Shown here one piece after another: positions 1 through 64,000 of a stretch of 64,000 nt of DNA; positions within the stretch are counted from its first letter, which is position 1, and each line of letters opens with the position of its first letter. The translations under genes were made by a program, and so were the position numbers. The notes under the pieces were generated by a model. It ran no database searches, was not told the DNA's origin, and saw only the letters and a program-made list of their open reading frames with translations. The stretch spans positions 62,001-126,000 of the IMG/VR virus record IMGVR_UViG_3300017991_000048; one strand, given 5' to 3'.

Positions 1-99
1 TGTCGGCTTCAGGTGTGGGCAGTCTGGTTTACATAATTTCGCCATGTTAGGCTCTGGGAAAGGCCATTTTAGGGGTAGAGGCGGGTAATGATACGCCAT
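1..99 (-). CDS. 5' part of hypothetical gene running off the window start
   Basis: ATG at 99 (minus strand) preceded by GGTGTAATAT motif; open for 33 codons to position 1. Confidence 0.4.
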   Translation of the reverse strand, partial: MAYHYPPLPLKWPFPEPNMAKLCKPDCPHLKPT

Positions 100-177
100 G
101 TCTAATATATTACACCATCATTTGTGGTTTTTACACCAATTCCTTGCCGTTCGGTGTAACAGTTGATAATATCACCT

Positions 178-678
178 ATGCCCCAATGTAGACAATGCCG
201 CTGTGTTTACACCCACAAGGGTGTGACTTTTCTCGGACCAAATAGTAACATTCATTGGTGCTCATGGGTCTGTTATAACCTAGCCAGAGCCAACGCCGTC
301 ACCGAAAAGTGTGACGAATGCGGTAAGCATCTTCATAAGGGGCCTGCTTACATTTGCGAGACTCTCACAGGTGGTAATTACTTCCGGTGTGAGGCGTGTT
401 ATTCAGTTGCCGATCCAAACGAAATCCCGGAAGTCAAATGTTTTCGCGATCGAATGGTTCATGTGCGAATTAATGACAATGAGATGTTTTTCCGTTGCGA
501 TTCGTGCAACGGTTACGCCCCTCTTGAACGCCCTGTTTACTTTAGTCTCTACAACCATGGAACCTATTGTAGCCCTGTCTGTAGTCACAATAGTCATGGC
601 AAACAAGACCCTGAATCCGACAAGGATCTTTGGGGCCACCTAACAAAGGAGCCTGAACAATGTCAGAAGAAGAGTTAG
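178..678 (+). CDS. Multi zinc-finger protein (TRASH/FCS-like) with LWxHL tail
   Basis: Three CxxC...[WY]CSxxC-type units; DKDLWGHL near C-terminus. Confidence 0.65.
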   Translation: MPQCRQCRCVYTHKGVTFLGPNSNIHWCSWVCYNLARANAVTEKCDECGKHLHKGPAYICETLTGGNYFRCEACYSVADPNEIPEVKCFRDRMVHVRINDNEMFFRCDSCNGYAPLERPVYFSLYNHGTYCSPVCSHNSHGKQDPESDKDLWGHLTKEPEQCQKKS

Positions 679-896
679 AACCTTTTAAGTTAGGGCCTAC
701 CGGCGAGCACCCCAAGGGCAAGCTGCACGAAACTGATGAGGGTGAGATCCGATTGGGTGTAGCAAGCTATAAGGGCAATGTGGTTATCAACTTTGCGACA
801 CCTGTAGCTTGGCTCGCCATGACTCCTGCTGAGGCGATCCAGTTCGCTGAGGTGGTCAAGAACTGTGCCGTAAATATGAAGACACCGGAGAAGTGA
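660..896 (+). CDS. Hypothetical protein
   Basis: Clean ORF in operon, overlaps neighbours. Confidence 0.55.
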   Translation: MSEEELEPFKLGPTGEHPKGKLHETDEGEIRLGVASYKGNVVINFATPVAWLAMTPAEAIQFAEVVKNCAVNMKTPEK

Positions 897-1084
897 TGGA
901 TCATTTGCTAGCTCGAATAGGCACTATCGCTGTGCCAATAATTGGTGTTGCACTGTTATTGGTTGCTGGTTCCCTCGTTATGAAGATGTTTGGGCTGGCT
1001 CTTATGATGAGCATGTACTTTGCCGTTTATGAGATGGGCAAATATGACGGTATAAAACGGGCGGGACAGAGAAAAGGCGGTTGA
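893..1084 (+). CDS. Small membrane protein
   Basis: Two hydrophobic segments; GTGA/ATG overlap with upstream gene. Confidence 0.55.
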   Translation: MMDHLLARIGTIAVPIIGVALLLVAGSLVMKMFGLALMMSMYFAVYEMGKYDGIKRAGQRKGG

Positions 1085-1088
1085 CTGT

Positions 1089-1667
1089 ATGCCGTCAAAA
1101 AAGACCAAAGTAATAGTTCAAAAGACAGGTTCGACAAGCATTGGCTTTGGCAGCGCCCTGACCCTTATACTCATCACACTCAAGCTGACGGGCCACATTG
1201 ACTGGTCTTGGATTTGGGTTCTGTTTCCGTTTTGGCTCCCTGTAGCAGCCATGATCGGTCTGGCGTTAGGGGCCATTCTGATGGTTGCCCTGTTCGGTAC
1301 TGGCTTCATGGTGGTTGAGTTCTTCACAGAGCGACATGCCAAGAAAAAGCAAGACTCGCATGAACGATTGCATAGACAATTGCATGAGCAAAGACTAGAA
1401 ACCGAGAGGACGGCTCGACAACGGCACCAACGTTCACACGAGCGAAGGCTAGAGTACCCTTTACTCCGTGAAAGGGTACGAGGATTGAGAGCGGCACATG
1501 ATCTAGCCTTGTCTTTTTCTGGCGTTGAAGCTGATCTTGAAGCTGAGGAACAAAGGCTTGAGGCTGAGATACAAGAGCTTGAATCTCGTCTACAGGAAAA
1601 GAGTGACCCGCCAGAGGACAAACCGACAGAACCCGAACAGACTTTATGGGATCACCTGAAGGATTAA
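1089..1667 (+). CDS. Membrane + coiled-coil protein with LWDHL tail
   Basis: N-terminal GFGSALTLILITLKLTGHIDWSWIWVL phage membrane motif, heptad-rich C-half, ends QTLWDHLKD. Confidence 0.7.
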   Translation: MPSKKTKVIVQKTGSTSIGFGSALTLILITLKLTGHIDWSWIWVLFPFWLPVAAMIGLALGAILMVALFGTGFMVVEFFTERHAKKKQDSHERLHRQLHEQRLETERTARQRHQRSHERRLEYPLLRERVRGLRAAHDLALSFSGVEADLEAEEQRLEAEIQELESRLQEKSDPPEDKPTEPEQTLWDHLKD

Positions 1668-1669
1668 TC

Positions 1670-1906
1670 ATGCCCAACCCAATACTTGTACTGTCGCCAG
1701 AACCCGATTGTGCCTTATGCGAGGGCCAAGGGGTTCTTACCGATTCAGATTCAAAACTTCGCACAGAAGACGGAACCGATCTTGAAGTTACATACGTCTG
1801 CGAGTGTGTAAGCAGTGTGGATCTTTGGGAGTTACTGACAGATCGTATCAAAGACGGAACCGCTACTCGGAATCTTTTTGACCACCTGATACACGGAGAT
1901 GGCTAA
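1670..1906 (+). CDS. Small zinc-binding protein with two LWDH-like motifs
   Basis: CALC..CEC; DLWELL and NLFDHL; ATG at 1670. Confidence 0.6.
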   Translation: MPNPILVLSPEPDCALCEGQGVLTDSDSKLRTEDGTDLEVTYVCECVSSVDLWELLTDRIKDGTATRNLFDHLIHGDG

Positions 1907-2228
1907 CATGGAAAAAGTTAGACCCCTCGCAGAGATGTCCAGCCTTGAAGAGCAAATCTGGGCAGCAGCGTACATACAACAATTGACCAATCCGCCAATC
2001 CCAGACGGTCCGTGGCACAAACCTATACCATGCCAGAACATTGTGTATCACGATCATAGACCCACGGAGTACAAGGTAGAGGATGCTATTCAGACCGCCA
2101 ACTCTACCGTAGAGGACTTTCGTTCGGTTCAAAACCCCGTCTGTCGGGATTGCAGCAAAGACCTTGACGAAGATAATTCCATGAACGGTTACTGTCTCCG
2201 ATGCCATGAGAAGATTCAAAACCTATAA
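1899..2228 (+). CDS. Hypothetical protein (IWAxA family) with C-terminal zinc ribbon
   Basis: EEQIWAAAY..IQTANSTVEDFR resembles the repeats in 20417-20875; CRDC..CLRC. Confidence 0.55.
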   Translation: MANMEKVRPLAEMSSLEEQIWAAAYIQQLTNPPIPDGPWHKPIPCQNIVYHDHRPTEYKVEDAIQTANSTVEDFRSVQNPVCRDCSKDLDEDNSMNGYCLRCHEKIQNL

Positions 2229-2355
2229 CCCCTTGGAGGTTAAACAATGGAACTCACATATCTTGACCTGTTCCTGGAGGACGTTGGAAACAGACACAGA
2301 AAGTTGTATAGACTCTTCACAGAAGATGACACGGATGAAAACGACTCAGAAGAGA

Positions 2356-2658
2356 ATGAAATACTTCTACAAAAAAGTCCCTGACTTTAGGGAAGTGGCG
2401 ATTTCAAGGTATGCACAACGGCAAGCCGCAAAGGAAAGCGTCACCGATGATGAGGTTTATAATGCTTTGTGGCACGGGAAAAAGAGCCGCGTAAAAGGTG
2501 ACAAAAAGGCCGTTCACATTCGAGAGTATGGCGATGTTCGTCTTGAGGTCGTTGATCTAAGACAGACCAAAACTAGGGTCCATTATTCAGGGTACTTATA
2601 CATTGTTTCAACCATCCGACGAACCCGGACTTACAACCTTTGGGACCATTTAAGATGA
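2356..2658 (+). CDS. Hypothetical protein with LWDHL tail
   Basis: Ends YNLWDHLR; ATG at 2356 after AGAAGAG. Confidence 0.6.
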   Translation: MKYFYKKVPDFREVAISRYAQRQAAKESVTDDEVYNALWHGKKSRVKGDKKAVHIREYGDVRLEVVDLRQTKTRVHYSGYLYIVSTIRRTRTYNLWDHLR

Positions 2659-3236
2659 CTGTTGTCCGAGATACAGATGACCCAAACACTTTCTTGTGCC
2701 AGGATTGCGGTAATAACTTCTGTTATACGGACGGCAAAAAGCTGGTCAAGCATTTAGATGTCACCCCTTTGTGCCCTTTCTGCCACTCATCAGGAGAGAT
2801 AATGTCCGCCCCTAACACCTTTAATACCAACTATAACGGTACGGACACCACTGCTACGATCAATACTAATTCTGGTCTGACCATGCGCGAACGGCTAATC
2901 AAGCTTGAGTCCCAGTTTGAGCGGTATCGGGCGATTACCGCACGGGCATGTAATGTTCTTCGCGGGATTCGTGGGACAAGTGCGATAGATAAAGAAAAAG
3001 AGTTGCCCTCTGGCATGGTCGGACAACTATCGCATGAGTTATCTTTACTTCAGAGTGTTGAGTGGCGACCTACAAAGAGCTTCGCCACTTATGTAATCAC
3101 ACAATATTACAAAAGAGCCGCTGATTTTCAGGACGGTCTCAAGATCAAAAAAGATGTTGATGCTGTTTGGGAAGAGGCTCAAGAGTATTGGCCCGATCCC
3201 GGCCCTGGCCTTTGGGACACATTGCAGGAAAAATGA
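2655..3236 (+). CDS. Paralog family A member 1 (Zn ribbon + coiled coil + LxxExxxLxxxxWxP domain)
   Basis: LSHELSLLQSVEWRP..DAVW..GLWDTL. Confidence 0.7.
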   Translation: MTVVRDTDDPNTFLCQDCGNNFCYTDGKKLVKHLDVTPLCPFCHSSGEIMSAPNTFNTNYNGTDTTATINTNSGLTMRERLIKLESQFERYRAITARACNVLRGIRGTSAIDKEKELPSGMVGQLSHELSLLQSVEWRPTKSFATYVITQYYKRAADFQDGLKIKKDVDAVWEEAQEYWPDPGPGLWDTLQEK

Positions 3237-3535
3237 TGAAAAAAGTAAAAGCGCCCAAAACAACGATGCTGCTTGGCTCCCGTCGCAAAGTTATACCGCT
3301 AGGGAAAAACGGCGTATACAATATTTTGTTGCGAGTAGGGCAGGAAGTGAAGTTCACGGTCCTCATTGTAGAACATTACAATGTCTATAGGGCTTGGGTT
3401 CACGAGTTGGAAAATGGATTCACCATGCGTCAAGCGTATGATTTTCGAGGTGTGATCGAACTGGTCGAAAAGGGGCTCATTGAACATCTAACCGAGACAG
3501 CCACCGTTTGCGGGTACAAGTTGAAAAAGTTATAA
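3233..3535 (+). CDS. Hypothetical protein
   Basis: ATGA overlap with upstream stop. Confidence 0.5.
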   Translation: MMKKVKAPKTTMLLGSRRKVIPLGKNGVYNILLRVGQEVKFTVLIVEHYNVYRAWVHELENGFTMRQAYDFRGVIELVEKGLIEHLTETATVCGYKLKKL

Positions 3536-3537
3536 CT

Positions 3538-4140
3538 ATGTCTGTCACTCGTGTTTGGCATTTTGAAAATGCTTACCGTTGCGGTTCTTGCGGGGTCACC
3601 TTCGTGTATCAAGGGACAGCGGTGACACCTTCTTGCCCCAGTTGTACTGTGGTGGAGACTTCTGACGGTTATCACATAACAGAGAACGGATACTACATAC
3701 AAGAGAGCGATGATATCTCCAAAGAACGACTCATGGATCAGGTACTTGAGTTGGACAAGGAAGTGAAGAGCTTACATGAGGGGATATCAAGGTGGGCTGA
3801 GATCGCCAGAGAAGTAGCTCTTAAATTGCAAGAGTTACGAACAGAGTTGCCTTTGGGTGCCTCGTTAGAAGGGCACGAGGCCGACCGTAACACTTGGGCC
3901 GATGGGCATAAAGATTTCAATGCTTTGCAGTTTGAACATAGACTACTTCAGGAAGGCCGGTGGCAGAGCCCTCTTTTGGTACGCACCCTCATGCTCAAAG
4001 CTTACGGCAAAGCCGAGAGTTATGAAGAGGCTTGCGACATCAAGAAATATTTTGATAAAGCGTGGTCTGTTATTGAACAACGATGGGCTGAGAAAAAAGG
4101 GACAAACCTTTGGGATCACATCTCAGACGGGGATGAATGA
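3538..4140 (+). CDS. Paralog family A member 2
   Basis: CGSC..CPSC; LQFEHRLLQEGRWQS..DKAW..NLWDHI. Confidence 0.7.
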   Translation: MSVTRVWHFENAYRCGSCGVTFVYQGTAVTPSCPSCTVVETSDGYHITENGYYIQESDDISKERLMDQVLELDKEVKSLHEGISRWAEIAREVALKLQELRTELPLGASLEGHEADRNTWADGHKDFNALQFEHRLLQEGRWQSPLLVRTLMLKAYGKAESYEEACDIKKYFDKAWSVIEQRWAEKKGTNLWDHISDGDE

Positions 4141-4451
4141 TGCCCATAGAACGTGAATACTCACAAAGTGGAGTTCTTCTGTTTGTTTGTACAGACTGTC
4201 GGTTATCGTGGCCTGTGGAAGACAGCCCTGACCGTGACCCAGTTTGCCCTTATTGCTCCCCGGACGGCCCTTCCAAAATAACCAATGTGTTTTGCAGCAA
4301 CTGTGGTAAGAGAATTCGAGTCGGATGGTCCAAAAGTCTAAACTTTTGTGGTAAGAAGTGTCGTGATGCTCATTATCAGTCCATCAAAACTCCAATCGAA
4401 CGGGACCGGACCCTTTGGGACCATGTGAAGGGCGGTGAAGATGAGTGGTGA
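4137..4451 (+). CDS. Double zinc-finger protein with LWDHV tail
   Basis: CTDC..CPYC; CSNC..FCGKKC; RTLWDHVKG. Confidence 0.7.
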   Translation: MMPIEREYSQSGVLLFVCTDCRLSWPVEDSPDRDPVCPYCSPDGPSKITNVFCSNCGKRIRVGWSKSLNFCGKKCRDAHYQSIKTPIERDRTLWDHVKGGEDEW

Positions 4452-4905
4452 TCTTAGAAAATGTATTGAGTGCAACAAAGAGTTTGTTCCCACTATGCTC
4501 TCTTGTCCGATCTGCCAGTGTCAGAAAGAGGACAATATCGCCAAACGGCTTATGGAGCTTGAACTTACTGTGAAAGCCTTTCAGAAAACAGAGTGGGAGT
4601 TGAGGGGGTTGGTCAAAGAAGCGGCTGAAGAGATGCGGAGAAGGCGCGAAAGAAATCCTTCATACGCTATTACTTCACTTCCTTGGGCCGATGCTCTCCG
4701 TCTGGAACTGAAGTTTTTGAAAGAGAGTGAATGGGAACCTAATTTTGAACTTGTCCAGGCTCTTGTTTTGAAGTTTTACCAGAACGCTGAGGATTCTGCA
4801 CACGCCTATAGTCGTAAGAAGCGGCTAGATGAGCTTTGGGCTCAGGCTCAAAGTGAAAAGGTCAAAGGGCTGCCTACTTTATGGGATCACGTATCGAGGG
4901 AGTAG
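4441..4905 (+). CDS. Paralog family A member 3
   Basis: LRLELKFLKESEWEP..DELW..TLWDHV. Confidence 0.7.
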   Translation: MSGDLRKCIECNKEFVPTMLSCPICQCQKEDNIAKRLMELELTVKAFQKTEWELRGLVKEAAEEMRRRRERNPSYAITSLPWADALRLELKFLKESEWEPNFELVQALVLKFYQNAEDSAHAYSRKKRLDELWAQAQSEKVKGLPTLWDHVSRE

Positions 4906-5005
4906 TCTGGTGCCAGACACAGCCCCATATGACATCATTTTCATTTCCGTACTTTGGTTTGTCATAATGTCTGGCGCTATCTTCCAGTACCTGAAGGGTA
5001 AAACC

Positions 5006-5230
5006 ATGGCAAAGTATAAGCATGTAAGAGTCAAGACCTATGAATGTAAGCTGAGAACCGATAAACAGTGGACCCCTATTGAGTCCATTGATCCAGCGGG
5101 TGCGGCTGAAACCTTTGTCGAAGAGCACGTTGCCCCGCCAGCCCGTGTGTTTGTGGCTGTGCGTGGTGTAGGGTTGTTTAGTGTTAGGCCGGTTGTTGAG
5201 TATGAAGCGGAGCAAGTAAATGACCAGTGA
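5006..5230 (+). CDS. Hypothetical protein
   Basis: ATG at 5006 after GAAGGG. Confidence 0.45.
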   Translation: MAKYKHVRVKTYECKLRTDKQWTPIESIDPAGAAETFVEEHVAPPARVFVAVRGVGLFSVRPVVEYEAEQVNDQ

Positions 5231-5687
5231 GATAGACAAGCTAAATGCGGAGCTAGAAACCCGGAAACATATCCATCAAGTCAGAAAACTACTGCAAGAG
5301 ATGGTAGTTATGCTTCTGAAGCGAGGTGAAAACCATGACGCGACAAAGCTTGAGGCACCAGAAGCGGAAGGCTTTGCGGAGTACACCCCCAAGCTCGCAA
5401 CGTCAACCTACGGAAGCGACGAGTACAACCAATTTCTGAAAGACATGCAGCCGTTCCTTAAGTTCCATTATATGAAAAACTCGCACCATCCGGAGTTCTA
5501 CGAAAATGGCGTAGATGACATGAATTTGATAGATCTGATCGAGATGCTCTGTGACTGGAAAGCGGCAACACTGAGACACAATGACGGAGATATTCATAAG
5601 AGCATTGAACACAATGCCGATCGGTTCGGGTTGAGTCCTCAGATCGTTCATATATTCAGAAATACCGCCAAGAGCCTGGGATGGTAG
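5220..5687 (+). CDS. DUF5662-like phage protein (HD-like)
   Basis: HIHQV..HDATKL..TYGSDEY..HYMKNSHHPE..DLIEMLCDW pattern. Confidence 0.7.
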   Translation: MTSEIDKLNAELETRKHIHQVRKLLQEMVVMLLKRGENHDATKLEAPEAEGFAEYTPKLATSTYGSDEYNQFLKDMQPFLKFHYMKNSHHPEFYENGVDDMNLIDLIEMLCDWKAATLRHNDGDIHKSIEHNADRFGLSPQIVHIFRNTAKSLGW

Positions 5688-5947
5688 CTCAATACTCTTG
5701 TGACCATTGCAACCGGCCTATAAAGGGCACTGTTTACGTTGCATACGAAAATACTCTTCTTCGTTGGTGCAAACCAAGGTGTCGAGCCATCACACTTCGT
5801 CAGGCGGAGATTTGCGCCGATTGTTATAACTCAACCTGTGGGGGTCCAGAAACCTGTGTATCTCACCCTAAAAGAAATCTCTGGGACTATCTCAAAGGGC
5901 CAGACATAATGTATCAAGATTGGTACTCCTCTTTAAGAATTGATTAA
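5681..5947 (+). CDS. Zinc-finger protein with LWDYL motif
   Basis: CDHC..WCKPRC..CADC; RNLWDYLK. Confidence 0.6.
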   Translation: MVAQYSCDHCNRPIKGTVYVAYENTLLRWCKPRCRAITLRQAEICADCYNSTCGGPETCVSHPKRNLWDYLKGPDIMYQDWYSSLRID

Positions 5948-5974
5948 GACCCAAAACCGGTGTAGTATTCCGGT

Positions 5975-6460
5975 ATGTTAGTTTGCCCAGTTTGCAAAGC
6001 GGAATACCACGGTGGCAAGCCCGATGAAGCCGAAATGTTCATGCGTGGGCACAGGCATTGTGGAGAGGAGGCACGGGCGGAGGCCAAGAGAGAGATCCGG
6101 GAACAGCAGAGATTACTGGACGATCTTAATCGAGAATGCCGTCAAATGCGTAGCGGTTGTGAAGCGGTTATCGGGGAGCTACAGATGCTCCGTTTGGGGA
6201 AGCTTGATTCCTCTAGTTGGGAAGGCAAGAAACTGTTCGATGCTTTAGACTATGAGATACACTACCTGAAGTCTGGAAAGTGGCGACCCAACGGTGAGTT
6301 GCTCACGGAGATGGTGCGCCGGTACTTTATGGGGATAGCTTTTGAGGACGCTTTTGAGTTTCATAAAGCTCTTGCTGGTCTATGGGACGAACGTGTCCAG
6401 AGTGTAGAAGATAAAAACTCTACCTTATGGGAACATCTGAATCGAGACGGAGATGCCTAA
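5975..6460 (+). CDS. Paralog family A member 4
   Basis: LDYEIHYLKSGKWRP..GLW..STLWEHL; CGGTGTAGTAT-N6-ATG upstream. Confidence 0.7.
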   Translation: MLVCPVCKAEYHGGKPDEAEMFMRGHRHCGEEARAEAKREIREQQRLLDDLNRECRQMRSGCEAVIGELQMLRLGKLDSSSWEGKKLFDALDYEIHYLKSGKWRPNGELLTEMVRRYFMGIAFEDAFEFHKALAGLWDERVQSVEDKNSTLWEHLNRDGDA

Positions 6461-6728
6461 TTTCATATTCCGAGTGCCTGAAGACGGCTTCTTAGATGTC
6501 AAAACGTTTTTTAATGAAATCGAGGCGTCTCCAATTTCTGCGGCGATACATAAAGTCTCAGTCTACGAAGGAACTTGCACCTGTGCTTTTGGCAGACGTC
6601 TGAACAAAGCAGACACCAAAATAATGCAAGACTTAGTAACTGGGCACCAAGGTTTTGTTGAGACACCAAAGTATCCGATCGATGAAAGTAAAACCAAGGA
6701 TCTTTGGGAGCATCTGAAAAATGAGTAA
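6453..6728 (+). CDS. Hypothetical protein with LWEHL tail
   Basis: Ends [10 protein letters not shown]. Confidence 0.65.
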   Translation: MPNFIFRVPEDGFLDVKTFFNEIEASPISAAIHKVSVYEGTCTCAFGRRLNKADTKIMQDLVTGHQGFVETPKYPIDESKTKDLWEHLKNE

Positions 6729-7194
6729 AGCAAAAAACGTCCGAAGCCTTCAAAAGGTTATCGATAAACAAAATAAGGCTATCACAGAACTTGAGGACAA
6801 GATCGCAAGTCTTGAAATGCACCGTGACGCACGGTTTGCAAAGTTCGAAGATGAGAACCGGAAGCTCCATATTGTCGGCAGAGCATTGATTACCGCAATG
6901 AAAAGAATGAGGAAGGTAAGGCATGACGAGCCAAGTCTTAACTCTCCCTTAGAAGAGGAACTGAGCTACGAGTTAGAATGCTTGAGAGAAGGGCGTTGGT
7001 TGCCTGATTTCAAAAGGCTCATGGATTATCTTGAGGCGCATTATATAGAAGCCGAAGGCTTTGGGGAAGCTGTGTCTTTGCACCAAAGCCTTGAGGACTT
7101 GTGGGAGAAGATCCAGCAGCAATGGTGGGGCGGTGAAATCGAGGGGCTAACTACCCTTTGGGAATATTTAACAGACGAGAATGAAAATGACTGA
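6721..7194 (+). CDS. Paralog family A member 5
   Basis: [26 protein letters not shown]. Confidence 0.7.
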
Positions 7195-7744
7195 AGAAAT
7201 TTACGTAAGCGTAGACGTGGAATCTGACGGCCCTATACCGGGACCTAACTCTATGTTGAGTATTGGGGCGGCAGCGTACCTGGACGGGACACTGGTCGAT
7301 ACTTTTGAAGCCAACCTGAAGACTTTACCGGGTGCCCAACCAAACGCCGGTACTATGGAATGGTGGAAAACACAGCCTGAAGCCTGGAAGATTTGTAGAG
7401 AAAACCCCCAACCGCCTGAAAAAGCCATGAACGAGTTTTCAGATTGGCTTCACGCATTGCCAGGGAAGCCGGTATGTGTTTGCTATCCCGCTGGTTATGA
7501 CTTTACATTTGTGTACTGGTATCTGATCAACTTTACGGGTGCCAGTCCGTTTGGTTTTCAAGCGCTCGACATAAAGACGTATGCCATGGCTGTACTTGGA
7601 AAGCCTTTCCGTAAAGTCTCCAAGAAAACCATGCCCAAGAAATGGTTTGAAGGTTTGCCCAAACACACCCACCGGGCGGTAGATGATGCGATTGAGCAAG
7701 GCGCGTTGTTCTGTCGAATAATGGAAGATACAGGTAAGCAATGA
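7187..7744 (+). CDS. DEDDh 3'-5' exonuclease (Rv2179c-like exoribonuclease)
   Basis: SVDVESDGP (ExoI), YDF (ExoII), HRAVDDA (ExoIII). Confidence 0.85.
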
Positions 7745-7968
7745 CGAAAAAGATCCAGGTCACGTTCGACGATCATGCGGTAGAGATACTTGAGACGCTC
7801 AAAAAGGCTTCAGGTGCAGCATCAAATGCTCAAGTGTTGCGTGAGGCGATAGGCTTTTACGATTGGGCGCGTGAAGAGATTGTTGAAAAAGGGCGTAAGG
7901 TAGGCGCTATGAAAAAGGGCGACGTTGTTTCAGAAGTGCATCTCAAGTTTCATAAGAAGAGGCGATAA
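7741..7968 (+). CDS. Ribbon-helix-helix (CopG-like) DNA-binding protein
   Basis: KKIQVTF strand, then helix-turn-helix [10 protein letters not shown]. Confidence 0.65.
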
Positions 7969-7972
7969 GAGG

Positions 7973-8308
7973 ATGTACCAGTGTGCTGTATGCAAACGTC
8001 AGGTTAATGGTGTTATCCCCTGGTCACAACCAACTGTTGATACCGTTATCTGTTCCCGTGCGTGTCACAACAGAAGCTTGAACCTGTGTGCTCGTTGCGA
8101 TCAACCTATGCCTGACCCGCCTTATAGACGTTGGAACTATCACCAGAGGTACTGCTCTATCGAGTGCAGGGCTGAGGGCACGAATTGGGCCTCGTGTACC
8201 GAGTGTAATAATGACCTTTGCGCCCCACCTTGTGACTACTTTTTTACTAATAGCAAGCCGCTGTGGGCTTATCTACGGGACAGTGATGACCCCTTGCCAG
8301 CATTGTAG
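7973..8308 (+). CDS. Triple zinc-finger (TRASH/FCS-like) protein with LWAYL tail
   Basis: CAVC..ICSRAC; CARC..YCSIEC; KPLWAYLRD. Confidence 0.65.
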   Translation: MYQCAVCKRQVNGVIPWSQPTVDTVICSRACHNRSLNLCARCDQPMPDPPYRRWNYHQRYCSIECRAEGTNWASCTECNNDLCAPPCDYFFTNSKPLWAYLRDSDDPLPAL

Positions 8309-8588
8309 CGCGGACCAACCGGATGCAACCCCTGTGATTAGGGAAGGGGATTTACGGTTCTGTACTCATTATTGTCATAGAAAATGGATGGAAGAATACC
8401 ACCGGCTCATTGCTAGAAAGGCCGTATACAACCCGTTGCCGGTACTTCAAGGTTGTAAATGCTTTTGTGGTGGGCCACTTCGACCAATTACAAAAGCTTG
8501 CCGCCACGAAGATCCCGATCAGTATTACTGTCTTACTTGCGGTTCGATACACGACCATAAAACCTTTTGGGACCACATTCAGGAGTAA
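8286..8588 (+). CDS. Zinc-finger protein with FWDHI tail
   Basis: ATG at 8286; CQHC..FCTHYC; CFC..CLTC; KTFWDHIQE. Confidence 0.65.
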   Translation: MTPCQHCSADQPDATPVIREGDLRFCTHYCHRKWMEEYHRLIARKAVYNPLPVLQGCKCFCGGPLRPITKACRHEDPDQYYCLTCGSIHDHKTFWDHIQE

Positions 8589-8591
8589 GTT

Positions 8592-8843
8592 ATGTTCAAA
8601 AACGGAGCGTACTATCTTATAACTGGACTGATCATTGGTACTTTCATTGTCTGCGGGTTCGGTGCCTATCAGGACGGGGCTGTTGATGGCCACTTCCGGT
8701 GTACGTTAGAGGATGGATCTTCGATTCGTGGTGATTTCCGCACGGCTGAAAGAACCTCAGAAGGCTGGCACATTGTGACCAAAACCGGGGCAGAGATGGA
8801 TTTGCAAGAGGTTGATTGCACAGTTGTAAGGTACGCACCGTAG
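8592..8843 (+). CDS. Putative exported or membrane-anchored small protein
   Basis: N-terminal hydrophobic stretch followed by a beta-rich domain. Confidence 0.5.
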   Translation: MFKNGAYYLITGLIIGTFIVCGFGAYQDGAVDGHFRCTLEDGSSIRGDFRTAERTSEGWHIVTKTGAEMDLQEVDCTVVRYAP

Positions 8844-8851
8844 GAGTAATC

Positions 8852-9328
8852 ATGGCACCCTGGACCCCTTCGACTCCCACTGCACCCCTAAGCAACGCCT
8901 GGACCGTAACCACTACTGCCAGCACTGATTACGCCACCGGGAGCGATGCTACGGCTATTATTACCACCTATTCACATCCTATCCCGACTCAATCTGATAA
9001 AGAGGTAGAGCTTGAGCGTAAGCTTAACAGGCATCGTGAGGCTTGCCATGACGCTATTGAGTTACTTCGTTGTGTTCGTCAGACGACAAGGGGAATCCGA
9101 CCGGACAATACGCCAGAGGCGTTGCAAGATGAAGTGAAACTCTTTCAAGACGGCGATTGGCAACCTACGGCACGGTTTGTAGCCACCGTTTTGCTCAAAT
9201 ATTACCTGAGTGGCGGGACTCTCAAGAAGGCTATCAAGCGGAGAGAACTGGCAGATGCCGTTTGGAATCAGGTTCTTGAGCAATTGGCTCCGGACGCCAC
9301 TCTTTGGGAATCTTTACGGGATGAATAA
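8852..9328 (+). CDS. Paralog family A member 6
   Basis: LQDEVKLFQDGDWQP..DAVW..ATLWESL; AGGAG RBS. Confidence 0.7.
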   Translation: MAPWTPSTPTAPLSNAWTVTTTASTDYATGSDATAIITTYSHPIPTQSDKEVELERKLNRHREACHDAIELLRCVRQTTRGIRPDNTPEALQDEVKLFQDGDWQPTARFVATVLLKYYLSGGTLKKAIKRRELADAVWNQVLEQLAPDATLWESLRDE

Positions 9329-9352
9329 CTTTTGATAAGCGGGTTAGGTATT

Positions 9353-9568
9353 ATGTCAGACGACCACACACGATGGAAAGAAGCAGTCGCAGGCATGGAC
9401 GTGGCAGAACTTACAGCCCTGCATAAAAAGGCTCTGAACGCCTACAATATGGCGAACTCTGCCAGGGATGCTGCATCAGGAGCGTCTAAGCAAGCGACAG
9501 CAGCCGCCGATGAGCTTCGAGATCTCGTCCAATTTTTCTATGAAGCGATCCGGGATGCCAGACGGTAA
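9353..9568 (+). CDS. Ala-rich helical hypothetical protein
   Basis: ATG at 9353, clean ORF. Confidence 0.5.
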   Translation: MSDDHTRWKEAVAGMDVAELTALHKKALNAYNMANSARDAASGASKQATAAADELRDLVQFFYEAIRDARR

Positions 9569-9798
9569 GCGAGCTTCCTAGCCTTTCCCCTAACCCTTTC
9601 GGCCCATTCAGCGTTGGCAACCTTGTCACCGGGAGTGGCTTCCCAACGGTCGGCACAGGCGAACAGGTACTTTACGTGCTCTTGAGGTGTTCTTCGGACA
9701 TTATCAGGGCCTAAGTATTTTTCGATCATGGCTAACTCCTTTCGGGTTAGAACAATGCAACCCCCGTGCCAATAGCCGTGATCAGTAATTTCAAGCAC
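9538..9798 (-). CDS. Hypothetical protein
   Basis: ORF track; converges on 9353-9568. Confidence 0.4.
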   Translation of the reverse strand: MLEITDHGYWHGGCIVLTRKELAMIEKYLGPDNVRRTPQEHVKYLFACADRWEATPGDKVANAEWAERVRGKARKLAYRLASRIAS

Positions 9799-9827
9799 TT
9801 AGATACGTTTCGACAGCGCGGTGCCGA

Positions 9828-9857
9828 CGCTACCGGTTGAAATTTCAATCGCTACCG
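9828..9857. promoter_or_regulatory. Operator-like palindrome flanked by direct repeats
   Basis: CGCTACCG-G-TTGAAATTTCAA-T-CGCTACCG in a divergent intergenic region. Confidence 0.45.
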
Positions 9858-9941
9858 ATTTTATGTGGGCATGTTGATGGAAAAACGGTGTAATAGTGAT
9901 ATTATCGACTTGACCGTTTTTCCGAGCGCGACTCTTGCTTG

Positions 9942-10093
9942 ATCACTGTCAGCAGACGGTCGCACCAAAACTTACCCCAGATAGCCGACGTCTGTAGCCA
10001 AAAAGCTGTAATTTTGTTGCACATACCTAAGGTTTCGTATGGCAAAAAAAGTCAAAAAAGTCAAATCACTGTCAGCAGACGGTCGCACCAAAA
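9942..10093 (+). repeat. 29-bp perfect direct repeat (9942-9970 and 10065-10093)
   Basis: ATCACTGTCAGCAGACGGTCGCACCAAAA occurs twice, once intergenic and once in the 5' end of CDS 10039. Confidence 0.9.
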
Positions 10094-10548
10094 AGAAGGT
10101 GATAAGAACCATTGAGGATGAGATCAGATATCTTGTCGATAAAGACGTTCACATTTACATCGATGATAGGAAAACCAAAGATTTGCAGGAACAATTGAAG
10201 CACGAACGTCAGCAAGTGCTTGTGCTGGAAACTTCTATTTTGGAGTACAAGAGAGTTTGCGCTGAAGCGGCTGTGGAGTTTAGAAGCTATCGCCGGGGTG
10301 CAAAAAATAGAGAGTTCTCAGATGAATTAGCAGAGCTACAATATGAGTTGGGTGCATTGAAAAAACCCAACTGGCGTCCCACCGTGTTGTTTGCCAAGTT
10401 TGTGGTTTCAAAATACTTCAAGACGGCAAAGAGTCTGGGAGAAGCTTCTAAGCTTAGGAAAAAGCTCGATGAAGTGTGGGACAAAGCTCAGGAAGAGTGG
10501 ACCACTTTCGGTCCACATACGCTTTGGGAAGCGGTAAGAGATAACTGA
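10039..10548 (+). CDS. Paralog family A member 7
   Basis: LQYELGALKKPNWRP..DEVW..HTLWEAV. Confidence 0.7.
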   Translation: MAKKVKKVKSLSADGRTKKKVIRTIEDEIRYLVDKDVHIYIDDRKTKDLQEQLKHERQQVLVLETSILEYKRVCAEAAVEFRSYRRGAKNREFSDELAELQYELGALKKPNWRPTVLFAKFVVSKYFKTAKSLGEASKLRKKLDEVWDKAQEEWTTFGPHTLWEAVRDN

Positions 10549-11159
10549 TGTCTAAGCGACTCCTTCAAGTAATAAACTTTGTTCCGATGGTGATATGGGC
10601 ATTGGCGGCTGTGGCTGCTTACGTCATCAACTTCGAGGACAAGACGGTTTGGTCAACTGGCCTTTTTACTCTATGTGCTGTCACACTAAGCATTCTTTAT
10701 ACTATTAAAACGGAAAGCCCCTCAAAGCAGGAGCCTGAGGGCCGTTGTAATGAGTGTCACCGGGAAATCCGTTTAAGTGACCCGGCCACCCGATCGTTTG
10801 TTACATGCGCGTCTCCGCATGGCACTCCCTACGGCAGCGAGACTATCTACCTATGCCGCCGTCATTGTCGTACTCAATATCTTGCCAAACTTTTACAGGT
10901 TGCGGATTCCATAACCGAACCTAGAGATGATTTAGATTATTTACGACAACGGACGCCGCCGCATCCGGTATTACCTCCGATACCTCCTCCCCTTACCCGG
11001 CCAGGACGGGTAATGAACGATCTTTACGGTGAGAACTATCTAGAGCACATGGAAGAATTGGAGCGGCAATACGGCGACTTGAAGCATATGGAAGGCGAGC
11101 CTCAAGAAGGTGAACCCGAAGGGCCTGAAAAGGATCTCTGGGATTACGTCAAAGGATAG
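10548..11159 (+). CDS. Membrane protein + zinc finger with LWDYV tail
   Basis: Two TM segments, CNEC..LCRRHC, Pro-rich linker, ends KDLWDYVKG. Confidence 0.65.
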   Translation: MSKRLLQVINFVPMVIWALAAVAAYVINFEDKTVWSTGLFTLCAVTLSILYTIKTESPSKQEPEGRCNECHREIRLSDPATRSFVTCASPHGTPYGSETIYLCRRHCRTQYLAKLLQVADSITEPRDDLDYLRQRTPPHPVLPPIPPPLTRPGRVMNDLYGENYLEHMEELERQYGDLKHMEGEPQEGEPEGPEKDLWDYVKG

Positions 11160-11162
11160 AAA

Positions 11163-11570
11163 ATGGAATATGAAACATCAGATAAAGCGTTTAATGCAAC
11201 CAAAGACCTTCTGGACCTGATGGTGGCAGCGGGTATCCCCCGGCAAGTGGCAGTGGATACCGTCGAAAAGGCCAGTAAGAATCTGGTCCGCATAGGTATA
11301 GAGATCAATCAGTCGGTGGTACAGGACATGGTTGCGGTTTGCAGAGAAGCTGTAAGTACTGCTTTTACGCCTGAAGGTGTTGCACCTTGGCTGGCACCTC
11401 TCAAAGAGCCGTTTCTGAAGGCTGTTGGTCCTGGTGTTGTTGAGGCTCTTGACAAGTATGCCGGTGAGCAAGGGTCTGAAAAGCTCAGCAAAGCGTGGGG
11501 AGAGCTTGGGGAAGCCTTTGTTGCTCAACTTGGGATCATCATTGACACCGGGATGGAAGAGAGAAGTTAA
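11163..11570 (+). CDS. Hypothetical helical protein
   Basis: Clean ORF in operon. Confidence 0.55.
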   Translation: MEYETSDKAFNATKDLLDLMVAAGIPRQVAVDTVEKASKNLVRIGIEINQSVVQDMVAVCREAVSTAFTPEGVAPWLAPLKEPFLKAVGPGVVEALDKYAGEQGSEKLSKAWGELGEAFVAQLGIIIDTGMEERS

Positions 11571-11572
11571 AA

Positions 11573-11860
11573 ATGGAGCACAACTTTTGGCTAGTAGTGG
11601 CTTGCGCTCTGGGTTGGGCTTTGGTCTTTTTCGAATGGTGGCTGAACAAAGAGTGGCAGCGGGACATGCTTAAAAAGAGCGACTCCCTCTTTAAGGAAAT
11701 GGATAAGCTGCACCAGATGTATGTGGATCGTGACGCAGACATAAAGCAGATGACCCAAGAAATTCACGAGGCATTGAGTACCGAAGATCTACCGACTTGT
11801 AATCCGGGTACTTTCCACCCATGCTCAGATCCTCAGCCTGTGGGCATGTCTTTTCCGTAA
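11573..11860 (+). CDS. Membrane-anchored coiled-coil protein; C-terminus read from thaumatin antisense
   Basis: N-terminal TM; last ~27 codons overlap the minus-strand thaumatin domain. Confidence 0.5.
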   Translation: MEHNFWLVVACALGWALVFFEWWLNKEWQRDMLKKSDSLFKEMDKLHQMYVDRDADIKQMTQEIHEALSTEDLPTCNPGTFHPCSDPQPVGMSFP

Positions 11861-12353
11861 GACCGGTACAATCGGCTATTTTACAGTTTCCCTGGCCCAC
11901 GTCCGTTGCTAACGGGATTATCTTGAATTGTGGTTCGGAGTACCCATTGACCAGACTGAGGTCAACCCAGACCCGACCTGTGTCTCTGGCATCAAACGTA
12001 AGCTCGAACTCTGGCATACTGTTCGGCTGGCAGCCGGGGCTTATCGGATTGGAGCACGGATTCCAGGCTTGACCCCACGTGCAATTTTGCCCGGTCTTGT
12101 CACACCCGACTTTGGGCCAGATTGAGATACTTGGAAAGCTTCCGTCGCCAACCTTAAATTCAACTGACGTGCCCTTTGGTATGGAAGTGTCTGCATCATG
12201 TCCAGGCAGATTTAACTGGTGCGTCCAAAGGTCTTCAGAGCAATTGTTTGTGATTTTGATATACCGTTCGGCTACTGACTCAGCTTCAGCTTCTATTTCA
12301 GCGTCACAACCGAGACAGAGACAGGTTATTAGTAATGATAGTAGTAGTTTCAT
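11691..12353 (-). CDS. Thaumatin-like (PR-5/osmotin family) lipoprotein, apparently C-terminally truncated
   Basis: Lipobox LGC; ITNNCSEDLW, IWPKVGC, NCTWG, EFELT, VDLSLVNGY, thaumatin Cys spacing; resemblance stops after VDLR (~11780). Confidence 0.75.
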   Translation of the reverse strand: MKLLLSLLITCLCLGCDAEIEAEAESVAERYIKITNNCSEDLWTHQLNLPGHDADTSIPKGTSVEFKVGDGSFPSISIWPKVGCDKTGQNCTWGQAWNPCSNPISPGCQPNSMPEFELTFDARDTGRVWVDLSLVNGYSEPQFKIIPLATDVGQGNCKIADCTGLTEKTCPQAEDLSMGGKYPDYKSVDLRYSMPREFLGSSALCLRHDPHTSGAAYPFP

Positions 12354-12392
12354 CCTTGGCTCCATACCAAGGCGGGTATTATCAAAGATCTC

Positions 12393-12623
12393 TCAATCTT
12401 CAGGGTAGTACCCAACAATTTCCAGTAGCTGAAAAGCCAACTCAGGAAGTGCGTTGTTCACGTTGTCCTGTTGCAGGAGACTTTCAGCACAGCTTGGCCG
12501 GTGCTCATTTCGCCATTCTTCTATAATTTTGTGGAGTTTTCGCAATTCTTGAAGCTCTTTGGTTCTTTGTTCTAGTAGCTGTCGAGTGCCGATTAGTTCT
12601 TTGTGCATGGCTGATTCAAACAT
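12393..12623 (-). CDS. Coiled-coil hypothetical protein
   Basis: ATG at 12623 overlaps upstream stop. Confidence 0.45.
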   Translation of the reverse strand: MFESAMHKELIGTRQLLEQRTKELQELRKLHKIIEEWRNEHRPSCAESLLQQDNVNNALPELAFQLLEIVGYYPED

Positions 12624-13227
12624 TTGGATCTCCTGGTTCTCCTGCTGGTCCTGTCGAACAATATGGCGATCCAACTGGACCTGTCGGTGGCCCAGTTGGG
12701 CCTGTAGCTCCGATGCAGGCCGATATTGTGATCCCGGCTTCACGGCAAATATCTAGGATTTGCCTTTGTTCTGGCGTCTCATATACGAATGCAGAACCGT
12801 CTCCTCTTATAACCCTTTCGTCTGCTAGAAGCGAGATTCTACGAAACATATCTTGAAATCGATCGTGGTCTTGTTGGCGTTGCATTGCCAAACGCCACAT
12901 TTTTGCAGGTATTCTGTATTGGAACCCCTCTTCGTGTGGGTCACTGCTACTGACACATTGGATGTCGTAAAGTGGGTATTCAACCCCGTGTTCCGCGACG
13001 ACAATGTAAGTTGCTTCGTCGATTTCAAGAGCTTGATTCATGGGATCGGGATCGTGTGGCTCTTGCACATGCTCCCATAGGGTCTTATTAGGCCCGACCT
13101 CTCTGGCTTCGATATCGACTGGTTTAACACACTGAGGGCAGAATCGCCTGCTTATGGAATCGTCCATTCCGGTGCCGCCGCATGTCTCACATTTAGGGTC
13201 TGTTGTCAGGACTCGCATTCTGGTCAT
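12616..13227 (-). CDS. Zn-finger + internal LWEHV + GATGP-rich tail protein
   Basis: CETCGGTG..CPQC; KTLWEHVQ at residue ~50; GATGPTGP..GEPGDP. Confidence 0.6.
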   Translation of the reverse strand: MTRMRVLTTDPKCETCGGTGMDDSISRRFCPQCVKPVDIEAREVGPNKTLWEHVQEPHDPDPMNQALEIDEATYIVVAEHGVEYPLYDIQCVSSSDPHEEGFQYRIPAKMWRLAMQRQQDHDRFQDMFRRISLLADERVIRGDGSAFVYETPEQRQILDICREAGITISACIGATGPTGPPTGPVGSPYCSTGPAGEPGDPNV

Positions 13228-13475
13228 TCTCTAAGATGCTCCCATAAAGTCTTGGTATTGCTGCGTTTTGAACCATAGTAGCAGTCCGTTCGGCAAACGG
13301 GTCTATTACAGTTTACACATTTAAGCCCCGTTCTATTGAGACTTTCAGCCCTGCACTCCGTTGAGCACCAAAGAGCGTCAGACCACAGGCGTTTTTCAAA
13401 AAACTGTCCAGTTTGCCACCGGAAATAGGTTTTTTCAGGCGGGATTTCTTTACCACACTGGCAGTACTTTGACAT
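13224..13475 (-). CDS. Zinc-finger protein with LWEHL tail
   Basis: CQC..WCSTEC; CVNC..C; ends KTLWEHLRE. Confidence 0.7.
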   Translation of the reverse strand: MSKYCQCGKEIPPEKTYFRWQTGQFFEKRLWSDALWCSTECRAESLNRTGLKCVNCNRPVCRTDCYYGSKRSNTKTLWEHLRE

Positions 13476-13481
13476 AGAACC

Positions 13482-13500
13482 CGGTGTAATATACTACACC
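13482..13500. promoter_or_regulatory. Overlapping divergent GGTGTA[AG]TAT motifs
   Basis: CGGTGTAATAT on + (13482-13492) and GGTGTAGTAT on - (13500-13491) between divergent genes. Confidence 0.6.
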
Positions 13501-13525
13501 AAACCCTTGAAAAGGAAGAGTTATA

Positions 13526-13771
13526 ATGGGAGTCACTTTACGTTCAGCAATGGTAATTCAGAGCAACCCCGATTCACTTCAGATAATTACAGGACGTGAC
13601 TCAAAAACGGACAAATGGGGCGCTGAATTGTGGTTAAAACACGGTGATGTTCCGCATGAGCTGTTATTGTCCACAAATCCGGAGTTTGAGGGTAGAAAAG
13701 AAGCGCGGAAGGCTATGCAAGAGGTAGTGGACGAAGTTAAAAAGGTTGACCTAAAAGCTAAGTTCCCGTGA
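13526..13771 (+). CDS. Hypothetical protein
   Basis: Clean ORF downstream of motif. Confidence 0.55.
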   Translation: MGVTLRSAMVIQSNPDSLQIITGRDSKTDKWGAELWLKHGDVPHELLLSTNPEFEGRKEARKAMQEVVDEVKKVDLKAKFP

Positions 13772-13807
13772 TCACCCGAACTGTTTTCCGACCATATTTC
13801 GTAGGTT

Positions 13808-14158
13808 TTAGGCTTTTTCCAAGACATGATCCCAGAGAGTTTTGTGTCCAAAAGTCTGTCGCATTTTCTTTACACTACCGAAGCCCAGAATGATCCAGTT
13901 GTCTTTACAGTCTGAGCAAATCGTATCTTCCATCGGAATGTCGGTAAAACGGCGGTATAGGTGATGTTCGCCGCAAGCGCAGACCAGACAGAGTAAAGTT
14001 ATCTCATTAATGTCCGTGTACCCCACCATGTTAGGCCAGTTATCAACATCAATGTTGGCGTCGGCAAAGTACTGTCTCAGATTGTCCCGGCGCTCTTCTT
14101 TGGTGTCTCCAATAAGAACCAGGGGAACATTCACTTGCTTGTATTTAGAAAGGGGCAT
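13808..14158 (-). CDS. Zinc-ribbon protein with LWDHV tail
   Basis: CACG..CSDC; ends KTLWDHVLEKA. Confidence 0.65.
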   Translation of the reverse strand: MPLSKYKQVNVPLVLIGDTKEERRDNLRQYFADANIDVDNWPNMVGYTDINEITLLCLVCACGEHHLYRRFTDIPMEDTICSDCKDNWIILGFGSVKKMRQTFGHKTLWDHVLEKA

Positions 14159-14402
14159 CGGGGTCTACGTTTTTCCACCAAACTTCAAAATCATCTCTCA
14201 CATGATCCCAAAATGTTATCGTCGAATAGTTCATAACTCCAAATTCAAATGAGCGCTCTCTGCATACAGACGAACACCAAAACCCTGGCCTAATTTTTAG
14301 GCGTGTTGAAAAGAGCCTGTCGATCATGTCTCCTGTCATGTCGTAAGCCCGGAGCCCATTCTCGTCTTTTGTGTGCTTGGCGCACCAGTCACAACGAGGC
14401 AT
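14145..14402 (-). CDS. Zinc-finger protein with FWDHV motif
   Basis: CDWC..WCSSVC; ITFWDHVRD. Confidence 0.65.
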   Translation of the reverse strand: MPRCDWCAKHTKDENGLRAYDMTGDMIDRLFSTRLKIRPGFWCSSVCRERSFEFGVMNYSTITFWDHVRDDFEVWWKNVDPDAPF

Positions 14403-14501
14403 TCTTAGTAGTACACCGATCTTACCGTGGTTTCAATGTTTCACGTGAAACTATTGCGGGTTTTAGCTAGATTCCAGTTTCTTTTATCAGATTCCAGAAG
14501 C

Positions 14502-15113
14502 ATGGGAATCAAAAAGAGCCAAATTGGAACCGTTGCAGCCGCCAGCCCCGCTGTGCAACCCGCTGTGACAATCGAAGATGAGGGAACCCCGGTAGAAACG
14601 TCCCTACTTGTTATGGACTTTACCGGCGCAGGTGTCACAAGTACCCAGTCATCGCCGGGTAATGTGGACGTGGCAATTCCGGGAGCAGCCCCTGGTAGTG
14701 AACGGAGTATTGTCAATCCTATTGTAACACCGGCTACCCCGATGCCTTACCTCGCCATGTTTGGTGAGACGATCATTTGTGACCTATCAGCCGCTCCCGG
14801 TACTTTGATCACTATTCAATTACCCCCCACTCCAGACCCAAGTTTTGATGGTCTGTTCGTTGAAGTAAAAAATATGTCCACAACCCCCGGTGGTGGAACA
14901 GGAATTCAAGTTGTTCCGGACCCTGGCAGTGGTGTGGGAGGGATTGACTTGAGTCCTGTTTTCGTCTTTCCGGTTCTGGTTCAAGATCTTTACGGTGTTA
15001 AGTTCAGGGTGGCTAACGGCGCTCGCCCTGGCGGTGGCCCTCCTGTGGATTTCTGGGCTGCAATCTTACACTTCCACGCAGACGGCGATTACAACCCCTA
15101 TCTGCCGCCATAG
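14502..15113 (+). CDS. Pro/Gly/Thr-rich beta-strand protein, possibly virion-associated
   Basis: Stand-alone gene followed by terminator; composition only. Confidence 0.4.
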   Translation: MGIKKSQIGTVAAASPAVQPAVTIEDEGTPVETSLLVMDFTGAGVTSTQSSPGNVDVAIPGAAPGSERSIVNPIVTPATPMPYLAMFGETIICDLSAAPGTLITIQLPPTPDPSFDGLFVEVKNMSTTPGGGTGIQVVPDPGSGVGGIDLSPVFVFPVLVQDLYGVKFRVANGARPGGGPPVDFWAAILHFHADGDYNPYLPP

Positions 15114-15144
15114 TCACACACCCCCAAGGTATACCCTTGGGCCT

Positions 15145-15174
15145 GCCGTGGGCATTGCCCACGGCTTTTAATTT
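15145..15174 (+). terminator. Intrinsic terminator
   Basis: GCCGTGGGC-ATT-GCCCACGGC stem followed by TTTTAATTT; second hairpin CCCAAGG/CCTTGGG just upstream. Confidence 0.75.
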
Positions 15175-15533
15175 ACGTCCTCTTCGACTTCCCGGCAAAC
15201 ATTCGGATTGTCTTCACATTCGCAGCACTGGTCCTCAGTCTCGTTCATTTCTTTGTGTCTAGCGGTTGCGCTCAACAAATTAGCCAGATCTAGAAGTCGT
15301 CCCGCAATATCGAATAGTGCGGCTTCCTTGGTATTGATCCAGTCCGTGACTCTAACATCCGGGCCAAAACCAATAACGCAGAAATAATCTAGATCCCCTT
15401 CTAGCATACAGCCTATCGCTGGAATCACGCTTTCTTGTAATATTCGTGCCTCTGTTGGGCATCCATCAGAGGATTCCAGCATATCTGCCAAAACTCGTAA
15501 ACCTTGGGCCGCTGCTTCTCGTTCTTTAGTCAT
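15168..15533 (-). CDS. Hypothetical protein
   Basis: Clean ORF, GGTGTAAT upstream. Confidence 0.55.
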   Translation of the reverse strand: MTKEREAAAQGLRVLADMLESSDGCPTEARILQESVIPAIGCMLEGDLDYFCVIGFGPDVRVTDWINTKEAALFDIAGRLLDLANLLSATARHKEMNETEDQCCECEDNPNVCREVEEDVN

Positions 15534-15610
15534 GCCCCTAATTACACCCCTTATGTAGAGTAAGCAAGAATTTCGTTGATGGATCGGGGGGTTCGGTGTA
15601 ATACATAAGA

Positions 15611-15871
15611 GTGCAATATTACTATGAAGACGTGCCGGGGTTAGGTAATGTAGCTCTCAGCCGACATGCTCAAACCAAGGCTGAAGAGCAACAAATAACA
15701 GACCGGCAAGTTGAATCCGTTCTTTATGGTGGGAAAAGCATCCCAGACGGCGATTCGATTTGGAGAGAACGAAAAGGCATTCGTCTGGTAATTATTACGC
15801 CAACACCATTTCGAGGTGCCAAGCTGGTCAAAACCATGTACCGGATCGAACCCCAAGCAAGAGTAAGATGA
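15611..15871 (+). CDS. DUF4258-like (RelE/BrnT-fold-like) small protein
   Basis: LSRHA..ITDRQVESVLYGG..LVKTMY pattern; motif-N6-GTG start. Confidence 0.5.
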   Translation: MQYYYEDVPGLGNVALSRHAQTKAEEQQITDRQVESVLYGGKSIPDGDSIWRERKGIRLVIITPTPFRGAKLVKTMYRIEPQARVR

Positions 15872-16332
15872 CATATTTTTATACCTTACTGGCTCTCTTT
15901 GCAGGTTCTGTTTTACTTGCCCGGTGGCAATACAGCAGAGCGCACAGTATGTGGCGTTATCTTTGGTATCAGCATTGGGGGGTGCGCCAAAAACAACGGG
16001 CGTTTTCTCGCTGGTTGTGGGCACGATACCCTCGATTTATGCGGTTTAAATGGCGAGTGACGGCTCCTTATTATCGACTCAAGCATCACGATCTGACATG
16101 GAAGATTCGAATCAAACTTGACCATTGGTGGTTTCTCTACGCTCACTTTTGGGTGCCAAAGTGTAAGCACCACCCAAAAGTCATGCTCATGGCTGGCACT
16201 TGTATGGCGTGTATGGCACGGAAAGTGGGGGAGGAACAGAACCGGAAAGCTAAACTCGCCAATCTAACTGGCAAAGGCGATGGTAAAGACCCGTTGCCGC
16301 CTGATTTTCTGGAAAAAATGTTTGGGGGCTAG
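15868..16332 (+). CDS. Membrane-anchored Trp/Arg-rich protein
   Basis: N-terminal TM, ATGA overlap. Confidence 0.5.
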   Translation: MTYFYTLLALFAGSVLLARWQYSRAHSMWRYLWYQHWGVRQKQRAFSRWLWARYPRFMRFKWRVTAPYYRLKHHDLTWKIRIKLDHWWFLYAHFWVPKCKHHPKVMLMAGTCMACMARKVGEEQNRKAKLANLTGKGDGKDPLPPDFLEKMFGG

Positions 16333-16344
16333 AGTTTCCCGGAG

Positions 16345-16842
16345 TTGAGTTGTAATAGCTGTATGTCTGACTGTAACGGATGTGGCTATTGTTGTCTTAA
16401 AACGCCTTGTGAAGCGGCTCACCGGGTTTATGGGCCGGGTATCGCTGTCTGTCCAGCCCTTACCTGGACCGGAGAACGCCATATTTGCCAACTGATGGAA
16501 CTCCCATCCGGTCTGGGTGAACGCTTTAGAGCGGAACTTCACGCCGGGGCAGGCTGTTGCTGTGGTCTTAACTCATGGCGTCAAGATGTCCGTAACCGTA
16601 TTCCAGCTAAAAAGCTTACAAAAGAGGCGCGTATCCCTTCAATTATGCAGCTTTTTCTGGCTTGTTTGGGGCGGCAATGGATCGGTGGCGATGCCATTAT
16701 GCTCGCTCTATACGCTTTTCAGGCCGAACTGGTCGATTCAGGTATGGATGAGGCCGAAGCCGAAGCTATTGTAGGTAAATGCCTACATTACCTCAAAGAT
16801 CACCGTAAAGGCTCTTTGGACGATTTTCTTGGCGGTCTTTGA
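16345..16842 (+). CDS. YkgJ-like CxxCxxCC Zn/Fe-chelating protein
   Basis: CNGCGYCC..PC..CPAL..C pattern. Confidence 0.55.
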   Translation: MSCNSCMSDCNGCGYCCLKTPCEAAHRVYGPGIAVCPALTWTGERHICQLMELPSGLGERFRAELHAGAGCCCGLNSWRQDVRNRIPAKKLTKEARIPSIMQLFLACLGRQWIGGDAIMLALYAFQAELVDSGMDEAEAEAIVGKCLHYLKDHRKGSLDDFLGGL

Positions 16843-16942
16843 CTTTATTTTGATACTACACCTAAGCCATGGACCACAATCGTTGGAAAGAAAGACGAGC
16901 GGCCCTAACTTTTCTTTTCTCAGTTCTTGGCTGGCACTGGTT

Positions 16943-17272
16943 TCAACTGTTGTTTCTTGGCGGTCTTTGACCCTCTACCCAGGCGACAATCCGTTGACCC
17001 TCTTCTCTGGTGAACTGGTTTTGTTGGTTCTTTGTGAATCTTTCTGCGACTACCTCTCGGAAAGCTTTTTGACCGTCGTCAGTGATAATCAGGCCAATTG
17101 TTGCCGGGGATAATGCAAGAACTGTTACCACATCCCACAAAGTTATATGTGGTTTTGTTTCCTTCAGATCTTTTCTGCCCACAACCCTTAGAAACTCGAA
17201 GTGTAGGGACGCTGACGTATACATGAGGGCTATGAACGATGCTGCCCAGTATGCAATTAGTACGTGAACCAT
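16943..17272 (-). CDS. Membrane protein
   Basis: Start MVHVL at 17272; hydrophobic segments; TLWDVV internal. Confidence 0.4.
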   Translation of the reverse strand: MVHVLIAYWAASFIALMYTSASLHFEFLRVVGRKDLKETKPHITLWDVVTVLALSPATIGLIITDDGQKAFREVVAERFTKNQQNQFTREEGQRIVAWVEGQRPPRNNS

Positions 17273-19331
17273 TTTGGCCTTGACATACTGCGAGTGTTGT
17301 CTACTCTGTAGGCACCAAAAGAGGTCGGGTCCGTTGCTCGACAAAGGGCGCTCTTACCGGGCGTCCTTTTTTCTTCCTCTCTCAAGTGGTCCCAGAGATT
17401 TTTGTCAGGGTAGACAAGGGTACACTTGGGTTCGCCCCTGTCTCTACATCCTTCGCAGTGCGGCCCGATACACGGGACTACTGACTCTGGAATTTCATTT
17501 GGATTCCATGCATCAAAAAATTCAGTCATTTTCCAGGTGCTCCCATAGGTCTTTGGTAGAGCCTTGCATCACAGTTTGGTTTCTAATGCTTTGTAAAGAA
17601 ACCTCAAGCCTTAAACTATGGTTCATGCGGCAGTTGTGAGTACAAAGGTGGTGTGTTCCCTTGTCATTGAAGAATCGAATCGAATTTACATGGCCCTCTG
17701 TAATACTGTGACCACACTCAACACATTTTGGACGCATCATTGCTTCAGAGAATGCTAGTTCCGCTGGTCCAGGCGTGGCTATCGATGTCAAAAACTTCTG
17801 ATGATCCTCTTCGAGCGCTCTTTTATTTTGGCTGGTTCTTTTCCAAAGCATAACAAGCGTTAGTGCCCCGAAAAACATATAGAGTCCGATTCCTATTCCT
17901 TTGAATAATTCCTGGTATTCAGGAGCCATTTTTAGGTACCTCTGTTACGTGATCCCAGAGAATTTTGTCCGGTCCCGGTTGTTGCCTTCTGGCTACTTTT
18001 CTGCTGCAAGCAGGGGTACAATATGTTCCAGCGACATAGGCAGAAAGGTAAACTTCATTGACGATAGGCTGCATATCCCCACACTCGTCACAGCGCCAAT
18101 AAAGTACGGTCGTACAGGGAATTCTAAAAACTTTGACTGACCGGGTTTCCTCAGTCAGCGGTACGTAAGGATTCACTCCTTCATGGCACTGCTCACTAAG
18201 CTTGAACACGCTGTGGACACAATCCGGTGAACAATAAGCGTGATCGTCTATCTCCATACAGGGCGGATCACAGAAAGTTCCGCAGTAATAACAATCAGGC
18301 ATCTTTCACGTGGTCCCACAAGTTCTTAGGTTCCTCTTCTTTTTCAGCCTTGTTTTTGCATTTGTCAGAGCACCATGCGCCGATGATCTTAGTACTAAAG
18401 ACCACATTATTTGTATAAAGTTCCGTGCCGCATTCACATTGACGGTGCAGCTTTACTTTAAGTGATCTGCCCAAGCCTCTGACAGTCTCCTCAAAGCTAT
18501 TCGTGGTTTCAGCGGCAGCATGGCTCACTGCCGTAAATGCTTTCGATAGCTCTTCGGCGCTGTATTTGGGTAGCGTTTCTACTATGTTAGATAGTGTATT
18601 GGTTGTACTTGAAGACTCAATGATCGCTCTGGAAGCCTCAGTGATACAGGTTGGGCAATAAGTGGGAGGTGGGTGCCCGACGAAAGAAAAGTAGTTGTGA
18701 CAATGACGGCAGCGAGGCATTTTATTCCCTGAGACAGTCCCAAAGAGCAGAGGGTGGCTTGGCTTTAGCCGAACGCCCCTTGGTGCGGTTTTTCTTTTTC
18801 CGCAATTTTTTACGCTCGCCGCTTTCTACTGCGGTATTTTTAAGAAATACTTTATAACACTTATGAGAGCAGAAGTTATCAGCGATAGAAATTTTAAAGT
18901 CTGTTCCACAGACGGCACATTGGCCTCGAAGATGCTGCCAAAGATTTTTATTGCTTTGGTCCATTTAGCTTTCTGTAATGCAAGTCCAAAGTGTCCAAGG
19001 GGGCGGAGTCGGTCCTACTTCATAGACTTCGTAATAAGTTGGATTGGTTGTAGCTGTAAGAGGGTCAGAAGATTGCCTTGCGACTTCGTGGTATTCACCA
19101 TCGTCTCCTAGCCGATAAAGGCGATCCCCCACTCGTAGCTCATCCATTTTAAGTTTCCCTCAGATGATCCCAAAGGGTTCTGTTGGGAGCGGGATGTTGG
19201 ATGTCCCCGCTACATACTTCGGTCCATTCAGACGGATAAGCGTAAACAAAGTCATCTGATTTCTTCGGTTTCCAGTTTTCGCGGAAAAGATGATATATAT
19301 CACGGTTTCGGTTGGGTCTCCATTCTGCCAT
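17257..19331 (-). other. Operon of 7 small genes all carrying LWDH-type motifs (17257-17529, 17522-17929, 17919-18302, 18295-18720, 18722-18964, 18965-19147, 19149-19331)
   Basis: KNLWDHL, KDLWEHL, KILWDHV, KNLWDHV, NLWQHL+ALWDCL, TLWTCI, RTLWDHL; four contain CxxC..CSxxC fingers. Confidence 0.7.
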
Positions 19332-19337
19332 GTTTAT

Positions 19338-19799
19338 TTAGTCCTTAAGGTGTTCCCAAAGAGTTACAGGATCTTCTTCGGGTGCGGGTTCCGGTTCGGC
19401 TTCTGATTCTGACATGCCTATCCAATAACCGTGGGGACGAGTGAATTCGTTTTGTGATCCGACACCGGCACGAATAGGCCCTATTGGACCGCCTATAGCG
19501 CCAGTGGCACCGGAGAAGCCAATCACACCTCTCGGCGCTGGGTTAGGTCCTCTCGGCGCTGGGTTAGGTCGGCTTTCCACACCTCTTATAGCGTTAGCAA
19601 TCTCTCTTTGTTGTCGTCGTCGTTCGGCTTCCCGTTCTCTTTGCCTGTGTTCCGCTTCTTCCTCTTTTGCTTTTCTCTCCAAGGCTTTTCTTTCTAACTC
19701 TTTCAGCCGTTTATGGGCCTGCCACGCTTTGAAGGTGTGGTAAGCTAGCCCAGTAAGAGCGGCACCAATAATAAGGGATAAGGGGTCAGGAAGCCACAT
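19338..19799 (-). CDS. TM + coiled-coil protein with LWEHL tail
   Basis: N-terminal TM, in-frame PNPAPRG duplication (21 bp x2, 19528-19569), ends VTLWEHLKD. Confidence 0.65.
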   Translation of the reverse strand: MWLPDPLSLIIGAALTGLAYHTFKAWQAHKRLKELERKALERKAKEEEAEHRQREREAERRRQQREIANAIRGVESRPNPAPRGPNPAPRGVIGFSGATGAIGGPIGPIRAGVGSQNEFTRPHGYWIGMSESEAEPEPAPEEDPVTLWEHLKD

Positions 19800-19858
19800 G
19801 GGTCTAAATTACACCAAAAGAGCTACGCTTTCCACCATTTTCGGTGTAATATCTGGGT

Positions 19859-20410
19859 ATGGAAATTGCCAGGGGACATGATGTAGGTCCAGAAGATTTC
19901 GAGCCGGGTAAGATTCACCAGATCGGCAAACGGACAGTTCTGTTCAATACTGACATGGCACCGGCTATTGTAATGCATAACCCCAAATACCCTCATAATG
20001 TGGGGGCAGCGGTTCGGGCCGCGTCCTGTTTTGGGGCCAAAGTTGTCATTTTCAGTGGTGACCGGCTTGGGGTTCTGGACAACCCAAAAGTCAGAATACC
20101 GAGAGAAGAGCGAATGAAGGGCTATCGGGACGTAACAATCCTGAACGACACATACCCTTTCAACAGATTCCCTAAAGAATTCACGCCTATAGCGGTAGAA
20201 GTGAGACAGAATTCAGAAATGTTGCCAGAGTTCATACATCCGGAGTACCCTGTCTACGTTTTTGGGCCAGAAGACGGGTCACTCCCACAAGTTATGCTAT
20301 CGCTTTGCCACCGGTTTCTGAGGATTCCGTCCAAACATTGTCTGAATTTAGGGAATGCTGTGAACATTGTTCTTTACGACCGGGCGGTAAAAAATGCCGT
20401 TTCGGTGTAA
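19859..20410 (+). CDS. SpoU/TrmH-family RNA methyltransferase
   Basis: PKYPHNVGAAVRAASCFG, VFGPEDGSL, RIP..CLNLGNAVNIVLYDR SPOUT motifs. Confidence 0.9.
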   Translation: MEIARGHDVGPEDFEPGKIHQIGKRTVLFNTDMAPAIVMHNPKYPHNVGAAVRAASCFGAKVVIFSGDRLGVLDNPKVRIPREERMKGYRDVTILNDTYPFNRFPKEFTPIAVEVRQNSEMLPEFIHPEYPVYVFGPEDGSLPQVMLSLCHRFLRIPSKHCLNLGNAVNIVLYDRAVKNAVSV

Positions 20411-20416
20411 TTAAAC

Positions 20417-20875
20417 ATGACTGAGATCGAAAAACTGATTTGGGCCACGGCTTTTGCGAAAGCTTACGAACGTCAGCACTGGGTTACGACCATGGTCCCT
20501 GGACAAACTCCTGGAACGTGCGGCACCATGATGCACGATAGCCGGGACGTTGATCTGATTATTGGTTATGATTGTGCGGAAATAGCGGATATGGCGGTGA
20601 TAAAATACCGGGAAGCCATGGATGTCGATACTCCAAAACTTTTGATCAATGAAAACAAACACAAAGAAGACCCTAAGAATCTTTGGGATCATGTGATTGA
20701 CCCAGAAGTTGCAGTCAGATCCACGGAACCTAAGTTCCGTTCGCCAGAAGAGCGTAAACGCTGGAATGAAGCCTTCGAACGGAGTCAGAAAGCCGAACCC
20801 ACTTGGGACTTTTCTGACCATTGTGAGGTGGCTGACAAAGCTGTAGCAATCGCCCGATACAAAGAAGGGGGATAA
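20417..20875 (+). CDS. Two-repeat hypothetical protein with internal LWDHV
   Basis: IWATAF..ADMAV and WNEAF..ADKAV repeats separated by KNLWDHV. Confidence 0.6.
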   Translation: MTEIEKLIWATAFAKAYERQHWVTTMVPGQTPGTCGTMMHDSRDVDLIIGYDCAEIADMAVIKYREAMDVDTPKLLINENKHKEDPKNLWDHVIDPEVAVRSTEPKFRSPEERKRWNEAFERSQKAEPTWDFSDHCEVADKAVAIARYKEGG

Positions 20876-20930
20876 CGGTCCCGGCAGGTTTATTTGTAAA
20901 ACCTCTGGGTTGCTGAAATGCTGGTTTTAA

Positions 20931-20967
20931 GAGTGACCCCCTTGGAATGGTTCTGAGGGGGTCATTC
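20931..20967. terminator. 12-bp stem-loop (terminator or regulatory)
   Basis: GAGTGACCCCCT...AGGGGGTCATTC. Confidence 0.45.
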
Positions 20968-20993
20968 GATCAGGGTCGGTGTAAGTAGGTAGT

Positions 20994-21293
20994 GTGTCAG
21001 TACCTGAGACAATAATGTTTGCCGGTAAAGAGCGGAAAGTGCTCAAGGGCAAGGATCAGACGTGGGTAATCAAGCTCAATAAAGGCTACAAGGTGTCAGT
21101 GCTGGATTATGGCAAGTCTGAAGCTTATGGAAAGCGATATGAGTGCCACCTCTTGAAAACATCTAACAGGTTTATCTTACGATCTCTTGTAGGGTCAGGG
21201 CACACATTTGAAGAGGCAGTGCGAATGTTAGATGAGAGAAGCGAAAGATGGTGTGACCATCTGACCGCCGCTCGTGGGGATGAAAAAAGTTGA
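20994..21293 (+). CDS. Hypothetical protein
   Basis: CGGTGTAAGT motif upstream, GTG start. Confidence 0.5.
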   Translation: MSVPETIMFAGKERKVLKGKDQTWVIKLNKGYKVSVLDYGKSEAYGKRYECHLLKTSNRFILRSLVGSGHTFEEAVRMLDERSERWCDHLTAARGDEKS

Positions 21294-21539
21294 AATTCAA
21301 ATAGAGTTTCAGGCGGCTCAGTTGTAATACATAGAGCTTGGTTAGTTGACGGAGGTATCGCTTAAAGACTTCGCGGATTATTGGGGCCGCGAAGGTGGTT
21401 GGAAAAACTCGGACAATAAGCGCTGGTTCGAGCATCTGTTAGAAATGGACCGTCTAATGGCACCAACTATAAGGCGTCAAACTGAAAAGTTTGAAGATCC
21501 CGGTGACCCGCCGGGTACCTCCGTGAGCTAATCAAACAC

Positions 21540-22087
21540 TCACTTCTTGACCTTGGGATAAATTACTTCCCAAAGTTTCTGGCCCAATTCAAACCTAGCT
21601 CTTTCCGTAGCCGTGTGTACCTCAAAGCTAGATACATTACCCTTTACAGACAACACGCCGTGTAACATCTTTATTGCGTTTATTAGAGGCTCTGCGTCAT
21701 CATCTCGGATGTCATGTTCTAATACGACTGTTAAGGAATGGTATCTGTCAGTCATGGCACAACCTTTCGGTACCAAATAAGAAAAACTACTTTCCCATAC
21801 TGAGAAACAATATGTTCCAACTTGCTCAAAACAATGTCCCGGTGCTCTGAGTCAAAAGCGTCCACTGTGGCTTCGCTTATCCTGGACACAACCCGTTCGT
21901 AGTCCATACCCGCTATGAGAGCTTCAGCGCAGTAAGAAAGCCAGTCGGTTACCGCATTTCGATCCTGAAAAGCGGTCAGCATATCCGACAAAGGCACCCC
22001 TGTAGTCTCACAATAACGGTACACACCGGCTACCACCACTTTTCCATCCTCTGTTTGACCAACGAACTTGAGTAGTTTCTTAGCCAC
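21540..22087 (-). other. Two hypothetical genes (21540-21776, 21752-22087)
   Basis: ORF track; the second has a YCETTGVPL segment resembling the AlaRS LYDTYGFP motif. Confidence 0.45.
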
Positions 22088-23099
22088 TTAAATCCTTTGG
22101 CATTATTGCATTTGGCCCGTCAAACAATCGGGTAGGCCAAAGACCACTGCCTCTGGCGGCGGAGCGGGTACGTTGGTAACGACCGTATTTTAGGTCGTCA
22201 TCCCACCGTCCATATTTTGAGTTCCCAAGGATATGGATGAGTCTCTTCGGCCAGTCCTTTCTCAGTTTCCCCTTTTTTTTGTCCAATACCTTGATGAGAG
22301 CTTTGTTGGCGATGGACGGGGCATTAACCGAATGACTCTGATACATGCACATTGCCAAATCCTGTTCCACGTTCCAGTTAGAATTCAGCTTCAGAGACGT
22401 GATTTCTTGTGGGTAAAAATCCGAGACTTTTAGGTACTCAAGTTTCAAGTATCGGATTGTTTGCACATTGAGCTTACGCCGGTTTGTCCGTTTTACCAGA
22501 TGCTCTTTTCCGTACTCTATTTGAGCCTTGTGCGTTGCCGGGTGAGCAAACAGATCATGAAACAGTTTGGCCCAATGTTTTGCTTCTTCTCTCTGAAATT
22601 TGGTGGTCGGCTTGCCGCGTCTGGGAGTAAACTCATCACGAATCTCATGTCCGTTTACGGGTAAGCCAGTATGATAGTATCGAAGCACACCGTCTTGAGC
22701 CAGATACCACCCCGTGGCGCTAAATGAGTTCCAAAGGTTTTCTCTGACTTCCATTAGAGATCCAGACCCCTGCCCATAATGCGGCCCGAACGGAACCACC
22801 TCAATACATCTCAAGAGCTTCCAGAGAGTTCCTTGATCATCCAGGGCGTTGCCATCGTCTGGCCGGGATAACTCTCTGGGGTAAACAGCCACATGCTGGT
22901 CTAACCCGGCTGTCATAGCTGTCCCGTCATAGGCCATTACTGCCCCGAATCTCGCGCCCGTCTCGACTTTGCTGGTCAGCCAAAAGGCTCGATCGACATG
23001 GTAAGGTTCCCGATCCCCGGTGGGAGGGGAGAAATCCGCAATACCGCTGATTTTAGGTCCAGCATAATTTTTGTAAGTTTTCCACTGGATTTTTGTCAT
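22080..23099 (-). CDS. Hypothetical 339-aa protein, possible lysozyme-like fold
   Basis: Start 23099 supported by CGGTGTAAT motif; VETGARFGAVMAYDGTAMTAGLDQ resembles E..YD..G..Q muramidase-like signature. Confidence 0.4.
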   Translation of the reverse strand: MTKIQWKTYKNYAGPKISGIADFSPPTGDREPYHVDRAFWLTSKVETGARFGAVMAYDGTAMTAGLDQHVAVYPRELSRPDDGNALDDQGTLWKLLRCIEVVPFGPHYGQGSGSLMEVRENLWNSFSATGWYLAQDGVLRYYHTGLPVNGHEIRDEFTPRRGKPTTKFQREEAKHWAKLFHDLFAHPATHKAQIEYGKEHLVKRTNRRKLNVQTIRYLKLEYLKVSDFYPQEITSLKLNSNWNVEQDLAMCMYQSHSVNAPSIANKALIKVLDKKKGKLRKDWPKRLIHILGNSKYGRWDDDLKYGRYQRTRSAARGSGLWPTRLFDGPNAIMPKDLSG

Positions 23100-23165
23100 A
23101 CCCTTCATTACACCGAAAAATGGGATTAAAGCTAGAGTTTTGAGCCGCTGAGTTGTAATATTAGT

Positions 23166-23480
23166 ATGGAACAGAATTGTAAAAGATGCGGCGGGACCGG
23201 GATACTGGGACAGTTCATGCACGTCATGAACGGCATTTGCTTCCGCTGTTGGGGCGCTGGGCACGAGCCTTACACCGCCAAAAAGCTGGAAGCATGGCTC
23301 AAGAGGGCGCGACAGGAGTACCGAAAACGCTCTCAGGAACTCAAAACTGCCACTGGGAAGCGTAAAGCCGTTCTCGCAAAGGAACTGAGGCTTCTTGAGA
23401 GTATGGGCAAAAAGGCTAAGGCCCAGCTTGAGAAGAAGAAAGCCAGACGCGCCACGGGCCAGTTGGCTTTCGGCCTCTAA
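23166..23480 (+). CDS. DnaJ-type CxxCxGxG zinc-finger protein
   Basis: CKRCGGTG..CFRCWGAG, basic helical tail. Confidence 0.7.
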   Translation: MEQNCKRCGGTGILGQFMHVMNGICFRCWGAGHEPYTAKKLEAWLKRARQEYRKRSQELKTATGKRKAVLAKELRLLESMGKKAKAQLEKKKARRATGQLAFGL

Positions 23481-23522
23481 AAATACCAAGCGCTCCACAA
23501 GCTTTCGGTGTAGTATGTGAGA

Positions 23523-24255
23523 ATGTCACATTTCTCACATATGTATCGCCTTGAAAAGCTCAAATCCGCCCTGGCAGACCTCCATTATAATATGCCAGAA
23601 GGCTGGCGCTGGGAGTTGACCGTTTGGAAAGATAACGGGGAGCGCTGGAAGCTCAATCCAGCCGGGGCTTATGATGACACTCCGTCTAGTAATATTGACA
23701 TTGGTGCTATTGCCGTCAGGGACTGCGAATAATGTATGGTGATGATTACATGCCTGAAGACCCCGAAGGTTACAAACACCTGGAAGTAATTTTTAATGAC
23801 GCCAAAACCCGGAATGATCTGAGGCACATTTTGGTGTGGTTGCTGCTGGAAACGAAAACACCTCGGCAGGACCTTCACGTGCTCCACAAACGGACCTGTA
23901 TTAAAAAGGGGTGGGAATGAGTATAGTTTTCAACCAGAGAGAAGCACCGGACATACAGACCACTGAGCCTGTAGTTTTTAAGGATTCCGATGGTAGGTAT
24001 TTTTTCCGCTTCTCTGATGGCTACACGGTGGAAGTCGTAAGAGAGAGTAATAACCTATGGGATCACCTTCTCGGAAAAGAGATGATCGACCAAATCAAGA
24101 CTCAATATGTTGTCACATGCCAGAGATGCTCTTCGACTCGCACAGTGGAACGTGAGACTAAGAATGAGGCCATTCAAGAGTACCATTTGGCCGGTTGGCG
24201 ACCTAGAGAAAGTAAGGGATGGTATTGTGAACGATGTGTTCGAGCAGAGAAGTAG
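23523..24255 (+). other. Three small genes (23523-23732, 23732-23920, 23917-24255); the last has internal LWDHL then a zinc ribbon
   Basis: Motif-N6-ATG at 23523; NNLWDHLLGKEM..CQRC..CERC. Confidence 0.55.
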
Positions 24256-24291
24256 TGTGCAACTTTAGTACAGAAAGGTGTAAATACATTT

Positions 24292-24593
24292 ATGTTAAAA
24301 GGGGTTCCATCAATCACAGAACACCGGTTGCTCGCCTTGGTAGTCGAGTAGTCGAGGAACAAACAGGCACACAAATCCAGGAAGCCTATAAGCAAAAGTG
24401 CCATGAAGCTCTCTCGCTTGGGACCATGCACACGACTTTGCGGCGTCTGAGAGAGCAAGGGATGGTGCGGTCACGGGTAAACAGGAACTACGATTGCCGT
24501 GCTCGTTTTTTCCGGATCACTCGTAAAGGAAAAGCAGCTTTGGATCGAGGTCGTAGATATTATAGAAAGTTGGCAAGTTTTGGCACTAACTAG
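24292..24593 (+). pseudogene. PadR-family winged-helix regulator frameshifted by an 8-bp duplication
   Basis: ATG 24292 frame stops at TAG in GTAGTCGA-GTAGTCGA (24340-24355); removing one copy gives MLKGVPSITEHRLLALVVEEQTGTQI..SLGTMHTTLRRL..G.V..RFFRITRKG. Confidence 0.75.
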
Positions 24594-25200
24594 ACGAGAT
24601 ATTGAAGCTGAGATGTTCGAGAACTTCAGGATAGCTCGATTTGGGCATAAGTTTTACGTCCAAATGCTTTTCGAGGGGCAATGGATAACCATGGCTGGCT
24701 TACACAGAGGCGCAGTTGGTCCGTATGCTGAACGTTTCTGTGTCGCGAAAAATCCCTTTTACCATATTGAGCAAACGATACCGGAGATCATAAAAGCCAT
24801 CAAAATAGAGGGTATTAAGCCAGTGCCTGTGAGCCAACCAGAGTTACAGAACTTTGAGGTGATAAGCACAAGAGACGTGCGAAACCGATTAGATGACTAT
24901 ATAGATCAGGGCAAGTATAGCTCTAATGAGCCTTATCCGTCATGGGTGGTGTAGGCTCAACGGGTGCAGGACCAGATAGAAAGCGACAAATGGTACAAAG
25001 CGGTCCAGGGAATATGGTGGGGGAATGTGCGGTTCACAATGACAAAAAGCGGTATCCTTTACTGTGTCAGCGACACAAATCTTGGCCAAAAGCAGGCGGT
25101 AAAAGTCAATAAGTATAACTTCAGCATCAAAAAGAAGCTTTTTACTTTTGAGACAGTGGATGGAACCAACTATGTGTTCGAGGGTGTGGAACAGCTTTAG
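24580..25200 (+). other. Two hypothetical genes (~24580-24954, 24964-25200)
   Basis: ORF track, operon spacing. Confidence 0.45.
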
Positions 25201-25209
25201 GAGAGAACA

Positions 25210-25932
25210 ATGTACGCCATAGGTTATATGCCAGATGACGATTATCCTGATGAGCGGGATAAAGATTCAAAAGAGCTTTTGACTGCCATCGAGGTGGCCG
25301 ACAGCGAGTACTTGACACGTTGGGTAGTCAAAGTGTTGAACCAGAAAAACCTGGGATCTTGTGTGTCCAATTCAGGGGTCCAGGCACTCCGGATGTCTCA
25401 GTACCGGCAAACGGGTGAGATCCCTCCTTTGGCTTCACGGCTTTTTGGCTACTACAACCCCCGGACATATCATGATGCGACTGACGCAGATCGGGGCACC
25501 TATATCAGATTCTTCTTCAAAGCACTGAACAAATTTGGCTTTTGTCCTGAGAGCAAGATGCCCTACGACACCTCAAAATGGGCTGATAAACCCGATTTTG
25601 GAGTCTACAGAGCGGCTTTCGACCAGAAAGACCCAACGGACTACTATCGTATCTACGAGACGGGAGATGAGCGTGTAGAGGCCATTAAACGGGCAATTAT
25701 CCCCGTTCAATGGAGGGTCTGTCGGGCGGAACTCAGGAATGCCATTCCGCATCCGCCCTTTGCTGTACCCATAGACGCTCGTGTACCGTTCATTGGAGCT
25801 AGAAAAGGTAAAGACGGTGTTCTGATCAAGGACGTACCTGTTAGCCCCGATATTCCGTCTGGTCTGGTAGGCCCGGTAACATTGGTTGATCCAACCTCTA
25901 CGTCTGGCTCTGGCTTTGTTGGTTCGGGATAG
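25210..25932 (+). pseudogene. Papain-like C1A cysteine peptidase, C-terminal half missing
   Basis: NQKNLGSCVSN, SRLFGYY, DRGTYIR, GFCPESKMPY; no His/Asn-containing GGHA or NSWG segment in any forward frame. Confidence 0.7.
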
Positions 25933-25947
25933 CCACACGAGGCAGCT

Positions 25948-26334
25948 ATGATGAATCGTAGGCAATTTCTCAGAACAATAATCCCGGTAGCTGGAGCGGT
26001 TGCCGTCGCTCCTTCCATCCTGATCCCAGAAAAGAAGTTCTGGGACATGGGAGCGGCGTGGGCCAAAACTCTGCAACCAGGGGATGTAGGGTACGAGCTT
26101 GCAAATGGGGCAATAGACATAATATATAATGCGGCCTCCCATCTGTGGGAGGTGAGTTGGGTAGAAAAGGGCGGTTACCCAATGCGGCGATTTGATACCG
26201 ATGGGAAAGAAATACAGGTTGCTGACGTGACTTTGACTTTGCCTTCACGCCCTTCACACGGCGACAAAATTACCGCTGTCTATAAAAGAGACTTGACTCA
26301 CAACAGAGTTTCAATCCATCAAGAGAACACCTGA
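25948..26334 (+). CDS. Protein with twin-arginine (Tat) signal peptide
   Basis: MMNRRQFLRTIIPVAGAVAVAP. Confidence 0.6.
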   Translation: MMNRRQFLRTIIPVAGAVAVAPSILIPEKKFWDMGAAWAKTLQPGDVGYELANGAIDIIYNAASHLWEVSWVEKGGYPMRRFDTDGKEIQVADVTLTLPSRPSHGDKITAVYKRDLTHNRVSIHQENT

Positions 26335-27251
26335 TGGGAACCATTGTTATCGGTACAGGGCGTTGTGGCTCGACACTCATTTCTGATCTGGTGAATCAGC
26401 ATCCCGATATCCTGTCTCTGTCTGAGTTCTTTGTCATGGCAGGCTTTGGCCTGTTTCGGATCAAAGAACCAATAGACGGGCCTGCTCTGTGGGAAAAATG
26501 CAGCTATATGTCTGATCATGCGGCGGGTATCCTGACGGCAGGGCCACCCGTGGAAATATTGGCTGACGTCTCTGGCGGCGAGCCTTACCCACCCCCTTTG
26601 GACTTGATCACGATCCCCCATATTGCCCGTCGCTCAGGAGAGCCTGAAGACGCAGTACGAGAGTGTTTTCGAGTGGCCATAACCATTCAGCCTGAGCTAC
26701 AGGCACACGAGCATTTCGACCAGATCTTTGAAGCTTTGCGGCTCTGTTTCCAGAAAAAAGATTGGGTTGAGCGGTCTGGCACGTCCCTGGAACATGCAAA
26801 GCATTTTTTGAAGAGCTTCCCGACAGCGCGGTATCTCCATATTTGGCGGAATGGAGTGGACACAGCGTTGTCCATGGCAACGCACTTGTATCTTCGGGTG
26901 CGTATTGCATATCAGTGGACGCGGAAAGACATGACCGTGCCAGAGGCGTTGGCTGTAGAAGTTCCGATTGCGGAGTATGGCCACTACTGGTCGAACCAGA
27001 TAGTGAGCGGTCTGGAAGCTTTGAATCAAGCAGGGGTTGAGATACTGCACGTGCAATACGAGCAGTTAGTCAATGACCCCGACTCGCAGATCCCCCGGAT
27101 TTTCGACTTCCTACAAATGCCTGTGGATCAAGCATTTGTAGAGGAAGCCAAAAAGTTGGTAAGACCGCTCAAAGAACGCGGGGAAGTTCAAGACCTGGGC
27201 TCACTGGTAAAAGCCTGTGAGCCGGGTATGAAAGTTCTGAACGGCCTTTAG
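26334..27251 (+). CDS. PAPS-dependent sulfotransferase
   Basis: IGTGRCGST 5'PSB loop, HIWRNGVDTALS 3'PB motif, YEQLVNDP..RIFDFL. Confidence 0.85.
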   Translation: MGTIVIGTGRCGSTLISDLVNQHPDILSLSEFFVMAGFGLFRIKEPIDGPALWEKCSYMSDHAAGILTAGPPVEILADVSGGEPYPPPLDLITIPHIARRSGEPEDAVRECFRVAITIQPELQAHEHFDQIFEALRLCFQKKDWVERSGTSLEHAKHFLKSFPTARYLHIWRNGVDTALSMATHLYLRVRIAYQWTRKDMTVPEALAVEVPIAEYGHYWSNQIVSGLEALNQAGVEILHVQYEQLVNDPDSQIPRIFDFLQMPVDQAFVEEAKKLVRPLKERGEVQDLGSLVKACEPGMKVLNGL

Positions 27252-28138
27252 CTGACAACCGCAGCTTCGCTGATGAGCTTGGCCACTTTGTCTTTGAGTG
27301 TCTTGCTCTCAGCAAATTTGCCTTCCAGCGTTATTGTCATGGAACCATCGTCCAGGTCGAGCTTGGCTTTGTGCAAGCCGTTTGACACGACCTTGGGCTC
27401 AGGTGTGGCTGGAATCGGAACCGAGACTTTCTTTTCCCTTGGCTTGGGCTTGGGAGTAGCTTTGGCAGGCGAACCATTCTTTCTCGGAAGCCCGTGGTAA
27501 ATCCTCAGCATATCTTCCGTGACAAGTTTCCGACCGTCCTTGGAGGTCTTCTGGGAGTAATCCGGGTACATGCCAAGCACCTTGAGTCGGATATTTGCGA
27601 TACGGTGAGAGCACTGCTTCGATGAACGCTTTTCCGGGAAGGTCTTTTTCATAGTCTTGCTCATCTCCTTGGAAGAGCTTCCCGTGTTGTACAGTGAAAC
27701 TAACAGCCGGTCGTGTTTGATTGCCCACGGAGGTGCGGCGAGCTTGCCTCTCTTTTTTCTTGTAGCCGCCTTTTTCTTGGACGGCTTCTTTGGCGGGGCA
27801 GCAGCTTCCGGAGTCTCTCCCTTTTCACGTCGGTGCAGTTCCGTCAAAAGAGTTCTCGGTATCTTGAGGCGTCCGGTCTTGCTATCTACAGCACCGTCTA
27901 GCTCGCCCGGACGAAATGCCTCAATCTTTGTCCGTATTCGAGAGATACGGGAACGCAGTTGTAGGTCGTTGCGCTTGCTCCCGAACTGCTTATTGAGCTT
28001 CTTGACTACAGCCTTAGCGGAGAGCCCCATGTTATGCATTTTGACCAAGGCTCTGTCTTGCTCCGGGGTCCAAAGTTCGGGCTTGGCCCTTTTCTTCTTT
28101 TTCTTTTTGATAGATGACTTTGACTTTTTCGACATCAT
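27248..28138 (-). CDS. Lys-rich DNA-binding protein with two GcrA/Myb-like HTH repeats
   Basis: WTPEQDRALVKMHNMGLSAK..R and WAIKHDRLLVSLYNTGSSSK..R repeats. Confidence 0.6.
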   Translation of the reverse strand: MMSKKSKSSIKKKKKKRAKPELWTPEQDRALVKMHNMGLSAKAVVKKLNKQFGSKRNDLQLRSRISRIRTKIEAFRPGELDGAVDSKTGRLKIPRTLLTELHRREKGETPEAAAPPKKPSKKKAATRKKRGKLAAPPWAIKHDRLLVSLYNTGSSSKEMSKTMKKTFPEKRSSKQCSHRIANIRLKVLGMYPDYSQKTSKDGRKLVTEDMLRIYHGLPRKNGSPAKATPKPKPREKKVSVPIPATPEPKVVSNGLHKAKLDLDDGSMTITLEGKFAESKTLKDKVAKLISEAAVVS

Positions 28139-28285
28139 ATTTCCATCTCCATTTAGTAAGGTTTTGGGGGTTTAGAGATACTACACCGGCAATAGGGTAG
28201 TGTAAATACAATTATCGGTGTATTAGAGTAGAGACGGGTGAGGTTCCGATCCTTGCTGTTGCGTTTTTAATTTAGGACTTCTAAA

Positions 28286-28531
28286 GTGGCCATTCTAACA
28301 AAAAATGACGAACTACGTGAAATGCTTGCGGAATTAGCACACGAACAATGGTCTGGTTGGATGAAATACATGATCGGACGACTCGAAGGACCAGATCCTA
28401 AGGTCTGGCTAGACCGTTGGAGACGGCAAATGGAGACGTCTTACGCGAATCTAAGTGAAGAGGAAAAGGAAAGTGATCGCAGAGAAGCAGATCGCGTTCT
28501 TGAAATTATACGAAAATGGGAGAAGATATAG
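28286..28531 (+). CDS. RyR-repeat-like small protein
   Basis: ELAHEQW..YANLSEEEKESDR. Confidence 0.5.
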   Translation: MAILTKNDELREMLAELAHEQWSGWMKYMIGRLEGPDPKVWLDRWRRQMETSYANLSEEEKESDRREADRVLEIIRKWEKI

Positions 28532-28767
28532 TGCGTCCTCACACCCAAAGGAAAAGACTTAACAAACGCCGTGAGAAAAAGCGGCAAAAAGGCGAGGACA
28601 AACCCTTGCTTTGGGCTAACGTCACAGAAGGGGTAATAATACCACGGGCGGAACGCCGTTTACGAGAGATGGATGCTAAGTACGGGGTGGGTCAAGGCCC
28701 TGCCGAACTTAGGTTGAAATGGATGAATCGTTTAGAGCAGTTCTGGGAGCAAAATAAAGATGGCTAA
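28516..28767 (+). CDS. Basic hypothetical protein
   Basis: ORF track, operon overlap. Confidence 0.45.
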   Translation: MGEDIVRPHTQRKRLNKRREKKRQKGEDKPLLWANVTEGVIIPRAERRLREMDAKYGVGQGPAELRLKWMNRLEQFWEQNKDG

Positions 28768-29059
28768 TAGGTTATACGTAGGAAACATCAGTTGGGGTAC
28801 AACTGAGGAAAGTTTGATAGATTGGTTTAACCAGTGTGGCACCGTGGTTGAAGCCAGAATAATGATTGATCGCGATTCGGGACGATCCCGTGGATTCGGA
28901 TTTGTATCCATGTCTGCTGACGAAGAGGCAGAAAGAGCGATAGTCGAGTTGGATGGTAGAGACTTGGATGGTCGCCCTCTCAAAGTAAATGAGGCACGTG
29001 AGCGAAAAGAGCGTCCACAAAGCCACAAGAGAGGGAGACATGATCGAAGAGGTGCATGA
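28760..29059 (+). CDS. RRM RNA-binding protein (bacterial Rbp type)
   Basis: RNP2 LYVGNI, RNP1 RGFGFVSM, LDGRPLKVNEA. Confidence 0.92.
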   Translation: MANRLYVGNISWGTTEESLIDWFNQCGTVVEARIMIDRDSGRSRGFGFVSMSADEEAERAIVELDGRDLDGRPLKVNEARERKERPQSHKRGRHDRRGA

Positions 29060-29376
29060 GAGTAGTCAAAGTAACAAGTTGCCTGGATTGCCGAGCCCTG
29101 GAACAAGAGCACAGCGTCTGCCAGATTGAAGACAAAGAATCCCCCACAGACGTACTGTGCCCTGATTGGTGCCCCTTGCGTAAAGAACCAGTGATGCTGG
29201 AGCTACACGGTTGGAGCAATCAATTTTCAAAAGAACGCCGTGATACCTGTTTATGGTGTCGTCTGGGATATCCTCTGGCAGAGGCTGAGCCAGAGCATGA
29301 ATGGCATGATGAACAGAGCAAGCGGTGGGTTTCAGTCCCTTGCTATTTTGATATGATTGAGGATGTAGACGAATAG
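29056..29376 (+). CDS. Cys-rich hypothetical protein
   Basis: CLDC..CPDWCPL motif. Confidence 0.5.
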   Translation: MRVVKVTSCLDCRALEQEHSVCQIEDKESPTDVLCPDWCPLRKEPVMLELHGWSNQFSKERRDTCLWCRLGYPLAEAEPEHEWHDEQSKRWVSVPCYFDMIEDVDE

Positions 29377-39329: not shown

Positions 39330-39665
39330 ATGGAATGGTTTTTGACTACCGTTGGCTGCATCGTCTTGTATGTACTCTTTAAGTTTACCCCGGCTAAGGT
39401 GGAAGCCGCTTTGCTACAGAGGCAACGGGAAACCATAAAGAGGTTAGACGATCAAATCAACCAACTTTTTGATGCTTGGGAAAAGGTTATCCGGTTCAAA
39501 AAGTTTGAGCTAAGCGTTAAGCTGGCAGCGGACGGGAAAGTTAAGCTTGTCGCTCGACATGAAGACCCTGTGTTGCAGGCGGAAGCTCAGGCTGAGGTGG
39601 ATGAGCTTCAGAAACTTTTGGATGAGATTAGAACGGGAAAAGAGAAGCGCGAGCGTATGAATTAG
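39330..39665 (+). CDS. TM-anchored coiled-coil protein
   Basis: N-terminal hydrophobic helix, heptads. Confidence 0.5.
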   Translation: MEWFLTTVGCIVLYVLFKFTPAKVEAALLQRQRETIKRLDDQINQLFDAWEKVIRFKKFELSVKLAADGKVKLVARHEDPVLQAEAQAEVDELQKLLDEIRTGKEKRERMN

Positions 39666-39667
39666 CA

Positions 39668-40534
39668 TTACCGTTTAGCTTTACCGCCACCATCATTCAA
39701 CATTAATGTCATATAGTGGTCGGCTATTTTGATGCTTACTCTCCAGGGAGATCCCATGTCTACCTCTTTCGGCACAAAGCCTTTCGGCCACTGCCCAGTT
39801 TCCGTTAGTGTGCGAAAAGCCCGGAGGTGTTCTTTGTTTGAGGGGTCAAACCATTCATACAGCGTCGGCATCGTACCTATTCATCTTCGAGCACTTCTCT
39901 AAGGATTGCCCACTGGCGTAATCCTTTGCCTCTCTCAAAGTCTACTTTCAATATACGCTTACCTTGAACTATTCTAGCTGTCCATGTGCCGGTTATTCCA
40001 AGGGGTGGGATCATTTCTTTGATCGTATCGCCACCGCCATACCGGTTTCTTATAAAACACCGCGCCCTGCTCCATTCAACAGATCCCATAATCAATCAAA
40101 ACTCTGGTCTACAAATTCTCCCACTTCTATATCTTTTTTAGACTCATAGACCGCATTGAAAATCTTGGCTATTTTTATAGCCGCTTTTACCTGTTCAACT
40201 ATAAAGCTCTTTTCTACATCCTTCCATTCCCTCTGATCTTTGTAACCATTTTTGGTAGGCCATTCGAAGTTATTCAAAAATATCTTCACAACCAGTTCCC
40301 TGTCCTCTTTACTCATCTTTACCATCCGTGTTTCTTTTCCATGTGTTCTATGTATTGTGTTAGATTACTGAATTTCATACTGGCTTTTCGGCACTTCGTT
40401 CTCCTGCAAGGTATTTGGACCACGACTCCTTTGTCGATTGCCAAGTGGTGACAATCGATGGGGTCTTTAAGTGGTTTACATATTGGACAGATCCAGACAT
40501 CAACGCCCCATGGTGTGTTCGTACAGGTCGGCAA
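39668..40534 (-). other. Four small hypothetical genes
   Basis: ORF track (39668-39871, 39877-40095, 40092-40325, 40319-40534). Confidence 0.4.
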
Positions 40535-40535
40535 C

Positions 40536-41120
40536 TCATTCTTTCAGGTGGTCATACAGTGTGAGAACAGGGGAGCCGCACTTGAAACACCGGAGCCTTA
40601 CCTCAGCTTTTGAAGACCCGGCGACAATAGTTTTGGAATGATCACAGCCTGGGAGAGCCGAAATCGCGTTTTGGATATCTTCTTCGGTCGCATCTGTGAT
40701 ACTTTTATCCGGACGCAATACCCTAAACACTGACCGTTCGCTCTCTAAGTATAAAACAGGTATATTGATCAGCGGGTAATTCAGTGTTACCGGCTTTGCG
40801 AGGGGCGAGTACCCTTCCAATATAAGGGTGAATCTTTCAACGGTTACAAGCGTTCCCATTGGACTACGGGCCTGTACAATGGCTTTTGAGTCTGGTTCGG
40901 TTACGTGGATAGTGTCTTCTGCGGTTATAAAATCACCCTCGCAGACAACCTGCCCTTCAAAAAGAACGCGAATTGCTGGTTTGATTGGCTCAAAGCTCTC
41001 AACCCCAACCTGTAAATAGTAAGGACCGGGCGGAACATCGAATGGGGCCACAATAAGAACATCAACCCACGTGGTAGAAGTCGTGGAAAAAACCACATCG
41101 GTTTCCGCTAGTCGCCGCAT
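40536..41120 (-). CDS. Hypothetical protein with LYDHL tail
   Basis: Motif-N6-ATG start; CDH..CFKC; ends LTLYDHLKE. Confidence 0.65.
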   Translation of the reverse strand: MRRLAETDVVFSTTSTTWVDVLIVAPFDVPPGPYYLQVGVESFEPIKPAIRVLFEGQVVCEGDFITAEDTIHVTEPDSKAIVQARSPMGTLVTVERFTLILEGYSPLAKPVTLNYPLINIPVLYLESERSVFRVLRPDKSITDATEEDIQNAISALPGCDHSKTIVAGSSKAEVRLRCFKCGSPVLTLYDHLKE

Positions 41121-41179
41121 GTTTACATATTACACCGAAATCTGTTGAATACCAGTAAGATTCGGTGTAATTATACCCT

Positions 41180-41677
41180 ATGATTGTCAATTTGCTTGGG
41201 CCACAGGTAGTTGTTCATCCCTATGCCGACCAGGGACGGGAAACTATTAGCGTTCTGGCATATGACACCCGTCAAAGTGTTGTCGGAATGTATGACGGCC
41301 TAGTTTATGAAGAAAGGGTACGGACTGAGGAGGAGCTTGGTTGGAACACAGAAATACGAGAATTCCCATACTTTGATAAATTGGATGATCACTGTATTAT
41401 TGTGGATGACATCATACGCACAAATATAGTGCTAAACGGAGGGCCGCGTATTTTTAGATGCCACCACGAATGGCGAGAGGCTGAAGCACGAAGAGACCCA
41501 GATAGCAAAGTCATATCAGGCAATCAGAGGGCCGTTACACTTAAGCTACAAGACGGAATGCTTGCCGTCCAGGAGGGTAATAAGAAACGCACTACCATTA
41601 TTGTTATGGATCTCGCTCTCGAACTCGAACTCAAGAATCCTGAAGAGCAAGACCTTTGGGATCATTTAGTCTCTTGA
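41180..41677 (+). CDS. Hypothetical protein with LWDHL tail
   Basis: Motif-N6-ATG start; ends QDLWDHLVS. Confidence 0.65.
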   Translation: MIVNLLGPQVVVHPYADQGRETISVLAYDTRQSVVGMYDGLVYEERVRTEEELGWNTEIREFPYFDKLDDHCIIVDDIIRTNIVLNGGPRIFRCHHEWREAEARRDPDSKVISGNQRAVTLKLQDGMLAVQEGNKKRTTIIVMDLALELELKNPEEQDLWDHLVS

Positions 41678-41688
41678 AGGGTACACAG

Positions 41689-42054
41689 ATGGGCGAACTT
41701 ATTAAGATTGAAGACTGGCAAAGACCCATTCGGATAGGGGTAGCGGAGCCGGGAAAGTTCACCGTTCAAGGCGAACCTGTTGTTATCGCCCCCAAAATCG
41801 TGAGCCTCAGGTGTCTTGAGTGTGGAAAGACATTGGCGTCCATAGATGCGAAAATGGACTTTACGGACTTACCACCAAACCTACATGCCCTTTTCGTCAA
41901 CATGCTCATGCAAACGGGGGAACATAGTGACTGCCCAAAGACACTCAAAAAACCGAAATTGGTTCATTCATCAAAAGAGAAACCAACAAAATGGGCAAAG
42001 TTTATAGGCTGGTTACGTAGGCTAGTTGCTCTACGAAGATCCGTGGTGAGATAA
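41689..42054 (+). CDS. Zinc-binding hypothetical protein
   Basis: CLEC..HSDC. Confidence 0.5.
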   Translation: MGELIKIEDWQRPIRIGVAEPGKFTVQGEPVVIAPKIVSLRCLECGKTLASIDAKMDFTDLPPNLHALFVNMLMQTGEHSDCPKTLKKPKLVHSSKEKPTKWAKFIGWLRRLVALRRSVVR

Positions 42055-42494
42055 TGCCGACTTTCGATCTCACTGCTGATCAACACGCTGCGCTGAAAGC
42101 TCTTAGGTGGCTTTATGACGGTTCTGAAGATCAGCGGAGGACAGGGCGTTCGACTGTATTGGCCCTGAGTTATCTTCACCGGCTGCTTGTGAATCCGGGC
42201 CAATGGATTTCAATACACGATCACCATCTGACACGCATGTCTGGCGAATTTCTAGGTGGCATTATTATACGGTTGGCGAAGGAAGCTGGCATACGTAGTG
42301 AAAGCATCGAGCGACGACAATATACGGGGCTGGAGCTACGTTTCAGCCAACACAGCCATGTCTCTCGTCAGACATGGGCTGCACTTACCACGTTCGGACT
42401 TTTGGATAAGATACCAGGGGACTTACGAGAGCCGCCTGACATTGACTTGACAGAGACTACGCTCTGGGATCATTTGTCAGCAGACGGTGATTAG
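42054..42494 (+). CDS. Hypothetical protein with LWDHL tail
   Basis: RRTGRST (degenerate P-loop-like); ends TTLWDHLSADGD. Confidence 0.6.
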   Translation: MPTFDLTADQHAALKALRWLYDGSEDQRRTGRSTVLALSYLHRLLVNPGQWISIHDHHLTRMSGEFLGGIIIRLAKEAGIRSESIERRQYTGLELRFSQHSHVSRQTWAALTTFGLLDKIPGDLREPPDIDLTETTLWDHLSADGD

Positions 42495-44582
42495 TCCAGT
42501 TCGACGCCCTCCCCTGCTTTGGTTAGAACATACTTGTAACTGGCTACTTTGTTCTTTGCCCCCGTTGGAAGCTTTTTGACAAAACCACGCTTTTCGAGTG
42601 ACTCCATGATCTTTTCGGTGCCTGAAACGGTGTCCCAATACCAGCCAACGTGTGGCCACCATTCCTTCCATTTGCTTTGTTGGAGGTGGCGCAAAACTTC
42701 GAGTTGGTTTTTCCCTAATGATCGCATAGCTTGTCGAGTAGTTTTTCGAACTTGATCAGTTCATCTTTTTCGATGTGAACCCCGGCGCTTCTGTAATAAG
42801 TTACCGCAACCCCAAGGTCCGCAAGTTTGATTACAACTCGGTGAGCCGTTTTTTTCCACGCTTCCCACTGGCGGGTTTCAGCTTCTTGTTCAGCGAGATA
42901 CTTCGGGGTAATAAGGACCAAATACTCATAGCCCTTTCTTCCCCAACGATGAATCTTTTTCTCTGAGAGAGCTTTATTGAGAGCTTTATTAGCGGTGGTC
43001 TGACTGCAATCCACTTTGTCGCAAACGGCGTCTATCAGCGTTGAACGCGCACTCGTCTTTCCCTTGAGTTTTGGGTGCTCGTATGAACCCAAAAACTCAA
43101 TCAGAAAATCATAGGCTTTGTCTACTTTGGTCACTTTGTCTCCCATTCGCCGTTTGAAAAAACATGGATAACGTTACGTTCTTGTTGATGAACACGGTGC
43201 CAAAACCCAGCAGGAGCCTCGATACCCATACTTTGAAGCTGGGCCTCTAACCGGTCGGTGCCCTCAAAATCCTCTCGGTCCGGATGATCCATGGCACTCC
43301 AGATAACTTCGTCATCAGCGTCCAGGTCGAAGACCGTGAGAAAATAATTACCCACAGGGTTATCCCACCCTGCCATTACCTCAGCTTGCCGCCCTTCGTA
43401 TGTGGTTTTGAAAAGTACTTGGCTCATTTTATACTCTTCCTTGGAATTTCAGGCACCGGTTCAGTGATAGGTTTGAACACACCATAGCCTTGACTTTCGT
43501 ACATGAAATTGTCTCCAGCGATATACATCATGGCGTTTGAGGCGGCTCTTACTTTACACAGGAAAAAATCCGGTTTAAATAGCGGGTTGTCAGCCTTCTT
43601 GAAACGGTCGCCGTAAAAAAGATACAGCCCCGGTTCAGTAGGCCATTCCTCAGACCACTCATCGCTGACGGGAACGCCAACAGCGCGGGAATACTCTTTG
43701 TCTTTTGGATCTCCTATAGTCATTTACTCACCTCAATACTTATTCAACATTTGCGTACTTCATTGCGGTTTGAATCAGTCGGTCATAGTCACCGGATTTT
43801 GATTCGGTGAGGTATGTGTCTATGACCGACTGAGGCACACCGGCTCTTCGGAGTGCCTTTTTTACGAGGCCCATGATCATGTAAGCATTGCCGTCATGGT
43901 CTGACAAGTTGACCGCAGGCTTTTCGATTTCTGTTCCAGGCACGTATTCCATATTACCCTTCCCTTTCGTTGGCACGGACCATGATGCGACGGAGCTTCA
44001 TCTGTCTGTTTGATTAGCTCGAACTTATCCCCTTGTTACCGCTTCAGATTCCAGCAGCACTTCGGCTTTCAGTCTCTCCACCCGCTCAACACAAAAACCA
44101 ATATGCCCGCAGTTTACGCACTTGCAAAACTTGTTCTCGACACCGACACCTTTCGGGGTTGATTGCATTTCATCCCAATCCTCTTTCAAACTATCCCACT
44201 CCCGCTTCAACCTCACGTTCTCGGCGCGGAGTTCTTTGTTTGTCTGGTATTCCTTTTTGAACTGAGCGAGATACTCATCCCGTTCCTTTTCTGCCTTTTC
44301 CGTCATTACTACCTGATGCGCTGTTACTTCTGCTCTCAACTCTGCGTCGTTCTCTTCCTCGATACGCTCTATGTACGTATCAGGGTCACCTGATTGCAAC
44401 TTGCGGTCATACTCTTCGAGTTCAGCGACTCGATATTTTGCCTCATCCCGCTCCTTGCGCGTTGCGTCTAGTTCTTTTTGCAGTACTGCGTTTTTCCCTT
44501 TCCATGTAGTATGCACATACTCAAGTTGATCACCTAAACTTTTGATTTCCGCTTTTAGTTTGTTCATTTCTTTATGATTCAT
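42491..44582 (-). other. Run of six hypothetical genes including two winged-helix-like proteins (42491-42727, 42715-43146) and a coiled-coil (44025-44582)
   Basis: ORF track; IMESLEKRGFV..YVLTKAG wHTH pattern. Confidence 0.5.
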
Positions 44583-44680
44583 CGGCCAGTCCTTTCAGGG
44601 GCATGCGTCGTAGCTCTTACCAGCCATCGTCGTTATGGGAGTTGTCAGAACGAACACGTCACCGGGCTTCGGGTGTACCA

Positions 44681-45652
44681 TCACTCACCTCGATCCTTTG
44701 GGTCTACATATTTCATTTCAAGAAGGCTATACAGTTCAACTTCAAACTTTCCGCCGACACGTTCCTCTTCGACCATGTTGCCTTTACGAGCTTCCGGTCC
44801 TTTGAAGAAACCATATTCATTGACCAGGATGCCCCGGCTTTTCGCAATGCCTCTAAGTCGAATGTTATGAGCTTTACTCCCGGTAAAGTAACAGATTGCA
44901 GCTCCCCAGGATTTTGGTTCCACGACCAGAGCATCGATGTCAATAACAAAAGCACCTTGATATCTCAGCCGAATTTTCTTGTCACCTTCCGTGTGGATGT
45001 CTCCGAAGTTGGCAAGCAACTTCTTTATTTTGTCTAATGCCTTTGACAGCGACTCGCCTTCTTTGACAGATAGCAGAATGTCGATATCCTTGACCGTTTC
45101 AGTTTCTCGTCTGAACGATCCAGCAGTATCGCACATTTTGACTTCCGGTATTTTTCTCAAACGCTTTATGAGAGTATCGACCAATGGAGCAACAGTTTTG
45201 CGGGGAAGTCTTCCCTGCTTTGATTGTTGTAAACCAACCTTTGCGCGTTCCAACAGGTCAGGGTCATCTCCTGTTAGCTCCAAATGTTCGATTAGTTCCT
45301 CTACGCTTTCGACTTCGTAGAGACGTGCAATATTATGAGCCGACACAGGGCCGACACCAGGGATCGCTTGTAACTTGAACGCTCCGGGTGGGAATTTCTT
45401 TTCCAGTTCCTTGATACGCTTACAGGTGCCTGTGGCCAGGATTTCGTGGATGGTTTCAGCCGTGCTTTTGCCTATCCCTTCTATCTCGACAAGGTTGAGC
45501 GAACCGGCGTGTTCACTCAAATCCCGAATGATTCCAGCCACCTTGTTATAGGTGTTAGCTCGCCATTTGTCCTTGGCGACTTGGTATAACTTTCCAAGAT
45601 GCGAAAGCTTGTCGGCAAGCTCCTGGTTTGTCGTTGGAACGTATTGGGTCAT
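44681..45652 (-). CDS. polX: DNA polymerase X family (Pol beta-like, no PHP domain)
   Basis: HhH IEGIGKS and IPGVGP, AGSFRR..DIDIL, YFTGSKAHN, NEYG. Confidence 0.9.
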   Translation of the reverse strand: MTQYVPTTNQELADKLSHLGKLYQVAKDKWRANTYNKVAGIIRDLSEHAGSLNLVEIEGIGKSTAETIHEILATGTCKRIKELEKKFPPGAFKLQAIPGVGPVSAHNIARLYEVESVEELIEHLELTGDDPDLLERAKVGLQQSKQGRLPRKTVAPLVDTLIKRLRKIPEVKMCDTAGSFRRETETVKDIDILLSVKEGESLSKALDKIKKLLANFGDIHTEGDKKIRLRYQGAFVIDIDALVVEPKSWGAAICYFTGSKAHNIRLRGIAKSRGILVNEYGFFKGPEARKGNMVEEERVGGKFEVELYSLLEMKYVDPKDRGE

Positions 45653-45718
45653 CTCCTGTATTACAACTCAGGAGCCCAAAACTCTAGGACTTAAATCAGA
45701 AGTATCAAAGAAGATACG

Positions 45719-46339
45719 CTACCGTAACTTCAGATCTAGATGGAAAGTCCCTTTTTCTGTAAACCGTACAGAGACGCTACGAACATACTTGCGGTATCCC
45801 TCAAGCTCTTTCTGTATCCATTGCTCTGTCTTAGCTCTGATGGACTCAACCTCTTCCCAATATGCGGCGTCTTCTTCACCGTCATCGTCGGGCGGGTGCT
45901 TTGGAAGGTCTAATGACTGAAACTGCAAACGTATGGAATTGGAGGGCGAGTGATTAAATCCGGACCAGCGGAAATGAGTCCAAGATCTGATGTCCTTTTC
46001 CAAACGATCAGAGATTTCTTCTTTGATCCCCGGATGGCTTGTAGCGGTGCGTTTCCTAGCGGCTGCTACGCATCGTTTACAATCAGAGTGGACCCTTTTG
46101 CCGGTGTCCAAGACTTGTAATTCGGTAGGTTGATCACAGCGTATATTACAGGCTGTCTTGGCCCATTGAAGCGAGCGAAGGTTACTTCCACGCACTTCTA
46201 CAGCGATATGATTGTGAGGCTCCGCTCGATGGTTCCTGGGAAAGCAGGTAAACCACCCGTCGTGCTTCGCGAGTAGGGCTTCTGCTTTTTCTTGTAGCTC
46301 AGGGTTTATCGCGACTTTACGATGGTCGTAACTATACAT
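45719..46339 (-). CDS. Hypothetical protein
   Basis: Starts MYSYDHRKVA. Confidence 0.5.
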   Translation of the reverse strand: MYSYDHRKVAINPELQEKAEALLAKHDGWFTCFPRNHRAEPHNHIAVEVRGSNLRSLQWAKTACNIRCDQPTELQVLDTGKRVHSDCKRCVAAARKRTATSHPGIKEEISDRLEKDIRSWTHFRWSGFNHSPSNSIRLQFQSLDLPKHPPDDDGEEDAAYWEEVESIRAKTEQWIQKELEGYRKYVRSVSVRFTEKGTFHLDLKLR

Positions 46340-47210
46340 TCTTTTCCCCTAATTGTTTTTCAGAATCAGAAAAGCCCAGATCGATCAATGCTCGATTCTT
46401 TTCGGGTGAGAAGTCCAGACTGTCGCCCAAAGATCTTTGGTCCTGTACGAGATGAAGCTTAATCTCTTTTTTACCCTCTGGCGCTTTACCTGCTTTACAA
46501 AGTTCATTGATGAGTTGAGTTTTCCTGAGATCATTACGTGAGATCTCATTGGTCATAATACTCAACGCTCTTGGGATCTGGTCAAGAACTTTCAAACCGG
46601 GTTTAGGCTTAAAAGATGTCGCTGGCGGCTGGCATGTGACAATATAAACTTCAGTTGCCCCAAGTTCAATAGCGGCATTCAAGGGGGTAATGTCACGCAG
46701 ACCACCGTCAGTATAAGGGATACCGTCAACCATGACAGGTTGAAAAAAGATGGGGAAGCTGGATGATGCTAGCACCCCTTCAACAAGAAGGGGGTCTGTT
46801 TCACCCCAACGTCGGCACTCACCGGTTGTAAAAGAGACGCCTACAACTCGTAATTGTTTTCCGGATTCAGCAATCTTCTGTGGATCAAGATTCTCACGTA
46901 AAAGCTTTTGGATCGGCGCTGTGTTATACACGCTTTCTTTCCAAAGCACCGGCAAGTACCAGAGTAACCCGTGATACCACTTCTTATATATATGAGCGGT
47001 GTTGATGCCTTTCCACAAATTCACAAGTTCAACACTTGCCCGGATCTCTTCGCCTTTCTTGAATTGAGCTAAAAAGGAAGCATTGATAGCCCCAACCGAA
47101 GTTCCGCAAACAATGTCAGGTTGTACTCCAAGCATACCTAATATATATTTCAATGCCCCGGCTTGGTACGCACCATTGGCACCTCCACCTGAGAGGACGA
47201 TCGCTTTCAT
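46332..47210 (-). CDS. Patatin-like phospholipase
   Basis: LSGGGANG, GTSVG, DGG motifs. Confidence 0.9.
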   Translation of the reverse strand: MKAIVLSGGGANGAYQAGALKYILGMLGVQPDIVCGTSVGAINASFLAQFKKGEEIRASVELVNLWKGINTAHIYKKWYHGLLWYLPVLWKESVYNTAPIQKLLRENLDPQKIAESGKQLRVVGVSFTTGECRRWGETDPLLVEGVLASSSFPIFFQPVMVDGIPYTDGGLRDITPLNAAIELGATEVYIVTCQPPATSFKPKPGLKVLDQIPRALSIMTNEISRNDLRKTQLINELCKAGKAPEGKKEIKLHLVQDQRSLGDSLDFSPEKNRALIDLGFSDSEKQLGEKNV

Positions 47211-47212
47211 AA

Positions 47213-48019
47213 CTACACCTTCCGTTTCGCACGGGTCATAAGATCCGCTGGCGTAACCTTTCGCATAGCCGCTGTTCGAGCCTCAAACTCTTTACTTAGT
47301 TTGCTACCCTTTTTGGCTATCTCTATTGACTCTTGCACGGTCAGTTGGAACCGATCCACCACTCGGCTTGAGGCTCGTTTCACCCCCCAGTCAGGATATC
47401 GCCCACCCGTGAGTTTATCAATCTTTCCGCGCCTAGCTAACCTCTCCAAGATGGCTTTAACTTGCACCCCCACATCTCTGCGCTCAAGCCCTATAGGGTA
47501 GTCAATACCGTAGTTATCTAACAGGTTGTGAATCAACTCTTTTGTAGTCCAGATCGACTCTTTACGATAAGTTGTGTGCGGCCCCAAAATGTCTAACAGT
47601 GTTTCTTCAACTGTTTCTTTCCATTTACGGATTGCCTCTTCGCCTCGATAACCCCTCCACGAACTTTCTGTGTAGTCTTTCCGCTTTCTAGGGGCCATGC
47701 GTTTGTAGTCTTTGACCAAATCTTGAGCGGCACGTTCTATGTCAGCAAGAGTTTTACCTGTGATTCGATACTCTTTCGTAAGCAAGTCATACGCCTCATC
47801 CCATTTTTTCCGATCCAGATTTCTGAAAGGCATTTTGGACGGCTGGATAAGAATAGTGCTACCGAAGTCCCTGCCCCATTTTATAGCAATCCACACTCCG
47901 CCAATCCTTTTGACCCACTCTTCGTCAAAAGTAGTAGACTTTTTCTTACTTCTCCGCCACCCGGTGCGGTGATCCCACAGGTGCTGTTCCAGGTCGAAAA
48001 GGCGTTCGAACCGTTCCAT
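47213..48019 (-). CDS. Multidomain hypothetical protein with internal RVVDRF motif
   Basis: KRASSRVVDRF; wHTH-like segment. Confidence 0.5.
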   Translation of the reverse strand: MERFERLFDLEQHLWDHRTGWRRSKKKSTTFDEEWVKRIGGVWIAIKWGRDFGSTILIQPSKMPFRNLDRKKWDEAYDLLTKEYRITGKTLADIERAAQDLVKDYKRMAPRKRKDYTESSWRGYRGEEAIRKWKETVEETLLDILGPHTTYRKESIWTTKELIHNLLDNYGIDYPIGLERRDVGVQVKAILERLARRGKIDKLTGGRYPDWGVKRASSRVVDRFQLTVQESIEIAKKGSKLSKEFEARTAAMRKVTPADLMTRAKRKV

Positions 48020-48044
48020 ACCCTTGAGAGAGTATCAATAGATC

Positions 48045-49097
48045 TTACTCATCTTCCATAAGGATAGTACGAGTAAGGATTTTGGCACCGTCAGGGCCTT
48101 TCCAGTAAGGTTCAATGGGGATGCGTTTACGCATCTTTTTACCTGGACCGTAAGGTTGCCAACGCCAATGTCCGCGAACGAGGAATCTAAGAGTCGGGCT
48201 GTTCCTGTTTGTCTTGCCTTCGGCGTATTCGACGATAGCGTCCCGGCAATTGATTTTGGTGGGTTTGCCGATTACGAAGGTTTGGACCTCTGGCAAGTCC
48301 GGTCTTTTGAACTTCTGGCTTAGACGCTTGCCATACTTCTTTCTTTGCTTCTTACAAGTCTTCTTACGGTAGTTATCCGGATCAGATAAGGCCATACACA
48401 TCGAAATGATAAGCCTTCCGATAAGAACCAGCACACGTTCGTCACGGGAGTCGCACTCCAAACCATATCCCCATGAGGACTTCTTAGCCTTACTGGTGGT
48501 CAGTAAGTTGAGAGGCACCCCGTGTCTCCATATCTGCATATTGTTTTTAGTCGTGGCTACGATATTGAGAACGGGCGTGTCGTACTGATCCTTGAGTATC
48601 TGGACAAACACCTGCGTAATGGGATGTTCATTTCCTTTGTCATCTTTACTAGAAAGCAGGTTATCTGGCATCTGAATGAGGAATGCCTTCCAGGGAAACA
48701 CAATGTTATCGAGCATTTCCTTGCCGACATCAGTTGCCATCAATAAACTGGCGTAATTTGAATCAAAGACCAGTCTTGGGCATCCCTGGTCAACCCATCG
48801 AGCGGACCACAGAACTGTACATTGCTCGTTCGGAACCCTCAGTAAAAGATCCAGTTCGGTGGCTTTGTCAATACTGCCTTCTTCGATACTGCATCTCAAA
48901 GTGCTGAAAGCCGCTAGGTCATCGTCGTTGCCTTCGTAGGTATGCGGCCAGACTAGAGATCCAAGTTGTATCAGATGCCTTGGTGTTAGAAACGTGTCTT
49001 CAGGGTTTTCCACCAATTCATTTAGCTGCTCGAAGAACTCATAAGTCCTTTGAGCACTTTTCTTGGCCTCAGTTGGGATAGGTGGTTTTTTTGGCAT
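48045..49097 (-). CDS. Hypothetical phage protein with C-terminal VRGHWR motif
   Basis: VRGHWRWQPYGPG..IEPYWKGP; start 49097. Confidence 0.6.
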   Translation of the reverse strand: MPKKPPIPTEAKKSAQRTYEFFEQLNELVENPEDTFLTPRHLIQLGSLVWPHTYEGNDDDLAAFSTLRCSIEEGSIDKATELDLLLRVPNEQCTVLWSARWVDQGCPRLVFDSNYASLLMATDVGKEMLDNIVFPWKAFLIQMPDNLLSSKDDKGNEHPITQVFVQILKDQYDTPVLNIVATTKNNMQIWRHGVPLNLLTTSKAKKSSWGYGLECDSRDERVLVLIGRLIISMCMALSDPDNYRKKTCKKQRKKYGKRLSQKFKRPDLPEVQTFVIGKPTKINCRDAIVEYAEGKTNRNSPTLRFLVRGHWRWQPYGPGKKMRKRIPIEPYWKGPDGAKILTRTILMEDE

Positions 49098-50634
49098 CGT
49101 TCTTGGCAAAAATGTTGTCGTAGTTTTCTCGGTACTGAGGGGAAGCGACTTGTGCCGGTCCCTTGGTTTTGAACACAGATTCCAGGTCCACCACTGAATC
49201 TTCCCCGGCACGTGCCGTTATGTTTACAAGCTCCATTCCTGGCATCAGATTCTGACCTTCGACCATCGGGACCATGACTCCTGCTGTCTCTCCGTCATCA
49301 TTCTTACGGACGCCCCAGAGAGCTTTTTCTGACACTTCGTGGATGTGGAACTCGTCTTTTTTCATAGGTCGGAACTCAGTCTGTCAATCCTGCGAAGCAG
49401 CGCTTCTATGGTTTCCTTAGTGGCGCAAACAAGAGGGGTACCCTTGTTAGCTTTGTTTTCAGCCAAAGCCCTTCTGACACGGGCCTCAGTCTTCTTATCC
49501 TCTTTCTCTTGCTCGGTTTCCCGTCCTGTATAACCGAATCTACGAAGATATTCTTTGGCTGACGCAAAGCTCATACACGCCTTCAGCGTCACAAACCGTT
49601 CCATATTGGAAGCGGTGCCCTCAATAGTCTTGACGACCTGTACAGCTACAGGAGTGGGAATCCTATCCCCGTCAGCCATCTCGCCGTGTGTTCTAATGTA
49701 GGATACTTTGGGATTGTCCATACCCCTATTACACATCAGCGAGTCGGAATTCTAAAATTAATTGCAACCAATTAAGAACATGACTGCTCCGACCAGACAC
49801 ATCATGGCTCCGTGTTCCAAGCCAGCAAAGAACATAATGATGCCAAGAATCATGCATCCCCAAGCGATGTCATCATTGCTTGCCTTGCCGTCGTCATTCA
49901 GGGCACAAGCTTGCATCATAACCACGCATAACAGCCAGTATAGTTTGTACTTCATATTTTACTCCTTGACCGCCCCTCCATTTTTCAGATATTACACCGA
50001 AATGGAAAAATGCCAAGGGATTTAATAGAGGTTTCTGTCGCTGATGTGTAATATCAATATGCTTACCAAGGAAACGATCTCTGAACTGGCAGACCGCGAC
50101 GATGTTCGCAGCATTGCGGTCTGGAACTTTCTTTCAACTCTCGGTGGGCAGTCCGTAGAAGAGGCTTTGTGTAACTTGGCCTTGGATGCCAAACTGTACC
50201 TCTGGAACGGGGCCACCCAAGGTGCCATTCGAGAGGGAATCGCCAAATACTATACGGAAATTATTGAATAAATGAAACTAACAGATGTCAGTAAACCCAT
50301 GCGGGATCAACTGGATCTTGCAAGCGACAACCTTTTTACTTCCCTGGAAAACTACTGTCTCGACAACGACTGTGAGGTCTACTTGAATGTTCAGACGCGC
50401 CTGGAAGGTCTGGAGAAGGGGCAGATGAAGCTCTTTGTCCAGATTGTGGACGATGGTGATACGCTCGATTATGCCGTAATCAATTTGAGGGAAGGATCAG
50501 CACAACTCATCGGCTGGAACATATACCTGGACGATGTTATGGAAAGCGCCAAGAGCCACCTTGCCAGCGCTCACAACAACATCCGGAAAGCGGCAGAAGC
50601 CGAAAAGTTAGATAGGCAGGAGCTAAGAGACTGA
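49069..50634. other. Five small hypothetical genes (49069-49365 -, 49362-49721 -, 49758-49955 - lipoprotein-like, 50059-50271 +, 50272-50634 +)
   Basis: ORF track; GTGTAAT motifs upstream of several. Confidence 0.45.
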
Positions 50635-51507
50635 ATCCAGAAGCTTCTGTAACTGCTTTCGGTCTACAAGCAAGTCATCGGCCCAGTCTGCAACCGCGTC
50701 AAATGCATTTAGTACGCGGTCCCAGAGACGTTGCCAAAGACCTTTGATCTTGTCCCACAAATCGAATGCCTGCTTCTCTGAAGCCAGCCTTGGATTGGTC
50801 ATCTCATCCTCAAACTTTTCCAACGCTGCCTTGGCTTTGGCCAACACCTCCCGCTTGGACAGGTCGTTCGCAGCCTGATGTAGGAGCAACTGAAACTGCT
50901 TCTCGAAGTCAATAACCGGAGCTTCGACCTTCTCATGTTTGACGATAGTTTCCTGAATGTCTTTGCAAGCTTCCTGAGCTTTGTCCAGATCCTTACTGGC
51001 CTTCTCCAGATCCTTACGAGCCTGAGCGAGCCACTTTTCGCGTTGCTTGACCCTCGAACCTTCGGCCAAACCTTTTTCATGTTTGGCAATACGATCCTTG
51101 GCGTCGTCGATCATCCTCTGGAAATGCTGAATCTCAAACTCTCGTTCCGCCGCTGTCTTTCCGACATCGCTGATCAGACCACGACTTTGGAGGTATTCTT
51201 TAACCCATTCCTCGATCTCGTCACCATTCTTGACCTTGAAGGCACCGTACTGTGCTCTGACCTCTGGAGAGGCGGGTAAGTCGATCCCCATCTTGGCGCA
51301 TTTGTTCTGCCAATATTTAACAGCCCCTCCGTAGGAAAATTTCGGCCCCATCTTCTCGACCACATATTTCCATGCGAGCAAAACCTGCGGGTCCAACTCC
51401 CCTTCATCCACCATCTGAAGGATGTGCTTGTACTGGGCTGGAATCTGATAACGGGTATCTGACTGTAGATACCTGAGTGCGACTCGGTGAGTAAGATTGT
51501 GTTCCAT
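50623..51507 (-). CDS. Coiled-coil protein with N-terminal RVALRY motif
   Basis: MEHNLTHRVALRYLQS; RLASEKQA. Confidence 0.55.
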   Translation of the reverse strand: MEHNLTHRVALRYLQSDTRYQIPAQYKHILQMVDEGELDPQVLLAWKYVVEKMGPKFSYGGAVKYWQNKCAKMGIDLPASPEVRAQYGAFKVKNGDEIEEWVKEYLQSRGLISDVGKTAAEREFEIQHFQRMIDDAKDRIAKHEKGLAEGSRVKQREKWLAQARKDLEKASKDLDKAQEACKDIQETIVKHEKVEAPVIDFEKQFQLLLHQAANDLSKREVLAKAKAALEKFEDEMTNPRLASEKQAFDLWDKIKGLWQRLWDRVLNAFDAVADWADDLLVDRKQLQKLLDSVS

Positions 51508-51575
51508 ACTCTCGAATTCCAATGAAATGAAAACTGAAACCTAGAGCTTCACGATCCTCAAGTGTAATAATTAGC

Positions 51576-52055
51576 ATGACCCATAAATATGGAGACAATA
51601 TGAAGTTAAGCTATATCGGCAACCGAAAAGATGAAATATGCGAAATACTTGTAAAAGATAGAGATACCGGCCACTCTTGGCCTCTTCCCCCGCGTTTGGA
51701 TCTCTTCAATCACAGTCCGACCGGCTTCGAATGGAGCTATTCGGGTAGCGGACCGGCTCAAACGGCTCTGGCTATCCTGGTGTCACATCTTTTGATAAAG
51801 AGCAACTGGCCACCTGTAATGGCCGCGTTGGGGCTTCTCAAGCCGCCTGACGAGTGTCATGGGGTAGAGCCCCACGAGTATCTTGCGGTCTGCTACCACC
51901 AAGTATTTAAGGCCAGAGTTATCGCCAAGCTCCCCGAAGATAAGTGGGAACTGACGGAAGAGGAAATAAACAATACCATAACGAGAAACAAGCCACTGTC
52001 ATTTCTTTCGATATACGACTCTTTACATGACGATAATTCCTCAAAAAGTGGCTAG
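51576..52055 (+). CDS. DUF6166-like protein
   Basis: NHSPTGFEWSYSGSGPAQTALAIL. Confidence 0.7.
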   Translation: MTHKYGDNMKLSYIGNRKDEICEILVKDRDTGHSWPLPPRLDLFNHSPTGFEWSYSGSGPAQTALAILVSHLLIKSNWPPVMAALGLLKPPDECHGVEPHEYLAVCYHQVFKARVIAKLPEDKWELTEEEINNTITRNKPLSFLSIYDSLHDDNSSKSG

Positions 52056-53373
52056 TCGAGCCTCTTTGCAAAAGGCGAGGTTAAAAACCGCCGCTGATGA
52101 GGAAACCCCTGAGCCCAAAGCTCGCCTGGACGTCTGGAAAACCAAATTCCCGAAACTCTCAGACGACGCCAACAAGTTTGTAGAGAAAAGCTCCAAAGCC
52201 CTGAAGCATTTCTTGGGGAATGAGGAATTCCGAAAGCATACATTTAAGGAAGCCAAAAAAGCCCTATCCAGAAAGAATAAGAAGCTGACCAATAAGCTGA
52301 TTGGGATGGCTCAAGATGAGGCCGAGTTCAAGTTTGCAGCACATGGCGTGAAAAATGTTATGGCTGGCAAACGAATGACCAAAAAGCAAAAGAAGGCTTT
52401 CAATGAGATCATGGAACACATGACGCTTGAAGCCGGTGAGACAGCCCTTGCGGAAACAGGCCCACTGCGGAAATACGATCAGTTTACGAAACAGTTGGCA
52501 GCGGACCTATCTGTCAAGTCTATGGAACGGGTTTTGGATGATCTGAAAAAGGTAGAGGATGAACACATCCTGGCTGATGAAGCGATGGCTCGTGTGGCTG
52601 TAATGTCAACATCCAAAGAGATGGACAAGTTGATGGACAAGGATATAAAAAAGGCGCTGGAGAAAATGGAACCCGTTTCAAAAACCGCCAGTGTTGTTCA
52701 AAGGTATCTGTCTGCCTCAAGTGAGCTTGAGCAGGAAGCGCAAGACGCCCTGGATTACGCCATAACACAAGGCGCAAAAGATGTTGGCTTGTCGCTTCTT
52801 AACAGAATCAGCGTCGGCAAAGTCAGGCCCAAGTTTAAAAGCAAAGAGACTGAAGAGGATGTATACGAAGATGATGTAGACGGGGAGCTTCACTCAACAT
52901 CAACCGAACTAACATTTCCAAGTCAGTTATTATACCCATTCAAAAGACTTATAAGTTTTGCGGACCTGGAAATGTGGTTCAATCAGGAAGCGCCGGGTGA
53001 GCCTGAAGCACCTTCTTTGTATGACCTTCTTAAAGATCGTCGGACAGTAAGAGAGCTATTGGATCATGTCATTGACACGCTGACAGAAACGATACGTTTT
53101 TCACCCACTGCGGAAAAAGCTCAAAGCAAAGTGGAAGATGCCCTGGCTAAGGCCACTGAGCTTGACTATACGACTACGGCATATGGCGAAGAAGGGGAGC
53201 GTGAAGTCGAAGGGATTGTACCGAAAGCCGGTATCTACGTGACCGAACCTGAGGTTGATCTTAGAAAACCCGTGATGAAACCTAACGGCATTGAAGTGAC
53301 AGGCGTTATCACGTACATATCAATGAACAAAACTCTTTTCCCTTGGGACCGAGATTACGATAAGTTCTTTTAG
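52027..53373 (+). CDS. Two-module protein with KVASR and VVQRYLSAS motifs
   Basis: QKVASRAS..LKTAADE; SKTASVVQRYLSASS. Confidence 0.55.
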   Translation: MTIIPQKVASRASLQKARLKTAADEETPEPKARLDVWKTKFPKLSDDANKFVEKSSKALKHFLGNEEFRKHTFKEAKKALSRKNKKLTNKLIGMAQDEAEFKFAAHGVKNVMAGKRMTKKQKKAFNEIMEHMTLEAGETALAETGPLRKYDQFTKQLAADLSVKSMERVLDDLKKVEDEHILADEAMARVAVMSTSKEMDKLMDKDIKKALEKMEPVSKTASVVQRYLSASSELEQEAQDALDYAITQGAKDVGLSLLNRISVGKVRPKFKSKETEEDVYEDDVDGELHSTSTELTFPSQLLYPFKRLISFADLEMWFNQEAPGEPEAPSLYDLLKDRRTVRELLDHVIDTLTETIRFSPTAEKAQSKVEDALAKATELDYTTTAYGEEGEREVEGIVPKAGIYVTEPEVDLRKPVMKPNGIEVTGVITYISMNKTLFPWDRDYDKFF

Positions 53374-53385
53374 AAAGGCAGAGAA

Positions 53386-53841
53386 ATGGACTCTAAACGA
53401 GTTGCCGCTCGATTCCTAACCGCTTCCGATATCAAAATCATTGACGTGGATTTTGAAAGCGATCAAGAACCAAGGGATGATTACGATCCCGACTTTATTA
53501 CTCCCGTAGAGATCGTTGTTGACCTTTCTGGTATGGCTTTAACTCGACTATTTGGTAAGCAGCGAAGGGTTTTAGGGGCCTTCCTTACAAAACTAAGCGA
53601 GAAACAGGCGATCAGTTACTTCGCGCACGGCGGAAGGAAAGTTGCTCCGGTCTTGGAAGCAGCGAAACCGAAAATCAAAGACCTTATCACTTACTTCGCG
53701 ATGGATGAATTCGACAGAGGTGTGCGGAACCTCAAAATGGATTTCTCCGACAATGATCATTATTGGGAAGCCAAAATTGATCCCAGAAAGCAAATCATAC
53801 GATACCGGGTTGTGGTAGACGTGCTTGGGGAATGGGATTGA
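53386..53841 (+). CDS. Hypothetical protein with N-terminal RVAARF motif
   Basis: MDSKRVAARFLTASD. Confidence 0.55.
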   Translation: MDSKRVAARFLTASDIKIIDVDFESDQEPRDDYDPDFITPVEIVVDLSGMALTRLFGKQRRVLGAFLTKLSEKQAISYFAHGGRKVAPVLEAAKPKIKDLITYFAMDEFDRGVRNLKMDFSDNDHYWEAKIDPRKQIIRYRVVVDVLGEWD

Positions 53842-55127
53842 TGAGGACACGGATCGTACAGCGCTATCTGGAAGCATCGGACGATGTTATAACATTGGCT
53901 GTTGACTTTGATGGAGTTATAAACTCGTACAAGAGTGGTTGGACTGACGCGACATTGCCTGACCCTCCGGTTCCCGGCGCTATCGAGTGGCTGAGCGAGA
54001 TGACCGATCATTTTAAGATCATCATCCACTCGGCAAGGCTCAACGATCCAGAGCAAGAATCGTTAATTCAAAACTGGCTGCTACAGAACGGAATGAGCCC
54101 TGACATTATGGCTAGACTTGAGTTTATGGCAAAGCCTCAAGCACAGGTATACATCGATGACAGGGCTTGGGAGTTTTCGGGGCAAAACTTCCCTACAACC
54201 GAAGAGATTACCATGTTTACTCCCTGGTATGAGGAACTGAGTAAACTGGCCGCGATAAACATTCGACGCAAAAAGAAGCTACAGATATGGGATAGCCCAA
54301 CGAAGATCATTGAAACAAGAGATTGGAGATTCAATCGGCGCAATGTCAATCGGATCGCTTGGGAGTATGATGCCGAAGTCCAGGAGTACAGCGCTTCGGG
54401 CAGAGCGACGTTGAAGGATTCTAACGGACGGTTGTTGTGGGTTGACTATGGGAAGTCTTATACAGACCCGACTAAAACTGCTCTGAAAGAGGCGGCTGGA
54501 GCTAAGACTCTTTATCATATAGGGAATCGACCAGCCATGCCGAAACCTTACAAGAAGGACGATCCGGGTGGATGGGCGAGAAAATGGCTACCGGGGGGTA
54601 TGACGAACGAGCCTGTAGTTTTTATGTCAGACGATTGGAAAGAGATAGCTGCGTTTCATCATGTCAGAGGCAATGTTTACGCATACAAGATTCCTCAGGC
54701 TGCTATAAAAGAGTCCGGAGGGCTTCATAGGTATGACAAGGCGAAGGAAGTCTTAATCCCTCAATCCGTATGGGATAAGTATCAGCTTTCCAAAAGGCTT
54801 TTGGGTAAGGTTGCGGGGCCTAAAAAAGTAGAGAAATGGGTTGAAAGGACCGTACCTCGTACTATGAAGCGTATAGACCCATGGCGTTACAAGTATGGCC
54901 CAAAAGAGGTAGAAGATTTAGAGTTTCAGATTGAGTCATTGAAACCCGGCGAGCAAATTGATCTTCCGCCGAACGTGACAATCAGTGCGAGGGTGGCGGC
55001 TTATGACTTTCGGAAGATTACCTATTCTGTAGCCGCCAACGGCAGCGAGAAGGAATTTACAAATGCCAACGGAGCTATTAGATGGTGGCGTCAGTTGTTA
55101 GAGAGGGCTAAGCTTACTCAAAAGTAA
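53841..55127 (+). CDS. HAD-family phosphatase domain fused to a possible ADP-ribosyltransferase-like domain
   Basis: RIVQRYLEAS; VDFDGV, KP..YIDDR (HAD); later LYH..VFMS..EVLI. Confidence 0.6.
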   Translation: MRTRIVQRYLEASDDVITLAVDFDGVINSYKSGWTDATLPDPPVPGAIEWLSEMTDHFKIIIHSARLNDPEQESLIQNWLLQNGMSPDIMARLEFMAKPQAQVYIDDRAWEFSGQNFPTTEEITMFTPWYEELSKLAAINIRRKKKLQIWDSPTKIIETRDWRFNRRNVNRIAWEYDAEVQEYSASGRATLKDSNGRLLWVDYGKSYTDPTKTALKEAAGAKTLYHIGNRPAMPKPYKKDDPGGWARKWLPGGMTNEPVVFMSDDWKEIAAFHHVRGNVYAYKIPQAAIKESGGLHRYDKAKEVLIPQSVWDKYQLSKRLLGKVAGPKKVEKWVERTVPRTMKRIDPWRYKYGPKEVEDLEFQIESLKPGEQIDLPPNVTISARVAAYDFRKITYSVAANGSEKEFTNANGAIRWWRQLLERAKLTQK

Positions 55128-55938
55128 ATATGCCAGCGATATCAGGCGCACCGTAAACAGCTTTGCCTGTGATGACCGTCAGATTCTCAGTCGGCTGGTA
55201 GGTTCCATCGCTGTGCGTATGGCCGCACAACACCATGATTTGCTTGTCTGGGAACTTAGACGCCGCTTCTAACAGCATATCGCCCATGGCCTTGCAAGTG
55301 AACCAGGGAAGCCAATCTGAGTCTGAGATGGCACCCTCGTGCCAGCAAGCACCTTGAAACGGCGGTACGTGGGTGGCAAATACCACTGTTTCATAATGTT
55401 CGAGAGCACCAAAAACGCGGAACCCGGCGCTTTCCGCTGACTTTTGGCCCAGTTCTCTGAGCTTTTTGATCATCCCGGCTCGCCCACCTTTCTTCATCCA
55501 ATGCCAACGGTGGTAGAAAGGCTCTAAGTCCGCAATAAACTCAAAATCCGCCAACCCCACATTGGACTTTTCGGCATTTCCGTAGTGAGCGTCATACCAG
55601 CCCTGGTTTCCCGTTAAAACCGCCTCTTCGTTCAGGACAATAGGGTTGGACCTATCTAACCAGACAAGGTTGTCTTCAAGCCTCTTCATATCCTCATAGA
55701 CACTTTCAAGGCTTCCCCTATAGAAGTCATGGTTTCCGAGAGTAAAGTAAACAGGGCATTCGACCGCCTTGGCAAACTCATTCAGGGAACCTCGTACCCG
55801 GTCGGCTTCGGAAATATCACCCGTGATAACAATGGCATCGAAGTCTTGTTCCGCACGGATGTATTTTCCGAAGGCACCAATAGCGCCAGGTGGGTCCAGA
55901 AAATTAAAATGGGGGTCTGTCAGCCAGCAGAGCTTCAT
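55114..55938 (-). CDS. Calcineurin-like metallophosphoesterase (Icc/CpdA-like)
   Basis: TDPH, TGDI, GNHD, THVPP, GHTH. Confidence 0.88.
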   Translation of the reverse strand: MKLCWLTDPHFNFLDPPGAIGAFGKYIRAEQDFDAIVITGDISEADRVRGSLNEFAKAVECPVYFTLGNHDFYRGSLESVYEDMKRLEDNLVWLDRSNPIVLNEEAVLTGNQGWYDAHYGNAEKSNVGLADFEFIADLEPFYHRWHWMKKGGRAGMIKKLRELGQKSAESAGFRVFGALEHYETVVFATHVPPFQGACWHEGAISDSDWLPWFTCKAMGDMLLEAASKFPDKQIMVLCGHTHSDGTYQPTENLTVITGKAVYGAPDIAGIFTFE

Positions 55939-55976
55939 AGCCTACTCTTACACCGAAAAGGATTAAAGTCTAGTAT

Positions 55977-56351
55977 TTATCGTCGGGAACGATACTCCCG
56001 TACCGGCCCACGTCGTGTGCGGTTCCGGGGCCGTTCTTCCCTCCGAAGATCTTCCCCCTCAAGCTGAATGACCACCCTTCGGTGGTCCAGTCCCGCAGCC
56101 TTTTCAAACAGGTGCATTATGGCGTCAAGCGTTCTATGCTCCCGGCCAATAACTTGACCCCTGTCAGAAGGGTCTACTGTCACGGTTAGAACGGTAGTAC
56201 CCCGGCCTTTGGCGCTGTGGACAGACACTTTTTCGGGGCTGCGAACAATAGAGCGAACAAGTTCTAAAAGTAGTTCGGATTCTTCTAAAATGATTCCGTC
56301 AGAATCGGTATTTGGAGGTGTTTGTGAGTCTCTCATCGTCTGGATTGACAT
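55977..56351 (-). CDS. khpA: KhpA (UPF0109) KH-domain RNA-binding protein
   Basis: LVRSIVRSPEKVSV..VDPSDRGQVIGREHRTLDAI. Confidence 0.8.
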   Translation of the reverse strand: MSIQTMRDSQTPPNTDSDGIILEESELLLELVRSIVRSPEKVSVHSAKGRGTTVLTVTVDPSDRGQVIGREHRTLDAIMHLFEKAAGLDHRRVVIQLEGEDLRREERPRNRTRRGPVREYRSRR

Positions 56352-56736
56352 CTTCTGTTCCCTTGGAGTACCTCTTTCGGTAACTTGGGCGACGTGTTAT
56401 CGCCAACTGTTTACCAGCAGTAAGGTTAATAGGTTTGTGGGTTAAATGTTGGATACGCCTTTTTATACTTCGTATGTTATACCCGTGTGTAGTTAAGTAA
56501 TCATACCATTCATTGAGCGGTATATCTCTTTTGGCAGAGTTACAAGGTCTACAACAGGTAACTAGGTTTTCAGGGTAGTTGCCTTTTGTCGAATCGAGAT
56601 GGTCCAAAGTCAAACCGTAGCCCAATGGATCAATAGGAAACACCCCTCTGCACCACACACAATCGAATGAATCTCGGACATAAATTGCCAAGCGCTTGGG
56701 CAGCTTAATCCAATCCATACCTTTGTTATGTGGCAT
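56299..56736 (-). CDS. HNH endonuclease
   Basis: RDSFDCVWC..LTLDH..NLVTCCRPCNSAK. Confidence 0.85.
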   Translation of the reverse strand: MPHNKGMDWIKLPKRLAIYVRDSFDCVWCRGVFPIDPLGYGLTLDHLDSTKGNYPENLVTCCRPCNSAKRDIPLNEWYDYLTTHGYNIRSIKRRIQHLTHKPINLTAGKQLAITRRPSYRKRYSKGTEDVNPDDERLTNTSKYRF

Positions 56737-56760
56737 ATCAGTTAGGATTTTATAAGCTCT

Positions 56761-57069
56761 CTATTTCGACTTCTTCTTTTTCCGCCCCATTTGTGCGAGC
56801 CCCAAAAATATAGGCTCCGATTCTTCGGCTCTGGCTGCTCTTTCCAACTCGCGAACGTGGCTTCGGCAGTCTTCACAAAGAGTACTGGGTGTTCCATCTT
56901 TCTTTTTACGAGCCTTGTTGCCGCAACGGGAACACAGGCCCTTCTTCTTTCGTCCAGCCCGGTACTCAGCCATCTTTTTTCGTTGGTGTTCTAAATGATG
57001 TTTACAGAGACGTTTGCCTTTATGTACAACACGCCCACAACCAAAAGCACAAAGTTTCTTTTCTGTCAT
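56761..57069 (-). CDS. Basic zinc-finger protein
   Basis: CAFGC..CKHH; CSRC..CEDC. Confidence 0.55.
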   Translation of the reverse strand: MTEKKLCAFGCGRVVHKGKRLCKHHLEHQRKKMAEYRAGRKKKGLCSRCGNKARKKKDGTPSTLCEDCRSHVRELERAARAEESEPIFLGLAQMGRKKKKSK

Positions 57070-57497
57070 TGTAATATATCGTTGTCGTTAGTTAAATGCT
57101 CAAATATAGTTTTGATTTTCTCTGGACCCTCTTGCAATTCTTTATCCGAATAAAACGGCCCCTCGATCGATACATCAACGCCTGCCAACTCTTCATCGAT
57201 CATCTCTCGCGCTTCCTCGTAAGTTGCAATCTCTTTATAGTACAGAGTTCCCGATCGAGGGTACGAGATCTTCCAGTAAGCATTGGGCTCTGAAAGCAAC
57301 TCACATTCCTCGTATACAGCCAAGTTCTCTACATCTTCATGCACTATGAGATAGGTATCTCCCAAGTACTCCATGACCAGCCCCGGAGTGTCAGGGCGGC
57401 GAGCATCTTGATTGCCTTTAGGGGCGATGAAGGCATGGTTCTCCAGCAACGAGGATGTGGTTCTTACCGTGCTCTTCTTTGGAAAGCGCTTACGCAT
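57066..57497 (-). CDS. Hypothetical protein with IFEHL tail variant
   Basis: Ends KTIFEHLTNDNDILQ. Confidence 0.55.
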   Translation of the reverse strand: MRKRFPKKSTVRTTSSLLENHAFIAPKGNQDARRPDTPGLVMEYLGDTYLIVHEDVENLAVYEECELLSEPNAYWKISYPRSGTLYYKEIATYEEAREMIDEELAGVDVSIEGPFYSDKELQEGPEKIKTIFEHLTNDNDILQ

Positions 57498-57553
57498 GAG
57501 GGCCTATCTATATTCTACACCGAATTTATCGAAATGTGAAATTTCCTATAAGT

Positions 57554-58045
57554 TCAATCAGTTGGCAGTGAGGCTCGAACGAGTTGCAGCATCCGACCTA
57601 GTTTATTCAATCCTGTACCGTCCTCACCGATTCCCCAGTAGTAATCAGTGGGTGACTTTTCGACCAGAGGCTCATCTCCAGTGGAGCGTAAAGCTTCACG
57701 GAGATCCTTGCGTTGTGTAAACTTCGAAATCAAAGCAGAAAACATAAAATGGTCTTTGGCCAACTCTACGACCACGCCTTGTTCATCTCGAAACTTATCA
57801 TGTAAGTGTGAAGTTCCCACAGATGCTTCCCAGTCTGGCCAGCATTCGCATTTTCTTCCAAGCTTTTTGGCTAAACCAGGAGTAGCAGCGTCGGCAATCC
57901 GCTGGCGTTCCTCCGGGTGTACGGCTTTGGACGCTTGATAAAAATGTTCAACCGTAAGCCATGGCTGCCCCTCTAACTCAAAGACGGCCTCATAGAAGTT
58001 AGAAAGGAACCCATACTTGTCCTTGGGGCTATAGAATTCAATCAT
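57554..58045 (-). CDS. NADAR (YbiA-like) hydrolase
   Basis: FLSNFY, TVEHFYQASK, KFTQ..LRSTG..LVEKSPTDYYWG..NKLGRML. Confidence 0.92.
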   Translation of the reverse strand: MIEFYSPKDKYGFLSNFYEAVFELEGQPWLTVEHFYQASKAVHPEERQRIADAATPGLAKKLGRKCECWPDWEASVGTSHLHDKFRDEQGVVVELAKDHFMFSALISKFTQRKDLREALRSTGDEPLVEKSPTDYYWGIGEDGTGLNKLGRMLQLVRASLPTD

Positions 58046-59595
58046 CTTTCCAATCCGATTTGAAAGGTGCCGGGTTGTTTGTAAGCTCTCGTAACATATC
58101 AAGGTGCTTTGGCACAATATTGCCAAAGGGAGCCACCATATATGAATCCTTTTTCTTCTTCACGGGCATGTGGTAAACAGGAGTGCCTTCATCAGTTGAA
58201 GGGAAAGTCAGGGTAGCGCCAAGGTTAGCTTTTTTAAGAAGTGCCAGGAGTTGCTCTTCATTTGGAGTTCCTTCTGGCCAACCGTGATCTTTATAAGGCC
58301 AAACCCGACCATCCCATCCGAAGTCCTGAAGTAAAGAACAGACGTGGCGTTCAGTCATTGAGTTACAAGGAAGGCTCAATACCATACCACCGATGGAATT
58401 GTTCATGGTTTTGCTGAGAATTGCCAATCGAAGCGCAACAATCGGTCCAAGGTGATGAGGTTCCACCCATCCTAACAATACAAATGTAGGGTAAAGTCCC
58501 ACACGGATAGAACCTTCAGTAACACATGCAGTTGGCATGTTCTGAGAGCCCCAAACTTTCAAATATTCTTCTGTCCGCTTATCCTTCATCGGTGTAGTAT
58601 ATGGTATGCTAATTGATATCTCGCGCAAGCCCGTTCGAGTAATTTGGGAAGAATGCCCAACAGTAATCGTGATCCGAACCATGGCGATTCGGGGGAAAGT
58701 CAATGGTTTAATACACCGGGATATCGACCGCCGACATTCTCGGAAAGAAACCTCTAAGTTGCACCCAAAAGTGACGGCTCCCAATGGAGAGGTCGATCAC
58801 ATTGAAACGATTTTACCGGTGCCAGCGAAGGTAATGAAGGAGCCACAACACCTGGAAGATGAGGAAGAACTTTACGCAATCACGGGTTTTGTGGATCAAA
58901 TGACAAAGCTTTCAGGGATCTGGCGCATTGGGTTCATCTTTGATGCCACCGCCCAGAAAAAGGACTACCTACTCACTCTGTTCAACGAGACAGATTCCGT
59001 GATGCTGTTTACGGTACAGACATCCCCGACTCCTTTGGACAAGCGGCTTTTCGAGATAACAACTCCTTTGGGGCGATTCCTGAAGGGTTTGCGGAAAGGC
59101 GATCCCGGAGAAAAAGCAGGTTTATGGGCCGCGCTTACCGAAGATGACGTTGGTATCTTAGATTGATTCCAGCCACGCCTGGACCTTCTCTGTGGCTCTA
59201 AGCACGTCTTTTATGTCCACTGAAGCGTCGGCAATGAGCCGTTCATGCATGGCGGGTAGCATTTCGATAATCTTACGGAGCAGGTAAATATCCTCTGGAG
59301 TAAGCGCCAGAACGTCCACACAGTCAACTTCTTTGCCGTTGGACTTCAGGCGTTGGACTTGTAAGTGCTCGCCGCTGAACCCAAGACGTGCAACGGGCAT
59401 TTTGAGTAGTTTCGCCTTTGAGCCCGGTACAAATTGGAAGCGTTTGTAAGCTTGCCCTTTATCGTCTTTGTACTCGTAAATCTCTAGCCAAGCAGGGACA
59501 GCACAAACTTTGGCAAACTCATCTTCTACTTCCATAATCACATCTTGTAACTCGCGGAAAGCATCTTCGGGTGACTCTATTTTTATCATTTGCAA
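58038..59595. other. Three hypothetical genes (58038-58589 -, 58606-59166 +, 59158-59595 -)
   Basis: CGGTGTAGTAT at 58590 upstream of 58606. Confidence 0.5.
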
Positions 59596-59620
59596 ATTTT
59601 CCTAATACGAATCCCTTGGT

Positions 59621-60316
59621 ATGGCTACTGGAATAACTGTTGGAGGGGAAGTATACCCCATTTGTCACCCAATTACAGGGCATCCTATCCCAGTTTTTGG
59701 GCCTGAAGACCACGGCATCCGCTTTGAACCTGGAGACGGCTACAATAAAAAGCGGAAAAAGCCCATTGACCTTGGAGTTTTCCACTGGACCGGCTCTGAG
59801 AATGCCGTGGAAATTATGGTAAAGACGCTCCGGAAACGGAAGTTGGGAGTTGAGTTTGCCATTTCCCCCATGGGAAGCCTTTACCAATTCTGCGACCCTG
59901 TTGAGGTCGATACCGCTGACGCTGGCATAGCCAACTCCAGGAGTTGGGGCGTGGAGATCGTCAATGCTGGCATACGTCGCTGGAAAACCGCCTGGAGAGA
60001 GCCACGATATCGGAAAGTCAAAATGGGGCCGAGAGAAAAGTATGACACTCGACTACATGGCAGAAAACTCCGGTGTTGGGATTTTTATCCGGTCCAAACA
60101 GCAACAGCCTGTGCATTGAACAGAGTGTTGGCCTGTGTGATCGAAAGCTATCCGATTGACGTTTGCACGGAACCGGGAGTTGTGAGCTTGGATGAGGTCA
60201 AAGGGGCGATCGGGCACTACAACGTGACAAGGAAAAAGCTGGACCCTGGAACGAAATTGATGGAGACATTGGCAGAGTTCATGGCTTCGGGAAAGCTGTC
60301 CTTCGAGACAGATTAG
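59621..60316 (+). CDS. N-acetylmuramoyl-L-alanine amidase (Amidase_2)
   Basis: VFHWTG, NSRSWGVEIVN, IGHY..KLDPG. Confidence 0.72.
   Translation: MATGITVGGEVYPICHPITGHPIPVFGPEDHGIRFEPGDGYNKKRKKPIDLGVFHWTGSENAVEIMVKTLRKRKLGVEFAISPMGSLYQFCDPVEVDTADAGIANSRSWGVEIVNAGIRRWKTAWREPRYRKVKMGPREKYDTRLHGRKLRCWDFYPVQTATACALNRVLACVIESYPIDVCTEPGVVSLDEVKGAIGHYNVTRKKLDPGTKLMETLAEFMASGKLSFETD

Positions 60317-64000: not shown

Follow-up and report, generated by a model that had tools for sequence, protein, structure and literature searches.

The Tag and Its Distribution

The window analysed here, 64,000 nucleotides long, is part of a megaphage genome of ~398 kb. The genes are arranged in operons; starts and stops overlap, and Shine-Dalgarno-like sequences lie 5' of the starts. 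The source is an uncultured tailed-phage-like virus, and because of this gene organisation (Shine-Dalgarno-like leaders, operons) we assign it to a prokaryotic host. About one quarter of the small genes of the window end in a common nine-residue peptide, [KR]-[TN]-L-W-D-H-L-[KR]-[DE]. We placed about 34 tagged ORFs in the window, which are small accessory genes (Table 1).

Table 1. Tagged ORFs of the window. Sequences marked "end" run up to the stop codon; those marked "has" are followed by further residues.
ORF	Strand	Tag position	Features	Sequence or other evidence
178-678	+		Cys-rich; degenerate tag	end, variant KDLWGHLTKEPEQCQKKS
1089-1667	+	1644-1658	2-3 TM segments, coiled coil	end QTLWDHLKD
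1646-1906	+	1874-1888	Degenerate tag; LWELL upstream	end NLFDHLIHGDG
2206-2658	+	2638-2652	Family also has untagged members	end NLWDHLR
2655-3236	+	3210-3224	Family A; degenerate tag	end GLWDTLQEK
3538-4140	+	4108-4122	Family A	end NLWDHISDGDE
4137-4451	+	4413-4427	Zinc finger	end TLWDHVKGGEDEW
4441-4905	+	4879-4893	Family A	AlphaFold2 model
5681-5947	+	5879-5893	Zinc finger; tail of 17 residues	has NLWDYLKG
5975-6460	+	6425-6439	Family A	end TLWEHLNRDGDA
6453-6728	+	6702-6716		end DLWEHLKNE
6721-7194	+	7156-7170	Family A; LWEKI upstream	motif site
8088-8588	+	8565-8579	Zinc finger	end TFWDHIQE
8852-9328	+	9302-9316	Family A; degenerate tag	end TLWESLRDE
10039-10548	+	10522-10536	Family A; degenerate tag	end TLWEAVRDN
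10548-11159	+	11136-11150	2 TM segments, zinc finger, Pro/Glu-rich linker	end EGPEKDLWDYVKG
12616-13227	-	13066-13080	Internal tag between zinc ribbon and 149-residue C-terminal part	has KTLWEHVQEP
13224-13475	-	13233-13247	Zinc finger	end KTLWEHLRE
13808-14158	-	13823-13837		end KTLWDHVLEKA
14145-14402	-	14199-14213	Zinc finger; tail of 17 residues	has TFWDHVRDD
17257-17529	-	17383-17397	Tag 41 residues before stop	has KNLWDHLREEE
17522-17929	-	17534-17548	1 TM segment, zinc finger	end KDLWEHLEND
17919-18302	-	17946-17960	Zinc finger	end KILWDHVTEVPKNGS
18295-18720	-	18307-18321	Zinc finger	end KNLWDHVKDA
18722-18964	-		80 residues; tag-like at each end	start MDQSNKNLWQHLRG, end ALWDCLRE
19149-19331	-	19161-19175	60 residues	end RTLWDHLRET
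19338-19799	-	19347-19361	N-terminal TM segment, coiled coil, Pro/Glu-rich linker	end VTLWEHLKD
20417-20875	+	20681-20695	Internal tag, then 59 residues	has KNLWDHVIDPE
23917-24255	+	24055-24069	Internal tag, then 61 residues with zinc ribbon	has NNLWDHLLGKE
29377-29859	-	29449-29463	Variant tag 23 residues before stop	has PNLYDHVKDD
40536-41120	-	40545-40559	Variant tag	end LTLYDHLKE
41180-41677	+	41654-41668	Orthologue in distant relative	end QDLWDHLVS
42054-42494	+	42462-42476	Clade-conserved family	17 homologues keep T-LW[DE]H-L
57066-57497	-	57093-57107	Weak, doubtful variant without Trp; counted as uncertain	end KTIFEHLTNDNDILQ

Sixteen of these ORFs form a plus-strand array at 178-11159, counting in the degenerate ends DLWGHL (178-678), GLWDTL, TLWESL, TLWEAV and NLFDHL, and ten form a minus-strand array at 13224-19799; one internal copy lies in 12616-13227. 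Further copies are internal (20681 and 24055), 23 residues from the end (29463) or C-terminal (40536-41120, 41180-41677, 42054-42494, and the weak IFEHL of 57066-57497). The counts of the initial annotation, 17 and 10 for the two arrays and four later copies, were thus about right. Its description of the tag as genome-wide was not borne out: at least 58 tagged ORFs occur in the 128 kb of the source genome that we examined, but they cluster in accessory-gene arrays, and their density is uneven, the tag being dense at 50-80 kb of the contig and absent at 127-144 kb. The tagged arrays share their promoter-like motif with many untagged genes and so do not stand out as a temporal class of their own, which counts against an address signal (see below).

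In six-frame translation, the window contains the strict motif LW[DE]H[LVI] at 20 sites, and 16 of these lie at most 10 residues from a stop; the expected numbers are 0.07 and 0.025, respectively (means of 200 codon-block shuffles of the window). A looser pattern, [LFI][WYF][DE][HY][LVI], gives 33 sites vs. 1.5 expected. When the examined sequence of this phage was pooled with that of a second phage, the motif was followed by no more than 10 residues at 63 of the 72 sites, for an expected fraction of 0.107 (binomial p about 3e-51); in this pool the tail after the motif comprises 1-4 residues in 46 cases and never 0. As a control, we used 264 loci from other viruses, metagenomes and genomes that match by chance, and here the motif was near the C-terminus in 7 of 140 cases. 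The shared C-terminal tag is therefore real and far above chance. The form first given for it, [TND]-L-W-[DE]-H-[LVI], is too short, the full form being [KR]-[TNDS]-L-W-[DE]-H-[LVI]-[KR]-[DE].

Proteins Carrying the Tag

The bodies that carry the tag are diverse, as had been claimed, but not strictly unrelated. Seven members of family A lie in the window, and the genome has at least 16; outside this genome, the only match among 1.84 billion representatives was a fragment from the same project. Its members carry a second tag-like helix, xDxxW[DE], ~20 residues upstream of the tag. Many bodies are treble-clef-like zinc fingers: at least two CxxC pairs, often arranged as CxxC...[FWY]C[ST]xxC, are present in about one third of the tagged proteins, and cysteine is enriched overall (3.4% vs. 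1.2%). Such large and fast-diverging paralogue families fit the pattern of an arms race. The tagged proteins are not basic, unlike the internal proteins of T4, an observation that speaks against sorting.

The tag is portable: it is present on membrane, zinc-finger and coiled-coil proteins and on some but not all members of one family, and it also occurs in internal, N-terminal and double copies. For example, the product of 2206-2658 aligns with two untagged ORFs, 15611-15871 of the window and 5011-5268 of L180. In the 192-residue product of 1089-1667, the N-terminal 85 residues match the 89-residue PHROG profile phrog_1374 (3.5e-20), and the other ~105 residues (coiled coil, linker and tag) fall outside this match. 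The C-terminal part of 12616-13227, which follows an internal tag, has no paralogue within the examined sequence. TM segments are present in ~10% of the tagged proteins, where the tag comes after zinc fingers or coiled coils that are C-terminal to these segments, and is thus probably cytoplasmic. No ORF with a Pfam enzyme domain is among the motif sites of the window, in agreement with the earlier remark that its recognisable enzymes are untagged.

Architecture of the Tag Module

The module consists of a flexible linker, the tag, and up to about 8 further residues ahead of the stop. The linker varies in length and shows an excess of P, K and E and a shortage of hydrophobic residues. In the family of 42054-42494, 17 homologues (34-56% identity) conserve the folded domain and an invariant T-x-W in the tag, on either side of a linker of about 8-60 hypervariable residues. 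The AlphaFold2 model of this protein comprises a folded domain, a linker (residues 119-133) with pLDDT <50 and a helix at 137-142; in that of the family A protein 4441-4905, a zinc ribbon plus helical bundle is followed, after a break at 142-146, by a tag helix at 147-152 with pLDDT of about 60. In these models the tag is a six-residue helix of low confidence (pLDDT 50-60) behind a disordered linker. It is predicted to be capped by T, N or D, to have L, W and the last L, V or I on one face, and to remain unpacked on the body.

No entry in Pfam, PHROG, NCBIfam or the PDB and no known domain covers the tag, and our literature searches found no description of it. Together, the codon freedom described below, the retention of the tag in orthologues and the disordered linker of the models uphold the proposal of a short linear motif borne by varied bodies.

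Conservation and Selection

A second phage, of 416 kb and with a different GC content, has arrays that are equally dense (at least 34 tagged ORFs in about 33 kb) and has almost no tagged bodies in common with the first. Between the two phages, BLASTP (E<1e-3) detected no similarity of tagged bodies in the regions compared first; one small zinc-knuckle family is common to both. In more distant relatives the density is 1-3 tags per 17-20 kb. The tag is retained between orthologues of 38% and 30% identity while the length and sequence of the linker change, and the orthologue of 41180-41677 in one distant relative, L205 (30% identity), ends in RTLWDLLAD.

The codon patterns indicate that the peptide itself is under selection, as initially suggested. 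The first Leu uses all six codons (CTT 13, CTC 6, TTA 4, CTA 3, CTG 2, TTG 1), His uses CAC and CAT 12 times each, all four codons of Asp and Glu are in use, and the usage of D, E, H and K codons within the tag equals that of the genome (p 0.5-0.9). Orthologous tags of the two phages differ at synonymous sites. A signal in the nucleic acid (translational coupling, masking of the next Shine-Dalgarno sequence, or microhomology for cassette shuffling) or a relic of a common ancestor is accordingly a highly improbable explanation, even if several features point that way: the next start lies 5-30 nt downstream of the tag, the codons after it (AAG GAx, AGG GAx) are also Shine-Dalgarno-like, a third-position pyrimidine is preferred in the codons at positions -1 and 0 (p 0.001-0.02), and the common 9-nt core TGGGAYCAY could act as microhomology. 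Against these stand the genome-like codon usage and a conservation with period 3 that is of amino-acid type, with substitutions of W by Y, L by F, and L by V or I (L, V or I being NTN). Moreover, the tag persists in phages of 38-59% GC and where no gene follows closely. Pure common descent is excluded because tagged bodies are homologous to untagged families.

Possible Function of the Tag

We favour, tentatively, the reading that the tag is an address (a sorting or loading signal) or a docking signal, probably read by one receptor, and rank sorting above hub-recruiting adaptors and a degron. Strictly terminal, strongly conserved tags on dozens of unrelated proteins elsewhere are mostly sorting signals, and this is one ground on which we prefer sorting, whose logic would be that of the T4 capsid-targeting sequence, encapsulin targeting peptides or PTS1. 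One cytoplasmic receptor would recognise many different finished proteins post-translationally through the tag, which would thereby deliver an arsenal of small, rapidly evolving, effector-like proteins to a single destination or machine specific to the phage clade. Candidates are the inside of the virion, an assembly built by the phage, or a machine for translocation or unfolding. Since dozens of unrelated proteins made together would swamp a regulatory hub of low copy number, the reader would have to be a lattice or a catalytic machine. The TM segments of ~10% of the tagged proteins make loading of these into a capsid or protein shell unlikely, and the DNA-handling enzymes of the window lack the tag, which makes it less likely to direct import into a DNA-containing compartment.

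An unlikely alternative to such an address, although the one preferred in the initial annotation, is that the proteins are adaptors, in which each variable body binds a different host or defence target and the constant tag recruits one machine to it (for example a host or phage AAA+ protease, chaperone or nuclease), much as F-box or PRANC proteins or the SspB tail on ClpX do. Variable bodies, a constant tail and fast-diverging paralogue families would suit an arms race, a long disordered linker that ends in a terminal peptide is likewise seen in SspB, the SSB tail and the FtsZ C-terminal peptide, the phage encodes two J-domain proteins, and one relative has a ClpX-type zinc-finger protein. However, no tag-linked protease, adaptor or receptor gene was found in the examined sequence, and the tag, compared by eye, is unlike the known ClpX, SspB, ssrA, beta-clamp and PIP peptides. 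A BCS1-like AAA+ gene adjoins tagged genes in two distant relatives; among its best 120 homologues, none lies on the two tag-rich contigs. We consider it rather improbable that the tag is a degron, by which a host or phage protease would clear early functions later in infection in a timed manner. A terminal tag that is predicted to be exposed and unstructured could serve this purpose, on soluble and membrane proteins alike, and stable enzymes lack it. Yet its six to seven defined positions, including an invariant W and a near-invariant H, exceed the specificity of known bacterial degrons, it also occurs internally and N-terminally, and its distance to the C-terminus ranges from 1 to about 10 residues, so that the alpha-carboxylate is not read. 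In addition, literature searches gave no phage precedent for global tag-directed turnover.

Self-association, in which the helix would fold onto its own body or tagged proteins would bind each other (co-assembly or auto-inhibition), is very improbable. The second helix of family A is in line with it, and mini-proteins with two tags could cross-link, but the bodies are too varied for a common docking surface, the packing of the helix by AlphaFold2 is not confident (pLDDT 50-60), and disordered linkers of up to ~60 residues suit a tether rather than a fold.

Comparison With Known Systems

T-L-W-D-H-L-K-D satisfies the regular expression of the Atg8-interacting LIR/AIM motif, [EDST].{0,2}[WFY]xx[ILV]. 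We rejected this identity as a coincidence with a loose pattern, given that the gene organisation indicates a prokaryotic host, where Atg8 is not expected. As a constant C-terminal module on expanded, variable paralogues of a large virus, the tag also resembles viral E3-recruiting modules such as the PRANC/F-box of poxvirus ankyrin proteins, but PRANC, whose partner in eukaryotic hosts is Skp1, forms a folded domain of ~40-50 residues, whereas here a nine-residue peptide occurs in a prokaryotic virus.

In its succession of folded body, hypervariable disordered linker and conserved terminal peptide, the module is like the SspB XB tail on ClpX, the SSB tip, the FtsZ C-terminal peptide and the beta-clamp motif, hub-docking tails in which one pocket reads the peptide. 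SSB and FtsZ are single tailed families with many readers, and about ten replication proteins share the clamp motif; here, instead, at least 58 proteins of one virus share a tag whose sequence is unlike QL[SD]LF, DDDIPF, LRVVK or DIPxFL.

The targeting peptides of family-1 encapsulins and the encapsulation peptides of bacterial microcompartments are likewise short and C-terminal and follow a flexible linker. The encapsulin shell protein has the HK97 capsid fold. Its cargo peptides are transferable to foreign cargo and dock in a hydrophobic pocket of the shell protein (PMC7925596). The encapsulin consensus, LGI...K or GSL, is extended, in contrast to the predicted helix of [TN]LWDHL, and encapsulins have one or few cargo types encoded beside the shell gene, whereas the surroundings of the tags showed no shell gene.

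Like the capsid-targeting sequence (CTS) of T-even phages, the tag is a short portable peptide on diverse, fast-evolving small phage proteins. The CTS is N-terminal and about 10 residues long; it binds the scaffolding core, and the prohead protease removes it. The tag, in contrast, is C-terminal and unrelated in sequence. The CTS is the only element common to diverse small internal proteins (IPI, IPII, IPIII, Alt), several of which act in anti-defence, and it carries foreign proteins (PMC3012670). It is present on a handful of proteins, whereas the tag described here is present on dozens, including membrane proteins.

A conserved C-terminal tag

The six-frame translation of the window contains 20 occurrences of LW[DE]H[LVI], 16 of them at most 10 residues from a stop codon, against means of 0.07 occurrences and 0.025 near stops in 200 codon-block shuffles. 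The shared C-terminal tag described in the initial annotation is therefore real and beyond chance, in number as well as in position. When all sites were read, about 34 ORFs of the window proved to be tagged, and the distribution given earlier is about right. The ORFs come from a crude home-made gene caller that leaves start codons uncertain but not the distances to stops.

We pooled the sites of the source phage and of a second tag-rich phage (416 kb), collected with the pattern [LFI][WY][DE][HY][LVI]. At 63 of the 72 unique sites no more than 10 residues follow the motif, where 10.7% would be expected (binomial 3e-51); the commonest tails have two or three residues, and a tail of zero length was never seen among the 72. 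The pooled consensus is [KR]-[TNDS]-L-W-[DE]-H-[LVI]-[KR]-[DE]. Its first Leu is present in 93% of the sites, Trp and His in 94% each, T/N/D/S at position -1 in 90%, and K/R at position -2 in 53%; the acidic position (D/E) and the last hydrophobic one (L/V/I) stand at 100% because the collecting pattern fixes them. About 10% of tag copies are internal. As an outside control, we took 264 loci elsewhere that match the tag DNA pattern by chance: the motif lay near the C-terminus in seven of 140 in-frame cases, and at least three of these seven belong to relatives of the source phage.

The tag lies within no known longer domain of Pfam, PHROG, NCBIfam or PDB. Compared with Pfam-A, PHROGs and NCBIfam, 33 tagged proteins matched no family at cut-off and no model covered the tag, the weak zinc-ribbon and treble-clef matches falling on the bodies only; a profile of 74 tags found no PDB sequence at E<=10.

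Selection on the peptide

Synonymous codons vary freely in the tag. All six Leu codons occur at the first Leu, CAC and CAT are equally common at His (12:12), all four Asp/Glu codons are found, and at D, E, H and K the codon choice shows no difference from the genome (p 0.5-0.9). Amino-acid replacements in the tag are conservative (W to Y, L to F, interchange of L, V and I), and one small zinc-knuckle family present in both tag-rich phages encodes its tag with different synonymous codons. These codon statistics bear out the earlier claim that selection acts on the peptide, and on their strength we reject an RNA-level explanation of the motif. Rfam detects three tRNAs in the window and nothing else.

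Two nucleotide-level effects accompany the tag, neither of which accounts for the motif. The [KR][DE] codons after it (AAG GAx, AGG GAx, AGA GAx) often lie 5-12 nt 5' of the next ATG and resemble the Shine-Dalgarno sequence of the next gene, so tag positions +1 and +2 may be doubly constrained. There is also a third-position pyrimidine bias in the codons at -1 and the first Leu (p 0.001-0.02), for example at window 1641-1664.

Linker and predicted structure

Of special value is the family of ORF 42054-42494, for which we found 17 homologues on different contigs (34-56% identity). Each of the 17 has a conserved domain (about 115 residues) followed by a Pro-rich linker and then the tag. The linker varies from about 8 to about 60 residues and has no conserved position, whereas the tag reads T-L-W-[DE]-H-L with an acidic end, its T and W being invariant. 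Across the linkers of tagged proteins, P, K and E are over-represented and hydrophobic residues under-represented.

An AlphaFold2 model of this protein, built on the 17-homologue alignment, gives a confident domain (pLDDT 80-93), a linker at residues 119-133 with pLDDT below 50, and the tag as a six-residue helix (pLDDT about 52). In a member of family A, the large tagged paralogue family of the source phage, a break at residues 142-146 is followed by a tag helix at 147-152 (pLDDT about 60). T, N, D and S, which precede the helix, are classic N-cap residues, and we infer from the models that L, W and the last L/V/I share one helix face. Fold searches of both models against PDB gave nothing below E 0.3; family A matched isolated zinc ribbons only, and the other model gave only weak winged-helix-like matches.

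Tagged proteins

The bodies had been described as unrelated, which stands for most but not all of them. Among 81 tagged bodies, 53 are BLASTP singletons, and in this set no body matched across the two phages at E<1e-3. Family A, in which some members have a zinc ribbon in addition to a coiled coil and a helical domain, departs from this picture (at least 16 members in the genome, of which seven lie in the window), as do the many treble-clef-like zinc fingers. A word-indexed search with the family A profile returned the window's own proteins only, and a full HMM search of 1.84 billion representatives only the source phage and one 1.2-kb fragment from the same project.

At least two CxxC-type pairs occur in about a third of tagged proteins. 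Many of these proteins follow the form CxxC...[FWY]C[ST]xxC, with weak treble-clef matches to TRASH, L24e, NinG and DUF2116; cysteine makes up 3.4% of tagged against 1.2% of untagged proteins. Transmembrane (TM) segments occur in about 10% of tagged proteins. Because the tag of these carriers follows zinc fingers or coiled coils C-terminal to the TM segments, we take it to be on the cytoplasmic side.

At the level of sequence, the tag is demonstrably portable between bodies. Both phages encode paralogues of one small family, recognised by the common start YYxDVPxxGxVALSxHAQ, some tagged and some not; by an impression of the sequence, the family may resemble DUF4258 toxin-like proteins. In ORF 1089-1667 (192 residues), the first 85 residues match a PHROG profile of 89 residues, and the remaining 105 or so form a coiled coil, a linker and the tag. 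Two mini-proteins carry tag-like sequences at both termini around a small Cys cluster and could be bivalent linkers or receptor competitors.

A promoter-like element

The window has 22 copies of the element TCGGTGTAAT (at most one mismatch), where 3.2 would be expected. Start codons follow it at 2-20 nt, and it stands at the head of tagged arrays as well as of untagged genes. The 416-kb phage also has it, and L275, a fragment of a related phage, has CCGGTGTAATA-N7-8-ATG seven times; the more distant relatives lack the element. It is probably a clade-specific promoter with very short leaders, which would give near-leaderless mRNAs.

Coordinates of features discussed in the text (L180, second tag-rich phage; L205, L296 and L297, more distant relatives; L227, another stretch of the source contig)
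Feature	Sequence	Coordinates	Strand	Remarks
TCGGTGTAAT copies	window	151-160, 9885-9894, 13481-13490, 15593-15602, 19841-19850, 20402-20411, 41162-41171		more exist
TCGGTGTAAT copies	window	14410-14419, 19808-19817, 23107-23116, 41129-41138, 49991-50000	-	more exist
YYxDVPxxGxVALSxHAQ family, tagged	window	2206-2658		full tag
YYxDVPxxGxVALSxHAQ family, tagged	L180	1425-1697		degenerate SLWHAV
YYxDVPxxGxVALSxHAQ family, untagged	window	15611-15871
YYxDVPxxGxVALSxHAQ family, untagged	L180	5011-5268
Two-tag mini-protein	window	18722-18964	-	80 residues
Two-tag mini-protein	L180	3880-4056		58 residues
J-domain protein with HPD motif	window	62917-63345	-	142 residues
J-domain protein with HPD motif	L227	11218-11511		97 residues; at about 44.6 kb of the source contig
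BCS1-type AAA+ ATPase	L205	4847-6121
BCS1-type AAA+ ATPase	L296	16538-17401
Protein matching ClpX C4-type zinc finger	L297	14213-14764	-	183 residues
Three-tRNA cluster	window	30477-31092
Middle tRNA of the cluster	window	30617-30693		ARAGORN four-base anticodon 'tccg', amino acid unassigned; Rfam tRNA, 51.7 bits

Source phage, relatives and host

The source contig (3300017991_000048, Ga0180434_10000003) has 398,071 bp. A second, independent ENA assembly of 397,921 bp has the same genes at shifted coordinates, which suggests that the genome is circularly permuted and hence complete. The window spans positions 62,001-126,000 of the source contig. GC content is 47.7%. When 44 kb of the window were compared by megablast with 50,697 phage records, no nucleotide match appeared; tblastn with a 448-residue protein gave no match either, and with PolX remote matches only; the phage appears to have no cultured relative.

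Window genes are small, tightly packed and operonic, with frequent start/stop overlaps, and AGGA, AAGG and GGAG are enriched three- to four-fold upstream of starts; we take the host to be a prokaryote. Untagged ORFs of the window include recognisable, accessory functions (patatin, NADAR, SpoU methylase, PolX, RRM, KH domain, PTH2, sulfotransferase, amidase, J-domain, nucleases). Pfam matches in other stretches of the contig, L232 (contig 124-144 kb) and L227/L231 (contig 26-56 kb), include eukaryote- or archaea-flavoured genes, among them a 955-residue protein with a type IB topoisomerase domain, a PTH2-type peptidyl-tRNA hydrolase, and RRM and KH proteins. The same regions encode a faint Myb-like protein (286 residues) and, adjoining tagged genes, a faint sigma-70 region-4-like protein (396 residues).

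Scanning IMG/VR, the JGI/ENA metagenomes and 185,579 species genomes with degenerate DNA patterns for the tag, we detected dense arrays in two phages only. In the 128 kb of the source contig that we read there are 50 C-terminal and eight internal tags. Density peaks at 13-14 per 10 kb at contig 50-70 kb and falls to zero at contig 127-144 kb, the stretch that encodes RNase HII, a methyltransferase and topoisomerase IB. The term genome-wide used in the initial annotation thus needs correcting. The second phage (IMG/VR 3300028840_002431, GC about 55%), also recovered as contigs of 173 kb, 84 kb and 33 kb, has 32 C-terminal and two internal tags in about 33 kb. In the regions compared, the two phages have almost no recognisable proteins in common.

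More distant relatives carry few tags: three on a 116-kb IMG/VR contig and its variant L205 (GC 57-58%), two on L296 (39-kb contig), one or two on L297 (82-kb contig) and one on L195 (GC 38%). The orthologues of ORFs 42054-42494 (38% identity) and 41180-41677 (30%) on the 116-kb contig and L205 keep the tag. L275 (CAZTKW010000138.1), a 7.7-kb fragment binned with an uncultured Pirellulales MAG (Planctomycetes), has one tag and an AAA_33 protein 55% identical. The source metagenomes include Planctomycetes MAGs of GC 48-49.5% (PMC7449369). Each of these is a weak lead to a possible Planctomycetes host; L275 may instead be mis-binned.

In the 185,579 species genomes, we saw no tag-carrying cellular protein family at this sensitivity. 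The 56 matches there are single and chance-like, which argues against host mimicry, and the one of 26 in-frame motifs that lies near a C-terminus is a phage fragment in a Pirellulales MAG.

Candidate receptors

No receptor for the tag was found in the sequence that we read. A full BCS1-type AAA+ ATPase (BCS1_N, AAA and lid domains, N-terminal TM segment) adjoins the conserved tagged gene in L205 and lies 9 kb away from it in L296. It has more than 2,700 metagenomic homologues; because none of the best 120 is on the 398-kb or 416-kb contigs, this ATPase is unsupported as a general receptor. Two small J-domain proteins with HPD motifs are encoded by the source phage, but nothing ties them, or DnaK, to the tags, and the acidic residue inside the hydrophobic core of the tag is unfavourable for DnaK binding. 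L297 encodes a protein with a precomputed match to the ClpX C4-type zinc finger, the ClpX domain that reads adaptor tails, and no homologue of it was detected in the part of the source genome that we read. Both the J-domain ORFs and the ClpX-type protein are leads unlinked to the tags. The C-terminal parts of proteins with internal tags were also considered as built-in receptors and rejected, as they have no paralogues in the sequence read.

Possible function of the tag and comparison with known systems

The tag is a real and strongly supported feature, a terminal, exposed peptide under purifying selection that is portable between bodies and is conserved across the clade while bodies and linkers turn over. 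Peptide-level selection, terminal position, portability and clade conservation all support the general reading of the initial annotation, a short linear docking motif, and we infer that it is read post-translationally by one putative receptor.

At least 58 different proteins, many of them driven by one shared promoter-like element, would be rivals for whatever reads the tag, so that reader would have to be either abundant, such as a lattice, or catalytic, such as a machine. In biology at large, strictly terminal, strongly conserved tags on dozens of unrelated proteins of one genome are mostly sorting signals. From these arguments, and from the precedents of the T-even and encapsulin targeting peptides, we tentatively favour an address signal, although our confidence falls short of even. 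Adaptors that recruit a hub come next and are unlikely. The initial annotation had likened such adaptors to poxviral PRANC/F-box proteins; their folded module spans about 40-50 residues, and conservation of the tag covers about nine residues behind a disordered linker. A degron ranks third and seems less likely still: ssrA-like ClpXP degrons are recognised by their last residues and free carboxylate (LAA-COOH and similar), whereas the tag is followed by 1 to about 10 variable residues and conserved no further than [KR][DE]. Remaining explanations rank below these.

Within the address reading, we propose as a possible, and slightly less probable, elaboration a clade-specific addressing code: a nine-residue C-terminal label by which one receptor would direct dozens of small proteins (zinc-finger, coiled-coil and membrane), a hypervariable arsenal, to a single destination or machine. 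The virion could be that destination, with the proteins loaded for co-injection; so could a compartment built by the phage, an unfoldase or a translocase. Two observations speak against virion loading specifically: TM segments in some of the tagged proteins, and the non-basic composition of the tagged set. That DNA enzymes go untagged speaks against import into a DNA compartment. Such a code, if true, would be the viral counterpart, in a prokaryotic cell, of PTS1, an NLS or a secretion signal.

In huge phages most genes are ORFans that offer no handle for study. Here, one peptide joins more than 90 ORFans of two phages and a family conserved in distant relatives into a single functional class, which makes dozens of ORFans testable together and gives experiments a direct way in. 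Should the tag prove to be a sorting or loading signal, no earlier proteome-scale address code would have been described in a virus of prokaryotes, and cargo loading would gain a ready-made tag. Should it be a recruiting or degradation signal instead, phages would be seen to manipulate hosts through SLiMs to an extent that is so far familiar mainly in eukaryotic viruses.

The feature appears to be undescribed. Among 8.4 million papers, the motif string had no relevant occurrence, and work on jumbo-phage motifs and phage SLiMs, including a 2026 jumbo-phage review, held nothing similar and no shared C-terminal tags, in agreement with the earlier statement that no phage system with this tag had been described. 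We take the tag to be unlike clamp-binding, PIP, SSB-tip, SspB and ssrA peptides. The beta-clamp-binding motif (QL[SD]LF) and the PIP box (Qxx[LIM]xx[FY][FY]) have a Q; the tag has no conserved Q, and its aromatic residue directly follows the first Leu. T-L-W-D-H-L does fit the loose LIR/AIM pattern, [EDST].{0,2}[WFY]xx[ILV], but this would need a eukaryotic host with Atg8, and the source phage has Shine-Dalgarno-like leaders and overlapping operonic genes, while the related contig L275 is binned with a Pirellulales MAG.

Among phages, the T-even capsid targeting sequence is the closest precedent. Like the T4-type sequence, the tag is the only element common to otherwise diverse small phage proteins; the T4-type sequence is N-terminal, and the tag lies at the other end of the protein. 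Proteins with the T4-type sequence end up in the phage head, and the prohead protease cuts the peptide off. Encapsulin cargo peptides place the address logic at the C-terminus, as in the family-1 targeting peptide DGSLGIGSLKG (PMC7925596). The tag shares with that peptide its C-terminal position after a flexible linker and differs in consensus, a GSL/LGI core with a terminal basic residue in the one and [KR][TN]LWDHL[KR][DE] in the other. Encapsulin cargo has its shell gene in the same operon; Pfam matches name no shell gene in the 128 kb that we read of the 398-kb source genome. That different proteins may share a terminal docking or targeting peptide is thus already known as a general principle; new here are the sequence, the scale and the viral context.

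What the first reader, a model, noticed from the sequence alone, without database searches (positions are those of the whole stretch)
2655..10548. Seven-member paralog family with a new LxxExxxLxxxxWxP helical domain, all LW-tagged
Seen: 2655, 3538, 4441, 5975, 6721, 8852 and 10039 share exact spacing L-x2-E-x3-[LF]-x4-W-x-P (Ser replaces Pro in 3538). After it come a Tyr, an A..F.EA-type helix, D-x-[VL]-W about 35 residues later, and then the LW tag. Each has a different N-terminus (zinc ribbons, Thr-rich or basic segment) joined by a coiled coil. They are interleaved with other genes rather than tandem, and are highly diverged. Inference: variable N-terminus plus constant C-terminal domain plus tag is the architecture of a diversified adaptor or effector repertoire.
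Basis: partly seen in the sequence, partly recalled or inferred. Interest (0 to 1): 0.65.

Follow-up and report, generated by a model that had tools for sequence, protein, structure and literature searches.

The report
LW-tagged dimeric jumbo-phage paralog family
An uncultured 398-kb jumbo phage carries about twenty fast-diverged copies of a previously unseen small protein (variable head, coiled-coil dimer module, short C-terminal 'LWDHL' peptide), and it shares that peptide with some 35 unrelated proteins, which suggests an undescribed protein-addressing system whose receptor is unknown.

Summary
The seven ORFs are homologous: leave-one-out HMMs without the tag give E 1e-9 to 1e-19. But seven is an undercount. 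The genome is a complete 398-kb tailed jumbo phage, and it holds 21 matches (about 20 loci, two of them split by frameshifts), all on the + strand at genome 50.1-72.5 kb.

The conserved unit is about 120 aa: the end of a heptad helix with an invariant Arg, then the L-x2-E-x3-L-x4-W-x-P helix, two more helices (Y, D-x2-W), and a Gly/Pro linker. It matches nothing in Pfam, PHROGs, NCBIfam, PDB sequences, Foldseek (PDB, BFVD), VIA-align or the ESM Atlas. Among 1.84 billion representative proteins, only two foreign metagenomic fragments match.

A homodimer model passes its controls (0.78 vs 0.01): a parallel coiled coil with the motif residues in the interface and the tag left free.

The LW tag is a separate, portable peptide selected at protein level. 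About 51-55 ORFs carry it, as do about 45-60 ORFs in a sister phage that lacks this family, and two older orthologous proteins.

Best reading: bivalent dimeric adaptors or scaffolds in the fast-turnover accessory arm. Function and receptor are not established. A phage-encoded ClpX is an untested candidate receptor.

The parts
2655..3236 (+). Family member A, 193 aa. N-terminal CxxC...CxxC zinc ribbon, a Thr/Asn-rich linker, the conserved module at 2880-3230, and the tag LWDTL at 3210-3224.
   Evidence: Its nearest foreign relative is P0019 (37% identity).
3538..4140 (+). Family member B, 200 aa. Zinc ribbon, the module at 3727-4128 (Ser in place of the motif Pro, and a longer loop), and the tag LWDHI at 4108-4122.
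   Evidence: The ribbon is homologous to the N-terminus of genome ORF 50059-50454.
4441..4905 (+). Family member C, 154 aa. Zinc ribbon, the module at 4534-4899, and the tag LWDHV at 4879-4893.
5975..6460 (+). Family member D, 161 aa. A Cys/His-containing N-terminus, the module at 6080-6445, and the tag LWEHL at 6425-6439.
6721..7194 (+). Family member E, 157 aa. A basic N-terminus that runs straight into the coiled coil, the module at 6817-7179, and the tag LWEYL at 7156-7170.
8852..9328 (+). Family member F, 158 aa. A Thr-rich N-terminus, the module at 8966-9325, and the tag LWESL at 9302-9316.
10039..10548 (+). Family member G, 169 aa. A Lys-rich N-terminus, a heptad coiled coil, the module at 10177-10545, and the tag LWEAV at 10522-10536. 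This is the sequence used for the monomer and homodimer models.
2206..2658 (+). Interleaved LW-tagged ORF that is not a family member (150 aa, tag LWDHL).
4137..4451 (+). Interleaved LW-tagged zinc-ribbon ORF that is not a family member (104 aa, tag LWDHV).
5681..5947 (+). Interleaved LW-tagged Cys-rich ORF that is not a family member (88 aa, tag LWDYL).
6453..6728 (+). Interleaved LW-tagged ORF that is not a family member (91 aa, tag LWEHL).
7925..8308 (+). Interleaved LW-tagged Cys-rich ORF that is not a family member (127 aa, tag LWAYL).
8211..8588 (+). Interleaved LW-tagged Cys-rich ORF that is not a family member (125 aa counted from the ATG, tag FWDHI).
10548..11159 (+). LW-tagged ORF with hydrophobic N-terminal segments that look membrane-spanning (203 aa, tag LWDYV). 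Not a family member.
   Evidence: The membrane reading comes from the sequence only.
5959..5972 (+). Promoter-like motif CGGTGTAGTA, 16 nt before the ATG of member D. It belongs to a genome-wide class in which the ATG lies 15-17 nt after GGTGTA.
9887..9900 (+). The same promoter-like motif (CGGTGTAATA), 152 nt before the ATG of member G.

Best explanation
The seven ORFs are part of a lineage-specific family of about 20 loci of small modular proteins. The family lies in the fast-turnover accessory arm of a complete 398-kb tailed jumbo phage.

Each protein has three parts:
- An exchangeable N-terminal head: a zinc ribbon, a small alpha/beta domain, or a basic or Thr-rich segment.
- A conserved module of about 120 aa. 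This is a parallel coiled coil capped by a three-helix bundle, and it makes the protein a symmetric homodimer. The L-x2-E-x3-L-x4-W-x-P, Y and D-x2-W residues form its core and interface.
- A Gly/Pro linker followed by the LW tag, [KR]-[TDNS]-L-W-[DE]-[HY]-[LVI], with usually 1-10 more residues after it.

The tag is a separate, portable docking peptide. It is an N-capped amphipathic turn of helix, used by about 55 proteins of this phage.

The dimer would therefore present two heads and two tags. It would act as a bivalent adaptor or scaffold that couples whatever the heads bind to the common, still unidentified tag receptor.

Basis of each claim:
- Shown: homology, copy number, modularity, protein-level selection on the tag, and absence of known relatives.
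- Predicted by models: the fold and the homodimer.
- Inferred: the adaptor role, the docking role of the tag, and an early or accessory (host-interaction) function.
For: Homology and family size:
- Leave-one-out HMMs without the tag give E 1e-9 to 1e-19.
- The profile finds 21 matches at genome 50.1-72.5 kb.

Phage identity:
- Terminase large subunit, baseplate J, family-A DNA polymerase, direct terminal repeats and 100% estimated completeness.

Fold:
- The AF2 model has pLDDT 87.5, with a 38-residue helix, three further helices and a short tag helix of lower confidence.
- Hydrophobic residues follow a 3-4 spacing at positions 5, 9, 16, 19, 23, 26, 30, 33 and 37 of the modelled sequence (read directly from the sequence).

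Dimer:
- Score 0.78 against a best control of 0.01.
- That mark was reached by 20 of 30 proteins solved as pairs of one chain and by 1 of 23 proteins solved as single chains.
- The runs agree in at least 83% of contacts, and the partner pLDDT is at least 81.
- In-register contacts (12-12, 16-16, 19-19, 26-26, 33-33) indicate a parallel arrangement.
- The motif residues are in the interface. Residues 111-125, which hold the tag, are not.

Tag independence:
- 51 strict tags lie in the last 25 aa of ORFs against 6 elsewhere, about a 25-fold higher density.
- The DNA pattern occurs 44 times against 0 for the reversed control.
- Synonymous sites vary freely: GAT 23 / GAC 19, CAT 27 / CAC 20, and all six Leu codons are used.
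- 34 tagged ORFs are singletons unrelated to the family.
- The sister phage G002 has 45 exact DNA-pattern matches and 70 ORFs with the loose motif in the tail (16 in an internal control), but no copy of the domain.
- A tagged protein at window 42054-42491 keeps the tag in orthologues down to 36% identity, while its linker varies in length.

Head shuffling:
- The same alpha/beta head sits on members from different module clades, and on a stand-alone tagged ORF.

Fast turnover:
- G001 (TerL 80%) and G002 (TerL 83%) lack the family.
- The median terminal branch in the family tree is 1.19 substitutions per site, and neighbouring genes pair up as expected from tandem duplication.
Against: - No experiment or expression data could be obtained.
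- The dimer is a model built on a 17-row alignment of paralogs. The tool's calibration holds only roughly for such input.
- Long helices are easily laid side by side by predictors.
- The receptor is unknown. The tag could equally be a degron, a packaging signal or a localisation signal, in which case 'adaptor' is the wrong word.
- Nothing shows that the heads bind anything.
- Heterodimers among paralogs were not tested.
- Two loci are split by frameshifts, so some copies may be decaying.
Confidence: 0.45

Rival explanations
1. ClpX system. The LW tag is the recognition or tethering peptide for the phage's own ClpX unfoldase, which would work with the host ClpP. Either all tagged proteins are substrates cleared by it, or the dimeric family members are SspB-like bivalent adaptors that deliver bound host proteins to it.
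For: - The phage encodes a full-length ClpX: 417 aa, with zf-C4_ClpX, AAA_2 and ClpB_D2-small domains, a GYVG pore loop, and MGF at the position of the ClpP-docking IGF loop. It encodes no ClpP.
- ClpX is conserved in G001-G005.
- ClpX is absent from the two more distant phages, which also have no tags.
- A distant phage contig holds a tagged orthologue of the window 42054-42491 protein, and a 183-aa zf-C4_ClpX protein lies 4 kb away.
- The family's layout (homodimer, flexible linker, conserved C-terminal peptide) mirrors SspB. In SspB, the C-terminal XB peptide binds the ClpX N-domain and bivalent tethering is needed. This is established knowledge (Wah 2003; Bolon 2004; Park 2007) and was not re-read here.
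- ClpX and several tagged genes carry the same promoter-like motif.
Against: - Binding was not tested.
- The tag does not resemble known ClpX signals (ssrA LAA, MuA, the XB motif LRVVK).
- G003 and G005 have ClpX but no convincing tags, G004 has one plausible tagged ORF, and G001 has only a few. Co-occurrence is therefore clade-wide and not discriminating.
- No member matches the SspB family in Pfam.
- Phage ClpX genes are known in other jumbo phages, and no tag has been reported for them (PMC7824862, PMC6102473).
Confidence: 0.18
2. Nucleic-acid-binding regulators. A basic arm or zinc ribbon placed directly N-terminal to a parallel coiled coil grips DNA or RNA as a dimer, in the manner of bZIP proteins. 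The tag would recruit, or be recruited by, the transcription or replication machinery.
For: - Members E and G have Lys/Arg-rich segments that run straight into the heptad helix, and several others carry zinc ribbons.
- The dimer is predicted to be parallel.
- The older tagged protein at window 42054-42491 gives weak winged-helix-like fold matches (MarR, Z-alpha, PadR; E 0.1-0.7, model pLDDT 67).
- bHLH dimers appear among the weak structural matches to the module (Z 4-5).
Against: - All the structural matches lie in the noise range for helical proteins.
- Some heads are Thr-rich or alpha/beta domains with no basic character.
- Tags also sit on membrane proteins (window 1089-1667 and 10548-11159).
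- No repeated operator-like DNA sites were found beside the genes.
Confidence: 0.15
3. Virion cargo. The tag is a capsid-loading peptide, analogous to encapsulin cargo-loading peptides or the T4 capsid-targeting sequence. The coiled-coil family would be scaffold-like internal or ejected proteins.
For: - Coiled-coil dimers with a C-terminal shell-binding element are the design of the P22 and phi29 scaffolding proteins (established knowledge).
- Jumbo phages carry paralogous internal head proteins (established knowledge for phiKZ-like phages).
- Three tagged ORFs share an N-terminal segment with tail-fibre or baseplate-like proteins.
- The Atlas structure search lists a phage scaffolding cluster, but at TM 0.33.
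Against: - The family is absent from sister phages with 80-83% identical terminase. Structural proteins would be expected to be conserved.
- The genes lie on the opposite strand and far from the structural block, among small accessory genes.
- Some tagged proteins look like integral membrane proteins.
- No fold match to scaffolding proteins was found.
Confidence: 0.1
4. Decaying duplicates or mis-called ORFs without a shared function. The motif would be a relic of recent duplication.
For: - Two loci are split by frameshifts.
- There are no homologues outside this lineage apart from two fragments.
Against: - Copies are only 15-30% identical yet keep the same invariant residues and open frames.
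- Tag codons vary synonymously, which indicates purifying selection on the peptide.
- Foreign relatives at 27-37% identity keep both the module and the tag.
- The fold is predicted with confidence.
Confidence: 0.03

Closest known systems
SspB-type ClpXP adaptors (bacterial)
   Same: Both are homodimers with a flexible linker and a short conserved C-terminal tethering peptide, two per dimer. A ClpX gene is present in the same genome.
   Different: There is no sequence or fold similarity to the SspB substrate-binding domain. The peptide sequence is unrelated to the XB motif. Dimerisation is by a coiled coil. Binding to ClpX was not tested.
Phage scaffolding proteins (P22 gp8, phi29 gp7)
   Same: Both are elongated helical coiled-coil dimers whose C-terminal element docks on another protein.
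   Different: This family is not in the structural module, is not conserved in sister phages, and exists in about 20 copies with different heads. There is no fold match.
Terminal targeting peptides that address many unrelated cargos (encapsulin cargo-loading peptides, the T4 capsid-targeting sequence, PTS1, the RXLR motif of oomycete effectors)
   Same: One short conserved peptide is shared by dozens of otherwise unrelated, fast-evolving proteins. It is separated from the folded part by a linker.
   Different: The consensus is different. The receptor and destination are unknown. The tag is followed by 1-20 further residues, and once it occurs near an N-terminus. I found no report of such a tag in phages.
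Phage-encoded adaptor-like modulators of host Clp proteases (SPO1 Gp53, PMC6873191) and phage-encoded ClpX/ClpS (PMC7824862)
   Same: These are phage accessory proteins that re-aim AAA+ proteolysis, and jumbo phages that carry their own Clp components.
   Different: Those are single genes with no shared tag and no paralog expansion. Any link between this family and ClpX is only a lead.
Lineage-specific multigene families of jumbo phages and giant viruses
   Same: They show tandem duplication, rapid divergence and location in a variable genome arm.
   Different: Here the copies keep a dimerisation module and an address peptide while swapping heads.

Membership tests
Any curated protein family (Pfam-A, PHROGs v4, NCBIfam) | A profile match at or above the family threshold | tested here: not met
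   All seven window members and ten upstream members were scanned. Only sub-threshold coiled-coil or zinc-ribbon noise appeared.
Any solved or predicted fold | A significant structural match to the module | tested here: not met
   Foldseek against PDB gave a best E of 0.79. Foldseek against BFVD gave a best E of 0.16 over 51 columns. VIA-align wide gave a best Z of 7.0 on helix hairpins, below the noise level stated for helical models. ESM Atlas matches had TM of 0.45 or less. The PDB sequence profile gave a best E of 0.007, to a designed coiled coil.
SspB-type adaptor | Homodimer | tested here: met
   Prediction only: score 0.78 against a best control of 0.01. The mark was reached by 20 of 30 proteins solved as pairs of one chain and by 1 of 23 proteins solved as single chains. 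Contact agreement was at least 83% and partner pLDDT at least 81.
SspB-type adaptor | SspB substrate-binding fold or family (Pfam SspB) | tested here: not met
   No Pfam match and no fold match.
SspB-type adaptor | A C-terminal peptide that binds the ClpX N-terminal zinc domain | not tested
   A conserved C-terminal peptide on a flexible linker exists, and a phage ClpX with that zinc domain exists.
Phage scaffolding protein | Encoded in the head-assembly module and conserved among close relatives | tested here: not met
   The family lies at 50-72 kb on the + strand among accessory genes. TerL is at about 319 kb on the - strand. The family is absent from G001 and G002, whose TerL is 80-83% identical. 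The search method was validated on G000 itself.
Capsid or compartment cargo-loading peptide | The peptide binds the shell protein and the cargo is found inside particles | not testable with these tools
   This needs virion proteomics or binding assays.
bZIP-like dimeric DNA binder | A basic region contiguous with a parallel leucine zipper, plus DNA binding | tested here: inconclusive
   A parallel coiled coil is predicted. Basic N-termini occur only in members E and G. DNA binding cannot be tested here.

The most novel reading that the evidence does not exclude
This jumbo-phage lineage runs its own protein-addressing system. The LWDHL-type peptide would be the docking signal for the N-terminal zinc domain of the phage-encoded ClpX, which would then use the host ClpP. 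The roughly 20 coiled-coil paralogs would be a diversified set of SspB-like bivalent adaptors whose exchangeable heads capture different host proteins, such as defence factors, for unfolding or degradation. The other roughly 35 tagged proteins would be direct clients or competitors.
Probability: 0.15. Interest if true: 0.9.

Novelty: new variant of a known kind. Interest (0 to 1): 0.6.

Why it matters
If the reading holds, this is a compact natural example of modular protein engineering in a virus. One dimerising chassis and one address peptide are kept constant, while target-binding heads are swapped and duplicated about twenty times within 22 kb.

The tag itself marks a regulon-like set of about 55 proteins, roughly a tenth of the phage's genes. 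A sister phage has independently populated the same tag with different proteins.

I am not aware of a described peptide tag shared by that many phage proteins. Finding its receptor would expose a central hub of infection in a clade of soil or sediment jumbo phages. The candidates are the phage ClpX, the capsid, the polymerase or a host protein. The tag would also supply a portable targeting peptide.

The module is also a new, confidently predicted dimerisation fold with no relatives in any library searched.

Tried and rejected
1. Nucleotide-level explanation of the tag. TGGGATCACCT resembles the 3' end of 16S rRNA, so the tag could have been an RNA element rather than a peptide. Rejected: D, H and both L codons vary synonymously, and E/Y/V variants occur.

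2. Known families and folds. Pfam, PHROGs, NCBIfam, the PDB sequence profile, Foldseek PDB and BFVD, VIA-align wide, and the ESM Atlas by structure and by features all gave nothing above noise.

3. Homologues elsewhere.
- The word-index search found only the protein itself.
- The exhaustive profile search of 1.84 billion representatives found only the phage's own copies plus two metagenomic fragments, P0018 and P0019.
- Megablast against the phage collection found no match.

4. Relatives by terminase. 24 IMG/VR loci plus two GenBank phages were searched for the family and for the tag pattern. The family was found in none. The tag expansion was found only in G002 and its fragment G006. Most of these records are fragments, so absence there is weak evidence. 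The method was validated on G000 itself.

5. Finding the receptor by presence or absence. 121 genes are shared with G002 but not with G001. That is too many to narrow down. The oldest tagged proteins are also tagged in G001, so the receptor is probably clade-wide.

6. RiPP precursor idea (a conserved follower peptide plus a Cys-rich core). Rejected: the proteins are 60-230 aa with folded domains and transmembrane segments.

7. Annotation of the older tagged proteins. No Pfam or PHROG match was found. The fold of the window 42054-42491 protein is only weakly winged-helix-like.

8. Sigma-70-type promoter and terminator scan of the region. The counts were no higher than in shuffled sequence.

9. 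Sequencing runs and expression.

10. Complex prediction. Tag-to-ClpX binding, tag-to-capsid binding and heterodimers were not tested.

The two frameshifted family members are only described.

Full report
**1. What the sequence is**

The window is bases 62001-126000 of a single 398,071-bp contig. IMG/VR classes it as a virus record with direct terminal repeats and 100% estimated completeness.

It is a tailed jumbo phage. It encodes a terminase large subunit, a baseplate-J protein, a family-A DNA polymerase, tail-fibre-like proteins, an exonuclease V/Dda-like helicase and methyltransferases. GC content is 48%.

Genes from about 140 kb to the right end are large and almost all on the - strand. 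The stretch at 20-140 kb holds small genes on both strands, three tRNAs, a sulfotransferase and a pol-X-like gene.

The nearest terminases in GenBank are an uncultured 485-kb phage (47% identity) and Tunturiibacter phage Tunturi_5 (28%). IMG/VR holds closer relatives with 63-83% identical terminase.

**2. Check of the observation**

The seven ORFs exist at the stated coordinates. They align with invariant L, E and W of the L-x2-E-x3-[LF]-x4-W-x-P motif, an invariant W in D-x2-W about 35 residues later, and the LW of the tag. Member 3538 has Ser where the others have Pro.

The similarity is not chance. With the tag columns removed, an HMM of any six members finds the seventh at E 1.6e-9 to 3.4e-19 among all 2754 ORFs of the genome.

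The family is larger than reported:
- The profile gives 21 matches, all on the + strand between genome 50.1 and 72.5 kb.
- Ten more intact members lie just upstream of the window, at genome 53141-61815. Seven of these are in direct tandem at 57.8-61.8 kb.
- One divergent member lies at 50535-50939.
- Two members have halves in different frames: 50059-50454 with 50379-50528, and 56805-57419 with 57391-57540. The second pair overlaps beside an A5 run.

The conserved unit is about 120 residues. It begins inside the coiled coil and includes an invariant Arg in an L-[RK]-x-x-R motif at the end of the long helix.

**3. Is it known?**

No. The following searches found nothing:
- Pfam, PHROGs and NCBIfam give only sub-threshold coiled-coil and zinc-ribbon noise.
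- A profile search of PDB sequences gives a best E of 0.007, to a designed coiled coil.
- The word-index search of 5.8 billion proteins finds only the query itself.
- The exhaustive profile search of 1.84 billion cluster representatives finds the phage's own paralogs and two foreign proteins.

The two foreign proteins lie on short metagenomic contigs (1.2 and 2.7 kb). One contig carries two adjacent members, the second with a zinc ribbon. Both foreign proteins end in GLWNAL or GLWNTL. They are only 27-37% identical to the nearest copy here.

**4. Structure**

AlphaFold2 on the 17-row paralog alignment gives pLDDT 87.5. The model has a 38-residue helix, a loop, three helices (52-64, 72-84, 89-113) and a short helix over the tag with lower confidence.

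No library gives a significant fold match:
- Foldseek PDB, best E 0.79.
- BFVD, best E 0.16 over 51 columns.
- VIA-align against 48,161 chains, best Z 7.0 on helix hairpins, within the stated noise for helical models.
- ESM Atlas, TM of 0.45 or less.

The long helix has hydrophobic residues at a 3-4 spacing (read directly from the sequence).

The homodimer prediction supports self-association:
- Score 0.78 against a best control of 0.01.
- That mark was reached by 20 of 30 proteins solved as pairs of one chain, and by 1 of 23 solved as single chains.
- The runs agree in at least 83% of contacts, and the partner pLDDT is at least 81.
- The calibration holds only roughly, because my own alignment was used.

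The contacts are in register (12-12, 16-16, 19-19, 26-26, 33-33), which means a parallel coiled coil. Helix 52-64 of one chain packs on the partner's coil (56 with 29 and 33; 60 with 32, 33 and 36). Helix 72-86 meets its twin (78-78, 79-79).

Residues 111-125, which hold the linker and tag, are not in the interface.

**5. The tag is a separate thing**

Frequency:
- A strict pattern [LF]W[DE][HY][LVI] occurs 51 times in the last 25 residues of ORFs and 6 times elsewhere. That is about 25-fold enrichment per residue. A median of 3 residues (range 1-20) follow the tag.
- The corresponding DNA pattern occurs 44 times, against 0 for its reverse.

Selection acts on the peptide, not the nucleotides. 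Asp is GAT 23 / GAC 19, His is CAT 27 / CAC 20, and the last Leu uses all six codons.

The preceding positions favour Lys and then Thr, Asp, Asn or Ser, which are helix N-cap residues. The following positions favour a basic and then an acidic residue. The tag thus looks like a short N-capped amphipathic helix (L, W, L on one face). This is the usual form of a docking motif. That reading is inference.

Distribution:
- Nearly all tags lie at genome 22-82 kb.
- Only about 20 tagged ORFs belong to the family. 34 are singletons and three small groups are other paralogs.
- Many tagged ORFs are zinc-ribbon proteins. At least two (window 1089-1667 and 10548-11159) have hydrophobic N-terminal segments that look membrane-spanning.

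**6. Comparative evidence**

- G002 (416 kb, TerL 83%) and its fragment G006 carry 45 exact DNA-pattern matches. G002 has 70 ORFs with the loose tail motif (16 in an internal control). They have no copy of the family domain.
- G001 (412 kb, complete, TerL 80%) has no family member and only two C-terminally tagged ORFs.
- Both G001 tagged ORFs have tagged orthologues in G000 and G002. One group is genome 1873-2448 (LWRHL). The other is window 42054-42491 (LWDHL).
- The second protein keeps the tag in orthologues down to 36% identity, while the linker before it changes in length.
- The other 14 terminase-related records have neither tags nor the family, but they are fragments. The two distant GenBank phages also have neither.
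- Only about ten tagged genes of G000 have homologues in G002.

So the tag is old in this clade. It was then spread onto dozens of different small proteins independently in two sister lineages. The coiled-coil family is one such lineage-specific expansion.

**7. Modularity and evolution**

The heads differ among members:
- Zinc ribbons (window 2655, 3538, 4441; genome 57802, 58445, 50059).
- A Cys/His segment (window 5975).
- Basic segments (window 6721, 10039).
- A Thr-rich segment (window 8852).
- A small alpha/beta domain (genome 53141, 59445, 56805).

The alpha/beta head also occurs fused directly to the tag without the module (genome 55039-55326). In the module tree, neighbouring genes pair up (53141 with 54034, 57802 with 58445, 59445 with 60064). 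Terminal branches are very long, with a median of 1.19 changes per column. The two alpha/beta-headed members fall in different clades, although deep support is weak.

This is the pattern expected of tandem duplication, rapid divergence and head exchange.

**8. How it most likely works**

- Shown: this is a real, orphan family of about 20 loci with exchangeable heads, a conserved module and a portable tag under protein-level selection.
- Predicted: the module is a parallel coiled-coil homodimer that leaves two tags free.
- Inferred: the proteins are bivalent adaptors or scaffolds. They would link what the heads bind to the receptor of the tag, within the fast-evolving accessory (probably host-interaction) part of the genome.

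I put 0.45 on this package.

**9. The receptor: a lead, not a finding**

The phage encodes a full-length ClpX:
- It lies at genome 155179-156432 on the - strand and is 417 aa long.
- It has zf-C4_ClpX, AAA_2 and ClpB_D2-small domains, a GYVG pore loop, and MGF at the IGF position.
- The phage encodes no ClpP.

The ClpX gene is conserved in G001-G005 and absent from the two distant, tag-free phages. A distant contig with a tagged orthologue of the window 42054-42491 protein also encodes a 183-aa protein with the ClpX zinc finger.

The family's design (dimer, flexible linker, conserved C-terminal peptide) is that of SspB, whose tail binds the ClpX zinc domain. This is established knowledge.

Against the lead:
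- The tag resembles no known ClpX signal.
- ClpX-bearing relatives exist with few or no tags.
- Nothing was tested.
- Phage ClpX genes have been noted before without any tag (PMC7824862, PMC6102473).

The rival readings are a degron for timed clearance, nucleic-acid-binding dimers with a recruitment peptide, and capsid cargo. They are listed with their evidence in the Rival explanations section.

**10. Limits**

- There are no expression or read data.
- The structure evidence consists of models built on paralog alignments.
- Absence from fragmentary relatives is weak evidence.
- Heterodimers and tag-receptor pairs were not tested.
- The host is unknown.

Noticed in passing
Genome-wide. In the window at 5959-5972 (+), 9887-9900 (+), 13483-13499 and 100-116.: There is a promoter-like motif, (T)TCGGTGTA[AG]TA(T). 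GGTGTA[AG][TG] occurs 100 times, 69 of them intergenic. In 31 cases an ATG lies exactly 15-17 nt after the first G. The -10-like TA[AG]TAT would then sit about 7 nt before the start codon, which suggests leaderless mRNAs. The same spike is seen in sister phages G001 (31 of 94) and G002 (26 of 94). The motif is common at 20-140 kb and 340-384 kb and rare in the 170-340 kb structural block. It precedes clpX and several tagged genes.
   Followed up: partly
G000:C1:155179-156432 (-), which is L006:9182-10432: The phage encodes a full-length ClpX (zinc finger, AAA+ module, GYVG pore loop, MGF at the ClpP-docking loop position) but no ClpP. The ClpX is 73-82% identical in sister phages.
   Followed up: partly
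window 9942-9970 and 10065-10093: An exact 29-nt direct repeat, 123 nt apart. One copy is in the 5' untranslated region of family member G. The other is inside its codons 9-18.
   Followed up: no
G000:C1:56805-57540 and 50059-50528 (L004:6805-7540 and L004:59-528): Two family members are split between two overlapping reading frames. The first split lies beside an A5 run. These could be pseudogenes, assembly indels or frameshift sites. The first ORF of the 56.8-kb pair ends in YWRHLS, which resembles the tag.
   Followed up: partly
window 42054-42491 (+) and G000:C1:1873-2448 (-): These are the two oldest LW-tagged proteins, tagged in all three complete or near-complete phages. The first has an invariant RRTGRS...DH motif and a weakly winged-helix-like model, followed by a disordered linker before the tag.
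   Followed up: partly
L094 (G001:C1:177900-179000, - strand): A tag-like KTLWDHL sits near the N-terminus of an ORF rather than at a C-terminus.
   Followed up: no
window 30477-31092: Three tRNA genes: Ile-GAT, Ile-AAT, and one that ARAGORN reads with a four-base anticodon (tccg). All three pass the Rfam tRNA threshold.
   Followed up: no
G000:C1:22335-22870 (-), 387014-387415 (-) and 10770-11333 (-): Three LW-tagged small ORFs share an N-terminal segment of about 45 aa with larger proteins at about 10.8 kb. The 10770-11333 protein gives a weak PHROG baseplate match, and the neighbouring ORF 11375-12727 gives weak tail-fibre and head-decoration matches.
   Followed up: partly
window 60970-61470 (-): An untagged ORF with a hydrophobic N-terminus and a coiled coil gives a borderline match (E 1e-3) to the first two thirds of the family profile. 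It may be a distant relative or just coiled-coil noise.
   Followed up: no
window 5220-5687, 7181-7744, 26334-27251 and 44681-45652: Annotatable untagged genes lie among the tagged ones: DUF5662 (HD-like), a 3'-5' exonuclease (Rv2179c-like), a sulfotransferase and a family-X (pol beta-like) polymerase.
   Followed up: no
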